NCBI GenBank assembly: GCA_965178125.1
Contig: OZ237749.1
Span: 372,001 to 436,000 of the forward strand
Direction of reading: 5' to 3'
Source of the DNA: Bilabrum cf. latius
Taxonomy: Eukaryota
Length of the DNA stretch: 64,000 nucleotides
Part shown: piece by piece, positions 1 to 64,000 of the stretch
Layout: each line of letters begins with the position of its first letter
Position numbering within the stretch: position 1 is the first letter of the stretch
The notes under the pieces: model-generated
Database searches by the model: none
What the model was told of the DNA's origin: nothing
What the model saw: the letters and a program-made list of their open reading frames with translations, nothing else
Made by a program: the position numbers and the translations under genes

Positions 1-3000
1 CCCCGGTCTCGTCGGAAGCTTTCAGGGCACCACCGCCGGCGGCGCTGGGTGGAGGTTGCAGCCCCCGGCGCGTCCCAGCCTTGGCTTGCAGGGAGCCAGA
101 GGGACTTGAAGCTGTGCCCCCACCTGTCTTGGCATCAAGCTTTCCGCTGCTACTCGCAGACCTGTCTGCCAGTCCAGCGGTGAGGCCTGCACGTAGACCG
201 AAGCGGTCCTTGGACCTCGACTGTTCCAAGCGACGGCGCAGCTCCTGCTCCTGTTTCTTGGCCCTCTGCTTCTTGCCCATGCCCGGGCGGCGCACCTTGG
301 TTCTAGCTCGCTTGGCGCTGCGCACGGCCTCGGTTGCAATCTCCATCGCAGCCTCCATGCGGCCTGCAGCTGCAGTGCCCGGCTGAAACACGTCGAACGC
401 GTCTGCTTCCACCTCTTCCCGCACCATGTCAAGGCGCGACTCGCACTGCTCAAGACGCACGACAGCACCCTGCTCCGTCGAACGCATCGACTGGGCCTTG
501 GAGCGAGCCCCCTCTCGCAACATCTTTAGTACCTCTGCAGAAGCCTTGCTCCACTGCTCGCAGCCTTCGGATAGCTTCCTGAGGTGCGCCACCGACTCTT
601 GGTACTCTTGCATGCGGTTCTTCCTCTCTGTCATTGGAACGAATGCGATCACAGAGGCGCGCCTGCCACGGCGTCGCCTCGGCGGGGACGATGAGCGCGG
701 GCCCGAGAGCGCCATGCCGCCAGCCTTGCCGAATCCATGACCCGCGCCGCCGCCGCCATTACGCTCCAATGCGTGGGCAGCGGCAGCCGCAGCACCAGGT
801 CGGCGGCCCTCCGCCGCTAGCACTGCCACAAAGTGTGCCTCTGCCGCCGCAGCGCGTGCTCTCCTTGCCTCCGCGATGTCCTTCTGCGCCTGTGCTACGC
901 GCTCTCTCCACTTGTCTGGAGTTGCCAGCGCCTCGCGGATCTTGCCCCTGTCGGGGGCATCGCTCATGGCGCGGCTTCTGCTGCCGCCGCTCTTGGCAGC
1001 CGCCGCGCGGCCGACCGCCTGCAAGAGGCCGGATTTTACCGCCTCCTCGAAGGCATGGGTGGCTCTCTCAGTGTCCCTGGCCGCGCGGTTGATCTTCTCT
1101 TCTGCTGTTTCCGCGTCGCTCTTCAGCCTCTGAAGCTCAAGGAACAGTTCTGCCCGTCTGCTCTCCACCTCTTCGGTGTGGGCAGTCACCGCCTCCTCCG
1201 CCTCGAAGACGTCCTCTAGCGCGCGATCGAGGGCCTGCTTCAGCCTAGCGAGTGCGTCTTTCTCGTGCGAGGTGACCGCAGGGGTGATGCTGGCCCTGGA
1301 GGCATCGTCCCCAAGCCCTACAGGCGACTCTCCGGGAGGAGGTGCGCCCAAGTGAACAGCGTTATGCTGCGTACGCTCGGCCTGCACAACGGCCTTCTCG
1401 GCCTTGTACTCTGCCTCGAGCTCCGCCTCTTGCTGTGCCTCGAGGACAGCGCGCGCCAGCTCCCTCTCAGGCATCTCTGCCGTGGTCACGCTCCGAGCCG
1501 CAGTGTTCAGCGCGGTCACGGCGGTGGCACCGGCTTCCTTCAGGCGATCGTAGCGCTGAAACTGCGTGACTAGCCTCCGCCTGCACAGCGACATGGTCTG
1601 CGCGGTGCGCAAAAGTTCTATCCTGTGCTGCAGCCTGCCGTACAACACCTCGGCCCGGGCCACTGCGTCCACGGCTGGCGGCACTGACGCCATAAATTCC
1701 TGCTGCAAGGCCCTGTCGAGAGCGCCTGCGCCAGCTAAGCCAGTCATCTTCTCGATGCTGCGGGTACGGGCGAGGCCCCCGGAGCCGGAGAGCCCGCCCG
1801 TGCTGAGCTGTCCTCCTCCTCCCGATCCACCGCTCGCCTTGCTGCTCCCGTCATCATCACCGTCCCCGCCGTTGGCAGCGACATCCCCATCGCCGAATCC
1901 AAGCCCGCCGGACCTGCCCCCAGAGATACCCACCTCTTCCTCGGCCAGCTGCACGGTGGCCATCACGAGGTCGATGTCATCGTCCTCGTCGCTCCACTCT
2001 GTGCCCTGGTCGCTGTCTTTCTCGAAGAGCTGAGCCTGCACCATCTCAGCCGCATCCACGGCGGCTTCCGCAGCATCTACTCTGGCGACGAGCAGCTGAA
2101 TGTGCCGCTCAAGCGAGAGAACAACTGCCGGATGCGAGCCCTCCACCAGCCCCTGCCCCTCTTCCTCGGCGGTTCGGATGACCTCCAAGGCGGCCTCCCT
2201 TCCCTTTCTCCTCGCCTCTTTGTGGGCCGCGAGGCTCTCGCTCGCGGATCGCGCGATGGAATTGGCCCGTCCTCTCTCCTGCTTCAGCCTCGACATCAGG
2301 TCCTCCATGGGACGGTTCTCGGTTGCCATGGATTCCACGCGGTCCCTTGTCACAACGTGCGAGACGCTGGTGGCGCGCATACCCGTGGAGGCAGAGATAG
2401 CCGTGGCGGCGGACGCGCCCGACCTCCGCTCTACGCTGGAGGAACGTTCCTTTTCTTCCTTGTCGATGCCTTTCTGAGCCAGCTGGTTCAGCGCGTCTCG
2501 CTCCGCCCTGTCCTCCGCCATGGCGGCGCGGTTGGCGATCTCAAAGACAGGGCACGGGGCCGGGTTTCTCTTGGTCGGGTTCTCCTTCCGCACGTCGTCG
2601 CGCCTGTGACGGAGCTTCGAGAGCTGAACGGATACCCTGGCCAGCGCCGCGGAGGCCCCAGCGAGCGTTTGGAGCTCCATGTTGGTCTGGTGCAGCTGCA
2701 GCCTCCTGTGGTGCTCCTGCATCCTGGCGGTGCGGCTGGCCTGCTCTTCGGAAGTCAGCTTTCCCTGCATGATGTCTTCGATCGTCCTGGCGCGAGCACT
2801 GGCCTGGTACCCCCTCCTCAGGACGGAATCCGACCGCCCTCGCGTCATTACATCCAGTTCGCTGGGCAGCTGCGGGATCTCTTGACCTCCGCCGTTCGAG
2901 AATGAGCTGACGGAAGGCATGGACGAAGCTACGGTCGCGCCAGTGGCGGAGGGTTTGCTATCGCTGCCTGCCCCCGCGGCAGCTGCGCCGCTAGAATCGC

Positions 3001-4315
3001 TCTTGAGTCGAATGGGAGACGGGGTGCGGTTTCGGTCGGGCAGCTGCCCCGCTCTCGTCTCGCCCCTTGACCCGGCGATGCTGCTGCGCATGACACCTGC
3101 GGCCTCCTGCTCCTTTTGCCTGCGCCTTCTCTCGGCTTGTTCCCTGCGCCTGGCTCGCCGAAGGTTCCTTCGCTTGAGCCTTTCTTCCAGGGATAGCCTC
3201 TGCTTGAGCGCCTCCTGCTCGTGGGCGTGCTCGGTCACAGCGAGGCCCGCCTGGTATGTCGCCTTGAGCCTGCGTGCCTCTAGGTCGGGCTGGACATTGG
3301 TCTTCGTCTTCTCGCTGATCACGGACTGGGCCGTTTCCGATAGAACGGAGCCGGCGCGGGATCGAGTCCTGTCAAGGATGGAGGGGCTCATGGGGCCGCC
3401 CGAGCCCAGCCGCGGCGTGAAGCCGCCCCCGCCGGCGCGAGGGCCAGGCCTCGGCTTGGAGCTCACCGAGGCGGAGACCTCGTCGCCGGGGTCTTCTTCT
3501 TCTAATTGTGTCCCAACGGTGGTGTCGATGGAGGCGTGGGTGTCGTGCGCGGCGCCGTTCTCGCTTCCGCTGGGCTATCGACCGCTTCCGGAAGCCGCGA
3601 ATTCTTTCGCAACTCGCCGTCGCGCTCGAGCCTCCACCTCCTCCAGCTGCTTCTGGTAGTCCGCGAGCCTCTGCTTGGCCTCGTGTTTTGCTCGCCTGCT
3701 CGCCTTGTTGCGCTGCAGTGAGGCATCCAAGGCGTCTGCTTGCCTTCGAAACTCGCGGTCCACGGTCGTGAGGCCTAGCGAAAGCTGTCGCTCAAGCTCT
3801 CGCTGCAGCTGTCCCTTATCATCATCAGCCGAATGATGTTTGCCATCGCTGCCCCGGCTCGCAAGGGCTTCCTTCCAAGCTGTGGAAGCCACATCGTGGT
3901 CTACGATCGCAATCCGGTGGCCCAGGCTACCCGATCCGGACTTTGGGGATTCTTTCACGCGCGGTGCAAGTTTTGATCCACCTACTGCTCTGCTTGAAGT
4001 CTTCTAGGTTCGCGGGGATGGCCGACCGTTCTGGCTGGCCTGCGGTGGTTTGGGCGATATTCCGACTTGCTACCCGAGTGGAGTACCCCTGCCAGCGCCA
4101 GAGCTGCCTGAACTAGTATTGATATCTGATTGCTTGCTGTCGGAGTCCCCCATCGTACTGGCATTTGGGTCTGTGGATGCAGACTCTCTCAGCTGCCCAA
4201 GCAAGCTCCGCTTTGACGCTAGCTTCTTCACCTCCCTCTTGTGGGCGACTTTTCGCTCGGCTAGACGCTTCCGAACAGACTCAGATCTAGACAGAGGGGG
4301 TGCCGGCCTTGACAT
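1..4315 (-). CDS. Large uncharacterised coiled-coil / low-complexity protein, 3' end beyond the window (>1430 aa, TAG read as sense)
   Basis: Track ORFs 4070..4315 and 3575..3958 share a frame and are separated only by TAG. After the TAG at 3575-3577 the frame stays open to position 1, with E/R/A/K-rich heptad-like segments. The start is uncertain because there is an in-frame TGA upstream at about 4352. Confidence 0.75.
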
Positions 4316-4905
4316 GCCTTCAGCAATAACTGGCTACGCTAGCAGCGACAGTCACCGGAAAGCTCTCGAGTGGAATGCTGCAATGCTCCTTTCACTGCCA
4401 GAAGGGGGAGCTTCAACCGGCGGTCTGATTCAAGAAGTACTGTTTGTATCCAGCGAGAGTATCCTTGGCCGAGGAGGCAGCAAATTGCAGCCGTCAACTC
4501 GCCCCAATCTTGTGGCCGCCGATGCATTGTCGGAGTCGGCAGTTGGTCGCAAACTATCTGGCAGTCACGGTGCGGGGGATCGAAGCCTGAGGTGCTGTCG
4601 AGTATGAGATTGGCTCATCCAGCAATGCTTGCGCCCAGCAGGTATGCGCGTCCGCGCATTTCCACTACCGCCGCGGCTCCATTCGCGAAAGCCGTGCTGG
4701 ACGTTTGCTTGGCTCAGTGTAATTGAAAATTTGCATGTCTTGCTGAATGCGCGGCGCCATAGCGAGACTGATTTGCGGAACTCAATTGCTCCACGCTGAG
4801 ATTAAATTTTCTGCCATAGTGTTGCGAGCAAACGCGAAAACGAAACCATCACTATAATATTTTGTGCCCCGAGCACCTTCATCCCTCCCTGCTTGCTGGC
4901 TACGA

Positions 4906-6150
4906 ATGTGGTTGCTATTGACGGTTCAAGTTGCTGTTGCAGCTGCAACTTCTTTGCGTCAGCAGCCCGGGCCTTGGCCCAACTGTTCACATGCAGGCTT
5001 ACCAAAGCAATCAATGTATGCTATCAAAGTACTCGACCGATACGCAGCGGCTACGCTCGGAAGTTAGGCGCTCATCTCGATGCAGAACGGCAGCAGCGCG
5101 TTCAATTTCTCTTTCAATGCGGCTTGGTTTCCGTCTCCGAGAAGCAATGATCTGAGCAGAGATGCAGGAGGCGGACTCATTGTTCGGGCTGTAGAATGCA
5201 ACCCTAATCACCACCCATGCCCCAAAGCAAAGCACCCGGAATGGTCCAACGCAGGTGCACTCGCGGCAGTCAACGCAAGCTTTGACCAAGAGGTACCCAA
5301 AGCTGGGTTCGTGGGGCAACACAGCATATTTTGGGCAGGAGTTCCTCCTCCGCCATCTTCCAATTAGAGCCGATGGGGCGCTGCCGACCCCAGAATCAGG
5401 TATCGGCCGAGCAACGGCGTGTACTACTTGACGTGGGACAACTGCACGCGCAACTGCTACCCCACCCGCTCGACCATGCTGTCAACGACGAGAACTCCTA
5501 TGATTCACGATTCGTGGACCTTTCATGGCCCACTGCTTCCTGGAGAATACACGGGAGGCGCTGCCCTCCTGTTCCGAGACGAGCACGAGCAGGATTCGGA
5601 ACATTTTGTCAGTGGCAAGCAGCAGCAGCTGCGGGTGGAAGCGCATAGCAAGCACCTGGCATTCGTTTCTGATTCTAATACGGCCCATGCTATCCTCCTA
5701 GCCGAGTCATCTGACGGAATCCACTGGGAGCTGGCCAGCGACCCTGCCCAGCGCACGTTCATGGAAGGTAGGAGGGGCTGCTGGGACGTGTCGGGGGTCG
5801 CACCCGGGCCCCAGCCGGAGAGGCTGAGCACCGGTGACTACTTCATGGTGTACAACATCGACACGGGGTTTCCGTGGAAGGGGAATCCGCTCGGGCGGTG
5901 CGCTGTGGGGTGGGCGATTCTAGACGGGTAGGACCCAACTCGTATCGTGGCTCGCTCGGACGGCCCCATGCTGCTCGCATAGGCGCCATGGGAGCAGTGT
6001 CTGTAGGAGACGTATGCTTGCCAGGAGACAATGGTGGTGTTCTCCACCGGGATGAAGCCGCTCGGAGGGGACGAGTTCATGGTAGTGTACGGAGGCGGTG
6101 ACACGGACGTTGGGATCGCCAAGGTTAAGGTTGAAATAGACAGCATTTAA
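4906..6150 (+). CDS. Secreted GH130-like (five-bladed beta-propeller) glycosidase/phosphorylase, about 414 aa
   Basis: Starts with signal-peptide-like MWLLLTVQVAVAAA. Motifs WGAADPRI..YYLTWD, GVAPGPQP.RLSTGDYFMVYN, VGWAILDG.DPTRIVARS and VVF..G....GDEFMVVYGGGDTDVG. There are five in-frame TAGs (5065, 5365, 5929, 5980, 6004). Ends at TAA 6148-6150. Confidence 0.75.
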
Positions 6151-6428
6151 GCAGTCAGGGCGGGCTAATCGTGTTTTTCAGTCCATTCCGCAGGGTAGTC
6201 TATTGGTGTATTTAATGTGCGCTTTGCGCCATTTGCCTGCTCAACGCTGTGTTGCAGCGGCTGTAATCAACGGTGTGCCCTTGAGTCATAAATGGGCAGT
6301 CCAAAGATGGTTTCGCTTGGAATAAATGCCTGCTGGCCGATCTGTATAGCTGAAGCATCAAACATTTATTGGGTCGCCATTTGGCCTTGGTCTGACGTAG
6401 TTTTAGCTATCGGGAGAAACGGGGGCGC

Positions 6429-6530
6429 GGCTGGCCGCCACTGGCCGCCACTGGCCGCCAGAATACCAGAATAATTTGTAGGGTAAAGCCGCCAGAATAC
6501 CAGAATACCAGAATAATTTGTAGGGTAAAG
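6429..6530 (+). repeat. Nested tandem duplications: GGCCGCCACT about 3 times, then two copies of CCGCCAGAATACCAGAATAATTTGTAGGGTAAAG (second copy with an extra CCAGAATA)
   Basis: Directly visible in the sequence. Confidence 0.9.
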
Positions 6531-6545
6531 AAACCACACAAAGTA

Positions 6546-7037
6546 ATGTGCAACCACGAATGGCGAGAGCGAGTTGGGCCAGAGCAGAGCAAGAGCGTGG
6601 ACGCACAGGTCAGGACGTGGGCCAGGCGCATCACGATGAGTTTGGCAACGACACGGGCGAAGTACATGAACGATTATTACAAACATGTTCAGCTGGTTAC
6701 TACGCGCCGTGCCATTGCCGAGGAGGAGAAGAGGAGGGAGGACGCAGAGAGAGCGGAACAGCAACAGGAAGCAGCAGCAGTGGCAGCGGCAGGTGAGGCG
6801 GCAGAGGCCGCAGCACTCGCAGCAGTCGTTGAACAGACCGAAGCTGAAGCCGACCAGCAGCAGGAAGAATTGCCGGTCGCACTCAACCTGCAGGGCGGAA
6901 TCCGGGGAGGAGCAGTCGCAGCTGCTGACCCTGGCGAAGCACCTCCTCAAGAGATCGAGCCCGAGGATCCAGGAGCTCCAGCTGCAGCACAACCCCACCA
7001 CGGCGGGGTATAGGTGCTTCTGGATCATCCTGAGTGA
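6546..7037 (+). other. Short ORF, possibly the C-terminal remnant of another retroelement or an orphan gene
   Basis: The 155-aa ORF extends through the TAG at 7011 to TGA at 7035-7037. WARRITMSLATTRAKYM loosely resembles the C-terminal helix of RLE-type non-LTR proteins. It is preceded by rearranged tandem repeats. Confidence 0.3.
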
Positions 7038-7348
7038 ACTCGGGAGTCTCGATGAGTACCACAGAGATTAAGTGTTGGACGAGGGTCCGATGCGAGATCT
7101 CGAAGGTGACGATGATGATTGAATGTAACGATACGACTTTTCACGAATGGCTGTCACACCCCCAAGGTGGGGCCATCAAAGATGACCTCAGAGAACAACG
7201 CGATCAAAAGACCCGCAGCCCCCCCCCTAGAGCAAAGGCCAAAGCCTCAAAAGAAAGCAAAAGAAAGAAGAACCCCTCGTCCCAAAGAGGATTTCCGAAA
7301 CATCATGGTGCTACACATACCGAGACGATCACCCTGAGACTCAGCCAC

Positions 7349-10300
7349 TCATCCACCAAAGGACCAGAGGGAAGGAGAGTGAGCCCGAGCCATCCTCGTA
7401 AGGACAGCCGGACCGTCGACACATGCCATCCGCCACCAGCGGGACGTCCATGTACGACGTAGCTACTCCCTTTCACGCAAGACACAGCGAAGCGAAGTCG
7501 CCATCTCACGCGCCCAGATCCTCTCAAGAGTATGCATGAGCCCTCTAGGGCGAGCCACACGATGTCCCCTGCGATCCTGAGCTCGCATTGCAGCATACAG
7601 GTCATCCGATGAGCTCGCAGTCCAGCCTCGCACCGAGGCCCCAGTCCACCACCTGCAGGCAGTCCAGGACGGAAACGTTCTGATCTTTACACTCAGCTCA
7701 TCAACCACCAGTGTCGCAAGCCGTACCAATCCAACAGAGGCGCTAGAGCGGGCAATTGCTCGGCGCATCTTGGGAATGGTTCGCTCAGCAGCAGCGACTC
7801 CACGCCTGTCCTGCTCCAGAGGTTGTGGGTGAGGTTCAAGACGTAGGCCATGGTCCGCCCATGCCTTCCTTATCTTGCCCTTCTCCTCTGAAGTTCGACT
7901 GGCCCAGTCACCGGAGACCCACTCTGCCTGAAGACCACGTGACTGCAGCGATGACTCTCGGCGAGTCATCTCCACAGCCACCTTGTCAGTCAGCTCTGGA
8001 GTAGGGGAACAGGAACGAGGGTAAATACCCGCACGAACACGAAGGATCAATCGCCCGTCGGAGCCACGCAGTTGCAGTGCTGCAGTGGTAGGCAGTGAAC
8101 CAGGGCCGAACACCCCATCAACCTGACCATGGTACTGGTCCAGTGACACTGTCTGTTCTGCATTCTGCTGCCTGATTGCGCTCGCCAGGACGTAACCGGA
8201 GTGGCATCCAGGGCTCAAGTTCCTGAAAGACCTGATGCTAGAAGCAGACTTCGACGAGTGCCAACGGCGCACCGCTCGATTCAGCTCCTTCTCACCCAGC
8301 CAAGTCACTCCGTTGTCAACAGATACTCCATTGTCATGAAGGTGAAGCCTGAGAGACGCCGCAGCACTAAGAGGTCCCTGCTGCGACATCTACTGGCACA
8401 TGTATGCAGTCCGGATGTAGTGAGATACCACTGGTAGACCCCTCCTATCTGGGGCTCGCATGAGCTCAAAGAGGTCCCGTGCGGTCCTTCCGGCAGCACT
8501 CGCAAGCCATACCTCAGAATCCAACGCCACTTTCGGCAAGCGACGTCCTTCGACGGCAAATGGCATACGGTCAGCCATTCCAGTGGCCAGCATCCACCTC
8601 ATGCGTGCCAGGAAACGGTCCACTACACTCAGCACAGCTGCATTCATGATCACGCCGTAGTTCACAGAGATCCGCTGTTCCAGACCTCGGAAGCGTTCCC
8701 AGCCAGTGGCGCATCCAGCAGCACCAATGCCATAGAGCGCGCTTGTGAGCGCTCCAGAATAGAGAATCTGGGAGTGTAGACGAACCGACCAATCACAGTC
8801 AACTGCAGCGCGGGTTATGATGGACGCTTGTTGCATCGCCATTGCCACCCTTCGCCGAACGTGGGGGACCATGTCAATGGCTATCACGTCCCTCTCTTCG
8901 TAGCCGGGCCCAAGCTCTGCTGCTGTGGCATGGATCCTCGTCGTCGATATCAGCAACCCTAGATACACATACGACTTCGCGCGGGGAACGGTCCATGTCT
9001 GTTCTACCCATGATGGGTTCACTTCCGTGGCTGTACACGCGATATCGTCGTCCCACCCACGGGGAAAGGAGTCGGCTGCAAGTCCAAACGGCATCATGGC
9101 AGTCTTCTTCGCGAGCCCTGATGGACTCACTGGTCGAAATCCAAGCTCAAGCCCGGCCAGTTCGAACAGCTCAGTGACGACCGCGACCACCTGACAGGCC
9201 TCCGTCCATGTCGTTGCTGCCGCTACATAGTCATCTGCATAGCCGCACTGTCCCCAAGGAGTACCTCTACATCCTGGTGACGGTTGTAGTACATGAGAGT
9301 GTCCCAAATCTGAGCGCTCTCTCGCAATGGCCTCGAGGAGGACCCCCATGAAGACGAGGAAGAGCGCCGGTGAGAGTACTTCTCCTTGCGGGGTCCCAGC
9401 CTCCTTCTGGATTGGCCTGGATGTCTTACCAGTTGCTGAGTCCCTGATCCGGACCGAGACCTTCAGTCGTGACAGAAGGAAACCAGTTGCCTGATCTCCC
9501 CAGCCCTGAGCCTTCATGATCGCTTCCATGATATTCCACTGACAGCTGTCAAAAGCACCCTTCACATCAAAGAAGATAAGGACCCCGCCGTCTAGTCCAC
9601 GCTGTCGGACCCACTCAAGCACGGTGCAGTAAGCTTGCTAGCAGTTCTTGCCAACCCGAAACCCAGCTTGGTCGAGGCCGAAGAGTCCATGCTGTTCACA
9701 GTACTCAACGACCTTAGCGTTTGCTACAAGACTGATTGTCTTCGAGAGCACCGAAGCGTAGCAGATAGGTCTGAACTCGTCCACCTTGGGGCTCTGGCCA
9801 GGTCGTGGGTTCTTTGCAACTGGGCGCATGAATGCTGCCTGGAAAACCTCTGGCTAGACCCCGGTCCGCAACATGAGGTTGTAGATCCCACGCAGCAAGT
9901 GGAGTACAACTGCCGGCCGTTTGGATCCTGAGGATTCATGCGGAGCTGCCCTACATCTCTTCAGCAGGGACGGATTGATGTTGTCCGGGCCTGTGGCTTT
10001 GTTCTCGCCAACCACATCGATGGCAGCATCGATCTCACGTACACTGCGGCACCACAGGTTCAGTTCTCGTGATGCTCTAGGCATGCTGCGTTGCACTCTG
10101 AGAATGAACTCTGTCGGGTCGATCTCCCTCCGGCGTGAGCTGTTCTCGAACTAGTCTGCATGCGCCTCAAGAATGCCGTCAAGGGTGGTGACTGGAGTTC
10201 CGTTCCGTAACACAATCGCCTCTAATCCACTGATGGCCTTGCAGGTCACCTGACGGGCTCTGTCAAGCTGCTCGCGGATGACACGGTACGCCCATCAAAT

Positions 10301-10765
10301 AGGGCATGTGTCTAGCTGTTGCCGGAGGACTTCGCCATTGACTCGTGCTCCTTGGGCACCAACATCCGAAGTAGCCTGCAGGTCTGACAGAACATCACGA
10401 CGGAGGGTTTCTCTTGATTCAGGGTGCTGAAGGGTCTGCGGGTGGATGTCTCCATCACTCCAGGCCGTACTACGGAAGATCCGACCAAGAGCTTCTTTCA
10501 GCTTAGCCAATTTCAGTCCGCGACGTCGTAGTGAGGCAGCGGCTTTACTTAGGCTTCGCACATCCGGTCGGGACGCAGCACACATGTCCAGAAAATGGTT
10601 GGCCGCTGCAATCCATCCAGCCAAGAGGGTCTTGTTCTTACTCCGACTCTTCTTGTTTCGTAGCTTGCCAGGCCTGCCTCGTCTGCGTCGACTACTCGAG
10701 CCAAAAGCAGGGCTGGTTGTAACTGATTCCACGAATGCAGAGCAGACCTCACAAGATTGGGGCCC
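7349..10765 (-). pseudogene. Reverse-transcriptase ORF of the retrotransposon
   Basis: Track ORFs 10295..10732, 9854..10096, 9638..9829, 8390..9622 and 7463..8389 are all in one frame. The junctions are TAG (10151, 9854, 9638, 8390, 7463) except for one TGA at 10295-10297. The frame ends at TGA 7349-7351. Confidence 0.8.
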
Positions 10766-11985
10766 TCAGAAATTATGTAAATTGACATTAAGTAAATTAA
10801 GTAAATTAAGGGCCGAAACACATATATATGTACAAATTATGGTCTTAATATGAATATCTATGGATATTTTGATCACGTAGCACCCGCAACAGGCAAATCC
10901 GCGGACTCCTGAGCTCCAGTGGCCGCACCATCTGTGTCGATCTCGACGTCGCCAAGGCCAAGTTGGCACCATTCGTCCTGCTCACGTATACCTCCACCAT
11001 CTAGAACCTTACGCAGGTCTTCTCGCATCTCCGGTGCTTTTGCACGAAGTCCGCTGCGCGACATCCATCTCGATGCCCAGTCTTCGATGAATGTCGTCGG
11101 GTTTGCCCGAAGTAGCATGACATCCTGGACTGTACTGATGCGTCGGCTTCCCTGCCGCTGATTGCTGCACACAGCAGCGAGCATGGAAAACTTTCTTTCC
11201 ATGTTCGAGCTGTTGAGGCGTAGGTTGGCAACACGGCGGCGAGAGCTTGCTGTCGCAGCAGCAGCGCTGTCTAGGATTTTTCATCACCATGACCACCCAC
11301 GACCTCCTTGCAAGGCAAAACAGGCTTTCCGTCAGAGTCATACTTGACATTCAACCATTTCTCCTTCGCTAATTTGCGGTCATCGTCCATCATCGCTTCA
11401 AGTTCGGCTTTGAGGGCTGCTGCGGTTAGCGGGATGCACTTCTCTGCTAACTTCTCATAGTGAGATATGAGGTCCCTATAACTAGGCCCCGCAGCCTTCT
11501 ATGAACCATTGGAGACACTAGTGCGCGATTTAACTCTTCTGGAAGTGGTTTTAGGTGCCCGCCGGGACCGTTTCATGCCTGCCACGTAGCCTGCGCGAAG
11601 TGCAACTGACCAATACGCACAAAAAAAATCATCCAATTAAAAAACAAAGGGCACCAATGAGTTTATCTACTTAATTACAAACTAACGTTGCATAAATTTA
11701 TACTCGTAATATCCTCCTTAATGGTTTTTCGGAGCCTCGATTTACTTAATGGCTTCGGCGAAAATTAACTAAATCTGATTTTCTGTTTTGTAAGGTCTGA
11801 TGCAGAGTGGAAGATCTCTCGGAGTGAGCAGACGGACTGCTGAAGCAGGTCGTGGACATGATCGTTCTGATGCGGGTCATACTCTCCTAGGTTCCGGATC
11901 GTCATGTTGATTTCATCAGATAGGCGCCAGAGCTAGGCAGATGACATCCTCACCAATTCAGAGTATCTAGCCCAGATTGTATCTC
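7349..11985 (-). mobile_element. Degenerate, probably 5'-truncated non-LTR (LINE-like) retrotransposon
   Basis: RT motifs KATGPDNI, FRPICYASVLSK, QAGFRVGKNC, LIFFDVKGAFDSC, GTPQGEVLSPALF, YADD and YVYLG. The upstream coding part is broken by an in-frame TGA (10295), an apparent frameshift near 11250 and two AT-rich insertions. No endonuclease domain was recognised. Boundaries are approximate. Confidence 0.85.
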
Positions 11986-12372
11986 CCGCTGAAATACAGA
12001 AATACAGAAATACATTGTTGGGTTAAGTTACCGAACCCGCCACAGATGCACCATATCTCAGGTGATCACCTGCAGCGGTAGGAGCCCTCATAAGAGGACT
12101 ACAAGACCCCCGACCGCTGACGGGGCAACTTTGAAACGTGTACTTTGATCCACAAACCAGACCCGAACCGTCGGGTCGCCAATTGTACCATTGGAATCGG
12201 CGGCACAGCGTGAGTAAAGTATGAATTGCAGCCGGGTTTATTGTAATTACAATATAATTCTGACTTCTGGTCGGTTATAGGCGCTGAATGTCTTGTTAAT
12301 GGGAGTACTTGGGCTGCCCGATTCTATCGTTCGTTTGCAGGTACTTTCTTAGGAAAAGGCCAAGCACGCGTA

Positions 12373-15300
12373 ATGAAGAGCGCAACCAAACTTGTTGCAA
12401 TTTTGAGTGCTGTTTTCGGCTCGGCGCAATACTCATCGGATTCAATAGCCCTTGCGGGAGGGCAAGATGGCTACGAGACCGTCGCTACGGTCACCAACTA
12501 CAATTTGGTCCTGACTTCTTACGAGGTCAAGGACTTCGTACGTCTCAACGGAGGTACCTTGGTTGTAGGTGACGCTAATCGCATGGGTTCAGAGCTGTAC
12601 TTTGTTCCTGATGCTGACGGTGACTTTCGTACCGCATCCAGTCCTCACCTGCTGCGCGATGCCTTCCCAGGGAGTCGGAATGGCATCAACCAGCTCGACA
12701 CGATCTCTGCCAACCAAAACAGAAGCACATCCATGGTTAGATGCTCAACATCACCCGATCAGGCTGATGACAAGTGGTGCGTGATTGACGCGGCGAACTA
12801 GAGCGTTGCTTTCCTCGGCAACAGCTCCATGGGCGAGGGTCCCATGCCGGAGGGCGTATCGCCTCCAACCCTCCTTGCACGCGCCTACTGGCCACTGGAT
12901 GACGTCGCAATCATGTACTCGTCAGGCCGCTTCTCGTGCTGGGACAGGAGGCTTCCCGAAGGCCAGCAAATCGGCAAGTTCCGGTTTACTGGAACGGGCA
13001 ACACGGCGGTCGGGACCATCGTGGCGGGCGACAACTTCCTGTGCGCATCTTCGAACCCAGGGACCACCGGTGCAGAGCTGCACTGCACCAACTTCACCAC
13101 CCCGACCACGTCCCTTGAGCTTCACCTGGTTTTCGACGCTACCCCCGGCTCGGGCTCAGGCTCCAATAGCATGGGCAAGACAAAGTACTTTCTGCACGAG
13201 AACCGGTCCGTGATGTGCGGAGGGTACAAAACCCAAAATAACAACCCCGTGTACCTGTTCTGCTACCACGGTACCACCGGTCAAGCGGTTCTCTCCACCG
13301 ACCGAGCCCTTGCCGGTGCTGCAAACCAGCAGTTTGCGATAGGAGTGGGCGACCGCGTGATCTACCTCGGGATCGACGACACGCTGTCCGAAGATCGGAT
13401 CGCCTCCATGGACATCAACACGGGGACGACCCAATTGGCCACCCTGTCCTCCGGGGGCTCTCCTCTCACCGGCGACGTGTCGACCGTTCAGCTCGCGCGT
13501 GGCCCGGGGGGAACGGCCGTGATATCCTGCGAGATATCCAACACCAAGCACATGTTCGTGTGGGATGGTGTGTCGGCGAGCGCCACCGAAATCACGGGAG
13601 ACGTCGGCCGGCTCGATGACAGGTATGATCCGGTTCAGTACGCCCCGGGCAAGGCCGCCATCTTCGCCTAGGTCTTGTCAGGTGGGGTCTTCACGACGAG
13701 GATCATCATCATTGACACGCAGGGCGCTAACAGCCCATCCAACCCAGGCTTCACCCTTCTTCCCGCCGTAACGGGCGTTGCCGGCCCCGACGTGAGGGCT
13801 GTGGCCCCCTTCCAGACTCCCCTCGGCACCGCTGGTTTCTTCACCCTCTACAACAACGAGTACAAGCCGTACGTCTGGTTCGGGGACGACCAGGCAGCAC
13901 CCGCGGCCTTGGATGACTCGAGCGCAGGCTCGATCAATACAATTTTTCCGAGGTACCTGAAGAGCCCAGGGGCCGGTGTGCAGGCAGGCGAGGACGTCAC
14001 TGCCGTGTTCCTCAGCGATGTGCCCCAGGTTGTCGGCACGAGCACCGCTCTCGTGCAGCACATGCCGCCGTTTGACGGCACTACGAACCGCCAGGTTATC
14101 TCTACTTCAAACGGTTCCTTCAGCAGCGTGCCTCAGTTCTACGTCGCGGCGGGGGGCAAGCAGTGCGCGATCCTCAGGTACGGAAACAGCAATTTGAACC
14201 CCGGCTGCTTCGACGCTCAGGGGTCCCTTGAGCTTGCGGTGAACATGCCGGCACACCCCGTGGAGGCCCGCATGAACCTGGGTGCAGACTTATTTGATCC
14301 TGCCAAGACGATCACGAGCTAGTTCGGGCCCGTGTACAACTACGAGAACGAGCTGGCCGGCATGTACTTCTGGCTTGAGACGACCATTATGGGTACCGAG
14401 ATGTACTACTGGGACTTGGAGCACCGGCCATTTATGCTGGCTGATATGGTACCCGGAGCGAGCGGACCCCTAAACCCACAGAGTTCCCCTGCGGCGCTTG
14501 TTGGTGGGCGGTACGTGTGCTTTGAGACCGGGCTGTCATTTGAAGCTTAGAGGGAGCCCGCATTGTTCGACTTGGAAAGCGGCACCTATAGCGAGCTTAA
14601 TGTAGCCGCTGGAACCGGCAAGGGAACCAGTCCCAAGAGCATTTAGGCGCTTGGAGACGAGCTGTGCCTCATGTCGGTTGATACTGCAGACTTTTACCAA
14701 TCGGACATTGGGCGTGAGTTCTTTACGCTTAACGTCAGTGACCCAGACGCGGGGCTGGAGCTCGTTAGCGACTTCATTGCCGGGTCTGACAGTGGAGCAG
14801 ATACGATCGCACCGTCTGAGAACATGAACTTAGGGTTTGGCTGGATCGCAGGGGTAGGGGCGCAAGGCCCACTCCAGGGGGTTGCCCACTTCGAGCTTGA
14901 GGCCTCGGGTAGCATCACCATCATGCATACTTTCGTTTCTGGGCTATCATTAGGCGTGTCCTCGCAGCTGTGGAACGAGGGGGAGGCTGTCGTAACCACC
15001 ACCCTTGCTCAGTCAGCCAGCGGGGTGGACTCGAACGTCTACTTCATCGCGAAGAACGGGACAGTGCTGGGACAGGCTACTCTCGCCAACGTTTCAGACG
15101 GCGCCTTTGCTATTCCATTGCTCAGTACTGCAGGTGACGGCACGCCCATAGGCTATAGTACTCCTTTTTACACGGGTGACCCGCCCTCGTCAAGCGACTG
15201 CCTCGCATGGAACCTTCAGACAGGGGAGGTTGTTGAGAACCTCGGCAGCGTCCCATCGGGTGCATATCTGGAACTGCTGCAGGACGGTACCCTGTGCTAC

Positions 15301-16413
15301 TTCTCTGATTATGTCAGGGGGGTTGTTCAGCTTGGGTGCAATTTCCGGAATTCGACCGAGTTTATTCGGTTCGCAGTCCTGCCTGAACCATCAAACGACT
15401 TCTCAGTCTCCAATTTCGACGGCGTCAGCCAGCTGTTGAGCGTGCAGAGCGATGCATCGCTCGAGGGAGCCGTCCTGTCGAGCTACTCCCACCCCACGTT
15501 CGGTTAGGAAGTTGCCCGACTCGAAGTAACTAGAAGCTCGCCAAGTCCCTCGCCGACCCCTAGTCCAAGTCCCAGCCCCAGCGCCAGTCCCAGCCCCAGC
15601 GCCAGCCCCAGCCCCAGCACCAGCCCCAGCCCCAGCCCCAGCACCAGCGCCAGTCCCAGCACCAGCGCCAGTCCCAGCACCAGCGCCAGCCCGAGTTCAT
15701 CCAGCGCGGCAGCTGGAGTGTCGCCATCCCAGGACCCGGGCCCGAGCCCGTCGAGCTCGGCTGTCGTGAACGTACCCCGCCGTAGGCGCGGCCCGCGGGC
15801 ACCACCAGCCACTAGCACCGCCCAGGTGTGCCAGGAGCCCGCTGCTGCCGTCATTTAGGGGACCCAAGGCACCGAGTTCGTGCTGCAGACATCGTTCACG
15901 GTGAGCGACCAGGACGCATCCTCGTCCAGCTGCGATAACGCAGACAGCCTGGTGGAAGCGCTCGCCCGAGCAGCGGGCATCGACGAGGCGGAATTGTCGT
16001 ACTGGTACGAGAACGATGGCGAGGGGAACTCGGTTCTGGTCGTGCAGACCCCAGTCGAAACCCAAGCCGAAGCAGATGCTATCATGCAGCTCTTCAGCGA
16101 CGAGCTGCAAGGTGGGATTGTGCAGGCCACTCTAGGTGGCGCTGCTAGCTTCGACGCGGGCAGTGAGGAGAGTGCGTTCGTCGCGCCCAATCCGTACATC
16201 GACCCCGATTCTGATGAAGGGGATGAGTTCCCGCTGGTGATCGTGCTGATTGCGGTGGCTGCAGTCGTAGTCATTGGCGCACTTGCAGCATTGTGGCTCT
16301 CAGGGTGCATGGGCAAGACTCCGGCGGCGAAAAACGGTGGAGGTGACGAGGCAGGTGCGAGCGCAGCCACTGTCAAGCAGGACGGTCATATCAACCAAGC
16401 GCAGGAGGTCTGA
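12373..16413 (+). CDS. Type I membrane / cell-surface protein, about 1346 aa, with ELWxxDGT-like beta-propeller repeats, a Ser-Pro stalk and a C-terminal TM helix
   Basis: Signal peptide MKSATKLVAILSAVFGSA. Recurring G-x-E-(L/M/F) motifs (GSELYFV, GAELHCT, GTEMYYW, GREFFTL, FG.EVARL). (SP)n stalk and TM segment FPLVIVLIAVAAVVVIGALAALWL. One frame with seven TAGs (12799, 13669, 14320, 14548, 14644, 15505, 15856). Ends at TGA. Confidence 0.8.
15538..15695 (+). repeat. Coding (AGCCCC/AGTCCC/AGCGCC/AGCACC)n hexamer repeat encoding a Ser-Pro/Ala/Thr mucin-like stalk
   Basis: Translates as SPSPSPTPSPSPSPSASPSPSASPSPSTSP. Confidence 0.9.
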
Positions 16414-16670
16414 CCTGAACCACTGACTCTCTGTTGCACACCTGACCATCAGTGGGAAGTGTCTTTGGGGTGGCGGCAACGGAGACTTGAGGCATCTCCG
16501 CGTGTGCTCGCTGCACCCATGGTGACAGCGTGCGTGATTGATTCTGGATGCCTGCATGCTACCAATACGAAACAACATGTTCTATATCCACGGACACAGG
16601 CGACCACAAGAGCACGAATCCGCGTGGATAAAGAGAATCTGGATCCACCATTGCATTCCCCCTGTGATCC

Positions 16671-19600
16671 TCATGCTGGACTTGTCTTCGTGGATCCGCC
16701 GGCAAGCTCGGCCCTTGAAGCAGCGGCATTGCCTTGTGCAGCCACGCCCAGCTTCCAGTAGGTGCCAGCTTGCTCTCCGGCCCAGAGAGCGGCACCATCA
16801 AGCGCTAGCCGCAGCGCATCACGAGCAGCCTGCGTGCTCTCCTTGCTACCAGATCTTCCGCTCGACTCCGGGTGCACCACCACGTGCATGGGGACCCACC
16901 CTAACAGCATGCTCCTGGCGGGCCGCTCCAGAGATCGAACGCGCAAAACTCTGTCAAAACTCGGCATAGCGCAAGGGTAGGGGTTCTCTTGGGAGTTGCG
17001 CTCGCCGGTGGCAGCCTCACCTTGCAGAGCGCCTCGCTCGCCAACACCTGCGGCAGAACACACGTCTGCTTTCACCGCCTCTCCAGCCGCACCGAGTACC
17101 GCGTTTCCAACTTGCGCGGCCCGCACTTCCCACATGAGCTGCGTTGCTCGACTCAAAGACTGTCCTGCAAGTGCATCGGAGAGGTACCCGCTCCGTACTG
17201 ACTCCCTAGCGATCTAGGAGCGGACTTTTCCACGCCCGATCAAGGGCAGCCCGAGTAGGCGCTCCGAAACGGCAGTGAGCTCGCGAAACGACCTGCCTTG
17301 CAGCAGCCCGGCCACACCCCGGGCAGCACCGTCCACCCGCAGACCCTCGTCGATCCGCTGCAGCATCCCGGTCGCAACCCGCCCGATGTGAGGAACCCCG
17401 CGCATGGCCACGAGGGGCACTCCCAAGGTGGCTGGCGGTACCATTAACGAGTGTGTGCCGAACGGATAGGTGTCAAACACCATGTCAACGGCAAGCAGGC
17501 GGTCAAGATACCTTGCCAAGCTCACGCGACCGTGCATGAATAGCAGCCTGTGCGAGGCAATACCCCTCGCAGCTGCCTCTGCCACGAGCCTTTGAACGCT
17601 CTCGCTCTGCTGTGGCCCCTTCAGCACCAGCCTAGCCCGAGGCACTCTGCGCAACAGGCTGCACACGGCATCGTACAGCAAGACGGTGGTCTTCCGAGTT
17701 TGCCCAGGCAGTGAGATGAATAGGGGCCTTCTGGTGGCTGCAGCACCCCTTCCTGGGGCTGAGTCCGTCGACTAGGACAAGCTTTGCGCCAGCCTATCCA
17801 GCATGCTTGACGCGGCAGAATCTCCCAGACTCACCGTGCTCCACGCCAGCCCAACATCCGGCGAGCTGTCACGCAGTGTCCGGTCCTGCATCCTCCGCTC
17901 CCCGAGGCCTCCATCCAGCGCTACACGACGCAGCTAATGCGCAAGCGCAGGGTCAGTCACAAAGTTCATGTGATCGGTCTTTGCTACTCCAACACGGTGT
18001 ACAGCATTACTCCATACCCGAAGCTTGGGCAGGAGCCTGAGCATGGCGTCGTCTTGGCATGCGATAGCTCGTCTTGCTCTCTGCACGGCGGTGCTACCAT
18101 CCAGGCCGCACGCAGGCATCCCATACTTGGCGCCGGTGGGGTGGTAGGAGTGTGGCATGTACACAACGCCGAGACCAGTCTGCTTGTCCGCTGGCAGCTG
18201 CACCCTCCTAATGGACGTATCTGCGTTGTAACTCGCCTCATCAAGGCTGTCCGAAGCAGTAACTGTCACCACGTCACAAGTCAGGCACTCATCGCCGGCC
18301 CTGCGCTGATCTGCACCACTGTGTGCGTTCCAACGCAGTCTTGAATTCTTCTGCACGCCGCTCTGGAGGGACTCTCTGTGCCTCCACCCTAGCCCAAACG
18401 ACGGCAGTTCGTCCGGCGGCGCCAGTGCGGCATCTGCGATCCAGAAATCGTACGACAGCTGAGAAGAATCCACCGTTGAAGCGTAGCCGAGGTACGCTGC
18501 TTGCACCCGGCAAGGCCTCATTGACATGGGTGGGCCCATGGGAGGCACAGTGACCAGGCTGAGGTCTATCAAGACGTCTGCTGCCATGCCCTATTCGGCA
18601 AAACGTAGTGGGGCAGACAACTACTCCGACAGGAAAGCAGTCGGTGCATGCAATAGACTGTGCTCGATCCGTGCACGCAGTGTGACATCGTCTATGACAC
18701 CATGCTTGCGTAGCAGCTCTCTAACAGGATACATGATATCTGCGACGCCAGCCAGGGCGGGAAGGTGACCAACGAGTCGCTGGTCCGTTGCTGATGGATT
18801 TGTCAGCGTGCCTTCAAGGATCGACTGCGATAGGACAGCGATGGCAGACCCATCCATGCCGCAGAAGGACATCCAGGCCCTGCCCTGGCACTAAGAGCTC
18901 CTCAAATTCGCCGGCATGGAATCGAGCCGCCTGAATGGTAGGGCAGGAAACAGATCCCCGGAATAGGGGGCATCCACTCCGTACATCGCAACCACGTCAG
19001 AGTTGGCTACTGATGGCACCACGACTGACACGGTGAGGTCGCAGCCAGCAGCCTCATCAGATGCCAAGACCAGGTCCTCGACACGGGTGGGCGACGCTGG
19101 GATGCGCATGGGCAGATGGCCCAGCCGCAAAGGAATGATCGACCACCCCGGAAACGTCACTACCGCTCCTCGATCCTGTGCACGCGGCACAGTCCCGTTG
19201 CCGTGGTAGCAGGCCAGCACTAGGTCGCGCTGCCACTCTCGCTTGGCGAATGCCTCATCTGTCGTGTCAACTGCGAACCGAGCCAGCACCGATTCCATGC
19301 CCACAAAACGGTGAGCCACTCGACGCAGCCGCATGGACTGCGACATTCTTCTGGCGTCGTCACCTGCCACGCCCTAGATCCAATGCAGCTGGGCAGCACT
19401 CACAGCTCCCGTGCTAGCAACACGCTGCAGAAGAGAACTTGGAGCAGCCGTTCGAGCATGTCCCGCTTCGGAACTAGCAGCAGCAGAGCGCGTCCCACCA
19501 TTCATCGCGGCCGGATGAATGCTGGCGGTGGCTGTATTTTCTTCGCCAGCGAGGTTGTCTCTGTCCATGTTCGCCTCGTCCTCCTTCCCTGTGCTTAGAA

Positions 19601-21323
19601 CTGTCACATGTACCCGCCTGCGGTCCATCCAGGCCAACATCTAGGGAATCACAAAGCCGATTGCGTGCACACCGAGGTCACCGCTGGCTATGGCTAGCCT
19701 GAGAGGCGGAGCACGCACGGCGCGGCGGCCCTCCTCGTTTGAATTTGCCTTTCTAGTCTCCAGTGGATGGCTAAATCTCTGTGCATCCGCCAGCTGCTCA
19801 GTCGTCGTTGCCCGCCTACGGAAGCCGTCCGCCACCATGACGGGCCAAGGACTCGCGGCGGTTCTTGAGAGAATGCACTGCGTTGCCCGAATGATCGCCT
19901 GCACGTGGGACCTGATACCGCCCCCGCCCGGGTCTGGCACTGCCTGCAGCCCATCAATCGCTCGAATCTCCGTGGCATTCCCTTCAGCCTTCACGTCCTT
20001 CCAGTCCTCTCTTCCCGTGAAAATGTACCCTAACTCGCACGCAAGCCTTGGCTTCGTGATCTGCAGCCGCCACCATTCGGACCGCAGCACGGTGCGGTCC
20101 ATCTGCGCGCCCCCCGTGATTGCTTCGAACCGGCTCTGCACTGACAAGGACATTGACAGCTCTGCGTCGGCGCTGACCCTGCGTTGCACAGGCTCTGCGC
20201 TTATGATCAAGCTCGCTTGTTTCTCTAGCCGGCTGCTAATCGCTCTGTGGTTGTCAATTTCAAGCTGCAGCAGCCTGGGCGAGGCCATCTGGAGGGAGCG
20301 AATCGGGTCTAGTCGAGAGCCACCCCAGGCTCTGCTCCCCCGGTCGAGAGCTCTGTTCCCCCGGTCGAGAGCACTGTTCCCCCGGTCGAGAGCACTGTTC
20401 CCCGGCCCATGACGACGACCAGGCAATGAGAATGAGCCCTACCGGCGGTACAACCGTTCTTCTCCGTGTCCTCGTAAAGGCAATGGGGCACGCGACGCGT
20501 GCTCCACGGCGAGCCGCCTGAGGATGGCATCCTGCCTCGTGACGGTGGTCATGGATGCGACTTGCGGAACCATGATGAGCTCTGTCGCGGCGCCTCTCTC
20601 CCGCCAGCGGCGGCCGTGCTCCCCCAAGCCCAGTGCTTCTTCGGCGTCGCCGCTCTGGCCCCTGTGGGTGAAGCCTTGGGCGAACCTGGGCCCGACCTGC
20701 ACGGAGGCAACAACACGAGCATTCGCTCCATGCCGTGCCCTGCCGGCTGCCTCGCCTGACGTCCCTAGCAATGGGATTCTAGACGCAAGATATCGCATCT
20801 ATTCCGCATCTCGTACCAATGATGCCATCATGCCAAAGGTTTCAGGCATGACGTGACGCTGCAGCGCCTCCAAAACATCCCATGCGCCGGTGTACAAGGC
20901 TGTAGCAATAGACACAGACGAGTCGCCTAAGCTTCGGTTCTGCTAAAACGAAAGTTTCAATCCAATTCTATGGGCTAGATGCTGGTGCTGGTAAGAATGT
21001 AAGCACAGCGCTGTGAGAGACCTCGCTGCCGACACCCGTTCGCCTACAGTGGCATACTTTGACTGACAAATTTGCCTAAAAAGCTCCACCCTTGCTCCAA
21101 TGGATAGAGATCCTGCCGCAATGACTGTTCTATATTTCTGCTCGACGTCATCGTGATTCCTGATGCTGGCATGGACTAGCTAGAATTGGGGGTCTTTTGA
21201 ATGAATACTGAGTGGCAACATCCCGTCGCACAAGGTGAGCATCGCGGAATCATTGGATTTACACACAGCCTAAGAAACCAAGCAGCAAACCAGGGAAAGA
21301 AAACAAAGAGGACATGTATGCAT
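16671..21323 (-). CDS. GT41-family (OGT/SPINDLY-like) glycosyltransferase, about 1550 aa, with a putative signal peptide and many insertions
   Basis: Motifs LRLAIASGDLGVHAIG, ADVLIDL, RPCRVQAAYLGYAST..DFWIADA, VYMPHSYHP, LLRRVPRARLVL, DMVFDTYPFGTHS and GVPLVAMRG..HIGRVA. I traced a single frame by hand from ATG 21323 (MHTCPLCFLSLVCCLVS) to TGA 16671, with about 13 TAGs and no TAA or TGA. Confidence 0.8.
20335..20404 (-). repeat. 21-bp coding tandem repeat (GNSALDR, about 3 copies) inside the GT41 gene
   Basis: CCCCGGTCGAGAGCACTGTTC is repeated on the + strand. Confidence 0.9.
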
Positions 21324-21894
21324 AGCTTTGCGGCCACGCAGGGATCCATCCTCCGCAACCAGACGCAACAGCGACCAGGTGTGATCAGTGCAGCCCACCG
21401 CAGCGGTCGCAAGCTCGTCGGCGTGTCCGGTGACTGATGTTCAGTGCCACAGGCGACGCCGTAGGGACACGCTGTGAGAAGTATCGCTGACAATAGAAAC
21501 TTGAAGCATGATTTTACCCCACTTACGCCGAAACATTGGATTCCTGTGTCTAGAAGCCTCGCCAAGGCAGCAGTGGCAGTATTCCTACGCGTATGTCGCG
21601 TGCATTTGCCAGTATTCGCCGATAAGGGAGATTCTAATACGGGCTGCATGTTAACTGCTATTATATGATGCACGCTCATTTAAGTCGAAGGCCTGTCCGT
21701 GCGCATTTCGTGCTGCTTACACCATCCCTATCCTGTTTTTCGCAGTTTGACTCGGTGCACCCCAGCGTCGGATCAAATCTAGGAAGGAACGAATGGCGTC
21801 GGCTGCTGCTTCGTAGCCAATTATCAGCCCAATCAAGCGTTCGGGCGATTCTGACCATCGCCGCCACATCGTTTCGGCTGGCACCACGGCCACC

Positions 21895-24800
21895 ATGAGT
21901 GCCGGAGGAGCCCCAAGCGGACACCAATCCCAAGATGGCTTCAAGCCGGGCACGGCGGATTCAAGAGCTACGCAAGGGTCACTCGCAGACAACCGCGGAG
22001 TGTACGTGCCTCCGCTGAGCAGCGGCGGGATCGGCGCGAATGATGGCGCCCAGCGCGGACGAACGGGATCAAGTGCCCGTCTCGACGGCGGCCCGTCGCT
22101 CCCAGGATCCATCTACATGGATGCCGATCAAATGGGAGACGACTTTGATCTCGCGGATGTGAGCGGAAGGTCGCCGGCAAGCAGCAGCAGGAAAGGCATC
22201 GGCATGGGCAGCTCGCCCATGCTCGGTCACTCCCAATCAGCTGCTTCGTTCGAGCACCGCCCCGGCACCACGCCTCACGGACGGTCTTCGAGGGGCGCGC
22301 GGAGCCACCGCAGCACGACTAGTTCCCGAAGCCGCCGCAGCCGCAGCCGCGGCGGGTTGCGCGGCTCTAGGAGCATGGCTTCTCTGGGCGGGTACGAGCC
22401 GCCGACCTCCACCCGCATGCTCAAGAAATCGCAGCTGGAAGTCGCCAAAGAGCTCGCGCAGGACTACCCCTCTTTGCAGGCCCGCATGAAGGACCCCATG
22501 TTTCAGGAGGCTGCCGCCCAGGTGGGCGTCGACCTCAACGACCTGCATCCTCGTGACCCGAGCGCGTTCCGGAGGACGATGGCGACCCCGCGCTCCTCGC
22601 TGCGATCTAGGGCGCAATTCTTCGAGCAGACCCGGATCGAGCAAGTGGCACTCGTCGTGATGCAGATGCGGGTGGCGGAAGAGGAGAGGGAGGAGGTCGA
22701 GCGCAAGAAAAGGAGGATGAGGAAGCTCCTCGCGAAGGACCTCCTCGGCCGAGTGGAGCGGGAAAAGGCTCGGATCGAGAGGATGGAGACGGAGAGGCTG
22801 CGCAGGCAGAGGATCATTGACATGGAGGAGAACAAGATGAAGAGAGACGAGAACCAGGAACAGGCCATCCAGGAGGCCGAGCAGCGGGCAGAGGAGCGAA
22901 GGCTGCGCCACGCAGCGAAGAAGAGAAAGGAGGCGGAGGCGCGAGGCAGGGAGAAGACCAAGCAGATCATCGCCGCTCGCAAGAGGAGGGAGAGGCGAGA
23001 GGCGGAGAGGCTGACCCAGATCCAGCGCACCGAGGAGCGCCGCGCCGCGCAGCAGGCCAAGGCTCTGGCTCGCCTCCAGGAGCGCAAGGATCAGATGAAG
23101 CGCCGCATGAAGGCCAAGGAGAGACTCCTGACGGAGAGGATGGGCGACGCAGTGGAGGGAGAGCTGGACAGGCGCGACCATGCCCGCAAGGCCATGGAGC
23201 GCGCGGAGGAGCAGCGCAAGAAGATCGAGCAGGCTCGGCTGGAGGAGCTGCAGCGCAAGAGGGACGAGAGGTGGGTGGCCGAGCAGCGCGCCCATATGAA
23301 CTCCATGCGGCTGAGGCGCCAGGCGCAGTACCGCAGCAAGAAGAAGGGATCGGGGGCGATGCACGCTCTCGAGAAGGCGAGCCTCCTGCACGAAGTGAGC
23401 CTGAGCATTGAGAAGGAGAGGCAGGTCAAGAGGAAGAGGACGCTCATCGAGACCGACAAGTGGAAGAGCAAGCGCAACGTGATCCCGGAGAGGCAGCAGA
23501 CGCCCGGGCCGGGCACGTACGTTGTCCCCTCCGAACTCACGCAGTCCAAGGGCTTCTCCTGGCGCAAACCGATGCCGGAGAAGGTCAAGAAGGCCCTCAC
23601 GGAGAAGTCCTGGGTGGACGAGATGCCGGCCCCAGGGCACTACGGAGTGCCCAAGGACGACCTTCTGCGGCCCAACCCGGCGAGGAGCACAAAGTTCAAC
23701 ATGTCCAAGCCGAAGACTGAGGACGAGTGGCTCTCTCTCCGCGCCAAGCAGCTTCCCGCGCCCCACGACTACGGGCACGGGGACCGCCGGCCCACCACTG
23801 CGCCCACTCCCGGTGGCCAGTTCGAACAGGGCCGCTTCTCCCCGCACAAGGGCATGTCCTTCTTGGACCACGCGATCAAGATGGGACCCGGGCGGGACGC
23901 GCCCGGCCCTGGCGGCTTCCTGATGGAGGACGTGGTCAGGGAACAAGACACTGTTCCCCGGGCCAGGCAGGTGCCCGGCAGCACCATGAGCCTGGCCTCG
24001 TTCGTGCAGCCGGGAGGCTCGCGGGGGGCTCAGTCAGCAAGGGGGCGCTCCATGACGGCCGCTTCCTTTAACGGAGGGGCGTCCGTGGGTGGCATGTCTC
24101 TTCCCCTTGGCGTGGGGCGGCCGCGCACCGATAGCGCGCCCGAGCAGTTCGGCGCCGGTGCCCTCCAGGCCGGCGGTGACTTCAAGATGAAGATCATGCC
24201 TCTGGGGAACATGAAGGGGGCCAAGAACTTTTCCATGACGACGGGTAGGCTCGCGGGCGGGCTGCAGGGCGCGCGGAACGCCGACGGCAGCGTGATCGAC
24301 CCGTTCAGGGCCTCTGCAAAGAAGTTGTTCGGCGGTAGTCGCAGGGCCAAGGCAGCCGCTGCCTCGAGCGCCGCAGCGCAGATGCCCGGCAGGGTGGGAG
24401 CCACCCGCCCCGACATGAAGTTCGTGCCGGGGCTGACTCAGGTCAGCGCCACGCTCTCAGAGGTGCTTAACGAGAGCGACGAGGAGGGCGAGCTGGGGTC
24501 ACACGACGGTGCCGATGCGGTGCCCACTGACGTGGACGCGTCCGGCTCGTTCGTGCCTGCCGCGGGGCAGGTGCCCCTTTCTCCCGTCGTGACTGATTCG
24601 GTGGTTGACGCGTCCGGTGCCAAGGCAAAGTCGTTCGGGCTCGACTGCGAGGACGATGAGGGTGCGGCGCCGGTTCCGCAGCCCAAGGGGGATCTGACCG
24701 CCGCTGCCACCAACCAGGGCTCCGGAGGCTCCGATGTGACCGGGTCAACGGACAAATCGGGGAACAACTCGGGGAACAACTCGGGGAACAAGAGCCAAGG

Positions 24801-24909
24801 CGGCGACGCCACCGCTGCCGCTGTTGTGGACAGGGCAAGCATTGCCAGCCCGGCAGGGGACTCTATCCCCGAGGCGGAAGAGGAGGACGACGACGAAGTG
24901 GAGGGCTGA
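21895..24909 (+). CDS. Coiled-coil protein with ODF3/SHIPPO-like (STPG, PGP) repeats, probably ciliary or microtubule-associated, 1004 aa
   Basis: Uninterrupted ORF with a long E/R/K coiled coil followed by TPGPGTY, MPAPGHY, LPAPHDY and APGPG repeats. Ends at TGA. Contains no TAG. Confidence 0.75.
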   Translation: MSAGGAPSGHQSQDGFKPGTADSRATQGSLADNRGVYVPPLSSGGIGANDGAQRGRTGSSARLDGGPSLPGSIYMDADQMGDDFDLADVSGRSPASSSRKGIGMGSSPMLGHSQSAASFEHRPGTTPHGRSSRGARSHRSTTSSRSRRSRSRGGLRGSRSMASLGGYEPPTSTRMLKKSQLEVAKELAQDYPSLQARMKDPMFQEAAAQVGVDLNDLHPRDPSAFRRTMATPRSSLRSRAQFFEQTRIEQVALVVMQMRVAEEEREEVERKKRRMRKLLAKDLLGRVEREKARIERMETERLRRQRIIDMEENKMKRDENQEQAIQEAEQRAEERRLRHAAKKRKEAEARGREKTKQIIAARKRRERREAERLTQIQRTEERRAAQQAKALARLQERKDQMKRRMKAKERLLTERMGDAVEGELDRRDHARKAMERAEEQRKKIEQARLEELQRKRDERWVAEQRAHMNSMRLRRQAQYRSKKKGSGAMHALEKASLLHEVSLSIEKERQVKRKRTLIETDKWKSKRNVIPERQQTPGPGTYVVPSELTQSKGFSWRKPMPEKVKKALTEKSWVDEMPAPGHYGVPKDDLLRPNPARSTKFNMSKPKTEDEWLSLRAKQLPAPHDYGHGDRRPTTAPTPGGQFEQGRFSPHKGMSFLDHAIKMGPGRDAPGPGGFLMEDVVREQDTVPRARQVPGSTMSLASFVQPGGSRGAQSARGRSMTAASFNGGASVGGMSLPLGVGRPRTDSAPEQFGAGALQAGGDFKMKIMPLGNMKGAKNFSMTTGRLAGGLQGARNADGSVIDPFRASAKKLFGGSRRAKAAAASSAAAQMPGRVGATRPDMKFVPGLTQVSATLSEVLNESDEEGELGSHDGADAVPTDVDASGSFVPAAGQVPLSPVVTDSVVDASGAKAKSFGLDCEDDEGAAPVPQPKGDLTAAATNQGSGGSDVTGSTDKSGNNSGNNSGNKSQGGDATAAAVVDRASIASPAGDSIPEAEEEDDDEVEG

Positions 24910-25100
24910 AAGGGGGTGAGGGTGTCAGCAGTGAGGCTGCTGGTAGCATGGCCTCTGTTGTCCCTTGCGGTGTGTGTTATGTGGATGTCTTTCCAATTCG
25001 ATTGGTGTGCTTGTTCAGGCAACATCTTCTCGCGAGCTCGTATATATGGCCAACACATTCAGCGACTGGGGTACAATGACACACGCGTTCTAGGCATTCT

Positions 25101-25979
25101 TTACACGACGAGCACGGGTCCCGACTTGCGCTCCTCCTTGGCGAAAGACATGTACCCGAGGCAGCCTGCGGGCAGCTTCAGTGCCACCCGGGTGCCCTGA
25201 GCCACTCGCTTCTGGGTCGCTTCGTCGCTTCGGGTCTTGGTCCACACGGCGATGCGGTACAGGACGTTGTACGAATGAGATCGCTTGGAGGCGATGCCGT
25301 CTTTCTTCTCTGTCTTCTCCACGCGGCGCTCGAGCGCAACACCGGCCACATCCGACGCGCAAGCCTTCCCGCCAAGCACGTCCCCAGAGATGGCAGCAAT
25401 GCATACATCCCTCCACACATCATCCAAGTCTGCGATCCTTTCTGATTCACCGCTCGATTCAACCAACCTAGGGTGAAGCTTGGCTGTGCCGAAGCTTGAA
25501 CGACTCTTGTCCTGCGAGTTTCAGGAGGGGGGCAGCGACAGGGCGGTCGTACGGCGATAAACGGTGACAGGAAGCACATCAAATGGGCAGGATATACATA
25601 CATCGATACGATAGCAATCACCGCTTACTTCTCTTTTGTACGTGACCATCCACCGGCCGCCCTTCTTTACGCTAGGTTCCTCCCACCGCGGGATTAACCC
25701 GTCCCTGAACAGGAACAAAGAGTACGGGTCTTCCCCTCCCTCCAATTTTCTCTTTTCGATAAGTTCAGTGGGAGACTGCACCGCCCCGAGCACAGCCGCG
25801 AGCTGCTTTACAGTTGCAATGCCAGACCTAACTTCAACCTGTCCGTGGTCGTACTTGACTGCCCCAGTGGAGTCTCTGGTCTTCACTGGCTTGCCAACCC
25901 ATAGTGTCCAGCCACTTGAAGCACTAGAAGATCCAGACGCGGCTGTAGCAGCCTCGGAAGCAGACATCTTGAATTGCAT
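25101..25979 (-). CDS. eIF4E: Divergent eIF4E-family cap-binding protein (2 exons, intron 25512..25628)
   Basis: Motifs WTLW, YSLFLFRDGLIPRWEEP..KKGGRW, DDVW..VCIAAISG, VAGV and YRIAVWT. A phase-0 GTAAGC...CTCGCAG intron joins the two ORFs. Ends at TAA. Confidence 0.85.
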
Positions 25980-26141
25980 GGTTCTTTGTGTCGAGTTTAT
26001 ATCTTCATTTTCACAATTGGATCAGCTGTGCAGAAAGTCAAAGTTGAACACAACTCGGAGGCACCATGTTCCTCTGGAGCGAGTACGGTCATCGTCAAGT
26101 GAGAGCACTTAAGCCCATGAGCGTCTTGCTCAGACGCACGC

Positions 26142-26729
26142 TCACTGCTCCAGCTGCTTCCTCTCGCTCGCATCGGCCCCCTCCAGCCGGGCGACCTTGC
26201 GGAGCGGCCCGTTGCAGTACCCAATGGCGAGCGCCGACATTCCCACGTGGAAGCCTACCAAGGTGCCCACGCCGGCCCACTTCGACATGCCCCAGCGGCG
26301 CCTCAGCAGCAGCTCGTGCACGGGGCCGTACGCGAGGTAGGCGATGGTGAGGTAACCAGGCAAGGTGCAGAACTTCACGATATCCTTGCTGTTGGCCCTG
26401 TACGCCATAGAATACGTGATTCGGGCCCCCATGTACAGGCTTCCGGCGATTGCCGCGCTCTTGGCGTCGCACAGCAGAGCATGCGCCCACAGGGACGGCA
26501 GGAATGCGATGGCTTGCTCGACGGTGTTCATCTGCGCGCGCTGAGCCCGCATGAAGCAGTCCGGGCCATCCATTCTTGGAGATGGCGTGTCGGTGATAAA
26601 CCGCATGTTTCCAGCCGCCATCGTATCGAACATGCACATCCAGGCCCAGCTGCAGGTGAGCAGAGCGATAGGCATCAGATCGTCACCTGATGGGAACTGA
26701 AACGGTTTACTCGCCGTTACTCCGCCCAT
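26142..26729 (-). CDS. MAPEG-family membrane protein (microsomal glutathione S-transferase-like), 195 aa
   Basis: FMRAQRAQMNTVEQ..FLPSLW and AAIAGSLYMGARITYSMAY match the MAPEG pattern. Ends at TGA. Confidence 0.85.
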   Translation of the reverse strand: MGGVTASKPFQFPSGDDLMPIALLTCSWAWMCMFDTMAAGNMRFITDTPSPRMDGPDCFMRAQRAQMNTVEQAIAFLPSLWAHALLCDAKSAAIAGSLYMGARITYSMAYRANSKDIVKFCTLPGYLTIAYLAYGPVHELLLRRRWGMSKWAGVGTLVGFHVGMSALAIGYCNGPLRKVARLEGADASERKQLEQ

Positions 26730-27269
26730 TGGATGCGATTACTGCAAAGTGAAAAAGGATTTGGTGAGCATGGCGGGCTAAAGCAAAAGATTGGGCCTGG
26801 GCAAGACCACGAAATGCGTGGTTCTCGGAGAGTATGAGGGTATGACCCGAGCAGCCTGCGGGGACCCAACCGCGTGGTACACACTATGCACTCCATCTAC
26901 TCATTGGAGCGCAACAAGCAACAAATTAACGATACATATGCTGTACATACGACACTTTGGACAAGGATCTCAGAAACGGTTGCTGGATTATAGATTCACA
27001 TCTATCGAATAAAGTACAGAATCGCTGCAACTGCTATCATCATATGCGCTCACATAGCTAGGAGCTTAAAGTTTACGCTGATGCGCGGGCTATTTGCCAC
27101 AGAGACTGCGTAAAACACGCACCTTTTCACATATTTCGTGCTTCTGCTTCATTAATGGTAGCTCACTCGTCACCCAGATCATGATGGTCGCACGGCGGGC
27201 GGCCAACCTTTGGGAGGCAATCCACAGAGTCTACGCCAGGTGGTGGCTGTGATTCCATAGTCGGGCGAC

Positions 27270-28348
27270 ATGATGTTTGATTCTCCGGACGCTTTTGGGG
27301 AGAGCAGTGGTGGATCAGATGGCGACAAGCTTTTTTCGGTCGGATGGTTCATTGATGCCGGTATTTCGCTTGGTCTAGTGTTGGTTGCAGGAATGATGAG
27401 CGGTCTGACTATGGGTCTCGTCTCGCTAGATGCAACTCAGCTATCAATAGTGCAGCGACTTGGCGATGAGGAAGCGAAGAAAAAGGCAACAAGTCTCCTT
27501 TGGTTTACTCGGAACCACCACTTGACTTTGGTGACGCTCTTGCTTGCCAATGCGGGGGCTGCGGAAGCGCTCCCGCTCTTTCTGGACAAGCTAGTACCCG
27601 AGTATATAGCCATTATCCTCAGTGTGACGTTTGTTCTGATATTCGGCGAGATCATACCATCGGCGGTGTGCACCGGCCCTCAACAGGTTGATATTGCTAG
27701 CTTTACAGCACCGTAAGAATGACACATGGCTTTCATGTGCATTTATATTCCCGCACGAACGCGTGTGGCTGCAACCTTTCCGTCCTGAGGACAGTTCGTT
27801 GTTACTCGCCTCCTGCCGCAGTCTGGTATACTTCCTCATGTTCATCCTGTTTCCAATCGCCTATCCCATCGCCAAGCTCCTTGACGTGTGCTTGGGCGAC
27901 GACCACGAGATGGGCACTCGCTTCCAAAGGAGGACGGAGCTCCGAGAGTTCATCCGGCTGCACGGTAAAGGAGCGCGGCGCGCGCACAGTTCCGCTGAGG
28001 ACGGCGAGGACGAGCAGGACGGCGGCGGCGGGCAGGACGACGACGAAGCGGTGGCCCTGCGGCGCCGCGCAAAAGAGCGGGAGAGGATCCGCAGGAGGCT
28101 CCGCAAGATGCACGTGCTGGGGATGTTCCTAGCGAACGGAGGAGGGATGGGCGACCCGCCCCAGGGAACAAACCAGGGAACATCGGAGGAGGACGCCGGG
28201 GAGCAGAGCGATGGTGGCCCGGGCCCCGCCGCTACCAAGCTTCTAGGGGCCGAACTTGACGCGGAGCTCTCGCATGTCGGCGGTGCACTGCCACCAACCG
28301 GTCCAGGGGCAGCAGGGGCAGCAGGGGCCGACAACGACAACGACGACG

Positions 28349-28383
<35 letters not shown>

Positions 28384-29817
28384 CTCCGTTCCTTCAGCGC
28401 CCTTGCCTCCGCTGCGGGCACCCGCAAGCGGCAGACCGAGCTGGCGCAGGCGCTCAAAGACGCCGCGCGGCTAGCCGAGGAGACAGGCGCGGACGAGATG
28501 GAGAGGAGGAGGCTGGATGACCTGACGGATGGGTTCCTTCACTACGGCGGCGATGGCGACAGCACGAGCAGCAGCAGCAGCGGCGGCCATGTCGGTGGGC
28601 CTGGAGCCGGAGACAGGGGTCCAAGGAACAAGGCGTCCGTGGGTAGCTACGGGACGCAGTCTGCCGTGGTTTCGTCGATCGCTGCGCGTGGTGGCGACCT
28701 GACGCCTCTGGCAGGAGACGCGAAGGCGGCGGCGGCCCGCACCTCCGCTTCCGGCCTTCCCCCGCGGATGCGTCGCTCCGCGACCCATGCTGCGGGGAGG
28801 GGTGTCGTGGCCGTGGGTGGCCAGGCCGCCGGCGCCGTAAAGCGCGGCGCCGCCGGGTTCTTTGTGTTCCGCAAGCAGCCCGCCGCACTGCCCGGCATGG
28901 CAGTTGTTCCCTCGGTCCCGAGCCCGCAGCTGGGCCCGCAGGCGGGCAGCCTCACCGCCAGTGCCACCACTCCACTGCTGGCCTCAGCCGACGGAGTCGG
29001 CACCACCTCCCGATCACTCAACGGCTAGCCGGTTGCGATCCGGTCCGAGGGTGTTCGGGGCGACGAGGGGGAGGGCCTGGTGCTGGGCAGCGACAGCGAG
29101 GGTGAGTCTGCGGGCGGCAAGCTGGTGCGTCTGGTCTCGATCGGGAGGCAGGCCACGCCCATGGGACCATCCGCCGCCCTGGCCGGTTCCGCAGCTGTGG
29201 AGAGCGCGGCGACGGCGGAGGATGCGAGCGTCGAGTCCATGATGCTGAGCGAGGACGAAGTCAAGATCATGAGCGGGTGCCTTATGCTGGGCCAGCTGAC
29301 CGTGGGTGACGTGGCGCAGCCTGATGTGTTCGCCCTCTCCACGGAGGATCGCCTGGACGACCGCACGATGCAGGCTATCCTCGGGTCGACCCACTCGAGG
29401 ATCCCAGTCGTGTACGGCCGGGACAAGCACAAGGTGGCGGGCTTGCTGCTCGTCAAGCTGCTCATCCCTCTGTCTCCTGCGGAGTGCAAGCCGATGAGGG
29501 AGGTGCCTCTTTTGAAGCCCATCGTCCTGCACCCGGATACGACCCTTCTCAACGCGCTCAACGTGTTCCAGACGGGGCGGGGCCATCTCGCGGTAGTCAC
29601 GAGGCAGACCGAGGAGATGAAGGCTTCTTTGCAGGCCAGGCGGCCGCCACCAGACAGCGTGAGGATCCTTGGTATTGTAACGCTGGAGAATTTGCTCGAG
29701 GAGCTCATTCAGGAGGATATTCTCGACGAGATGGACGTCGGAGCCGGAGCGGCAGCCGATGGTTCAATCGAGAGGGGCGTGCTGTCAGGAAGGAGGGGTG
29801 CCGCGACATTGAGGTGA
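27270..29817 (+). CDS. CNNM/DUF21 plus CBS-pair metal transporter (intron 27713..27821)
   Basis: Motifs LVLVAGMMSGLTMGLVSLD, HHLTLVTLLLANA..AEALPLFLD, LIFGEIIP, FPIAYPIAKLLD, HSRIPV, FQTGRGHLAVV and GIVTLENLLEELIQEDILDE. GTAAGA...CCGCAG intron. One TAG at 29026. Ends at TGA. Confidence 0.92.
28354..28380 (+). repeat. (CAG)9 polyglutamine tract in the CNNM insertion
   Basis: Directly visible. Confidence 0.9.
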
Positions 29818-30580
29818 TAGGCATATCTTGTGTTGCAGTGATCATTTGCAGCACTCCATTTCGCGGTGCTCGTGTATGTGTCCAGAGCACCCACAGCACA
29901 AGCGGCTGCAACCCCTTTCAAGGATTCGACTACACAGTCGATTGTGATCAGATGGCGTGGTCATTCTATAGCAGAATTTACGTGTGGTACTCAAGCAATC
30001 ACGCGCCACTCCAAGCAGGGCATCCAATTCTCCCACCGGTGCTCGCCCCTCCAAGAGCTTGAATGCGGAGCCCAGCGAAAACACTGCTAAATATTTGGAG
30101 CCAAGGGTCACGCTGACTCGCAGAGACGATTTGAAGTTGAACCAGATGTAACTCTGAGTCCAACCTGACACGCCTTGCGCCAGCAGCGCGCCCGTTTTCT
30201 CGCGAATGAGGTCTCTCCAGCCCACCACCACCAGGTTGCCCTGACAACACCGAATGGAGATGACCAACAGTTCGCAGCTGCATAACGAAGAAAATACACT
30301 AGGCAAAGACACTACGGGTGGCTGCGGTTTCATGGTGTGCGGATTGGCTTGTGCAACAGGGCAGCAAAATCGAAAGACTCGAGTACCATCGCAATCCAGC
30401 CCAGCTGAACTTGTTTTCCACGGAACTACTCCACCGAATCAATAGATAAACTTATTATCAACACACTGAGGGCACATGCACGCGGCGAGACGCCGGCGAG
30501 AGGAATCAAAGGTGCCTGCGAAGCAGCTATAGCTGCTGCGCTAAGTGCGAGGGCCCTTGGGTCCAATTAAAACTCACAGC

Positions 30581-30658
30581 TCATTTGGCGCGCTGCCTCA
30601 TGCGACGGCGCTTGCGCCTCAAACGCCTCATACGCTTCTTTCTCCACTTAGCGCGCAT
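30581..30658 (-). CDS. RPL41: Ribosomal protein L41 (eL41/eS32), 25 aa, too short for the ORF track
   Basis: Translates as MRAKWRKKRMRRLRRKRRRMRQRAK followed by TGA, nearly the canonical eL41 sequence. Confidence 0.97.
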   Translation of the reverse strand: MRAKWRKKRMRRLRRKRRRMRQRAK

Positions 30659-30827
30659 TGTATTGATACTAGGGTGATCGACTTCAGCACATTCGGCTTG
30701 GTGGTCGATTGATCCGATCACAGATAATACAGTCAACGTTTGTAAGGTGCAAAACAAAAAGTCGCCAGTCTGTCGCTGATTGCATTGCTTTGGTCAAACG
30801 TTCACATTTGTTCAACTTGTACTACCT

Positions 30828-32261
30828 TCATTTTACGATGAGTTCTTTCTTCGGCCAACCGGCCGCCGCCTTGTACCTGTGAAAGAGCCCCACGATAGCC
30901 TGCACGAAGCGAGCATGGAGAGCGTCCACCTCTGCTTTCGTGGGCCTCCCAGGCACCCTTGGTGCCTCGAATAGCGGCTTTCCAATCGCGTACAAGAATC
31001 TGCTTCGCCGTGGAATGGGCAGTCCCCACCTTCCCATGAACACGACGAGCGAAGCTTTGACGAGCCGGGACAGCCACTCGAGCCGTTTCGAGAGCCACCC
31101 GATGCTCATGGCGGTCGAGCACCCGAATATATACACCGGAACAAGAGGGATGCCCGACTCCAGGGCCACTCTCACGAACCCCTTTCTGTTCTTGAGCAGG
31201 ATCACCTCGGGCCGGGAGCCCCCTTGCGACCTCGAGCGGCCCATGGCCGCGTCCAGCTGCTGCGACGCGCCGCTTCTGCTTCTGCTACTAGTGCTGCCTG
31301 CAGCTGATGAACCAGCGCCAACACTGCCGCCCATGGGCACGTCCATGACTGTTCCTCGGTACATTTCCGCGATTCCGCCGGGCTGCACGAGGAATCGCTC
31401 CGAGCCCCTGTCTGCGCGCGAGCCCGGCAAGATGCCTCCTCGTGCTCGCTCACCTCGTCTCGACGAACCGAGCAACTGCTCGCTCGCAAAACCGAGCGCG
31501 CGGACTAACCCGCCGAACAGTCCAGTTGAAGAATTCTCGTTGCCGGACGGCTTGCCTATCCCATGGTCGACTGGCGCAGCTCCTCGTGAGGCACTTGCTC
31601 TAGAGGCCCACGCATTGCCCATCTCCCTCGGCCTCCCATCCAGCATGGCAGTTCGCATAGCATCTCCAGTCGCATGAATGCCCCCAAGGCCTTCCATGGT
31701 GTGACGAAGTACTGGAACCAGGCCGGTGGCGCTCGCTGCAATCGGGCGCAGTGGTCCAAAATAGTCTGAGAGCCATCCTGTGAGTCCCATCGCCGCGCCA
31801 AACGGAAAACTGCCGTGAGGAACTGCAGCAAGCAAAGCTCTCCTCGGAATTGGGGCGGGCTTATTCTCATCGACAACCCGGGTGCTAAAGTACCGATGCC
31901 AAGCAGACCAAAATGGAAGCTTGCGGATCCACTCCTACTCTCGCAGCGATGGATGCGATACAGCTGTAACCAATACAGCAAGTAGTATCCAACGGGATCT
32001 TGGAGATAGCTTTGTAAGCAAATATGCCGCCAGGGGGGCGGCATAGTAGAATGCGCCAAGCACTGCAAGTGAGTGGACTATGACAAGCGCCTCATCCTGA
32101 ACCGATATGATCATTCTCGAAAGAGGGGCGCCGAGCCGTTTTGCAACATCAGCAGGAACGATGCGAGGCAGGGCACGACCCTCCATGGGATTTGTGGTTG
32201 CCGCGGAAAGATCGAGCCTCTGCTCCGGGTCGCTTCGCCATCTGCTGTGGATCCAATCCAT
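30828..32261 (-). CDS. DGAT2/MOGAT-family acyltransferase with an internal low-complexity insertion
   Basis: N-terminal TM segment, then EWIRKLPFWSAWHRYF, VPHG, PGGIAEM, LKNRKGFVRVALESGIPLVPVYIFG and GLPIPRR..IGKP. One TAG at 31935. The start codon is uncertain (32261 or 32186). Ends at TGA. Confidence 0.88.
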
Positions 32262-32409
32262 AAGACACGCAACAACGCAGACCTTGTAGCAGTAGCTCCA
32301 CTGCCAGTAGTATACAGTGCTAACCGTGATATTTAGACCCAGCTTGGGGTGGCGAACCACATCAAAAGCAGGCAAAAATAGTCATATCCAGAACCATTGG
32401 CTAGCTCAC

Positions 32410-35400
32410 TCAGAACAGGCTATCCGCTCGCCCCCCGCCCCCTCCATTGCCTCCGCGACCGCGACCACCACCGCGATTATCACGTCCCCTGCCTTTGCCC
32501 TTCCCGCCTTTACCACCACCACGGCCCCTGCCGCCGCGGCCACCATCACCTCGCCCCCTCGCCTGCTTCGGTTTGTTGTGCCCCGTATCACGTAGGTGAG
32601 CCTGCAGCTACTCGTGGGTCTCGAACGGCCTGTGGCACACGTGGCAATCAAAATAGCCCCCTTTACCTTTCTTGCCCTTCCTCTTGCCACCCCCGTCCCT
32701 CGCTCGATCATCCCAGTCCCCTCGATCATCCCAGTCGTCGTCCCTCCTACCCCTGCCCTTGCCCCTGCCCTGGCTGTGCAACTGTCTATGCACCTGCCCG
32801 GCTTCCTTCCAGTCCTCGTCATCTTCATCTTCATCCGCGTCATCACTGTCGTACCCGTATCCCACACCGTCATACGCCTGCACAACACGGTCCTCACCCA
32901 CGAAGAGCTTGGCCAGCTCAGGATAGGACATGGCCGCCATCTCGAACTCGTCAAGATCCAGCTACCTGTTGCCGTCATGGTCAAACGCGCGCATGATCTG
33001 ATCCGCGGCCCTGGCTGCCGAGTCCTTGCTGTGGTCCCCCTGGGTGAGCAAGATTTTCATCAGCTCGTCCTCTCCGATCGTGCCGCTGTGGTCGGCGTCG
33101 TACGCCCGGAAGGCCATCCGGATCTTGTCCTTCCTCGTGCCCTTCTGTTTTGTCGCAGCCCATGCAAGGATTTCGGGGACACTAATCGAGCCGGAGCAGT
33201 CCTTGTCGATGGCACGGAAGAGTGCCTTGGTCTGCTAGAAGTTCTTGGCGCCCTCGATGTTGAAGTCGTGCAGGAATTGCGTGAACGCGGTCTTGTTCAG
33301 CTGCTCGATCTTGTGCCTCTAGAAGTAGCTCACCACCTTCCGGATCTGGTCGGTGTTTGGCAGACCCCTGTCGCCGTAGTTGCTGCGCATCATGCTCGCA
33401 ATCTCGTCCGCGGCGCCGCGGTTCCGCAGATCGGGGAGCTTCTTGAGGGGCCGCCCCTCGGGGCACCTCACGATCAGCCGAAGCTCGGGCAGCATCTCGG
33501 TGCGAAAGTAGTCGATGGCGGCTTTGAGCTCGTCGTCGTTCCGCACGGCGCGGTCCGGGTTGATGCTGCCCTTGAGGCTGTATGCGATTTGGAGGTGTGA
33601 CCTGCCCGTCGTCGCTACGCTCCCGGCGCCACCCTTGGCCGCCCCAGCCCCGCTGCTGCTGCTCGCCATGTCGAATACCCCAGCGGCGTCAACGACGCGA
33701 TACTCGTACAGGTGCTCGATATACGCGCGCACTCTCTCAAACGACGTCCTGGAGTCGAGCTGGAAGAACCTCGTGTTCCTAGCGTCATCAGCCGCACTCA
33801 CCACGCACTCCGCGACCACACCCGTCGATGCAGTCCCGCTGTAGGCTCTCAGATCGGCGTCCATCGTGCTTGAGATCTTCAGCGCCTGCTCTTTGTCCAT
33901 CGCCTCGCGCAGCTTCGCACGAGTCTCGCCGTAGCGCCGGATGGCTGCGTCTGCGCGCATTCCGATGTCGCGAGCATCCTCCACGCCTGCCTAGTGACAT
34001 GCCAGCATCTCGTCTCGCAGAGCAACGAGGAACTGCCCGATGTGCGCCTCGACCACCTTTCCCTCCTCGAACATGCGGCGCCTCCTTCTCGACTCGTCGA
34101 TGATGATCTGCAGGACAGCGTTCGCGCGATCCACCAGCTCGGGCTTCATGAAATGCTTGAGCTGCGGCGAGGGCCGCCCGCCTCCGTCGACCCGTTCCTT
34201 GGTGATAGACCTGACGAAGTACTCCATCGCAATGAGAGAGTGCTTCGCAAGGGTCGTGTTGTACACGTACGACGCGATGCCGATGGCCTCCTTCACGTCC
34301 TCGTCCTGCCGGCGGTATTGCTCAAGGGACTGGCTCATCGTCTCGAGCACGCCGCCAGCGATCAGCTTGCGACACGTCGGCGCGTGCAGGGCGAGCTTTT
34401 CGATGATGACCACGGACCGGACCCTGAGCTACGGGTCTTTCTTGACGAAATCGACGAGCAGGCCCAGCAGCCTGGTGTGGCTTCCAATGGCGGCGCGCGG
34501 GTCGAGCTCGATGGTGCTGGTCTTTCGGGTGGAGAGAGATGTAAGGCACTGCAGGGCCTTGAGCTTGACCTCAGTGGACACGTCGGGGTCCTGCAGCACC
34601 GGGATGATCGCGTCCTGTATGAGACCATTGGAGAGGAACGGGCTGGGCTTGAGGATCATCCGGAGTAGCTTGTCGCTGTTGTTTGTGAGCAGCAGAGCGA
34701 TGAGCTGCAGGATGCTTCGCACGAACCTGGTTGCTGCGAGTCTCGACTGCTCGTGCTCGCTGTGCAGGTGCCTGGGCCGCGCCCTCTCTAGCAGGAACCC
34801 CCAAGCTCCCGGATCGGTCTTGCTGCAGGGTAGCAAATGACAGAAAGCGTCGCACAGGTTTGTGAGGTGTCCGTAGGTTGACACGAGCTGCTCGGGGCTC
34901 CTCGTGTCCAGCTTGTCCAGCTGCAGCCGCTTCAGCACCGTCACCGTCAGGAGAAGGCCACCCATCTTATCGTAAGCCAGTCGGTCCAGAGCGTGCGGGG
35001 GGCTGCCGTGGCCGTGTCCGCACATGATTGCAAGGCACTTGCTGATTGCTTCCCGGTTTACCGAGGGCTCGGGGTGATCGACATCGCTAAGCCGCTAGCA
35101 GCACACTTTGGCGATAGCATGATTTTCCGTGAGAAATATGCGAAAATCGGGGGCTTCATCTCCAGCAAACGAGGCCAGAGCGCTGAGCAGCTGGATGCAG
35201 CCCAGACGCACGCTGTGCTTGCCACACGTGGTGCCCAGCCTCACAGCGACGTGCACGAGGGTCTCCCCGGATCGGGTGATACGGCTCCGAAGCATGGGCA
35301 CCCTCGTCTCTTTCCAAGCATTGGACACGTGCCATGTGCTCGTGGGCGGCAGGTTCAGGAATCCAGGCCCTTGGGCGTACATGCGCAGGACCCTGAGCGA

Positions 35401-36481
35401 CGCTAGCACCGCGTTGACGAGGGTGACTTCGCCGAGCCTAGACATGTCGCTCGAGGCGTAGGCGAGTATCCGCGCTGCGTGGTTCGGGACGCCGGCATCC
35501 TTCACGTACTCGAAAGCTGCCATGACGAGCTTCTGCACCCTTCGATCCTTGGTATGGCGCGACCAGTCCGACGCTGCCTCGATCACATGGCAGACATGGT
35601 TCATCCCTTTGAGTTTGCCGGCAGGGTCCTTGCCGCTGATGGCAGCCGACACTTTGTCTCTGATCGGCTTGTTTGCGTCGCTCACGAAATTCTCAAGGCG
35701 CTTGAGGTTTTCTGCGCGAGCCTTCGCCTCTTCTTCCGCCTTGATCTGCCTCTCGAAGGAGTTGAGAGCGGAAGACTCCTCCCCGTCGCTCGCTGCCGCC
35801 ATCGCCAGCCGCATCCTGCCCTCGGCATCAAGGCTGGCATCGGAAAGGTCAAACATGGCGCGAATGTCGTCCAGCACGCGTCGGCGGCTGACGACTTCGC
35901 CGGTTGGGTCGTCATCAGCCCCCCCGGATGCGGACCGCTTCGCCCCGCGGCGGCGCGGGGAAGCGGCAGTTCCAGCGAGCACAAAGCCTTGCACGCTCGA
36001 GAAGAATTCTTTCTTGTTGATCGTACCATCGCCATCCGCGTCAATTTTCTCCATCAAAGCCTGAAGCGCTAGTGCTGAGACGGGCCTACCGGTGAGTTTC
36101 TCGACCATGGCTGCGGTGTATTCGAGCAAAACAAGACAGCAGCAAGCCATGATAGATTTGCGTCAAGCACAACTTTCAACCAATTGTTGCGGAACGCCTG
36201 CCAGCTTACATTTCAGTTCACTCGATGATACATCACCAGATCCGTCACGATCTGCCACAGCCCATACCTGCGCACAACTACAGAGCTAAAAGCAGTATCC
36301 ACCCAATGGATCCACCAGGCACCATGGAAACCCATGCACAAGATGCCACAACTCTCATGCGGGCACAAACATCTATTCTACCATCTATCCATACCTTCTC
36401 CATCATTTCCTCAAGCTCTACAGATGATGCGACAGGCCCTGACTTCTGATCAGAATCGCCGGCTTGCATTTTTGATGACAT
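32410..36481 (-). CDS. Multidomain Ca2+-binding protein: N-terminal EF-hand pair, ARM/HEAT-like helical region, possible PB1-like domain, C-terminal EF-hands, C2H2 zinc finger and RGG tail (introns 36268..36394 and 36111..36209)
   Basis: EF loops DRDGSGDVSSSE, DADGDGTINKKE, DKDCSGSISVPE, DADHSGTIGEDE and DHDGNR.LDLDE. Zinc finger CHVCHRPFETHE.LQAHLRDTGH and a GRGG-rich tail. Seven TAGs. Two canonical introns restore the frame. Ends at TGA 32410-32412. Confidence 0.82.
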
Positions 36482-36973
36482 TTCTACTTTGTCTCGACCG
36501 CCCAAGCTGCCGACCAGAACTATCCCTAAAGACAGTAGGACTTGATTTGTTCTTCGGAATGAACAAATGTAATGTATTGAACTGATCTATAGAATTATTG
36601 CGGCGCGTTCCAGAGTGTCCGTAACCACACGTAACCGGCAAACCTCTAAATCGTATTTTCTCATTCTCGTGTCTGGCTAATTTTGGTCACTTATGGTTGC
36701 TAGAGGGATGAGAGGACACGTTCAATGCCCCTACATGACCTTTGATTCGGCTGCCAGTATCAAGCCACGCCTGATGTCATAGTGATGTGCAATAGAGCTA
36801 CACGCATCGCAGCAGTGCGCCTGCTTATTGAAATTGCAAGAATAGTATACTACTAGCCGTGGATGTGCAGCCATCGCCTAATCTGATATGACAGTCCGTC
36901 GTCTCGCCTTCTCCACCCACCTCCCCGGATCGGATCACCGGACTAGCGCACCACCACCTACTGCACCCGGTGC

Positions 36974-39900
36974 ATGCCTGGACAAATCAATATCTGTGCC
37001 ATCCTAGACAGTATGAACGCCATTCTATATGGGGCTAGCGGTGCTTGTAGGTTGTTGCAAGCCAAACTGGGAGCAGTATTCGACATGGAGAAATCTGCTC
37101 CCATTTCGGAGGTATCATTGCTTGGTGCATGGCTTCATGGCGGTATTCATCTTGAAGATCTCTCGTTGCACCCGCGTCCGACCGGGATTCAAGGGCTGCG
37201 CGTGAAAGGAGGTAGTTGTGAATCTCTCAAGATTGCTTTATCTGGCAACGTGGAGGTGCGAGGGCTCTGCGTTCGTCTGGATGCCACCGAGCTTGTCTTG
37301 CAGAGCATGCAGCGCGCACCGCGACGCGGATCCTCAGCGAAAGAAGCCATACACAGAATAATCAATGCTTGTATTGTGCAAACTATGGCGCACAATCTGA
37401 TTCACGATGCGATCGGCACTTGCGTAAGTTCTTGATATTGGAGTGCATGGGCAACTGCAACTCGATTGCTGCATTCCGAACCATTGTAATCCCGCTTGCT
37501 GGATGCCTCGCAGTCTAGAGTGGAGGTGCACGAGTTAGAGGTCGTCCTGAGGCTCGTAGGGGATCAAATCGCAACCACCCAGCAGAGTCCGGTAGTATCG
37601 GCTAGGATCAATCATACGACGACTACACAAGCATTTGATACCAAGACAGGGAGTCCCCGTTGCAGAGTTGCAATGCGAGATATACTTGTGACTTGTGGTT
37701 TAGTATGGGCTGGTCCAACATCGTCCCTTCCGGAATCGAAGTCTACTGCCAGCGACTCCTTGCAGCCTGCACCAGCAGGGGGGGATGCATCAGCACCAAG
37801 CATGGCGGGAGGAGAAGGAACCGGTGATGATCAGGCAGCTTCCGGTCAACCTAAAGGCTCTGTAGAACACTGTATCGTTCGGCAAGCTCTGAAGGCGACC
37901 TGCAGGCAGGCGAACATCACGATCACGTCCGCGCTGCACCTTGGATCAACCGCAGAGAGATCACACGATCCATCAACCAGTGTGCCTGATGCTGAGAATC
38001 CGGGAGATGAAACATCACGGTCATCGCATTTGCATTCAAAGCTTGATCCAGCGCCCCTGACAGCTGACATGAACCGAGAGGCACAGGCATCAGCTAGCCA
38101 AGCGTCGCCCCTTTCTGATCGACAGCCAGGTATATCCGTTGAAACTGAATTGCGAGGGGTACGGTTGCTCCTGGGTAACACATCTGATATCGAGGCCTTC
38201 ACGCGCTCGATTTAGAGCAGGCAAGATGTCCCCAGTCATGCTGCTGTCCCTGCTGCTGTCCCTGCCGCTGTCCCTGCTGATCTCCCTGCTGATGTTCCTG
38301 TTGCTGCCCCCGAGGCAATTGAGCCCGCAGATGTCGTAGACCGCGCGGCAGCGCATATTGCGTCTCGACTGCGCGATCCTGCAAGCATTCCTGGCATACA
38401 TTTTGCTATCGAGGTAGTTTCAAAGCTTGCGGCTGATGCCGGCGTCTCTGAGGCAGCGGCACCCAGTGCAGCGCCACGCACTGCAAGTTCAGCCCTCGCA
38501 GACCCTCACACGGACCTGGGGCTATCTTCGTTTGAGTGGTTGACATCGATGCCGTCTGCATAGAGCGATCTGGCGTCCAAGTTGCGCTTATTGAGCCGGA
38601 TCTCTTCGGCCCCACTTCGCACCCTTGCGCAAAAAGGGCTAGGACAATGGAAGCAGGCAATCTCCATGGAAGATGTGGAAGGAACAGCGGATGTCGAGGC
38701 TGTGAGCTTGAATAGGGGGCTTGAAAAGCCTGCCAAAGCCCCTGCATCGGCACGGTCCAGAAGGGGACGCTCATCGAAGCACAGCGGGGCTGCCCCGAGG
38801 GACCCGAATGGCCCTTCTTTAAGCGAGTCATCCATCAGTCGCCGGAAGACAGTGCGGGTTTCGATGCTTTGCAGTCAGGTGGATATTGACGGGAGTATGG
38901 GGTATCGATTTGTTCGGCCTGTCGATCACTTTACTGCTGCAGGTTGCTTGGTGCACTCCACTGCAGCTAGTTTGCGCATCAATGGCAGCAGGACGATTGC
39001 ACGTCGGCTGTCAACAGGTGGTAGGAGTGGAGGGAGTGGCGACGATAGCATCGCGATCATCTGGGATGCATTGGCCGATACCGATGAAGGGGGTTCATTG
39101 GAGGAAGCTGCAACAAGTGGCGCTTCGGAATCGAAATCTGACGAAGTTGGTGTAGACCATGCAACCGTCGGTGGTACCACCGCTGCTGGCAGCGGTCTTG
39201 AATCCGAGCCAGTACATGGGCACCACGTAATCCAGGCATCGGTAGCCCACGAATAGCGCCTATGGATTTGGGCTGCATCGGAAAAACTCGATACGGGGTT
39301 GGGTGCCATGGATGCCTCCTTGGTGATTTGGATACGAGCTTCGGCGGCCTGTATGGATCTGCCATAGTGGTCATACGATGCAATTCCGCCTGCACTGCAC
39401 GCGGTTGAAGCTCTTGCGCTGCCATTATCGCGACTTTTCAAAACCGCGCTCAACGCGACTAGCGACGGTCCAGGGTGGTTACCGCACAGCGCGCCGATTG
39501 CAGTGCGAATTGACGCTGAATGCGGAAACGTCAAGGTACAGGCGCCCCGCCAGGGCACACAGCACCAGCAATACGATGTAACTCTTGCATGTGGACCAAC
39601 GCGGCTAAACGTGCTGTCAGTTCGTCGGCAAAGCGCTGCCCTGTTATGCTCCCAGCAGCTCGTGTCCAATGCGGCAGTCCATACTGAAGCAGGCACAGGC
39701 TCGAGCCCGGCGCACGGCTTGCCCGCAAGCGGTGCAGGAAGCAGCAGTCCAGGCTTGCAGCGGCCAGATAGTTGCAGTTCAGGTCCGAACGATAAGCTGT
39801 CCGCAGCTTTGCTTCGTGATGCGCTGATAGCTGTTGCGTAGGATCAGGTGCTATTTCTAGAGAAACGCAGTGATGAGCTGCCATTTGTTGCAGCTAGTCG

Positions 39901-42900
39901 GCAGGGTGGCGTAGCAAGCCGTAGGCTGCAGGTACCATTGCCTACCATCGCGGTGCACGCTGAGAGCCGCGCGGTTCATGGAGCGATGCAACCTGCCTCC
40001 GGCAGGTCGTCTTGTGCGATTCGAATTCCTAGCTTGGACACTGAGAGAATTGTTATCGCATCGCTTCAGTTCTCTTCTGTGTCTGCAGCAGTTGTAGAGG
40101 TAGACCACCCGAACCATGCATCTAGCCCAGAGGTGCAGGCGACTGCTGGATACGGCTGGGATGGCCCCATGCGGGTGCACCTGACGGGCGTATGCTTTGA
40201 AGTGGGTGGTCTAATTTCTGCATCTCGAGGTCCCGATCCGTTGACACACGGTGCCAGTAGCGGTGCTGTGAAGTAGCCCGAGCTCCCACCAGTGAGTCGT
40301 CCATTCCCAAGGCAGTATTTCTTGGCAAGCTGTGACAAGTTGCACGGTGAGCTCACATCTCCAGCAGCTGCTGTGGTTCTGCGGACCCTCAATACAGCCG
40401 CTGGCACGGCCATCATCGTTCTCGAGTCCAGTCCATCGATGCAAGAGATTGTCACGATAGCCTCGAAGGAGGGGGCTAGGATCACGCAGAGAAGGGGCCG
40501 TCCCGAGAGCCTGGCTTCAAGGAGCCTGGTCTCCTGGCGTCTGGATCAAGCGAACGCGACACTTAGACCAGACTTCGGAGCTAGTCCGAGGAAATAGGCG
40601 AAAGCGATGGGATCGGTGGGTATACAAGGGCTGGCTGCCAATATTGATTTCACAAGTGTCGACTCTGATGCCTAGTTTACGATGAAGCAGCTGCAGGTAC
40701 GTGCTGCCGTGTCCCCGAGACTCGACGCCTCTCGCGCGTGCGGTGTTCTAGACGGGTCGATCGGCCTCGACCTGCGAGCATCTCTCAAGCAGGCTCGGGT
40801 ACCATAGGTGCAGATCGACGCCAGGATACCGTGCGCGGGGCTGCTGCTTGTGCGGGGGTCTCCAACCCGAAAGTCCTTCGTGGATTCGACGACGCGCGGT
40901 CACAATACCGATACGGCTCACAATGGCCGAGATCAACACACATTCGATACGATTTTGTAGCCGATGAACGTTCGCCTACATGCTGATGCTGCACGATAGT
41001 CTCGAGAAGACGGCTCGGAGGTCTGGAGCTGGGCTCACCGCATAAACTTGCCGAATGTGGTCGTCGCTGCTTCGAGCGCGGATGTCGACTACATTCTGCA
41101 GTTGGTTCTATTTGCCCAAATACAGTTGGCGATTCTTCGGTAGTCAGGTACTTAGGCAGCCGAGCGCGTGCACCAGTTCCGCAACCTTATACGAAGTAGG
41201 CTCGGCATTGACTAGTCTGTGAATAGCAGGACATCAGGGAGGATGGTTTCGACGCTGAACGGGTCACGAAGAACAATTGGGCGCGCATTCTAGCAAATGA
41301 TTCGGCCATCCGTTTCTGGCCGGCGCAGCCGACGCAAATCGTTATCGTCTTTTCATGCTGGTGTCATGCGCCGGAGATCGGCGGCACTGTCATCGACCAG
41401 AGCGTAGCGTGGGCAAGTGGCTAGTCGCCTTGTTCCAGCGCATGTTCTAGACCATTCGCGCAAGAATACGATACAATCCGTCGAAGTGCGCACCGGCCAC
41501 GTCCGAATCGCGGTGCACAGCGATGTCACCGCCGTCCGGCCGGCTCTGATCCGGCTGTGGTTAAACAATATCAGGCTCCAATCAGACGGGGAGAGTTCAT
41601 CGCTGGTTGCAGAGGCAGCTGCTAGCTATTTTAATCAGCGGTTGGAGTGCTTTGAGCCATTGATGGAACCGTTCACTTTCAGTGGTCGAGTCAGTTCCCA
41701 GGTGGTACGAGGCACGATCACTGCGCAACGCATCACTGCAGCTGTGTCGACTGAGGATCCCATCAGGTTTGTCGTGTCGCCTTCATTTGTGCGGGTCGTA
41801 ATGACTGCAATAAACGAGACGACAACGATGGCGCGACGAGTTTCCAGGACCTGGAAGCGAGTCAGGAACTCAGCATCGTCAACGTCGGCCTCAGCTCTAG
41901 CAGAGCTTAGGGGTGTCGACCCTAGACGATTGAGCTCAAACTTCGCCAACGTGCACGTGCGCAACTTAGGCAACCAGAATGTTGGCGGCATTCGCCTTCA
42001 CAAGCGCGGTGAAGACAACTAGATGGTCCAGATGGTGGCCGGTAGTACAGTATCCCTGAAGCCAATTGATACGCGTACAACCAGCGATGCGCCATCCAGT
42101 ATCGGTGGTGGCATTGACATGGATTATGGTGTAAACTTCGGCCTCTCAGCGGGTCCAAGCTCCATGTCGTTTGCTGCTCGCGGTTTCCATGGAATCCTGG
42201 AAGGTCTCTTCCGGTACGCAGGCCAGCAGTCCGTGCCGCATGGAGCGGTTAGTCGCCGGATCCGCGATTGCCCCGAGTCGTGGGGAACGACTTCTAGAGA
42301 GACTTCCAGGCTTCAACTGCAGCTTACGCCGATGCACTGGAAGAAGGGGGCCGTACTCGACAGGCGTGATATGCTGGTTCGTCCCGGTTGCGCACCAAAG
42401 TACGACCTCGAGCAGGAGCTTAGACGAGACGCTGAGGGAGCATTCAGCACGGCGCCGCCTGATGCCCGGGCAGCTGTACATGAGTTTGTCCGTAGGTATA
42501 GAGGCTGCTCATGCCAATTCCTTACTACCATGAATGGGATTCTGCAGCGGCAAGACGGCTCTTCTGTCGTGGACGTAGTGCCGTCTGCGTGGCTGTCCAA
42601 CAACCTCTCATCTGCGATTGAGATAGGTACTTGCACAAGCTTGGAGGGGCATGTTCTGGCATAGTACCCCCAACTCGTGAGTTTCTGGCGTGGGCCAGCT
42701 GAACGAGCAATCGTTCAACCCGGATCAACGTTTAAGTTCAAATTTGACTGCGGCTCGCGCCCAGTCGTTTGGTTTCGGTTTGCGGACTCGGCCGGTACAA
42801 CAGCTGCTGCGAATCGTGTAGATTCTCCTGCGGTAGCTGTGGAAGCAGCTGAAGCCGTGGTGCCAGGCGTATCTACAGCTGCGTAGCCTCCGAGCCAATT

Positions 42901-45900
42901 GCCAGAGCAATCGCCGTGGATGTGTTTATTTGTTGACGTGTCGATGCACGGTAGCCCCGCGAGCTCGAAGCGGGCAGCGAGATGTCTTTTGTCACCGCAC
43001 ATGAACAACGCGGATGCGCTGGAATCCCGTGACATTCAAAACGCAGAACAGATGCTAGAACGGTGTGTCTAGAAGGACTCTGCGGTATTTTCTCGTTCCT
43101 TGCAGCAGCAATGGCAAGAGGCTATTGCTGATGTGCATAGGTCCATGTCCAGTTTCGGCGGAGCTCTTGATCTCGAATAGGTTGCTGGTGCCCTTGAGCA
43201 CCCGGGTGGCCCTGCAAAGAATCGGTCGCTTCACTTTGTGTGCGCTGGACACGCACGAGCAGAGGCTGGGAGACTCCAGAGGCACAGTGCGCAAGCAAGT
43301 GCCTTCCCGAGAAACTTCCTGATGACTGCTAGAGCGGTGTCTTTGAACCCGTAGCATGCTCCAGCTCTGCAGTCTGATCTTGCTGCAGGTATGAATTCTC
43401 AGAAACTGTACGCAGATTCCATTGAACTGGTGCTGGAGCCATCCGTTGTGATAGTAAACGAGCTGCCTCGAGCTGTCTCGCTGTCCGTGTCCGCCACAAA
43501 CGCACTCGATCACGCCTCAGCGTCGCTGGTGGCACAGCTCAACCGTAGAGGCGCCATGGAGGCCCCAAAGCCAGATGTGCACGTACTGTAGGCAACAGTC
43601 GGAGCAGGAGGAGAATTTGGAATCGCCGGTCTGCTCGACAAGGTCAGGTGCTTGCCACCGCCACTAGTGTACGGCAGCTAGCTACAGCAGCCAGCAGATA
43701 ATGCGAGTGGTAGCTGGGGAGCGAGTCATCTCGGGCAAGAATCACCGTACCAAGGCATGTCAAGATCTGGCGCACGAGACGTGTTTCGCAGCATGTATCC
43801 CCTATCAGAGTCTAGCACCGTGATTCAGCTAGCGGGCGTGCGGCCAGGGTCTCACCCAGCACAGCAGGCGGCCATCACGCAGTCGCTTCGATTCACTCGT
43901 CAAGATATCCTGGGAAGCTTGGCGGTGTCAGAAGCACTGTATTCGTACTTGCAGCACCTGTTCTAGTCTCATCCCGATGGTGAGGCCGGGGAGCTAGAGC
44001 AGGGCAGCCGGCCATCGCTTCTACAACGGATTTTAGCCGGTGGTATTGCAGCCTACCGTGAGTTCACCACGAAACGAGAGGATTACAGCCACGTTGAGTC
44101 GTTAATGCTGGCAATTCGGTCCCGGAAACCACTAAGCCAGCTCAGCCTGCAGGTGCGATTCCCTAGCAGCCCCGTTGGCTACCATTTGGTTGACGAGCTG
44201 TTCCGCCCTTTGCCGTTCAAGCTAGTGTGCAGGCGAAGGCGTAGGTATAGAGGTGCGCAATTTAGGCCAACAATGCCGGTATCTTGGCGTGGTACCGCAT
44301 TAGAGACTGACTCTGACGTCTGCAGCACTACTGCGATCGTTCTAGCATCTGAGGTGCAGCTACAGAACCTAGGCAGCATTCAGCTCGTCTTCTCAACACT
44401 GTTCCATGAATAGCCCCGTGCGGTGCCAGCTCCAGCTGTGGCTGCGGGACAGAGCTGCATCACCAAGCTCTAGATGTATGAGTATGAAGAGAGAGAGGGT
44501 GTGCTAGAAGCAAAGTACAAGAAGATTGGGTGGGGCGTTGAGGGTGGGCCCATCCTTCCTAGTCTTTCGCCAGCGCTCGTCAGAGATCGTCTTATTTCCT
44601 TTGGTACGCACGATAAGGACGGTGATGTTTCGGATGACAACGATCACAACAATGGCAAGCAAGCCGGCCCAGGGGCTGCAGGTCTATCGACATCCGGTAT
44701 TGGGCTTCCAGGAGGGACGCGTCGGGCAGTTGTAGATACCACGCCCAGCAGTTCCGACATTAGCAGCAGCCGGTTGCCGTGGATTGTAGAGGATGCCTGG
44801 CAGACTTCACGCTCACTTGAGCTGTCTAGCTCATCTGTGTTTCAACCAACTAGCTTCGTATCTGAAGCAAATTGGAGAGGCCCGGCTAGAATCATGTTTC
44901 GTCGACGTGCAAATAGCCTAACTGTCTTGCCAGCCAGGCAGTCTGGCCGGCCAAGTGGTCTAGTGGCTCTAGGCAGCGCTAGAAATGACAAGGAGCTGGA
45001 GGAATATCGTCGCAAGATGATTGGCATGCCGACGGAGCAACAGCAGTATCACGTTTTAGAAGGACCCCCCGCTGGCCTGTGTCTCTGTATTGGGCACGCC
45101 CATGCCATTGCAGAGGGACGCCAAGGCACTGGCCCATCGAGTGGGGCGGGCGCTGCAGGTGGCTCCCCAGATAAAGCCAAGGCATCACCACAGTCAGCAG
45201 GGGGACAAGTGTGGGCTGCAAAGGTCCGTCTTGCTGATCTCGTTAAAGGGCCCATGCTGGTTGCACTTGGCGGGCCTGGGAGTGTCGCTGAGGCGGCTGG
45301 CACACACGTGTGCATGGCAATGGTGCCCGGCGGTATCGCTCAACGTATCATTCTTGAGTCGACCACTAGCAACGAAGAAGTTGATCCCACAGTCACGACA
45401 GTGAGTGCATCAGGTGGGTCTAGCGGCAGGGTCTCAGTGAAGACGTGGCGCCGTGCCGCGGCTACTCCATCCACTGCCGTTGTGCTCGTAGCGCCACCCA
45501 TCTTACTGAAGAATGCAACAAATTTTTCCCTGCGAGTGAGGCTTATTGCAACGAAAAGCGAAGATGCACACCATCAGAACTCTTCTGCTCCTCGTCGGAC
45601 CCGCGGTCCGACCGCCCGAGTGTAGCCAAAGCAGCGCGTTTCTGTTTATTCATTGCCTAATGGACCACGGAGCGAAGTTGCGGCCGTGGTATAGCTGCTT
45701 GATCCAGTTACAGGCACGCCTGTATCTTTTGAGTCGCCAAATCTGCTATTGAACGGGAATCGATCGGTCGAGGCTCGGGTGGCTTTGTCGGGCGTGAGTG
45801 GGGGTCACCTGCATAGGCACAACGGTGCAATCCTGCAGATGGAACTCACCTAGGATGATGTGCTCGGGACGTGCACATTGGTTCTTAAAACCGTGATCGG

Positions 45901-48900
45901 GCTTGCAGAACCCATGAGTATGATTCTTCGGCAGGCTCCGTCAGAGTTCACCGTTGCAAGGCGCGAGGACAGCGATGCGCAGCAGCCAACAACTGTTCCA
46001 AGAAAGCCTAAATGCGAGATCGTGAACCAGACGTAGTCGTGGTTTCTTGTGTGCGCAGTGCGCCATGCAGCCGTGCCTTCAGCCAGACACAAGACGGTAG
46101 GAACGGATGGGACCAATGCATAGCAATGGCTGCAGCCGTGCTCCATGGTTGGAAGACCTGTTTTTGTCCCGCCGGCTGGCAGCATCCCTTTCGGTTGGGA
46201 TTCTCTGGACCCGCTCAACATGAGCGCTGTGCTTGTTGTGCCCGTGCTTCGCTCTACAGGCTCAGAGAGTGAGAACGATGGAGACGATGCACCCGTCAAA
46301 ATGGTAAGTGTGTTTCCACCGGACGTTCGCAAGGTCGCTCTGCCTTTTCGAAGCTTAGTGGTCGATGCATCAAGCGTTCCTGAACGAGCGTGCGTCATCG
46401 AGAACGAGTCCGTTTTGCTGTGGCCGGATGGTGCCGGCACAGATGCAAAGTGTTCAGCAGTTCCTGTATGGGTTACATTGCGAAGGCAAGACGCATGGAC
46501 GGCATCCACAGATGACGCAGTGAGCAAAACCAGCGTTGCGATGGATGCTATTGGTGCAAACACAAGTGAGCCAGCTAACGGTGCTAGCACCAGTGAGCCA
46601 GCTAGCACCAGTGAGCCAGCTAGCACCAGTGAGCCAACTAGCGGTGCTAGCACCAGTGAGCCAGCTAGCACCAGTGAGCCAGCTAGCGGTGAGGATGGGT
46701 CAGCTGCAAGTATTTAGGCCCTCGGGGGTTTGGCAGACAGGGTAAGGAAAGCCTATCGCACTGCAGACACGCAACCTCTTAGCGTGGGTGAGTTGGTTCG
46801 GATTTGTTTCGAAGATCCCATCACTGGCCAGACGTTGGTACTGGCCAGTGGTCCTGGATCACAGGCACGTGCAAACGAATCAGCCTCGGCACCAACTGCC
46901 GCAATGGGAGAGAAGTTCAGCTCTACTGGTGCAGACTCGGCCGTTGGAGTGCGTGATGCTGCGATGCAGTGCATGTGGTAGTCTGCTGGTGGATTGAACA
47001 GCAACATGCATGGTTTAGGTTCAACTCCAGGTAACGATAAAGTATTGCCTCTTGAGGGTGGCAAAAAGGAGCATCCAGTTGTTGATCTGTCAGCAAGCAA
47101 AATAGCTGCCGGGTAGGAGACGGGTGCTGCTGATGGCGCACCCCGCCCGGCGACACTGCCCCAGGGCACTGTACTCGAGTTTGAGCTGAGGCCAGTTGAA
47201 GCTGGCGGTAAGTTGCCCAGAGTGTCTGCAGTCCGCAAAGAGCTGGAAGACTCAAGACTTGGCCTTTGGTGCACCTCGAAGCCGGGTTGGCTGCACGCAC
47301 GTCCAGACGGCTCGCTGCTTGTGTCTGGTTCTACTAGCGACGGACGAGATAGCGAATCACCTGTTACAGTATTGGTTCATTCTAAGCTCCGGTCTTTCCT
47401 ATAGGATGCAAGACCCTCCGGGCAGTCTGCAGCTGCCGATTTTGGGCCAGCTTCAGAAGATACTACCGATACGACTGACCTACCGACTGAAGAAGCAGCG
47501 ACAGCCTCAGGAGTTGTGACGCGCGTCACCAGCGAGTTTGCACTGTGTCGTCGGCCCCGGGTTCGCACATTTGCCAGAAAGGCTGAGGTGTTCTGCGTGA
47601 CCGATGGGGGTCGCACCCAAGTAGTCATCCGAGGTACCGGCACAGACATGTCAAGCTCCAGGAAGGAGATGAAGAGGCACCGGGCAGCAAGCAGTACCGT
47701 ACGATCAGCGAGCGTTGACAGAAGACACCGAAAGAGGAGAAGTAGAGCAACGGGAGGCGATGAATCAAAAGAGTAGCCACGTCTGCCTTGGTTGCCACCT
47801 GTCCTGCAGCTCTAGCTGCCATGGGTTGATACGACGATTTGCGGGACTCAAGGGCGAGAACAGCTAGCAATACATGCGATGGGCGTAAATTTATCGATTG
47901 TTGGGGGAGCGCGACCCACCAGTGCTGTTCCTGTCCCTTTTTGGAACTTGCTTAGCATTGCCCTTGACGTGGATCACTTGCAAGTCGACCACACGGCGCC
48001 CATTGAATCAAAGCTGGGCGGATTTCCTGTTCTACGGAGAGACTCGAAGCTGTTCGAGTAGCGTTCGGATCCCGTGCGAGGAGGACCCGTTCCCGACCTG
48101 CGTATTGTAGTCGGTATGCCAGTGGGACCGGGCAGCCGAACAACAGCAGGTGAGAGTAGGATTTCCAACATCACCGTGGGTCTGGCTCCCATGCAACTCA
48201 TGCTGAAGCTGTCGACGATGTCTTCATTCATTGGATGGTGGAAGGAGGCCAGTGGGCAAGTTGATGCGAGTCCGGAGGAGCAGAACCAGCCTGGTATCAT
48301 GCAGGGGGGGTTGCACGGTGGAAGCAGCACCAGATCCCCACAGCGTCTCAGAGCGCGGTTTCCACTGCAAAACGGCACTATGAGCGTGGAAGAAGAGGAA
48401 GTTATGCTTCAAGCAAGCCAGGATCGCAACTTGGCAGGCAATAATGTCCACTATAGCGCACAGTCTCCCGGCAGAGCAACCGCGTCGTTGTTCTAGCGCA
48501 CTGTGGTAGAGAACTTTTCTTTGCTTCCCGTGGAGCTGGTCGCATCCGTGCGACTAGCTGACCTGGATCCAGGGGCTTCAGGTGCTGCTCAAGCGCATGT
48601 ATTGCAGGCAATGGGCCTCCCTGCGTTGAACACCCTCGCTCAGCTGACGAACATTTCCAATTGTGCCATTCGCATCGACGGGCTGGATATGCGCAAGACA
48701 AGGAGGAGTCTATCGGACCTGCGGCAGATTCTTCATGCGCATTTGTACGGGCACGGGCTATCCATCCTTGCCAGAACGCTCCTATCTGTAGATGTATTCG
48801 GAAATTGGTAGGACAGCGTGAATCGGGCCGCAGGTGGACTCTAGAGAACATACCGTACATTCGGTGACCTTCGAGAAAATGGCAGGATATATAATCCCAT

Positions 48901-51900
48901 TGCTGTTGCTGCTGCCGCCCTTTACAGCGCATCCCAGATTTCTGGCTCGCTAATCGCTAACGTTTCCGGATCCGTCGCAACATCGATGGACACCGTCAGC
49001 GCTGGGGTGTCTCACTTGGCTGTTGATAGGGACTATCTGGAAGAGAGGGCGCACGTGGCGGGGAGCAAGTCCAATTCAAGCGCAGTCGATGACCTGTCCG
49101 CTGTGGCTGGTGAAATTGCTGGGGGCTTTGTGGGTGGGCTGATGTCGGTGCCACAGCAGACTGGTGCTGGTTTCCGAAGCGGCGGATTCGCTGGCGCTAG
49201 TGTAGGCTTCCTGACGGGCTCGCTGGGCACTCTGGTAAAGCCAACGGTTGGCTTGATTTCCGGGGGCGCAAGGTTGTTTTCAGGCGTCACGAAACTCCTT
49301 GATTCCCAGCTAGCACCAGAGGTGACCACTCGTGGTATCGTGCTCCCGAATTCGTGTGGAATACTGCTGACGAATCCCTCGCAATATGGAGGCAGTCCAA
49401 ACCGCATAGCGGATGCATCCGGTGCGGCCGAATCTCGCCCACCTGCGTCTGGTGCAGGCGGGAGAGACGATCGCGGCATCAGTGCAAGTCGCCAAGCATC
49501 GAGCAGCGATAAGTCAAGCGAAGCCGACGCCAAGGCACGAGAGCAGAGGGACACAGTCCGATATCGCAGAATAGGATGGGGTCCAGGTCATGCCGTGGTG
49601 CCCATTCGCGCCGACCACGCACTCCTTCGACTAATACTAGGAAGCTTGCGAGATGCCAACGGATCGGCACGCACAACCCAGGTGTCTAGGGATGGACCAG
49701 CCAGCCCCCCTGCGCGAGCTTTGGAGGGCAGGCGATCCTGGCTGTCCTCGGTAGGTTGCTCCCTTTCTCCGGGTGGACAGGCTGTCGTAGACTCGCCACC
49801 GACGCTGCATCGCAACGAAAGGTATGTTTCGCACTTTGTGTGGCCGACTGTAAGTTTCTCTTCACTGCTGGATGGTCTCCCCGGAGCAGGCAAAGGCAGG
49901 CACGTGCTGCAGCTTGATCGCAGCAACGACAGGCTAAGCATGAGCGTCATGCTTGTCACTACAGATCGAATCATGCGAGTTCGAATCGACCTCGATATGT
50001 GTTACAATGGCAGCAGCATGTACATTCCGTACGAAGCTGTGGCGGATATGAACATTGACAAGGTGCTGATCGCCTTGCAGCTGATTGCAGGCGCATCACC
50101 AGAGGGTTGGGACCGCGTGCTACACGGCGCCTCTGTGGAGTTTGAATGGACAGTGGACCTGGCTGGAGATGTAGCGCAGGGTCGGCACAGACACGAAGAA
50201 GAGACGCGGCTGCAGCAGGTGTCTGAAGACGTGAACCTGGCCATTGAGGCCATACTTGGGTCTGACCTCGAGGCGCAGACAGCGCGGGGTTCCATGATCT
50301 ACCGCGCTTTCCACTCATTCTTTTGTCAGATCGGCGGCACGCCATCCAACAAGGTTGGTGACTTGCCGGGTCTTGGAAAGCCGCCAGCAGCCGAACGAGT
50401 CTCCAGCACTGGATCAACACCAGCTAGCGGCTCCAGCGGCGCCGCGGCGGCCGCTGCTCCAAGCATAGCTGGTATTGCACGGCGGCCGCAGCTGAGTATG
50501 GATGACCTCATGCGACCTGTGGCCTCGAGGCCCGTGCCACAGGCCAGCATGCGGTGCGATTTTTCGGCTGATGCTGCGAGGCTACTTACGCAGCATTCCA
50601 ATCGCGCGATCCGAGCAGTGGAGGAGATCACCGGGGCCCGCATCGAAGTGCTCCCTGCGAATGACCTCGACGGTCGGGGCCCTAGAACTGTTGTCATCAG
50701 CTCGGAAAGCGTTGATATGTCAGAAGCTGCCAGGGACGCCCTGTATTCGAAAGTCGGCGCCTTGCGGGCTGCTATCGATGCCGGCGAGGAGACAGAGTCC
50801 GCCTACACTCGCATTCTGCCTGGGCCTGGCGGGGCACTGACGACGGAGGAGGAGGATGAGGATGTCGCCGCAGCTAGTTGTGCTACTTCTTAGAGTATTG
50901 CTGGACAGGGTCTGGGATACGGGGCTGCCAGTACCGCTAGACTGGCGACCAGCAGTACGTCTGTAGCAGGGTTGCAGGCTATGAGGCTGTTCTCAGCGAC
51001 TGGGGGCTTTGCTGCTGGTGCTATACCAGAGGTAAGCGAACCATCGTTGTCTCCCCGCATCAGGCGCAGTGCTGGGGAACCAGCCGTTGCTTTACTAGCG
51101 TACAGGCCGCTGTTCCACCCCTGGGCTGTAATCGGTCTGAGCCTTTCGTTTGAGCGAAAGTTTCGAGCGTGGCAACGCCAGGCAGATGCACTGAGGCGGC
51201 AATTGGAGGCGCTGCGGCGCTCTCGGTAGGCCTCTGGTGTGACCAGTACGAGCGGTGCTGGCGGTGCGCTTGCTAGCTCAGGCATCAGCGGTGAGGGTGG
51301 TGACGCCTCAGGTCATGGGTCGGGCCTTGATCCCATGCGGCCCTGGCTTCGATTAGTCGACGCAGAAGAGTGCGACCTGTTGCAGCTAGCGGCTGCGGAG
51401 GTTGCGACCGGTGAGGACGTAAAGGTAAGAGGGAAGGAGCCCAGGGGCATGATGCCGCTTAGCACGTTCGAGGCTCTTGCTACGGCGGACCTCTCCGAGC
51501 CTGTCGCTTGCTTGCAGGCCATGGATTGTCGGCTGCATCCTGCTGCAAACAACGTCTTGTTCCACGCCGCGTACCGCCGCGCCATCGTGCGATGCACCGA
51601 GGCACACGATTCTGTAAGGATGGTACAGAGTGGTGCTGGTTCTGGTGCTGCTGGTGGTGCCCCTGCACGCGACATATTCGAAGAGGAAGGCATTCGACAG
51701 AACCTTGTCTCTTTTCTTTTGCTACTCGCGAGGCCCTCCCGCTTGCTCGAATGCATATTTTTCGCTCGAGCGACCGTAGCTCGGGAGAGCCTAGCTGATG
51801 AGTACCGCACCTCGGGGCACGATGAGGTCGACGCAGGCATACGAGAGCTGCACGATTCATTGCGGAGGGGGCTCGGGACGATTTTTGCTGTGCTTGAATT

Positions 51901-51919
51901 CGTTAAGTCTGAAGCGTGA
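36974..51919 (+). CDS. VPS13: VPS13-family bridge-like lipid transfer protein, about 4950 aa (intron 37424..37513)
   Basis: Chorein-N-like start (LLQAKLGAVFD..WLHGGIHLEDLSL..LRVKGG), ASYFNQRLECFEPLMEPF, VAB-like PILLKNATNFSL and PSVVIVNELP, FGWDS, and ATG_C-like GF..GSLGTLVKPTVGL. The 14.4-kb second exon is open in one frame apart from about 45 TAGs. Ends at TGA. The start may instead be 37013. Confidence 0.88.
46560..46690 (+). repeat. 18-bp coding tandem repeat GCTAGCACCAGTGAGCCA (ASTSEP, about 6 copies) in VPS13
   Basis: Directly visible. Confidence 0.9.
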
Positions 51920-52205
51920 TCGTAAATCCCCTGTTCACCTGGCATCTGGCAGCCGATTCACTCCAGTGTTGGCTGCAACTTGGCTTGCCAGCAAGAGATA
52001 AAGCCCAAGCTTCGGGGCGGGTGGCCGCATGATTTAGTGCACCTAAGTAACACATAGTGAATCTTTGCAGCAGTGCTGAGGTCAAGTCGCGACCTGGTTG
52101 GTCAAACAAACGGAGATACAATGGTTGCGTGCATATATAAATTCAGAAAACACTGCACTGTGGTACCGCGACTGCGAGATATCTATACGTGGCCCTAGTG
52201 TTAAA

Positions 52206-53012
52206 ATGTCCGATACAACGCAGCCAAAGCTTCAACGGTAAGGTTATATGTATGTTTTCGAGTGGTCCACTTTTGCCGTTGCTTTAGGTGACGCGATGCT
52301 TTGACATGTTCGACTTGGCTATGAGGAGCGCAGAGCAATTAGATATATTCTCAAGGAGCAAGGTATTGAACACTTCGATGATGGGGTCATGGAATAGCTC
52401 ATGGATGTCGCAACTGGATATGCGTCTGAGCTGCTCGGAGAATGCGACAGAGTTCGCAGATACTCTGGAATACCGACAGTAGACCGGTTCGTGGCCGAAA
52501 CTGCAACTGATCTCGTCTAGTAGCGATGTGTAGCACCTGCAGCGTCTCGAGAAGACTAGCTCGCGGAGGCATTGGCTATAAACGACCGTCCGTTCGTACC
52601 GAAGGTGTCAGTGTCTCCGGCATACCCGACAGGGAGCGCCTGCCTGCTGCCGGTGCTGCCTGCTTCCCAGGACAAGCCTGGATCAAGGGCACTAATTCAA
52701 TCAGATGCATCTTTGACATATACAAAAGAGTATTACTTGCTGGATGAGCACGTCAGAAATCTGCGCAAGGCTTGGAGAGTAGCTTGCGATATTGAAAAAG
52801 AGAAGCGAGATAGAGACGGAAGCGCCGGCGCTCGCCCAGCCGGCAGGGCACCCACGCAGGCAACGGGAGCTGCAAGTTTTGCACCGTCCCTGTAGCGAGC
52901 CAACGCTGCCACGCAGTCACCTGCTGGCTCGGCAACGTGGTCACCAGACACCGGCAGTTTGGACCCAACAGCCGGGGGGGCTCGGAGAGGAGGGACTGGC
53001 GCGCCTGGCTGA
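52206..53012 (+). CDS. TAF9: TFIID subunit TAF9 (TFIID-31 histone-fold), divergent (intron 52238..52333)
   Basis: The spliced product reads PKLQRAIRYILKEQGIEHFDDGVME*LMDVATGYASELL...SRED*LAEALAINDRPF. This matches the TAF9 pattern I..IL...G...Y/F...V..QL(L/M)(E/D)....Y...L ... RE.L...A...N..P. Five TAGs. Ends at TGA. Confidence 0.75.
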
Positions 53013-53301
53013 CCCCGGCCAAGTTCTAGCATCGAGTTGAAGCTGTTTCTAGCTTTGTTTAGGTTTTAGCTCTGAGCACCGATTGCCAGCCATGCAACAT
53101 GCACCGCACAAAATGCCTTATGCAGTCGTCACGACTGCGACTGCTGCGCTAGCATGCAGCCTCCGCACACTGTGTAGAGGGTATTTCTATCATCGCGACC
53201 GTCACGTGTTTCGATAAACAACCAATCAACCCAACTCGTGGTCATCAGTACTCTCACACAGCGGTGTTTGGCACTGAATGGCAGCGGCAGTTTAGTTGAA
53301 G

Positions 53302-54741
53302 ATGTCTGATACATCCACCCAACAGGATGATGAGGATCTCCTCGCTGAATTTGATGATTTACTTGACAATACAACTGCTCATTCTGGCAGTGTCGTTGCA
53401 GGTGGCACGCCTGTGGCTGCGGCTGCAGATATCCAGCAGCAGCCTATCGGGGCTTCCTCTGCAGCCTCCACACTGGCGCCGGCAGGTGTACCACGAGTTG
53501 CCACAGCTGAAGAGGCTAACGCCGCATTCAACTTTGACCCGGACGCTGCATTGGCTGAAAGTCGCGACCACGTGAGAAGGTCAATGCTTTTGAATCCGTT
53601 GCAACTGTCCCGTGTGAGCGAATGCAATTCTAACCTTGGCACCACTAATACGTCGCAGTTTGACAGATTATTTGCAGCTGCGGTCAGCCAGCGGCGAGGT
53701 GATGGCTCCAACGGGGCCAGGCTGGTACCGAATGCAGGTTCTCCGCCGTCCGACGCTGCGGGCCTGGCTGTTCCAGCCGTATTGCCCGGCGGTGCATCAA
53801 GCTTGAGCCAAGGCTGCATGCAAGCTGACGCTGATTCTGACGATGACGAGGACGCCGCGACGCGGTCCATCCGAGCGCAAGCAGCTCGGGCAGCCTCGGC
53901 ACTCGGGCAGGCGCAAATGGAGAGGCGCAGGGCGAGGGAGCAGATCCGCAGCGGGGCACGGGCGACGGAGCGAGCCGAATTCGATAGGGCAATTTCACAA
54001 GCCGGGAGCGTTTGGGAGGTTGAGCGGCTCCTGAAGCGCCGCCAGGAGCAGCAGCGCGTGGACCGCGAGGCTGCGTTCGAACGCGTGCGGGCGGCTGTGG
54101 CAGCTACCGATGTCGACTTCGAGCATGTCCGGGACGCCGCCACAGCTGCCGGTGGCTCCGAATAGGCAGTGTAGTCTGCCGTACTTGCGACCACCATGCG
54201 CAGAGCAGCTGCCATACGGGCGAGCACCTAGCAAGAGCTCGCCGACGCAAGAGCAGTTTCGAGTGAAACGCGAGCCCGTGCACAGGAGGCTGCCCCGAGC
54301 GGTACTCCCTCCGGCCGCGCTGCTGCTCCTGCTGCCACCGCTCGGGAAAGGGGAGAAAGTACATTGCATCGCGACGGCCAAGCCTCTGGTTCAGGCTGCT
54401 AGATGGGCTCTGGGATGCAACACGTTCTCGCTGGCATCGTTGGCCGCAGAGGCACCGAGGCAGACACCCCATTAGGCAGCAAACCTGAGGTGGGCAAACC
54501 TGAGGTGGGCAAACCTGACGAAGCGCCATTCTCCGGCGAGTCCGTCGATGGCTCAGGTTCCACAGGCCCTTGTCGCCCGGAGAGCCTTGAGACGGCGCTC
54601 GAGGAGGCAGACAGGAGGGTCCTCGAGGACACAACAGCGAGCGCGGATAGGGTGCATGGCGCGGTGCTGCGGCAGATCCAGAGCGCGTTCTCCGGACCCG
54701 GAGTGGAAATCGAGGGTTTGGCCGTCGGAGAGTCGGGCGAG

Positions 54742-54779
<38 letters not shown>

Positions 54780-55257
54780 GGGCGACGGTGGGGATCCTGT
54801 GAGCGCTGCTGCTGCTGCTGCTGCTGGTGGTGGTGCTGGACAAGGACCGTAGCGTGTGGGTGGGCCAGCGGGTGATGAGGGCAGGGTAACAGCATTCGAC
54901 ACCGCGGGGGGGCAGGGCCTCGTTGGATTCCTCGATGAGAGGCAGGGCGCGGCACTGGACCAGCTGCTGGACGAGCTCGGGGTTCCCGTTCCTGGTGACG
55001 ACTAGTCTGGAGCCGTCATGACAGGAGCCGAGGATGTAGGTGGCGGTGGGCTGACTGATGGCGGAGCCGCGAGGCAGGGTGGGTCCTCTGAGCTCGCAAG
55101 CGTTCTTGCGATGTTGGAATAGGAAGCAAGGGGGTCTAGCCGGGCGCGCAGTGCGCGGAGATCTACCGGCAGGACCCCGGCAAGGGGTGCTGTGGATGGC
55201 GCGGATGTGTATGCGGCATCAAGCTCGGGAGCCAGTGAGGGCAAGTCGCCCCAATAA
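53302..55257 (+). CDS. Uncharacterised Ala/Gly-rich protein, about 650 aa
   Basis: MSDTSTQQDDEDLLAEFDDLL... continues in one frame through about 6 TAGs (54163, 54172, 54400, 54850, 55003, 55120) to TAA 55255-55257. Confidence 0.7.
54742..54825 (+). repeat. Two (GCT)n poly-alanine microsatellites
   Basis: Directly visible. Confidence 0.9.
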
Positions 55258-55521
55258 TTCGTCAGTTCAAAGTGAAGTAGCTATTTAGAGCAAATACGTC
55301 GCATCTTTCAGACAGATCGCAAAAGGCCACTGAGCCGCAATTCGTGCTGTGGCAGTCTTCATCCGGGATCTAAGCAAGCGCCCAGGGTCAGCGAGGCGCC
55401 GAGGCGTCGCAGCAGAGCTGAGTAATGCTACCTCGAGAGCGACGGGCAGCCAAAAAAAGTCTCCAGCACACAACAGGCCAGAATTCACATGAAAATAGTG
55501 ACCAAGCGGTGGAAAGCGGCG

Positions 55522-57641
55522 TCATGTGTTCATACCCTGCGTCCCGTAGGTGGTCGTCCCGCCCCTGCCCATTCCTGAATCCTTCCCATCTCGTAAAAAA
55601 CGCTGGCCCCCACCGGCTGTCCCCGCATCTTGCGGAGACGGCCCGGATGAGGGCGAGGACCCTAGGCGGGCGTCAGCCTGCCTGGATCCGAATTCCATGC
55701 CTGCGAATGCAGGATCGTCAGTGTAGTCCAGCCCGTTCAGGCTTCCTCCCAGCGAGCTGTCAGAGCTGTCACGCCTGGGACCCTGCTCAAACGACTGCGG
55801 CTGCGCCTTACCACCATCCCCGAACGTGTCGCTGAAGAATCCCTTGCCGGATTGATTACCGCCGGCTCCCTGATTCCTCCCAAATCTGCGCTTCGGCGAC
55901 TCGTCCGCAGAGACCTCCTTCACCTTGGTGCCAGCTGCGGGATTCCTCACGTCCACCACCACCTTGTCCCCGTCAGAATCCTTCTCGGGCCTGAACTCGG
56001 AGAAGACCTGAGGGATGGGGTTGATGAGGTCCTCCTGTGTGAACTTGTCGATCGTCGACTGGGGCAGCTTCTCCACCTTTGAGAAATCGGCGCTCTCGAT
56101 CGTGCGGTACTGCTTGTAGATGTACCGCATCGGCAACACGCTGAATGCCAGCGTGTTCACGATCGCGCTGGCGACGGCGAGGAGTCCTAGTGACGTGACT
56201 AAGTTAATAAGAAGAGTGGGAATGTCCCACTGGCCCACGAGCCCCGTCTGCTTGACCACAATTCGAAGCCCGTGCCTGTCGATGATCGTCCTGTTGATGT
56301 CCTCCACACCCGGCTCCGGCGTCAGCTCCTCCCCCTTGTACTCTGCATTCTTGACTCTCTGCACCCTGATTGTGTAGGTGATATTATCCTCCTAGAAGGT
56401 CTGCTCGTTCGAGTATTCGATGGAAACGACGAGGACGGCCCCAGCGTATCGGATCGTCTCGTTGTAGAGATCAAAGTCCTCTGAGCTGCTCGCCCGGGCA
56501 TCCAGATCCGGGATGCCTGCGGCCTGCATGATTGTGTAGACGGGGATGATGTCTTTCTTTCCCTTGATCCCGACCTGCACAGTGTCTTTGTCGCACTTGC
56601 TGGGCTCGTTCAGAACCTTGTCGTACACGTCGCAAGGATCCAGCCAGTCCCCGTCTTGGTTCACGATAGCTCCGCTCAGATCAGCAGAGGAGTACGACAG
56701 GTCATATTCCGGGACCGACATGGTATGGTCGATCCACACCGTGAAGAGCTCCGGCTCGCCAAGGTAGTAGGTGGCCTGGTACACGGTCTTGTACCCGCAC
56801 TCTGGCCGCTCGAGGCTGTTGCAGTCGTCGTCGAACTCGTTCGAAGTCAAGTTGGCGATTCGCTCGTGGTCATTCTTGATACGAGTAGCCAAAAACGTCG
56901 CCTCTGCGGGTCTTATGGTGATATCATGGGGGTGTGCGAATTGTCAATAGTGGTACGCGTTGCAACGGAGTGGATAGAGGATGAGGTAGCTGCAGCAAAC
57001 AGGCACAGGCGGGCCAGCAGCAACCGGTGTCTCCGGCAGCGCTACGGCTTCAGGCTCCGGAACCAGATGCCTCACCTTGTTCAATAGAAGGATAAATAGC
57101 ATCGTTACCGTCCAAATACCGGCACGGCGCCATGATTTCAGTTTGCCCTGGGTTGCCCCCATGGATCGGGTACACCCCACTGGTCTGGTTTGCCCCGAGG
57201 CAGTACTCTAATTCCTCCGGAGGGCGAGCTACCATTCTGCTTGTACTTGGTCGTTGCAGCTGCAGCCTTGCTGTTCCAGTCACCTGGGCAGTCTTCCTGT
57301 ACCCTTTCTGGAGGACGACATTGAACCCAACCTGCGACGCTGGTGTACAAGGCATGCATGCGCTGAGGCAAACTCTAGGAAGCAGAAACCATACATACAA
57401 CCAATCAATATCATCTGTCCGGTTTCTGGGTATGGCGGCAGCAATTAACGGCAGTCTCGCAGAAATGCCACGCCGAAGTTTCCCCAGAACTGCTCCTCAC
57501 GACGTAACCGAAGATAAGAACCATAAAGGTCAGGTTCAATATACCGAGCTTTCTATCTTTGACCCGTACGAACCTTTGCGTTTCATAGGCAAACACTTCA
57601 TCGCAGTCTTGGCCGCAAATCGTATCGCAATTGCAGCTCAT
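55522..57641 (-). CDS. P2X: P2X purinergic receptor (ATP-gated cation channel), introns 57332..57500 and 56904..57075
   Basis: N-terminal FAYETQRFVRVKDRKLGIL (YxTxK/R motif), TM1, QKGY, FLATRI, ELFTVWIDH, RYAG..V.I.Y.N, RHGLRI..QTG..G.WDIPTLLINLVTSLGLLAVA and YKQY. GTGAGG donors and GCAG acceptors restore the frame. One TAG at 56392. Ends at TGA. Confidence 0.92.
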
Positions 57642-58015
57642 GGCTTGGGAAGCACCTGCGCACCCCAAGATTCCTGCACCTTGGCCAGGAGCAAGATCGA
57701 TTCAAGGCAAAACGAAATTTACTGGTATGCCCAGTAATGCCCTGAATGAGCTCTGGTACCTGAAAGCCTCAATCAAACTGAAGTACAAGCTTGCGCCGAA
57801 TCCGTCGCAAAAGTGCAACGAACCCGGTGCAGCCAACGGAACTTTCGGCACCGGGGACCAAGACGCATCGGAGACGGCGGAATCAATTAAGCGCCCAGAG
57901 ACTCGGGTTCCATAGACCACTTGGATATTCGAGCATTCGGTTACGACGCTTTGGGCATGCCACTGAAGCTCTAAACACATCATTGCACGATCAAGCCTGA
58001 GGCTCGAAGCCATCA

Positions 58016-61000
58016 TCAAGCCGAGATCAGCTTGAGCTTGTCTCCATCGAGGCAGCTGGGATCCAGCGGCGCCTTGGAAATCACCGTAAGCGTAAAGCGC
58101 GCCTCCTCCCCCGGCGAGAAGGTGGCTGGACACACCGTGAGAGGCGATCCCTCTGGCTTTAGCTGCCCTTCCACAGACACCTCCCTGGCATACTGGAAGC
58201 TTCCAGTGCGCAGCCTGATCTTGGAGTTGTACCGCATGCGCTTGCCTTCGTTCTGCACAACCACAGCCCCGATCGCGTATTCGTAGTCCCTGCCGGACCC
58301 CTCCTCCTCGAGGATGCGAAGGGACAGGAACACGGTGCAGGGCTCCGACACCTGAAGCAGGTACTGAGGGTTCTTGAGCACTGCCGCGGTATTGGAGCAG
58401 CCTCCCGCGGTTTCACCCTTCCACTCGCCTGATGTGTGCGTGACGTGCCAGTCGCCGCCGTCGCTGATTGGCCTGTAGATCCGGCACACGTAGATCGTCC
58501 GATAGTTCCTGCAGAAATCGCTCCACTGCATGCACCACTCGCCATCGTCACCGCTGCCTTTCGGGTCATGATCCATCTCCCGCTTCAGCCTCGTGGTCCA
58601 GCGACTCGTGTCCGTGTCGCTGAATCGGCCCTTCCATTCGGTCTTGCCGTGGGGATTCCTGACCTTGAGCATGTGCAACTTGTTGCCCCTCCCATCGTCT
58701 GCGTCCTTCACGGCCAGGATAGAGAAGGCGTGGCCCTGCACGATACCCATGGTGTTGACCGTAGTGTCGCTGCCGCTGTGGCTGCCGCACGCCAGCAAGT
58801 GTCCGTCCTCGCTCAATTGCTTGACACGCAGCCACAGGGAACCGTCCGCGATCTCCTTCTTCGAATCGTCGAGGCTGATGCTCTCCCCGTACCCGCCGGT
58901 CAGGTCGGCCATGGCGTTGTGGCTCTGCCCGCCATCGATCGACTTGTAGCTGCCGTAGAACTTGGCGTAGGCTTTTTCGATTAGCATGGGCCACAGCTCC
59001 TTGGTGCGAGACTTGAGGAGCAGCGGCTTCGGCACGTATCCTGGCTTGTAGAACATCGCCTTGGAATCGACATAGATCGGCTGGAACTCCCCATTGAAGG
59101 CGAATCGGAAGCAGTAGACGCTCTTCTTGGTGAGCTTCTTTGTGATGAGCAGCCGCTCGATGAGCTCCGGATGGACCGCGCACGTGGCGACGGCAGCGAC
59201 GAACCAGCAACTGCGGGTAGAGAAACGCAAGGAGCGGCAGAAAGGTACACATGTAGCGGCCGCAGAGTACTGGCTGCATGCAGCTTGTGGTCGATGAATG
59301 CCAGTTGCGGGTGCCCAGCCAAGTAGGCATGCACGAAGGCGTGCGCGTAGCAAAGTCTCACTCTCCCAGGCTGCCTTGTACCAGGTCATCCGGGTCGATG
59401 CCCCCCTTGATCATGCCAGCTGCGAATCAAGTTGAAAGAGAAGGCACAAATATCAGTGATGTGCGGCATGTGTGCAACTAAATGGAAAAGCGTTGGCGTG
59501 GCGTAGCGACCACGCAACCCGAGCTTGCCATTGACGGACGGGTCATGGATATCCTAGGATTCTCACGCGTGTCATCTCCTCGCTTCACGAACCTCGAGTC
59601 CTCGAAGTGCTCCCACTCGCCGTACTCTGCCCAGCGCTTAACCATGCTGTCCTTCTTCGGGTCGGCACCGAACGTCTTGGCTCCGCTAAACTCCTTGTCC
59701 TCCCAGCGCTTCCCCGCCGGCACGGTGCCCTCCATCCTAGCAATCTCCTGCTTGATTTCAGCTTCCTGCTTCTTCAAGAAATCGCTGGTCTTGGTGGCCA
59801 TCTGCTGCCTCTTCTGCTCCTTGGCCTTGGCAGCCTGGTCGGCCTTCCGGCGGCGCTCGGCCTCCTCCTCCTCCTTCTTCTTGCGCTCCTGCTCGGCGGC
59901 ACGGCGCTTCTCCTCCTGCTCACGCCGGCGGCGGGCGAGTTCCTCCCTCTGCTTGCGCATGCGTTCCAGCCGCTCTCGCTGCTCCTTGAGCTTCTTCTCC
60001 TTGGCCTCCTACGCCTGGCGTCGGGCCTCGGCCTCCTGCTACTGGCGACGACGCAGCTCGTCCAGCTGCTGCTGCGAGGCGCGCTTCTTGGCTTCGTCTT
60101 GCTCCGCTTCGTGGCGGCGCCGGGCCTCGGCCTCCTCTTCCTCGAGCTTCTTGCGACGAGCTTCCGCCTCGGCTTCCGCCTTCTTGCGCGCCTCCTCCTC
60201 CTACTTTCGCTTGCGATCCAGCGCATCCTGCTCGCGCTTGAGACGCTCCTCCTCCTCCTTGGCTCGCTTGGCAGCCTCCTCCGCCTCGCGCTCCTTGCGA
60301 CGGCGCTCCTCGAGCTCCCTGCGGCGGCGGTCTGCCTCCTCCCTGGCCTTGCGCTTCTTGGCTTCGAGCGCCTCCCGCGCCTTCTGCCTGCGCCTCCTCG
60401 TGGCCTCTTCCTCCTCCTTCTTCTTGCGCTCCTGCTCGGCGGCCTCCAGCGCCATCTGCACGTCAAATGTCTCCATCAGCTTCATCAGCCTGCGCATCCT
60501 GTCGCTGGCCTCCACCTGTCCCAGCTGCGTGGTCCAGTACGTCTTTAGAGAGGCGCGAGAGCGGAGAGCCCGGGCGAGCGAGTCGGCCTCCAAGGCCAGG
60601 GGGCTGTCAAGATCCAGGGACTGCGCGGCGCGCTGCATGGCAACCAAGATGGTGAGACCCTGGTCGCGGATGTGCGGGGCTGCCTTGTCCGACAGGATCC
60701 ACCGCATGAAGTCGTCCCAGTGCATGCGCGAGTCGACCACTGCAGCGATGCCTGCGTGCGTGATGGAGGAAGCTGCGCCTGCCAGCAGCCTCCACTCTTT
60801 TGCGGCCACCCTGTACTGGCATGTGTAGGCCGCCTTGAGTGCCTTCTCGCCCAAAAGCATGGCCTGAAGAGGATCCTGAAGGGCACCCTCTACCGCGCAT
60901 ATGCGGGAGATGTGCCCGAGCTCCATGGGCGCGGCGTCTTCGGCGCTGATCAGAAGGGACATGTGCGCCCATCCGCTCTTGCGGCGCTTCTTGTTGTTGC

Positions 61001-64000
61001 CGTGCATGGGGTTCCGCACGTCAATGGCACCCGGGTGAGCTACCGTGGCATCGTCCACTGGCTCATCAGCGTCTACGTGAGCAGCCGCCGCGGCCCCGCC
61101 ACCCTTCTTTGCTTCGCCTGATTGGCTGCCTGGTTCGGTGGCAGATCCCGTCACTGGTTTGGAGCCCTCCCCCGCCTGCTTCGCTGACTGGTTCCCTAGC
61201 GCGTGCTGCACGACCCTGGATGCGAGCTGGATGGCCTTCATCAGTTTCGACTGAGCGGCCGCCGGGACCTTGATGTCGGATGCACCGAAGGAGTCCTTCT
61301 TGCTCTTGCTCTTGCCCTTGCTTCCACCGCTCTTACCACCCTCGGCACCCTCGGGTTTCTGGGACGCGGACCCACCCTCCTCGCCGGCCTTGTTGCCGCC
61401 AGCAGACGAGGAAGAGTCCTCGTCGCTGCCGGTGCTGCTCTGCACTGGGACCTTCTTGCCATCGGGCCCGTCGTCGTTCAGGATCTCATCGATGCAAGGG
61501 AGTGCGCGGTTGACGATACCCACCGCTGCGTACACCTCGGAAAGCGCCGACTCGATCTGGATCAGCTCTGCATCCAGGGCGATGGAAGGCAACACCTCGA
61601 CGCTGGAAGGCACCAGTGAAGTCCTCTTCGCCACAGCGCCACTGGCCTGATCCTCGGATGAGGCCTGGTTGAACAGCTTCTCCACCAGAGTTACGGGCGC
61701 CCGGGTCTTGCTGGCGTCATCGGGCCCGGCCGGCCCCTCAGCCGTTCCCCTCACCTCGCCCCCAACCACAGCACTCTCGTCCTCCAGCTGTCCCGAGCGG
61801 TTCATCGCATCGGACAGGAGGGCCGAGACTCGGTGCTTCTTCTGGTCGCTCCGCTGCGCCGTTCCCGCCTTGGACGACTCACCGGCCTGCTCCAGGGCCC
61901 CAGACCACTGCAAGATCGCCTCTCGCATCAGCACGCGCAGGCTGCCGGTGCCCTGGGCGAGGCTCTCGCGAGCCGAGGAAGAGCTCTTCTCACCCTCGGC
62001 ACCTTCACCAGCCACGTGAGCCGAGCTGATCTGCCGCTTCCGCATTATCCTGGCGTGCTCCTCGTCGATCAGCTCGCATGCCTCGTCTACCATCGACTCG
62101 GTGCGCCTGACTGCGTGCAGCGCTGTCAGCACTCCAAGCGTGGTGCAGATGACGGCAGCCATGACACCGAGGTAGGAAGGACTGACCACCATCGCAAATG
62201 CGAGGCCCCACACAAGGCCCATGGCTAGGCCAGCCACGATGGAGATGAACGGAGTGTTGTCCTCGACCAGCTCATCGGCTTGGAGATCGTGCCTGTAGGC
62301 AGGGAGCACGAACGGGCTGAACAGGAGCGGACCATCAGCCGCAAGCCCGCGACCCAGCGAGTCTTCCGGCGCGCGGAAAGGATCCGCACTGAACACGCCT
62401 GCTCGCAGCAGGCTCATCACACCATACCCAATCAGAAGCACTGCAAGCAGCCACCAGCTGGCCGACAGGCACGCCACGATCACCGCCAAGGAGCCATCCC
62501 TAACGTAGAGCACGGCACCGACGACGATTCCGGCGACGACAAACAGCATCACGACGCCTCCAAAGGCATAGTTCACGGCGGGAGGCAGGTAACCGTTGTG
62601 CGCCAGAGCGTATACAATCGTGCAAGTCACAGCAAGCCCGAACAGGTAGGCGACCAGCACACCGGCGGTCACGGCGACGTTGTTGAAGACAGCGTTGGAT
62701 GCCGCGATAAAGCCAATGATAACCAGCTGCGAGATCAGCAAGCACATGTACACGAACGTCGCAGATTGGGACTTTGACTTCTCCTTGGCCTCTTTGAGCT
62801 CGTCGCGACGCACGGCCGACTTGGATCTCGTCAAGTCGCTCGGCCCGTCGCCGCCAGCGGCTGGCTGGTTGCTAGCTGCAGCGGGCTTGGGCCGTAGACA
62901 AGCGAACATGTTGAAGAGAACTCCGGGCGCGGTCACACCTGGCAGTTGCCACTCCTCGTCTGACCACTTGTAGGCAGCAACAAGCGAAAGGATGAGCGCT
63001 GGGTACAGGAAGAAGGCGAAGAGAACAGCCAGCAGGTTCGTCCCGGCTCCTTCCACGTTGTCACTGTTCTGCTGGCCGTAATCAGCCATGATCGGGATGT
63101 GGCAAGCGGCGTGCAATGCACCGGCAATCACGAACAGGAGAATCTGCACGATGCGCAGCTCCAGCAGACCGAAGTACATGCGGACAGCCACAAAAACGGT
63201 GGCCGAAGCAAGGAGCATGCCGGCGGCATACCACGCCCAACGAATCGGCTTGAGACCAACAGCCACCACAGATGCAAACCCGACGAGAATACCGACTAGC
63301 AGAAGCGTTCCAACCAGCATCATGGTGTTCCTGAGCTAGTTTGCGCTCAGAGTACACGACTGCACGTCCTGCATGATCTTGCCGACAGAAGGCAGCTTCA
63401 GCTTCTTGGCTTCTCCATCCTCGTCGCCGAACTTTTTCTTCGTGTCCTCGTCTTCAGGCGTAGGCTTCTCGTCCCCCTCTTTGTCGCCAGAGTCTCCCCC
63501 GGCAGCACCGCCTCCAGATGCAGACGCCGCGGCAGCTCCTCCCCCGGCACCGCCAGCATCTTTGTCGGCCTCTTTGTCCTTCTCACCCGAGTCATCCTTC
63601 TTGGGTTCATCTTTCTGAGGTCCCTCTTGTTCATCGTCTTCGTCGCTGTCGCCATTCTTGGCCTTGCCATCCTCGTCGTCCTCGGTGACCTCGATTCGGC
63701 CGCACATCGTGTTGGCCGCACAGCAGCAGGGAAACCAGCCGTACCCGCCAGGAAGCACCACCGAGTAATCGTCCGACTGCAGCTGCCCGTACAGCGCAAG
63801 GAAGAGCACGTAGGCTGCGGGCAAGAAGCAGAGCGAGCCCAGGATGATGTACGAACGCGTGGCCGCAAAGAGCATGCCACCGAGACCGGCACACCCGACT
63901 ACGAACACCACCGCAGTTACCCTTGTTCCCAACGACACGATCCGTCCGCGGTCATGCCTCAGGAAGAAGTGCAAGAAGAACAGCCCAAAGCACGCCAGGA
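58016..64000 (-). CDS. Multi-transmembrane calpain (DEK1-like): TM region, coiled coil, CysPc and C2L domains. The 5' end is beyond the window. Introns 59420..59566 and 59211..59361
   Basis: Splicing gives DDLVQGSLGDCWF (catalytic Cys), LWPMLIEKAYAK, GIVQGHAFS (His), KVRNPHG (Asn), and C2L motifs GEWKGETAGGC..NPQY and PATF.PG. Many hydrophobic helices lie upstream. TAGs at 63336, 60201, 60039 and 60009. Ends at TGA. Confidence 0.92.

Follow-up and report, generated by a model that had tools for sequence, protein, structure and literature searches.

UAG read as a sense codon, most likely for glutamine, beside UAA and UGA stops in GC-rich nuclear DNA

We have found that UAG is a sense codon within the genes of a 64,000-nt stretch of nuclear DNA with a GC content of 59% (hereafter the window), in which UAA and UGA still terminate. 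This is a real code change, one more example of a rare kind that is already known. The reading that we favor, with UAG as a sense codon whose most likely meaning is Gln and with UAA and UGA as the sole terminators, has a probability of about 0.6. Cytoplasmic translation would then decode UAG as an ordinary sense codon and would terminate at UAA and UGA alone. A Gln meaning would require a tRNA with a CUA anticodon charged by GlnRS, an eRF1 without UAG recognition would also be needed, and the code would be that of NCBI table 15 (Iotanema type). UAA and UAG nearly always change together, and our sources name just a few ciliates, Scotinosphaera, Iotanema and a rhizarian as nuclear lineages that have split the pair. 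One more such lineage, in which at least two relatives share the trait and for which genomic and apparently RNA-derived data are public, would allow study of how eRF1 loses UAG but retains UAA, of which tRNA captured UAG and of the route by which TAG spread.

The open frames of the window were traced from stop to stop, giving 19 frames with a total of 18,376 codons. They contain 112 in-frame TAGs (~0.6% of codons), where an earlier note on this DNA had estimated about 100; our count is an upper bound, because an intron or UTR may sit within the frame ends. TAA and TGA do not occur in frame in any of these codons, as that note had also claimed. Under the standard code the longest open frame of the window is 1,191 aa, and it grows to 4,809 aa once TAG is decoded as sense, with the number of frames of at least 1,000 aa rising from 3 to 7. 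The ten longest frames hardly change when TAA is decoded as sense, and decoding TGA as sense gives a longest frame of just 1,247 aa. Searches of the window found no tRNA genes, no Rfam matches (rRNA included), no eRF1 gene and no other marker suited to placing the organism.

The decisive case is a single giant open frame of 4,809 codons on the forward strand (37490..51919), which is the last exon of a gene whose start lies upstream. It carries 44 TAG, 0 TAA and 0 TGA, and the other two frames over the same stretch carry 138 TAG, 49 TAA and 212 TGA (261 for TAA and TGA together). Its stop is a TGA (51917-51919, forward strand) located inside a spliced contig. The spliced contigs and the relatives described below agree with these counts, and the central claim of the earlier note, that UAG is sense while UAA and UGA remain stops, is borne out. 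The VPS13 label that the note had also proposed is not supported by Pfam, as no VPS13 domain was matched in the giant frame. No homologue near the full length of the frame was found, there are no internal paralogues of it in the window, and profile scans of genome contigs and viral contigs with a two-relative alignment of the frame returned nothing.

TAG is also found within frames of recognizable families. A GH130-like gene on the forward strand (4858..6150; PF04041) has five TAGs, three of them within its final 75 codons, and a TAA stop at 6148-6150. Its homologues (n = 131) are 57-59% identical at best, and the frame is still alignable with the 30 nearest of them downstream of three TAGs. 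The closest named homologues, from two choanoflagellates, Picozoa and a transcriptome entry labelled Hpha, are too scattered for placement of the organism. A TAF9-like histone-fold exon on the forward strand (52333..53012; PF02291) has five TAGs and a TGA stop. Four of the TAGs fall within the Pfam match, which scores 30.3 bits with the TAGs masked as X, above the Pfam cut-off. A PDB search with this 235-aa frame gave H2B as the sole match (E 0.82), and a shorter query gave 1taf_A (E 1.3); because these PDB matches are weak, the TAF9 label is taken from Pfam. A DGAT2-like frame on the reverse strand (30828..32381; PF03982), with one TAG, reaches profile position 294 of 297 at residue 514 of 517 and stops at a TGA three codons past the match; a PDB search with it returned nothing. 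A retroelement reverse-transcriptase frame on the reverse strand (7349..10294; RVT_1 at 51-54 bits) has five TAGs and no other stop in 981 codons. The CNNM gene (27156..29817, forward strand) consists of a CNNM-domain frame followed by a CBS frame, with three TAGs in open frames and a TGA stop. The calpain gene (58016..63998, reverse strand) likewise spans two frames, a transmembrane-rich N-terminal frame with five TAGs (59427-63998) and a frame with the protease and domain III, 0 TAG and a TGA stop (58016-59410). A homologue search with the calpain in Atlas returned coarse animal taxa alone, which are of no use for placement.

Pfam confirmed the family labels GH130, DAGAT, Peptidase_C2 with Calpain_III, CNNM with CBS, TAF9, IF4E, MAPEG and RVT_1. 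Two other labels, both from the earlier note, are weak. The P2X-like frame (55522..56943, reverse strand; one TAG) scores 24.4 bits against PF00864, where the cut-off is 27. The GT41 label belongs to a frame of 1,589 codons with 13 TAGs on the reverse strand (16671..21440), and its sole support is weak SPINDLY/OGT-like resemblance in the C-terminal part, seen as PDB matches to 5djs_A (E 5.8e-05) and SPINDLY 7y4i_A (E 0.0027). Further long frames encode a secreted or membrane protein of no known family (12247..16413, forward strand; 1,388 codons, seven TAGs), an EF-hand protein (32410..36162, reverse strand; 1,250 codons, seven TAGs) and a coiled-coil protein that runs off the window (2..4351, reverse strand; 1,450 codons, four TAGs). 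Two more frames on the forward strand comprise 659 codons with eight TAGs and a TAA end (53278..55257) and 1,052 codons with one TAG and a TGA stop (21751..24909).

The 19 frames end at TGA in 14 cases and at TAA in four, and one runs off the window. The TAA ends that had been reported at 6148, 25101 (reverse strand) and 55255 are all present. Four ends have homology or RNA backing, namely the TAA of the GH130-like gene, where alignments to the 30 nearest homologues end 0-5 residues short of the stop, and the TGAs of the DGAT2-like, calpain and giant frames. UGA is the commoner terminator. UAG terminates none of the four genes with backed ends, a number too small to exclude dual use.

Two spliceosomal introns on the forward strand were used to recognize contigs of spliced sequence. 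The first is a 90-nt GT..AG intron upstream of the giant exon (37424..37513; ends GTAAGT...CAG), with its joint at 37423->37514. The other is a 96-nt intron of the TAF9-like gene (52237..52332), with its joint at 52236->52333 and GT..AG borders when the cut is moved by 1. Both introns are spliced out in contigs of runs X5 and X8 and are retained in those of X1 and X6. The listed spliced pieces from X5 cover 43 of the 44 giant-frame TAGs and show no other letters at these sites, and the letters are identical in contigs of the four runs, which come from four studies. Uncovered stretches in X6 and X8 were left out as evidence. Since the TAGs are unchanged in spliced contigs, RNA editing and consensus error are excluded; the earlier note had named CAG in mRNA at the TAG sites as an observation that would count against a code change, and the check for it was negative. 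It is scarcely credible that the code is unchanged and that the TAGs reflect assembly or consensus error, RNA editing, pseudogene decay or sporadic programmed readthrough. The records give no library type for the spliced runs and mark one run as 'probably DNA', but nothing else speaks for such an account. Decay would bring TAA and TGA into the frames as well, and the traced codons contain neither; the same bias toward TAG is moreover present in an independent metagenome relative.

Two relatives appear to share the use of UAG as sense. The metagenome contig L002 encodes a protein 33% identical to the product of the giant frame, with 40 TAG, 0 TAA and 0 TGA in 2,761 codons, and L001 has 14 TAGs and no other stop in 1,373 codons. 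TAG is common to the window and L002 at aligned sites 626 and 2064. The same pattern holds in the 33%-identical relative, and protein fragments from a closer relative (85-88% identical) are consistent with it, with P0141 and P0143 starting or ending at the window TAG sites 1511, 1799 and 1062. Fragments P0145 and P0146 repeat the sequences of P0142 and P0144 from different starts.

Several lines of evidence favor Gln as the meaning of UAG. In the pooled alignment of the window with L002 (63 TAG sites), the log-likelihood is 5.0 nats for Q, -5.1 for S and -7.5 for K, and Q ranks top at all filters. It also comes first at all filters for L002's own 35 TAG sites. In a control, the decoder recovered 53 of 61 known codons, with none missed among those for Ser and Arg; because it calls true Lys codons Gln, the pooled preference for Q says little against Lys. 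The TAF9-like exon gives PF02291 scores of 34.2 bits when Q is placed at the TAGs, 32.9 for L, 30.2 for K, 30.0 for S, 29.7 for Arg and 29.5 for Glu. At the first TAG alone the scores are 30.4 for Q, 28.3 for K and 27.6 for S, and in the alignment to 1taf_A (a match with an E value of 1.3) fly TAF9 has Gln opposite this TAG (52395-52397). In a within-protein comparison the residues flanking the giant-frame TAGs fit Q and do not fit K (~0.01) or S (0.01-0.02), although low-complexity sequence confounds this test. Other measures did not discriminate. The GH130 Pfam scores have a 7-bit spread with Glu at the top (45.3 bits) and Leu lowest, but the model is distant and uninformative here. RVT_1 and DAGAT scores each spread by ~1 bit, which is likewise uninformative, and the amino-acid composition of two orthologues gave no discrimination of UAG meaning. 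A position-specific classifier of flanking residues called TAG 'Leu'; since Gln, Asn and His are also called 'Leu', this mainly reflects the avoidance of low-complexity tracts by TAG.

Considered by themselves, the 28 TAG sites of the window give no clear vote for Gln. Their partners in L002 are S 7, R 5, L 4, K 3, A 2 and Q 1, with six others once each. When three filters restrict the set to well-aligned columns (17, 15 and 10 sites), Q trails K or R by 5-6 nats, and true Gln samples reach the K-over-Q statistic in 0.7% (17 sites) to 5% (15 sites) of draws. Table 15 requires conserved Gln, for which TAF9, the pooled test and the relative's TAGs speak, and against which stand the one Gln among 28 partners and the K or R at well-aligned sites. 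Gln, which the earlier note had suggested in the form of table 15, is the best single guess, with Lys still competing at the well-aligned sites.

Lys is a serious competitor, since K or R stands opposite well-aligned TAG sites in both relatives. In this account UAG would be read as Lys in the window by a CUA tRNA derived from tRNA-Lys and as Gln in the distant relative, the codon having been freed once and captured differently, which we consider unlikely. Opposite the 17 well-aligned sites stand R 5, S 4, K 2 and Q 1, K is preferred over Q there by 4.8 nats (6.1 nats in the 15-site set), and true Lys samples reach the 17-site statistic in 67% of draws. All three Lys partners use AAG, which is one step from TAG, and none of the partners uses CAG. 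Opposite window sites 1036 and 1725 both relatives carry K or R, the closer one showing K and R. Among related ciliates the meaning of UAG is reported to differ (PMC11687900). Against Lys are its 4.0-bit deficit to Q on TAF9 (2.1 bits at the first site alone), the 3.0 nats by which Q exceeds K over the unfiltered 28 sites, and the poor fit of the giant-frame flanks in the confounded test described above. The two TAG sites held in common with a Gln-reading relative also argue for a single inherited meaning. The prior for Lys is low because, to our knowledge, there is no nuclear code in which UAG means Lys. The fuller proposal, an unreported GC-rich non-ciliate clade whose UAG, after a single release from termination, was taken over by different tRNAs, as Lys here and as Gln in the relative, is distinctly unlikely. 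If true, it would be a first for UAG = Lys among nuclear codes and would provide, outside the ciliates, a 'floating' codon whose meaning varies between relatives. A Lys meaning, or one that differs between relatives, would put the 'unassigned codon capture' model to the test.

It is quite improbable that UAG has no single meaning, eRF1 having lost the codon and near-cognate tRNAs (for Gln, Lys, Tyr and others) reading it with mixed residues tolerated. The S, R, L and K mixture among partners resembles such reading, 8 of the 28 partner codons differ from TAG by a single step (12% expected), and TAG is absent from the most conserved frames (0 of 465 codons in calpain, 0 of 167 in IF4E). In yeast, near-cognate tRNAs for Gln, Tyr and Lys reportedly read UAG. 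However, with 44 TAGs in one protein and the codon at its overall frequency the proteome would be very heterogeneous, the relatives keep TAG sites, the signal at the relative's TAG sites is cleanly Gln, and the small sample suffices to explain the mixture. Another single residue, such as Glu, Arg, Leu, Tyr or Trp, is very improbable. Arg equals Lys at the window's well-aligned sites, Glu has the top GH130 score and Leu is second on TAF9, but Arg and Glu fall well below Q on TAF9, and Tyr and Trp are near the bottom of the ranking. No Arg codon lies one step from TAG, and ArgRS requires C35, which the CUA anticodon lacks. Leu fits poorly, as does Ser: hydrophobic partners (L, V, I, M, F) make up 4 of 28, compared with 77% at true Leu sites, and the GH130 score for Leu is the lowest of all. 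We regard as extremely improbable a Ser meaning like that of the green alga Scotinosphaera, with the window belonging to that lineage or a similar one. Seven of the 28 partners are Ser, three of them TCG, and the 30 homologues closest to the GH130-like gene have mostly small residues (A, G, S, T) at its five TAG sites, where Ser scores slightly best. On the other side, Ser is 10 nats under Q in the pooled test and 4.2 bits under Q on TAF9, and 0 of 400 true-Ser samples reach the statistic observed in well-aligned columns. A Ser meaning should have surfaced, because the test recovers 6 of 6 true Ser codons with margins of 10-23 nats. The flanking residues reject S as well, the close relative shows K and R instead, and no green algae are among the nearest named GH130 homologues.

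The preferred code, with UAG as Gln, resembles that of Iotanema spirale (Fornicata), for which Panek et al. (2017; PMC5304391) describe UAG as Gln and UAA and UGA as stops. UAG alone is reassigned in both, UAA and UGA terminate in both, and Gln is the best-supported meaning in the window. According to that paper Iotanema, an anaerobic flagellate of the gut for which a transcriptome is known, ends 104 of its 119 genes with UAA, and UAG is never a terminator there. The window differs in favoring TGA (14 of 19 frames, against 4 of 19 for TAA), in being nuclear DNA of high GC content, and in having relatives found in metagenome collections. Ciliate genomes are AT-rich, and the chromosomes of phyllopharyngeans are gene-sized. 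The window is without ciliate features, being GC-rich with ~19 frames on both strands per 64 kb and introns of 90-96 nt. Protocruzia tuzeti and phyllopharyngean ciliates are nevertheless similar in that UAG is reassigned alone, to Gln or Leu, with UAA remaining a stop (PMC11687900), and in that its meaning varies among close lineages, as a Lys meaning here would require. Scotinosphaera (Ulvophyceae), in which Li et al. (2021; PMC8271138) report TAG as Ser and TAA and TGA as stops, has the same stop pattern as the window. Its code was rejected on the pooled, sampling and TAF9 results given above, and no green-algal affinity is seen. The rhizarian exLh, with UAG as Leu (PMC5304391), is alike in that a UAG-only change turned up by chance in data gathered on other organisms; a Leu code of its type was rejected on the hydrophobic partners and the GH130 score. 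Code 6, in which both UAA and UAG are Gln (hexamitin diplomonads, some ulvophytes, Amoeboaphelidium protococcarum), also has a polar UAG that is probably Gln, but it does not apply, as no in-frame TAA occurs in the traced codons and the GH130 stop is TAA by homology. Amoeboaphelidium was rejected as a match for the same lack of TAA and for its genomes of ~40% GC (40.5% and 39.9%; PMC10608142). The earlier list of UAG-only codes was incomplete, in that Scotinosphaera, Protocruzia and several phyllopharyngean ciliates have also been published. We found no literature report of a GC-rich non-ciliate with a UAG-only sense code in a search that most subscription journals lay outside.

Annotation of the assembly with the standard code would leave most long genes broken, and in public protein collections the genes of the relatives are present as fragments cut at TAG. 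TAG is rare in the most conserved genes, and some of its sites are kept between relatives.

All classes of gene seen in the window are read through UAG, and termination is at UAA and UGA, in agreement with the earlier note, which took UAG for a sense codon and the other two for stops. No open frame exceeds 1,191 aa when read with the standard code. Treating TAG as sense extends the maximum to 4,809 aa and raises the number of frames of at least 1,000 aa from three to seven, and treating TAA as sense leaves the ten longest frames nearly unchanged. Many frames lengthen with TGA as sense, as expected because TGA is the commonest stop of GC-rich DNA, yet the maximum is 1,247 aa. The 4,809-codon frame (37490-51919, + strand) had been labeled VPS13, but lacks a VPS13 Pfam domain and is therefore termed the giant frame here. 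It contains 44 TAG, 0 TAA and 0 TGA codons, and its two off-frames hold 138 TAG, 49 TAA and 212 TGA; TAG is thus only mildly depleted (0.9% of codons in frame versus 1.4% off-frame), while TAA and TGA are absent. Across 19 stop-to-stop frames (18,376 codons), 112 TAGs were counted, an upper bound because such frames take in some intron and UTR, in line with the previous figure of about 100. These frames end in TGA (14), TAA (4) or at the window edge (1), and the TAA ends reported at 6148, 25101 (- strand) and 55255 are all present.

Four ends are supported beyond the frame itself. Alignments of GH130 (Pfam match 4858-6147, +) with its 30 nearest homologs reach 0-5 residues from the TAA, and conservation persists 3' of three TAGs. 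The DAGAT match (30831-32381, -) extends to profile position 294 of 297 with TGA three codons later, the Calpain_III match of the Peptidase_C2 gene (58019-59410, -) extends to position 136 of 137 with TGA shortly after, and the TGA of the giant frame lies within a spliced contig continuing 74 bases beyond it. The most conserved frames are free of TAG (calpain, 0/465 codons; IF4E, 25521-26021, -, 0/167) and fast-evolving frames are rich in it, a distribution that fits a codon re-entering genes by mutation at tolerant sites. Translation of UAG would involve a tRNA with anticodon CUA and an eRF1 that no longer recognizes this codon; the window contains neither gene. A retroelement frame (7349-10294, -; RVT_1 match 7352-10294) has five in-frame TAGs among 981 codons and no other stop. 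The element appears to follow the host reading of TAG, and these codons suggest long residence in the host lineage.

Eight public sequencing runs hold the stretch or part of it; none is recorded as RNA and one is marked 'probably DNA'. Contigs of two runs from two studies (X5 and X8) contain joins from 37423 to 37514 and from 52236 to 52333, which drop two GT..AG introns (90 and 96 nt) still present in contigs of two other runs (X1 and X6). From the missing introns, we infer that X5 and X8 are RNA-derived. The earlier note had held that mRNAs with CAG at the TAG sites would overturn its reading; the spliced X5 contigs show TAG at 43 of the 44 giant-frame sites under the listed X5 pieces and no other letter, the uncovered TAG (site 626 of the giant-frame protein) lying inside a 63-nt gap between these pieces. 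The consensus transcript retains TAG, and low-level editing may still occur because contigs drop rare variants. Gene decay as the origin of the TAGs would bring in TAA and TGA too, neither of which is found in the giant frame. At ~46583-46675 lies a short tandem repeat whose codons specify Ser, Thr, Glu, Pro and Ala, where X1 and X5 contigs both break (46608/46658); the break reflects a repeat that short words fail to span and not a gap in the gene.

Searches with the giant protein (full length by word index, 1,200 residues exhaustively) found no homolog of near length, and Pfam assigned no family to its ~4,800 residues, the only match being a sub-threshold one to KH_1 (19.5 bits). By these comparisons, the protein is either very fast-evolving or lineage-restricted. 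Four fragments from two relatives were found among shorter proteins and cluster representatives. Two come from a close relative: P0141 (85% identical) starts directly after TAG 1511 and ends directly before TAG 1799, and P0143 (88% identical) ends directly before TAG 1062. A gene caller that uses the standard code ends a protein at any stop, so that stop codons, presumably TAG, most likely stand at these three sites in the close relative. The others (P0142 and P0144; 39-46% identical) were traced to two metagenome loci of a distant relative. The matching frame of one, L002, comprises 2,761 codons with 40 TAG (1.45%, denser than the 0.9% of the window orthologue), 0 TAA and 0 TGA, and its other two frames contain 34 TAA and 128 TGA; the second locus, L001, is 99.8% identical to L002 and has 14 TAG and no other stop in 1,373 codons. 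The window protein aligns with L002 over ~2,600 residues at 33% identity, and TAG coincides in the two sequences at sites 626 and 2064. Given the close-relative fragments and the pattern in both loci, the trait belongs to at least two organisms, and probably three.

Glutamine is the commonest fate of UAG, and we assign UAG to it here with a probability of about 0.6, based on the TAF9 site, a pooled test, the clean Gln signal of the distant relative, the two shared TAG sites, flanking residues and this general prior. TAF9 (PF02291; 52305-52700, +) scores 30.3 bits with TAG masked, above the Pfam cut-off, and Q 34.2, L 32.9, K 30.2, S 30.0, R 29.7 or E 29.5 bits by residue; the first TAG alone gives Q 30.4, K 28.3 and S 27.6 bits. 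Fly TAF9 (1taf_A) aligns with a Q opposite this first TAG, but at an E-value of only 1.3. Neither RVT_1 nor DAGAT favors any residue. In the giant frame, residues flanking TAG resemble those of Gln or Leu and are unlike those of Lys (about 0.01) or Ser (about 0.02), a comparison confounded by TAGs avoiding low-complexity tracts. At the five GH130 TAG sites, the residues A, G, S, T, D and E predominate among the 30 nearest homologs, and Ser has a slight lead in score there. Leu gives the lowest GH130 Pfam score and also fits poorly in that only 4 of 28 partners of the window's TAGs are hydrophobic versus 77% for true Leu, and any single residue other than Gln, Lys or Ser is very unlikely. In the pooled test, substitution frequencies were taken from the window-L002 alignment itself and residues opposite TAG were scored per candidate. 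Over 63 sites, Gln led whichever context filter was applied (log-likelihoods without a filter: Q 5.0, S -5.1, K -7.5 and R -10.9 nats) and won 50-88% of bootstraps. When each sense codon was masked in turn as a control, 53/61 were recovered, including 6/6 Ser and 6/6 Arg codons with margins of 10-23 nats, and both Lys codons were miscalled Gln; thus, the test is good at excluding Ser and Arg and poor at separating Lys from Gln. Ser is a very improbable reading.

Lysine is the strongest competitor, though an unlikely one. Opposite the 35 TAG sites of the distant relative, the window protein has Q 6, A 5, S 4, R 4, V 4, E 3 and K 0, and these sites give Gln at every filter. Opposite the window's 28 sites, L002 has S 7, R 5, L 4, K 3, A 2, Q 1 and six others once each; Gln ranks first unfiltered and K or R in well-aligned columns, a departure from the Gln that had been proposed earlier and is best supported overall. 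At 17 well-aligned sites, the observed K-minus-Q statistic was reached in 67% of draws for true Lys, 30% for Arg, 0.7% for Gln and 0% for Ser; at 15 sites, true Gln samples reached it in 5%, and without a filter Gln can account for the value. Partner codons that differ from TAG by a single step number AAG 3, TCG 3, GAG 1, TAC 1 and CAG 0 for the window's TAGs and CAG 4, GAG 2 and TTG 1 for those of the distant relative. Site 1036 is K in the close and R in the distant relative, and site 1725 is R in the close and K in the distant. Reading of UAG by a mixture of near-cognate tRNAs is improbable, about half as credible as Lys. For Gln, the signal is expected to be diffuse where sites are variable, since even among canonical Gln codons only 20-44% fall in columns dominated by Gln, as Panek et al. 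note (PMC5304391).

The observation is real and the code change strongly supported. UAG-only nuclear codes described in PMC11687900, PMC5304391 and PMC8271138 are those of the rhizarian exLh (Leu), Iotanema spirale (Gln), Scotinosphaera (Ser), Protocruzia tuzeti (Gln) and phyllopharyngean ciliates (Leu, and Gln twice); one ciliate reads UAA as Lys and UAG as Glu. The Ser type of Scotinosphaera and the Leu type of exLh were rejected because residues fit poorly, and code 6 because TAA is a stop here. Amoeboaphelidium is reported to read TAG and TAA as Gln (PMC6299283) and its genomes are 40% GC (PMC10608142), whereas the window is 59% GC with TAA as stop. The probable Gln meaning is common to the window and Iotanema; the latter is a gut anaerobe in which UAA ends 104/119 genes (PMC5304391), whereas TGA dominates here. 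GC content, the arrangement of genes and the size of introns lead us to infer that the window is not ciliate-like. No report of a GC-rich non-ciliate with a UAG-only code was found in the literature searched, mostly open-access main texts. This is a further example of the rare UAG-only codes, with UAG probably as Gln, in a GC-rich non-ciliate eukaryote whose relatives share the trait. The kind of code is already known and such lineages are few; a Lys meaning, or one split between relatives (Lys versus Gln), would add interest if true.

GC content is 0.54-0.65 in 4-kb windows (59% overall by base counts), both strands bear genes, and neither tRNA genes nor Rfam families were found within the 64 kb. 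Pfam also matched IF4E at the coordinates given above, MAPEG (26142-26738, -), CNNM with CBS (27156-29814, +) and EF-hands (32413-36162, -), and agreed with the names given earlier to the GH130, DGAT2 (DAGAT), CNNM, TAF9 and calpain genes. The P2X label has a Pfam match below the cut-off (24.4 versus 27 bits), and the GT41 label matched SPINDLY/OGT structures weakly. In the calpain gene (58016-63998, -), the protease and domain III are preceded by a long N-terminal part in which hydrophobic stretches and charged coiled coils abound, a layout that may be reminiscent of membrane-anchored (DEK1-like) calpains. The frame at 12247-16413 (+; 1,388 codons) has no Pfam family and ends with a long Ser/Pro/Ala/Thr low-complexity tract, then a hydrophobic stretch near the C-terminus; its product looks like a surface protein. 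Among named homologs, those nearest to GH130 (4858-6150, +) belong to two choanoflagellates, Stephanoeca and Diaphanoeca, to one picozoan and to one transcriptome entry labeled Hpha (52-55% identity), a patchy spread suggesting a gene common to marine heterotrophic protists.

Follow-up and report, generated by a model that had tools for sequence, protein, structure and literature searches.

UAG as a probable third glutamine codon in the nuclear code of a bicosoecid stramenopile, apparently a relative of Cafeteria

Is a 14-kb stretch riddled with TAG triplets the debris of a gene, or a gene in which TAG is read as an amino acid? The question is raised by a forward-strand reading frame in the analysed window, that is, the whole stretch of 64,000 nucleotides of Bilabrum cf. 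latius. The original prediction described a hidden VPS13 gene with about 4800 codons in one frame, about 45 TAGs and, in the stretches traced, no TAA or TGA, and the computed translation agrees closely: the frame comprises 4,802 codons, of which 44 are TAG, none is TAA, and the single TGA is the terminator. The remaining five frames of the same interval have 78-231 stops each, of all three kinds. From base composition, approximately 48 TAA and 68 TGA codons would be expected in the frame by chance, and log10 of the probability of observing none is about -51. The exclusive use of TAG, offered as the statistical case for reassignment, holds at this locus, and reassignment itself is supported genome-wide, with glutamine as the residue. 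Under the standard code the frame is split into 45 pieces (median 73, longest 682 codons), the dozens of fragments that had been foreseen for standard annotation. The glutamine codons of this exon are CAG (114), CAA (58) and TAG (44). The comparisons described below leave us highly confident that UAG serves as a third glutamine codon in the nuclear code of this organism, UAA and UGA remaining stops (NCBI table 15), and that the window gene is intact.

Dynein heavy chain genes were found at 19 loci, together 61,920 codons with 268 TAGs. At 18 of the 19 loci the frame is open over 3,208-3,333 codons without TAA or TGA. In alignment columns with at least 80% agreement, the conserved residue is glutamine for 14 of 18 TAGs, 117 of 149 CAGs and 15 of 20 CAAs, and no TAG occupies a tyrosine column. 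At 50% agreement TAG falls on glutamine in 31 of 64 columns and on other residues in 33, and the other glutamine codons behave like TAG (CAG 230/548, CAA 33/67). The column profiles of TAG and CAG have a correlation of 0.96, and over the 64 sites glutamine outscores the runner-up by 104 log units. Tyrosine, leucine, glutamate and lysine were rejected as the meaning of TAG, as was read-through of TAA or TGA. In-frame TAA is present neither in the 4,801 sense codons of the window exon nor in the 18 uninterrupted dynein frames. In-frame TAGs were also observed in the essential genes encoding Prp8, eRF1 and GluRS. The Prp8 gene has four, two of which lie at columns conserved as proline and histidine (36/37 each) and count against glutamine. 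The eRF1 gene has two, one of which aligns with glutamine in 91 of 97 outside homologs.

The ends of 19 genes, a small and hand-picked sample, are formed by TGA in 16 cases and TAA in three. TAG was found at none of them, and TAA and TGA are dedicated stops. This bears on the possibility of a dual meaning resembling the ambiguous codes of ciliates: UAG would stand for glutamine within genes and terminate translation close to the end of a transcript. Such a reading draws on two unverified frames flanking the window, which have a TAG within eight codons of their TGA, and on the release factor, since eRF1 retains GTS, E55, S70 and YxCxxxF (human numbering, assigned by offset from L69) and may still recognise UAG. 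Given the gene ends, we consider it improbable. Other positions of eRF1 are altered. The TASNIKS motif is changed to TAVNIKS by S60V (serine in 93, valine in one of 98 homologs), and this variant is absent from the 21 distinct NIKS-region sequences listed in a scan of metagenomes that used exon 3 of eRF1 as the query (79 loci, at most 73% identity). Further changes are N30D (aspartate in 0/92 homologs) and F117P (proline in 0/98). Position 69 is a glutamine encoded by TAG; it is not diagnostic, because glutamine occurs there in 7 of 98 homologs. This altered eRF1 may have lost UAG recognition or have it weakened.

A tRNA gene with anticodon CUA was found at G000:C23:907607-907679, minus strand (69.8 bits, full cloverleaf). 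In the tRNA survey 63 of 780 candidates were scored, and among 48 Rfam matches it is the only one with CUA. None of 33 other sites fitting the intronless CTA/TTA anticodon pattern is a tRNA, a pattern that intron-bearing or atypical genes would escape. The product most likely decodes UAG and should be unable to read UAA. Over 75 positions it is identical to the glutamine tRNAs at 49 and 46, to tRNA-Tyr at 50 and to tRNA-Glu at 49, that is, no closer to glutamine. Indeed, its best overall match is tRNA-Tyr, whose acceptor stem in the same genome it shares at six of seven positions on each strand, including the pair C1-G72, a determinant of eukaryotic TyrRS. One might therefore suppose that UAG has some other amino acid as its meaning, or is in part translated as tyrosine. 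We regard this, too, as improbable: of the 64 TAGs in majority columns none stands in a tyrosine column, compared with 381 of 533 TACs, the tRNA shares its discriminator base G with tRNA-Gln(UUG), whereas tRNA-Tyr has A, and the D and T arms resemble tRNA-Gln(UUG). The tRNA is probably charged by glutaminyl-tRNA synthetase.

The structure of the window gene was compared with contigs from four runs (Table 1). No RNA record is listed for this stretch, which says nothing about its expression. No second splice joint, insertion or deletion is listed for the exon 2 frame in these contigs. The X1 contigs have three small holes in exon 2 (39331-39393, 44498-44516, 46609-46657), and so its status as a single exon rests on contigs spanning nearly all, not all, of it. 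Within the X1 contigs lie 42 of the 44 exon 2 TAGs, without alternative letters, and two are present unaltered in the spliced contig. A decaying pseudogene, an assembly artefact or removal of the TAGs by splicing or RNA editing is hardly credible: the protein is very divergent and unrecognised by Pfam, and the runs are contigs, X1 being labelled 'probably DNA', but all 44 stops are TAG, compared with 66 of 168 and 72 of 231 in the other two forward frames, the essential genes named above also carry in-frame TAGs, the X4 contigs are identical letter for letter, and the spliced contig retains its TAGs. With TAG as an ordinary glutamine codon, the stop-riddled stretch becomes one intact giant gene. 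It has two exons and encodes a divergent VPS13-like protein of 4,938 aa counted from the ATG (137 + 4,801), near the 4950 aa first estimated.

Table 1. Features of the window gene (positions counted from the first letter of the window)
Feature	Position	Strand	Remarks
Exon 1	37013..37423	+	137 codons from ATG; open frame; 37019-37423 spanned by an X1 contig that continues at 37514; predicted start codon
Intron, 90 nt, GT..AG, phase 0	37424..37513	+	skipped in contigs of X1, X2 and X3; not skipped in X4
Exon 2	37514..51919	+	4,801 sense codons, 44 of them TAG (Gln); ends with TGA
In-frame tandem repeat, 18/45/63-nt periods, low-complexity linker	46561..46691	+	
End of VPS13 middle region, matching segment	41444..41860	+	local VPS13 profile E 7e-11, 25.5 bits vs best shuffle -3.5; Pfam VPS13_M E 0.007, under cut-off
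VPS13 C-terminal region, ATG_C-type glycine-rich amphipathic helices	48446..49297	+	phmmer VPS13A 9yg5 E 6e-10, VPS13C 9yqp E 2e-5; local profile E 7.5e-36
Possible KH-like domain in C-terminal extension, hint only	50603..50743	+	Pfam KH_1 20.0 bits vs cut-off 21.5, E 6e-4
Possible degenerate Chorein_N region	within exon 1, 37013..37423	+	weak match, 5.4 bits by local profile, best of 301 vs shuffles

The VPS13 identity proposed for this gene stood in part. As in human VPS13A/C (PMC7613979), the protein is giant and has the end of the middle region followed by the ATG_C-containing C-terminal region in the correct order, although the identity is approximately 20-28% even in the best region and many low-complexity inserts are present. 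Database searches found 67 matches to the protein, and 10 of the 11 long ones scanned carry VPS13 Pfam domains. On the other hand, the Pfam search suggested with the prediction gave no VPS13 family match on the exon 2 protein, and none of Chorein_N, VAB and PH was confirmed here. At the N-terminus there is no Pfam match to Chorein_N and the hhalign probability is 4.6%; the same local profile finds two VPS13 paralogs at E 1e-26 and 4e-12. The VAB repeats, which set VPS13 apart from ATG2 (PMC7613979), were detected in the window protein neither by Pfam nor by a six-sequence profile, whose sole matches were weak ones to parts of the C17 paralog; about 2,200 residues without a domain match sit where VAB would be expected. 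The rest of the middle region, outside its one matching segment, is likewise without a match. The C-terminal PH domain was undetected in the window protein, where a likeness noticed by eye does not count as evidence, and matches of the putative PH region to designer PPR proteins in PDB were dropped as summed weak repeats. Unlike in the family, an extension of about 870 aa with a weak KH-like signal follows the matched region. The safe label is 'divergent VPS13-like', supported by similarity for the ATG_C-containing C-terminal region and one middle segment. By its likeness to VPS13 the protein may act in bridge-type lipid transfer. At least three VPS13-like paralogs, including the window gene, are present in the genome. 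The window gene is unexceptional in its use of TAG, which it shares with two further VPS13 paralogs and with the genes for dynein, and a VPS13-like gene is by itself of modest interest.

The organism, whose assembly comprises 48.6 Mb in 111 contigs, is apparently a single-celled relative of the marine flagellate Cafeteria, a bicosoecid stramenopile. In the Prp8 tree it groups with Cafeteria (SH-aLRT 99), a placement less sure than this value implies because the branch is long (0.7). A quick eRF1 tree gives the same grouping with SH-aLRT 92. The sister clade in that Prp8 tree has Cafeteria roenbergensis (Bicosoecida) as its named member, and this species is also the top-scoring named eRF1 match; however, Prp8 identity is only 69%, and the Cafeteria eRF1 has TASNIKS and L69 where TAVNIKS and Gln69 are found here. 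Among the best 120 matches of a cox1 search the sole named one is an oomycete, and the lineage was not refined by it. Mitochondrial UGA encodes tryptophan in both organisms (for Cafeteria, PMC6972860); passages of the Cafeteria genome paper mention a non-standard code for the mitochondrion only.

UAA and UAG nearly always change meaning together. The list of uncoupled cases in PMC11687900 is short and includes no stramenopile. The same codon table, with UAG as glutamine and UAA as stop, is known from Iotanema spirale (Panek et al. 2017, PMC5304391; PMC9161772), a fornicate and hence of an unrelated lineage. The Iotanema eRF1 carries T32G in GTS, and since GTS is kept here that mechanism is not applicable; moreover, the CUA tRNA of Iotanema was predicted, not identified, in the 2017 paper, whereas here the gene is identified. 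Among ciliates, UAG is the only stop codon turned to glutamine in Hartmannula sinica, Trochilia petrani and Protocruzia tuzeti, likewise deduced from conserved glutamine columns (McGowan et al. 2024, PMC11687900); the suppressor tRNA was undetected in the first two (PMC11687900), in contrast to the candidate tRNA-CUA gene here. UAG alone was also reassigned, to a different amino acid, in the rhizarian exLh and TARA phyllopharyngean MAGs (leucine) and in Scotinosphaera (serine) (PMC11687900). The exLh eRF1 is altered at Leu69, the position of the TAG-encoded glutamine described above. A literature search found no nuclear code change in stramenopiles. Thus this type of code is already known from a few unrelated protists and, as far as the literature found extends, would be new for stramenopiles.

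We tentatively propose, as a possible but rather doubtful scheme, that UAG was reassigned by a novel route: a CUA tRNA of mosaic make-up, its acceptor stem resembling that of tRNA-Tyr, would nevertheless be charged with glutamine, and eRF1 would have dropped UAG through changes around NIKS, not GTS, while depending on UAG read-through for its own synthesis. This would be the first nuclear code change in a stramenopile. One well-assembled genome offers the reassigned codons, a candidate tRNA and the release factor together, and a well-studied relative, to which the standard code is applied in annotation, is available for comparison. It therefore becomes testable which eRF1 residues distinguish UAG from UAA, and by what means a CUA anticodon is accepted by GlnRS. 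If the proposed scheme holds, this organism, free-living and related to Cafeteria, which is a host of giant viruses, could be the type of host needed by giant viruses that read TAG as glutamine. No Pox_A32 match was found in the genome, which is not evidence of absence. Standard-code annotation shreds such genes, and public databases already contain TAG-cut fragments: two database fragments (79-81% and 98% identity) stop exactly before TAG sites.

TAG codons are read through as sense codons in the long window gene and in other genes of the 48.6-Mb eukaryotic assembly to which the window belongs, and in the dynein genes compared they occupy glutamine positions. The frame opening at 37514 in the window gene contains 44 TAG and no TAA codons, and its sole TGA is the terminator. 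The five remaining frames over the same stretch have 78-231 stops each, of all three types, and base composition predicts about 48 TAA and 68 TGA codons for this frame. The original prediction of some 45 TAGs without TAA or TGA is thus borne out by the counted translation, apart from the final TGA, and the predicted length of about 4950 aa is close to the 4,938 aa of the product starting at the ATG.

The GT..AG intron is skipped in contigs of the sequencing runs X1, X2 and X3, which come from two studies, whereas contigs of run X4 continue through it unspliced. A check confirmed none of the runs as RNA, but this difference points to transcripts in X1-X3, and the window gene is spliced as modelled. 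Six contig records of X1 span 37019-51993 without differing letters and without more joints in the frame; three gaps of 19-63 bases each stay uncovered. Of the 44 TAGs, 42 are inside X1 contigs by 30 bases or more, two of these on the joint-bearing contig, the sole contig shown to be spliced.

Features of the window and related loci of the assembly (G000)
Feature	Position	Strand	Remark
Window gene, VPS13-like	window 37013-51919	+	ATG at 37013
Intron of window gene	window 37424-37513	+	GT..AG
Terminator TGA of window gene	window 51917-51919	+	
Intron of next gene	window 52237-52332	+	joint in X1, X2, X3
Long frame	window 12247-16413		7 TAG
Long frame	window 16671-21440		13 TAG
Non-LTR retroelement reverse transcriptase frame	window 7349-10294	-	5 TAG
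P2X-receptor-like gene; membrane protein, probably joined to calpain domain; EF-hand and zinc-finger protein	window 55522-56943, 58016-63998, 32410-36162	-	neighbouring genes
tRNA gene, anticodon CUA	G000:C23:907607-907679		one found
In-frame TAGs of eRF1	L001:1418-1420, 1585-1587		stop-recognition domain
Second 18S rRNA gene (L071)	G000:C95:6099-7900		17.9-kb contig

The finding is real and reaches beyond the window gene. Several other long frames of the window, among them 16671-21440 and 12247-16413, are extended if TAG is read through, so the pattern is not limited to this gene. Two other VPS13 paralogs show the same TAG pattern, with 25 TAGs in at least 6,359 codons on contig C17 and 49 in at least 6,546 codons on contig C10. 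We also considered the 19 dynein heavy-chain loci to which 28 match rows refer, taking a 10-kb stretch per locus. Eighteen are open over 3,208-3,333 codons, interrupted by no stop codon other than TAG, and one breaks after 2,387 codons, probably at an intron; some of these frames may contain in-frame introns.

UAA and UGA terminate genes. In a small sample of 19 gene ends (seven dyneins with fetched ends, Prp8, and 11 genes picked by C-terminal motif) the stop was TGA in 16 and TAA in three, and TAG was observed in none of them after the C-terminal motif or within the last 45 residues. In the mitochondrial contig C111 (38.4 kb, 24% GC) the long gene frames share a single strand, and in them TGA encodes tryptophan and TAG was not seen; ARAGORN found only 10 tRNAs on this contig.

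UAG occupies glutamine positions. Among 268 dynein TAGs, 198 are in columns with at least 12 other sequences, and 64 are in majority-residue columns: Q 31, E 8, R 7, K 4, V 3, L 3, D 2, others 6, with no tyrosine. In majority-residue columns CAG coincides with Q in 318 of 548 cases and CAA in 34 of 67. In columns with 80% agreement TAG coincides with Q in 14 of 18 cases, and the log score of the glutamine hypothesis is -124.5 versus -228.7 for the next residue. One eRF1 TAG corresponds to Q in 91 of 97 outside homologs, and the other to L in 91 and Q in seven of 98. In Prp8, two of the four TAGs fall in columns where 36 of 37 homologs have P or H, which counts against glutamine; of the other two, one lies in a variable stretch and one upstream of the aligned part. 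The TAG share of glutamine codons varies across genes from 1 to 25%, increasing as GC3 drops, and the window gene (GC3 0.55, 20%) follows this trend.

A tRNA gene with the CUA anticodon exists. The tRNA search scored 63 of 780 candidates, so the tRNA set is incomplete; a scan for the intronless CTA/TTA anticodon pattern (35 rows) produced no tRNA in 33 places besides this gene. Out of 75 positions, it is identical to tRNA-Tyr at 50, Glu(CUC) and Gln(UUG) at 49 each, and Gln(CUG) at 46. The acceptor stem is Tyr-like, and the D arm, T arm and discriminator G resemble Gln(UUG). Near-identical dispersed tRNA-Met-like genes (L046-L048, L025, L035, L039), three with an 8-base anticodon loop, are possibly a tRNA-derived repeat. 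Nuclear tRNA-Ile genes L011 and L043 have the anticodon GAT; AAT is usual in eukaryotic tRNA-Ile.

The eRF1 model has four exons with predicted intron ends, encodes 438 aa and ends with TAA. It retains GTS, E55, S70 and YxCxxxF. The changes S60V, N30D and F117P are each rare or absent among at most 98 homologs, amid many other substitutions. Panek et al. (PMC5304391) tied the loss of UAG recognition to eRF1 T32G in Iotanema and, in exLh, to L69A; both are absent here. It is quite probable that the tRNA-CUA is charged with glutamine, decodes UAG and outcompetes an eRF1 weakened for this codon. The eRF1 gene itself carries two in-frame TAGs, one of which closes a predicted exon; they could create a feedback loop should some termination at UAG persist. 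Both the tRNA and the release factor are available for testing.

The assignment to VPS13 stands in part. A Pfam scan of the exon-2 product found no VPS13 family, only a sub-threshold KH_1; the VAB and PH profiles had no match in the window protein, and Chorein_N gave a faint hint. A phmmer search of PDB matched one stretch to the human proteins VPS13A (E 6e-10) and VPS13C (E 2e-5). The 617 residues around it had 67 matches among cluster representatives, and 10 of the 11 long ones scanned contained VPS13 Pfam domains. A local profile of the 14 longest matched residues 3782-4065 (E 7.5e-36) and 1448-1586 (E 7e-11), the best shuffled score being -3.5 bits. As VAB repeats distinguish VPS13 from ATG2 (PMC7613979, consulted part), we call the protein VPS13-like. 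By analogy with the family it may transfer lipids, and it is likely to form a lipid bridge between membranes.

Judging by sequence, the organism is very probably a Cafeteria-related bicosoecid. The best-scoring named eRF1 match is Cafeteria roenbergensis (68%), and the two sequences group together (SH-aLRT 92) in a quick tree built from 44 of the 121 available sequences. Prp8 groups, on a long branch, with the Cafeteria clade (FastTree 1.00, 38 rows; SH-aLRT 99, 18 rows). Databases contain close relatives (eRF1 89%; cox1 94% and 89%), and a VPS13 fragment of about 80% identity stops exactly ahead of a TAG site, suggesting that the code also occurs in a relative. The eRF1 P0010, labelled Symbiodinium sp. 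KB8, clusters with Cafeteria-related sequences and is possibly a contaminant of that assembly. The 18S rRNA gene on contig C95 shares just 77-83% identity with the C12 tandem copies and probably comes from a contaminating eukaryote.

The UAG-only nuclear reassignments in the consulted part of PMC11687900 are to leucine (exLh, three TARA ciliates), serine (Scotinosphaera) and glutamine (Iotanema, Protocruzia tuzeti, Hartmannula, Trochilia). Titles and abstracts yielded no nuclear reassignment in stramenopiles or bicosoecids, and supplements such as the P10K code tables could hold one. The consulted parts of PMC12152300, PMC12574857, PMC11412368, PMC10120064, PMC10767852, PMC6972860 and PMC9161772 contain no such case. 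This is a rare known code in an apparently new supergroup; those who produced the assembly may know of it already.

The retroelement of the window has 11 further copies, 96-100% identical, with mostly shared TAGs and single CAG, GAG and TAC variants. The element therefore appears to have used the host code as it multiplied.

Follow-up and report, generated by a model that had tools for sequence, protein, structure and literature searches.

Reassignment of a stop codon to glutamine is by far the commonest reassignment reported in the pertinent sections of PMC11687900. Nuclear codes in which UAG and UAA differ in meaning are rare; for the code in which UAG alone encodes glutamine and both UAA and UGA still terminate translation (NCBI table 15), those sections and the corresponding ones of PMC5304391 name four taxa: the ciliates Hartmannula sinica, Trochilia petrani, and Protocruzia tuzeti, and the fornicate Iotanema spirale. 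In table-15 ciliates, 58-70% of internal UAGs are located at conserved glutamine positions (PMC11687900). A code in which UAR specifies glutamine (table 6) occurs in many ciliates, Hexamita, Streblomastix, ulvophyte algae, and the aphelid Amoeboaphelidium protococcarum (PMC11687900). UAG is read as leucine in the uncultured rhizarian exLh and some phyllopharyngean ciliates, and as serine in Scotinosphaera (PMC11687900, PMC5304391). The step from tRNA-Gln(CUG) to a tRNA that reads UAG, and no other codon, takes one base change, as has been argued for Iotanema (PMC5304391).

The window described here, by which is meant the whole stretch of 64,000 nucleotides that was analyzed, has a GC content of 59% and introns of about 90-170 nt. 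The original prediction for this DNA placed an in-frame TAG (GVME-TAG-LMD) at 52395-52397, in a position it identified as the conserved glutamine of the transcription factor subunit TAF9. The codon is present there and in that frame: positions 52386-52406 of the forward strand are gtc atg gaa TAG ctc atg gat, which translates as ...DDGVME[TAG]LMDVATGY... and, over a longer stretch, as ...EHFDDGVME[TAG]LMDVATGYASELLGEC.... The features of the gene are as follows (L001 is a syntenic metagenome relative described below).

52206-52237, forward strand: exon 1 of the TAF9-like gene, 32 nt, with ATG at 52206; its splice joint is found in contigs of runs X5, X7, and X8
52238-52333, forward strand: intron of the TAF9-like gene, GT..AG, 96 nt, missing from a single contig per run in X5, X7, and X8 (studies P2 and P4)
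52334-53012, forward strand: exon 2 of the TAF9-like gene, with TGA at 53010-53012, a match to PF02291, and an alignment to L001
52395-52397, forward strand: TAG, codon 32 of the spliced coding sequence, near the N-terminal end of the long central histone-fold helix

The spliced coding sequence (52206-52237 joined to 52334-53009) comprises 236 codons, and exon 2 has five in-frame TAGs, at 52395, 52518, 52521, 52557, and 52893. Logan contigs of the three runs X5, X7, and X8 join 52237 directly to 52334, and the intron-less contigs retain TAG at 52395 with no other letters over 52333-52802 (X7) and 52333-52976 (X8). Contigs of the same three runs lack four intervals bounded by GT..AG (or CT..AC), at 37424-37513, 52238-52333, 53572-53658, and 56904-57075; a contig of X6 is continuous across the last of these. 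Because the four intervals are absent from X5, X7, and X8, these runs are taken to be cDNA-derived; none of the runs is listed as RNA, and the RNA nature of these three is a guess.

Assignment of the gene to TAF9 depends on profile and fold comparisons. With TAG read as glutamine, the protein matches PF02291 (TFIID-31kDa) at 32.7 bits (E=8.9e-8; 31.8 bits in a second run) against a curated cut-off of 29; replacing every TAG by a neutral X lowers the score to 27.9 bits, below that cut-off, for a match over residues 2-88 (profile positions 11-97). The match spans both sides of TAG 52395, so a terminator is ruled out there. The L001 ortholog scores 34.1 bits with X and 38.7 bits with glutamine. 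An exhaustive phmmer search of 1.84 billion representative proteins returned seven matches, of which three are real relatives; P0002 (76% identity) is a fragment that begins just past the TAG column, P0005 is 56% identical, and P0006 is 33% identical. Precomputed PF02291 annotations are carried by P0005, P0006, and P0012, and a profile search for homologous proteins found four proteins. A profile built from the window protein with P0002, P0005, and P0006 matched human TAF9 (6mzc_M, E=2.4e-8), TAF9B (7ktr_E, 3.3e-8), and fly TAFII42 (1taf_A, 9.4e-5) in the PDB, and 6t9i_F more weakly (0.062). An AlphaFold2 model built on five sequences (mean pLDDT 73.5) has helices at residues 2-8, 16-44, 51-65, and 72-83 of the exon-2 frame, and the best six Foldseek matches in the PDB are TAF9 or TAF9B chains, followed by histones, with weak E values (0.036-0.15) and probabilities of 0.96-1.0. 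No recognized domain was found in the C-terminal half of the protein. A gene for TAF6, with which TAF9 pairs by way of the histone fold, is absent from the window. The gene at 52206-53012 is a divergent TAF9 homolog, and the possibility that it is not TAF9 fails against the PF02291 scores obtained with glutamine, the PDB profile match, and the fold matches. With TAF9/TAFII31/dTAFII42, a subunit of TFIID and SAGA, it shares a histone fold with a subsequent helix and a glutamine column that starts the central helix; unlike known TAF9, it is so divergent that a single-sequence phmmer search of the PDB gave no match and only the seven matches above came from 1.84 billion proteins.

The column of TAG 52395 was scored against PF02291 by varying this codon alone in a 61-residue piece, with 19 residues tried and cysteine omitted. 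Glutamine scores highest, at 28.2 bits, about 3 bits over neutral X and 1.8 bits over the next residue among the 19; it is followed by M 26.4, H 26.2, K 26.0, R 25.8, E and N 25.6, T 25.4, S and A 25.3, X 25.2, D 25.1, V 24.9, L 24.8, Y 24.7, and I 24.6, with W, F, G, and P at 24.2-24.3. In the profile alignment the column falls on a glutamine in human TAF9 (PRVINQMLEF), human TAF9B, and Drosophila TAF9 (PRVVNQLLEF), and the relative P0005 also has glutamine (GVVDQLVDF). The distant relatives P0006 and P0012 have methionine, and the L001 ortholog has TAG here as well. The alignment to the Pfam family thus favors glutamine, as had been predicted, and the description of this residue as highly conserved was somewhat overstated, given a gain of about 3 bits over neutral and the methionine in P0006 and P0012. 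One of the two motifs quoted in its support, RVINQMLEF, is present in human TAF9, whereas the other, VPLQLLDF, occurs in none of the alignments. Since glutamine is separated from the next residues by only 1.8-2.6 bits, the column hints at glutamine and does not prove it; taken alone, it suggests glutamine as good but insufficient evidence. It had been put forward as the best evidence in the window for UAG as glutamine. Good yet modest, it is surpassed by three of the other TAGs of the same gene: those at 52518, 52521, and 52557 correspond to CAG, CAA, and CAA in L001.

Across the window, the meaning of TAG was assessed in 15 open reading frames chosen by the author as the longest or as domain-bearing, some with chosen 5' ends. 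The frames that bear most directly on the code, other than the TAF9-like gene, are listed below.

37514-51919, forward strand: giant single-exon open reading frame of 4,801 codons, with 44 TAGs and no TAA, ending in TGA
4906-6150, forward strand: GH130-like gene, with five in-frame TAGs and a TAA (6148-6150) at the end of the domain
53278-55257, forward strand: lineage-specific gene, with eight TAGs, an intron at 53572-53658 (joint 53571/53659), and a probable stop TAA at 55255-55257
32413-36162, reverse strand: EF-hand and C2H2 zinc-finger open reading frame, with seven TAGs, three of them in the EF-hand region, ending in TGA
7352-10294, reverse strand: non-LTR reverse-transcriptase open reading frame of 981 codons, with five TAGs, one of which faces a hydrophobic column

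The 15 frames total 17,528 codons and include 107 in-frame TAGs, 506 CAGs, and 160 CAAs. The longest frame in the window measures 1,191 codons if TAG is a stop and 4,809 codons if it is sense, and the chance of 4,809 codons without TGA or TAA is about 1e-37. TAGs are found in all long frames but one, without TGA or TAA alongside them. Within gene bodies there is no internal TAA, as compared with about 34 expected if it were used like CAA (CAA:CAG, 160:506). Only two TAAs lie in the 15 frames, one at codon 11, ahead of a likely start, and one at codon 660/665 of the 53278 gene, a likely stop. All 14 frames whose 3' end is in the window reach TGA or TAA (TAA in one or two, TGA otherwise), and the GH130-like gene has further in-frame TAAs after the one at 6148-6150. 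No gene in the window must end at TAG. From the lack of internal TAA, the gene end at TAA, and the gene ends at TGA, it follows that these two codons are terminators, unlike TAG. It is plain that TAG is read as sense here, inside conserved genes that appear to be expressed.

In four additional runs, belonging to three other studies, the contigs match the window, with one other letter listed in 20 kb, and no strain variation, including TAG/CAG polymorphism, was seen over these 20 kb of run contigs. The giant frame, which is preceded by a 5' intron at 37424-37513, is covered by contigs at 40100-44497, 44517-46608, and 46658-51993 that show neither gaps nor other letters. Its protein matches no Pfam family, and a search of residues 3650-4300 for homologs among shorter proteins returned only one 66-residue, near-identical fragment. 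Elsewhere in the window, a calpain of the classical type, with domain III, has animal clusters as its nearest neighbors in the atlas, and a P2X-like match is weak (24.4 bits, below the Pfam cut-off of 27). The P2X-like protein and its alignment found nothing among genome contigs, and neither the P2X alignment nor the reverse-transcriptase frame had matches among viral contigs.

A scan of metagenome contigs with a closer TAF9 alignment yielded three loci: L001 (14.4 kb), which is syntenic with about 48.1-57.6 kb of the window; L002; and L003, which was a spurious 33% match and was dropped. Protein identities between the window and the L001 orthologs are 40% (C-terminus of the giant gene), 51% (TAF9), 52%, and 73%. 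The L001 frames are TAG-rich too, with 14 TAGs in the ortholog of the giant gene and five in TAF9, at positions that mostly differ from those of the window. L001 TAF9 has one extra TAG where the window has GAA, and the TAG at codon 615 of the 53278 gene is CAG in L001. Similarity to L001 persists past the final TAG in three genes, namely TAF9, the 53278 gene, and the giant gene. In public collections the TAF9 and SUFU genes of this relative are present only in pieces that have a TAG at their beginning or end, and a homolog search with the L001 SUFU domain found only the two fragments of L001 itself.

Codon partners were tabulated for 35 TAG sites in four syntenic genes, after removal of two rows from spurious alignments ("calp" and "up," with scores of 37 and 44). 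Glutamine codons stand opposite TAG at five sites, alanine at five, threonine at five, histidine at four, arginine at three, and TAG itself at one; the remaining partners are glutamate, glycine, valine, and aspartate (two each), and serine, leucine, isoleucine, and tyrosine (one each). At the 24 sites with a flank identity of at least 0.5, the partners are glutamine (four), alanine (four), histidine (three), threonine (three), glutamate, aspartate, and arginine (two each), and serine, tyrosine, glycine, and valine (one each). Glutamine opposite TAG is enriched over its frequency. At ordinary CAG and CAA sites, however, glutamine is kept in 47-68% of cases, and TAG sites are much less conserved than this, which marks them as less constrained. 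In an empirical likelihood test on the same comparison, glutamine leads at the loosest cut-off and histidine ties or leads at stricter ones; glutamate and serine come next (with asparagine only at stricter cut-offs), and leucine, isoleucine, phenylalanine, and valine are worst. Taken alone, the comparison with L001 says that TAG would be a polar residue, either glutamine or histidine, and does not single out glutamine.

Family profiles provide a second comparison. Five domain segments with about 13 TAG columns were rescored with candidate residues in place of TAG, the score with X was subtracted, and the gains were summed by hand; just 11 residues were scored in every segment. Zinc-finger matches, which were below threshold and inconsistent in residue preference, were left out of the sum. 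Gains over X, in bits, were as follows.

TAF9 of the window, four TAGs: Q +3.9, L +2.6, T +1.7, H +0.9, A +0.4, K -0.1, S -0.3, R -0.6, E -0.7, Y -1.2, W -2.6
Extra TAG of L001 TAF9, with the shared column removed: Q +1.6, T +1.3, E +1.1, H +1.0
SUFU domain of L001: Q +1.6, E +1.6, K +1.0, H -0.1, L -1.2
GH130, four TAGs: E +4.8, Q +2.8, K +2.7, W +2.1, H +1.2, L -2.2
EF-hand_7: R +4.5, K +3.2, S +2.7, T +2.6, Q +2.4, E +1.6, H +1.1
Sum: Q +12.3, E +8.4, K +7.6, T +6.0, R +6.0, H +4.1, S +4.0, A -0.2, L -2.6, Y -3.2, W -5.8

Glutamine is first in the sum, at least 3.9 bits ahead over the roughly 13 columns, and it stands above histidine in six of six profile comparisons. Dominance of the TAG columns by leucine, tyrosine, glutamate, or lysine, which would have spoken against the predicted meaning, is not what the sums display (Q +12.3 as compared with E +8.4, K +7.6, L -2.6, and Y -3.2). 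The TAG of the L001 SUFU domain (domain match E=3e-29) lies opposite the glutamine of the EDPQMQ motif of human SUFU in a PDB alignment. Individual families vary: the GH130 columns prefer glutamate over glutamine (45.4 vs. 43.4 bits), and the EF-hand columns slightly prefer arginine, lysine, and serine.

Glutamine is the best reading of TAG, with a probability of about 0.8 on these sequence comparisons, which fall short of being decisive. Histidine does poorly in the profiles and glutamate and lysine do poorly against L001; only glutamine does well in both tests. The original inference is upheld to this extent by the profiles, by the glutamine of human and fly TAF9, and by the CAG and CAA codons of L001, with histidine as a competitor in the L001 test. 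On this reading, the window belongs to the nuclear genome of a eukaryote that is rich in GC (about 59%) and poor in introns. Its ribosomes translate UAG, most likely as glutamine, while UGA (usually) and UAA continue to act as terminators, as in table 15. UAG would be read by a tRNA-Gln with the anticodon CUA, which pairs with UAG and not with UAA and may have arisen from tRNA-Gln(CUG) by one base change, and recognition of UAG by eRF1 would be weakened. Codon 32 of the TAF9-like gene would then encode an ordinary glutamine at the start of the central histone-fold helix. A tRNA scan found no tRNA genes in the window, L001, L002, or L003, and the window has no Rfam matches and no eRF1 gene.

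That TAG is sense with a different polar meaning is unlikely, and among such residues histidine, glutamate, and lysine survive best. Histidine draws support from its occurrence opposite TAG at four of the 35 sites (three of the 24 well-aligned ones) despite its rarity, and from its tying or beating glutamine at flank cut-offs of 0.4-0.6 in the empirical test; it trails glutamine in every profile comparison, with 4.1 bits against 12.3, a tRNA-His would need two anticodon changes, and a UAG = His code is named in neither of the pertinent parts of PMC11687900 and PMC5304391. Glutamate equals glutamine at the SUFU column and outscores it over the GH130 columns, and a UAR = Glu code is known in peritrichs and Blastocrithidia (PMC11687900). 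Against L001, however, glutamate is 8-12 bits below glutamine at cut-offs of 0.3-0.5 and about level only at 0.6, and over the four TAF9 columns it falls below X. Lysine is never aligned to TAG in the comparison with L001.

It is very unlikely that the meaning of TAG depends on context (sense inside genes and stop at some ends), or that TAG is decoded inefficiently or ambiguously and so confined to weakly constrained sites. The lower conservation of TAG than of CAG and CAA sites is in keeping with this idea, as is the TAG frequency, which at 0.0061 per codon in the open reading frames is slightly below the 0.0079 of the six frames taken together. On the other side stand the 14 of 14 frames that end in TGA or TAA, the similarity to L001 that continues after the last TAG in three genes, and the window's lack of a gene that must end at TAG.

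Leucine, as in exLh and some ciliates, or serine, as in Scotinosphaera, would be a highly improbable meaning for TAG in this genome. Three TAGs do face hydrophobic residues: TAF9 52557 is opposite leucine in human TAF9 and methionine or isoleucine in distant relatives, the reverse-transcriptase TAG at "TGV-TAG-PE" is opposite I/I/L in solved reverse transcriptases, and GH130 TAG359 is opposite methionine in three of the five sequences shown. Leucine is also second over the four TAF9 columns (30.5 bits, with 31.8 for glutamine). At TAF9 52557, however, the close relative L001 has CAA; in the summed profiles leucine (-2.6) and serine (+4.0) fall far short of glutamine (+12.3); each is opposite TAG at only one of the 35 sites; and leucine is worst or nearly worst in the empirical likelihood test. 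Finally, that TAG goes undecoded, through pseudogenes, assembly errors, or RNA editing of UAG to CAG, has almost no probability: no support for it was found, and it is opposed by 107 TAGs in every long frame but one without neighboring TGA or TAA, by the matching contigs of four more runs from three other studies, by the retention of TAG 52395 without other letters in intron-less contigs, and by the same frames being kept open in L001 at 40-73% protein identity.

With UAG taken as glutamine, the code matches NCBI table 15, a known kind, in an apparent non-ciliate. The GC content of 59% and the gene set (a classical calpain, a weak P2X-like match, a non-LTR element, introns of about 90-170 nt, and, for the relative, SUFU) are in our judgment unlike those of a ciliate macronucleus. 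Amoebophrya ex Karlodinium does not fit as the source, since its transcriptome has an A/U bias at third positions and UAA and UGA are coding there as well. A full-text literature search found no matching report. An independent and undescribed origin of a code with UAG alone as glutamine, in a non-ciliate, GC-rich lineage of environmental metagenomes and shared with the 40-73% identical relative, is possible but doubtful. If this were the case, the code change would be old enough to be common to the window and L001. One more example of the code, in a GC-rich genome with TGA as the main stop, would independently inform how UAG comes to be separated from UAA by eRF1 and a tRNA(CUA). Much depends on the code in practice: gene callers that assume the standard code fragment TAG-containing genes such as these, so the genome and its metagenomic relatives need table 15 annotation.

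In comparison to known codes, the window agrees with the table-15 taxa in that UAG alone is reassigned, UAA and UGA are stops, and glutamine is the best-supported meaning. In contrast to those taxa, it is GC-rich (59%) and its main stop is TGA rather than TAA. With the table-6 codes it shares a change from stop to glutamine and the use of TGA as a stop, and Amoeboaphelidium is likewise a non-ciliate; unlike in table 6, TAA is not sense in the window, where it is absent internally against an expectation of about 34 and ends the GH130-like gene. The codes with UAG as leucine or serine resemble the window in that UAG alone is reassigned and UAA stays a stop, but they differ in the amino acid, as leucine and serine fit the TAG columns of the window poorly.

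Between window positions 48100-57600 and the syntenic part of L001, a 14.4 kb metagenome contig from a relative that carries in-frame TAGs of its own, conservation at TAG sites is far below that at CAG and CAA sites. At 4 of the 35 TAG sites the opposite codon encodes His (CAC or CAT), which is an excess given the rarity of this residue. TAG may be placed preferentially at weakly constrained sites that tolerate Gln or His. Genes in and near this region, and one in L001, are as follows:

37514-51919, plus strand: giant gene of about 4,800 codons in a single exon, covered by gap-free contigs
55525-57331, minus strand: P2X-like gene (Pfam 24.4 bits, under the cut-off)
58019-59410, minus strand: classical calpain ORF without TAG (Peptidase_C2, 178.9 bits, plus domain III)
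59430-63998, minus strand: ORF of 1,523 codons, its product a multi-pass membrane protein with coiled coils
L001 9891-14378, minus strand: SUFU-domain ORF of 1,496 codons with 18 TAGs (105 bits to human SUFU)

A Pfam search with the giant gene returned no family at E<=0.001. Over the C-terminal 1,200 residues the protein is 40% identical to its L001 orthologue, and this region includes islands of near-identity (e.g., RRIGWG..AVVPIRADHALLR). The P2X-like gene, at which contig depth peaks for the region, shares 73% identity with its L001 orthologue and contains an intron at 56904-57075, seen in contig junctions from three runs that skip this interval. Synteny ends near window position 57.6 kb, because in L001 the SUFU-domain ORF occupies the position held in the window by the calpain gene. 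In public protein sets this SUFU gene is represented by only two fragments, P0013 and P0014, which are split at a TAG. The calpain ORF lies 20 nt downstream of the 1,523-codon ORF in a different frame; the two represent either a single gene interrupted by an intron or separate genes that are closely packed.

A near-identical copy of window 37400-57399 is present in sequencing runs from three other studies, with one other letter listed in 20 kb. These matching runs carry three organism labels, all of which differ from that of the source. One possibility is a culture strain that is in wide circulation; alternatively, the organism may accompany or contaminate samples of other organisms.

Elsewhere in the window, at 25104-26021 and 26145-26738 on the minus strand, two short ORFs resemble, by eye, exons that would encode a cap-binding protein of the eIF4E type; another ORF bears a similar resemblance to a MAPEG-type membrane protein. 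All three lack TAG. A further ORF is the following:

7352-10294, minus strand: 981-codon ORF encoding a reverse transcriptase of the non-LTR (R2/LINE-like) type, open except for 5 TAGs

In this ORF, the TAG within TGV-TAG-PE falls at a column that is occupied by I or L in the solved R2 and LINE-1 enzymes.
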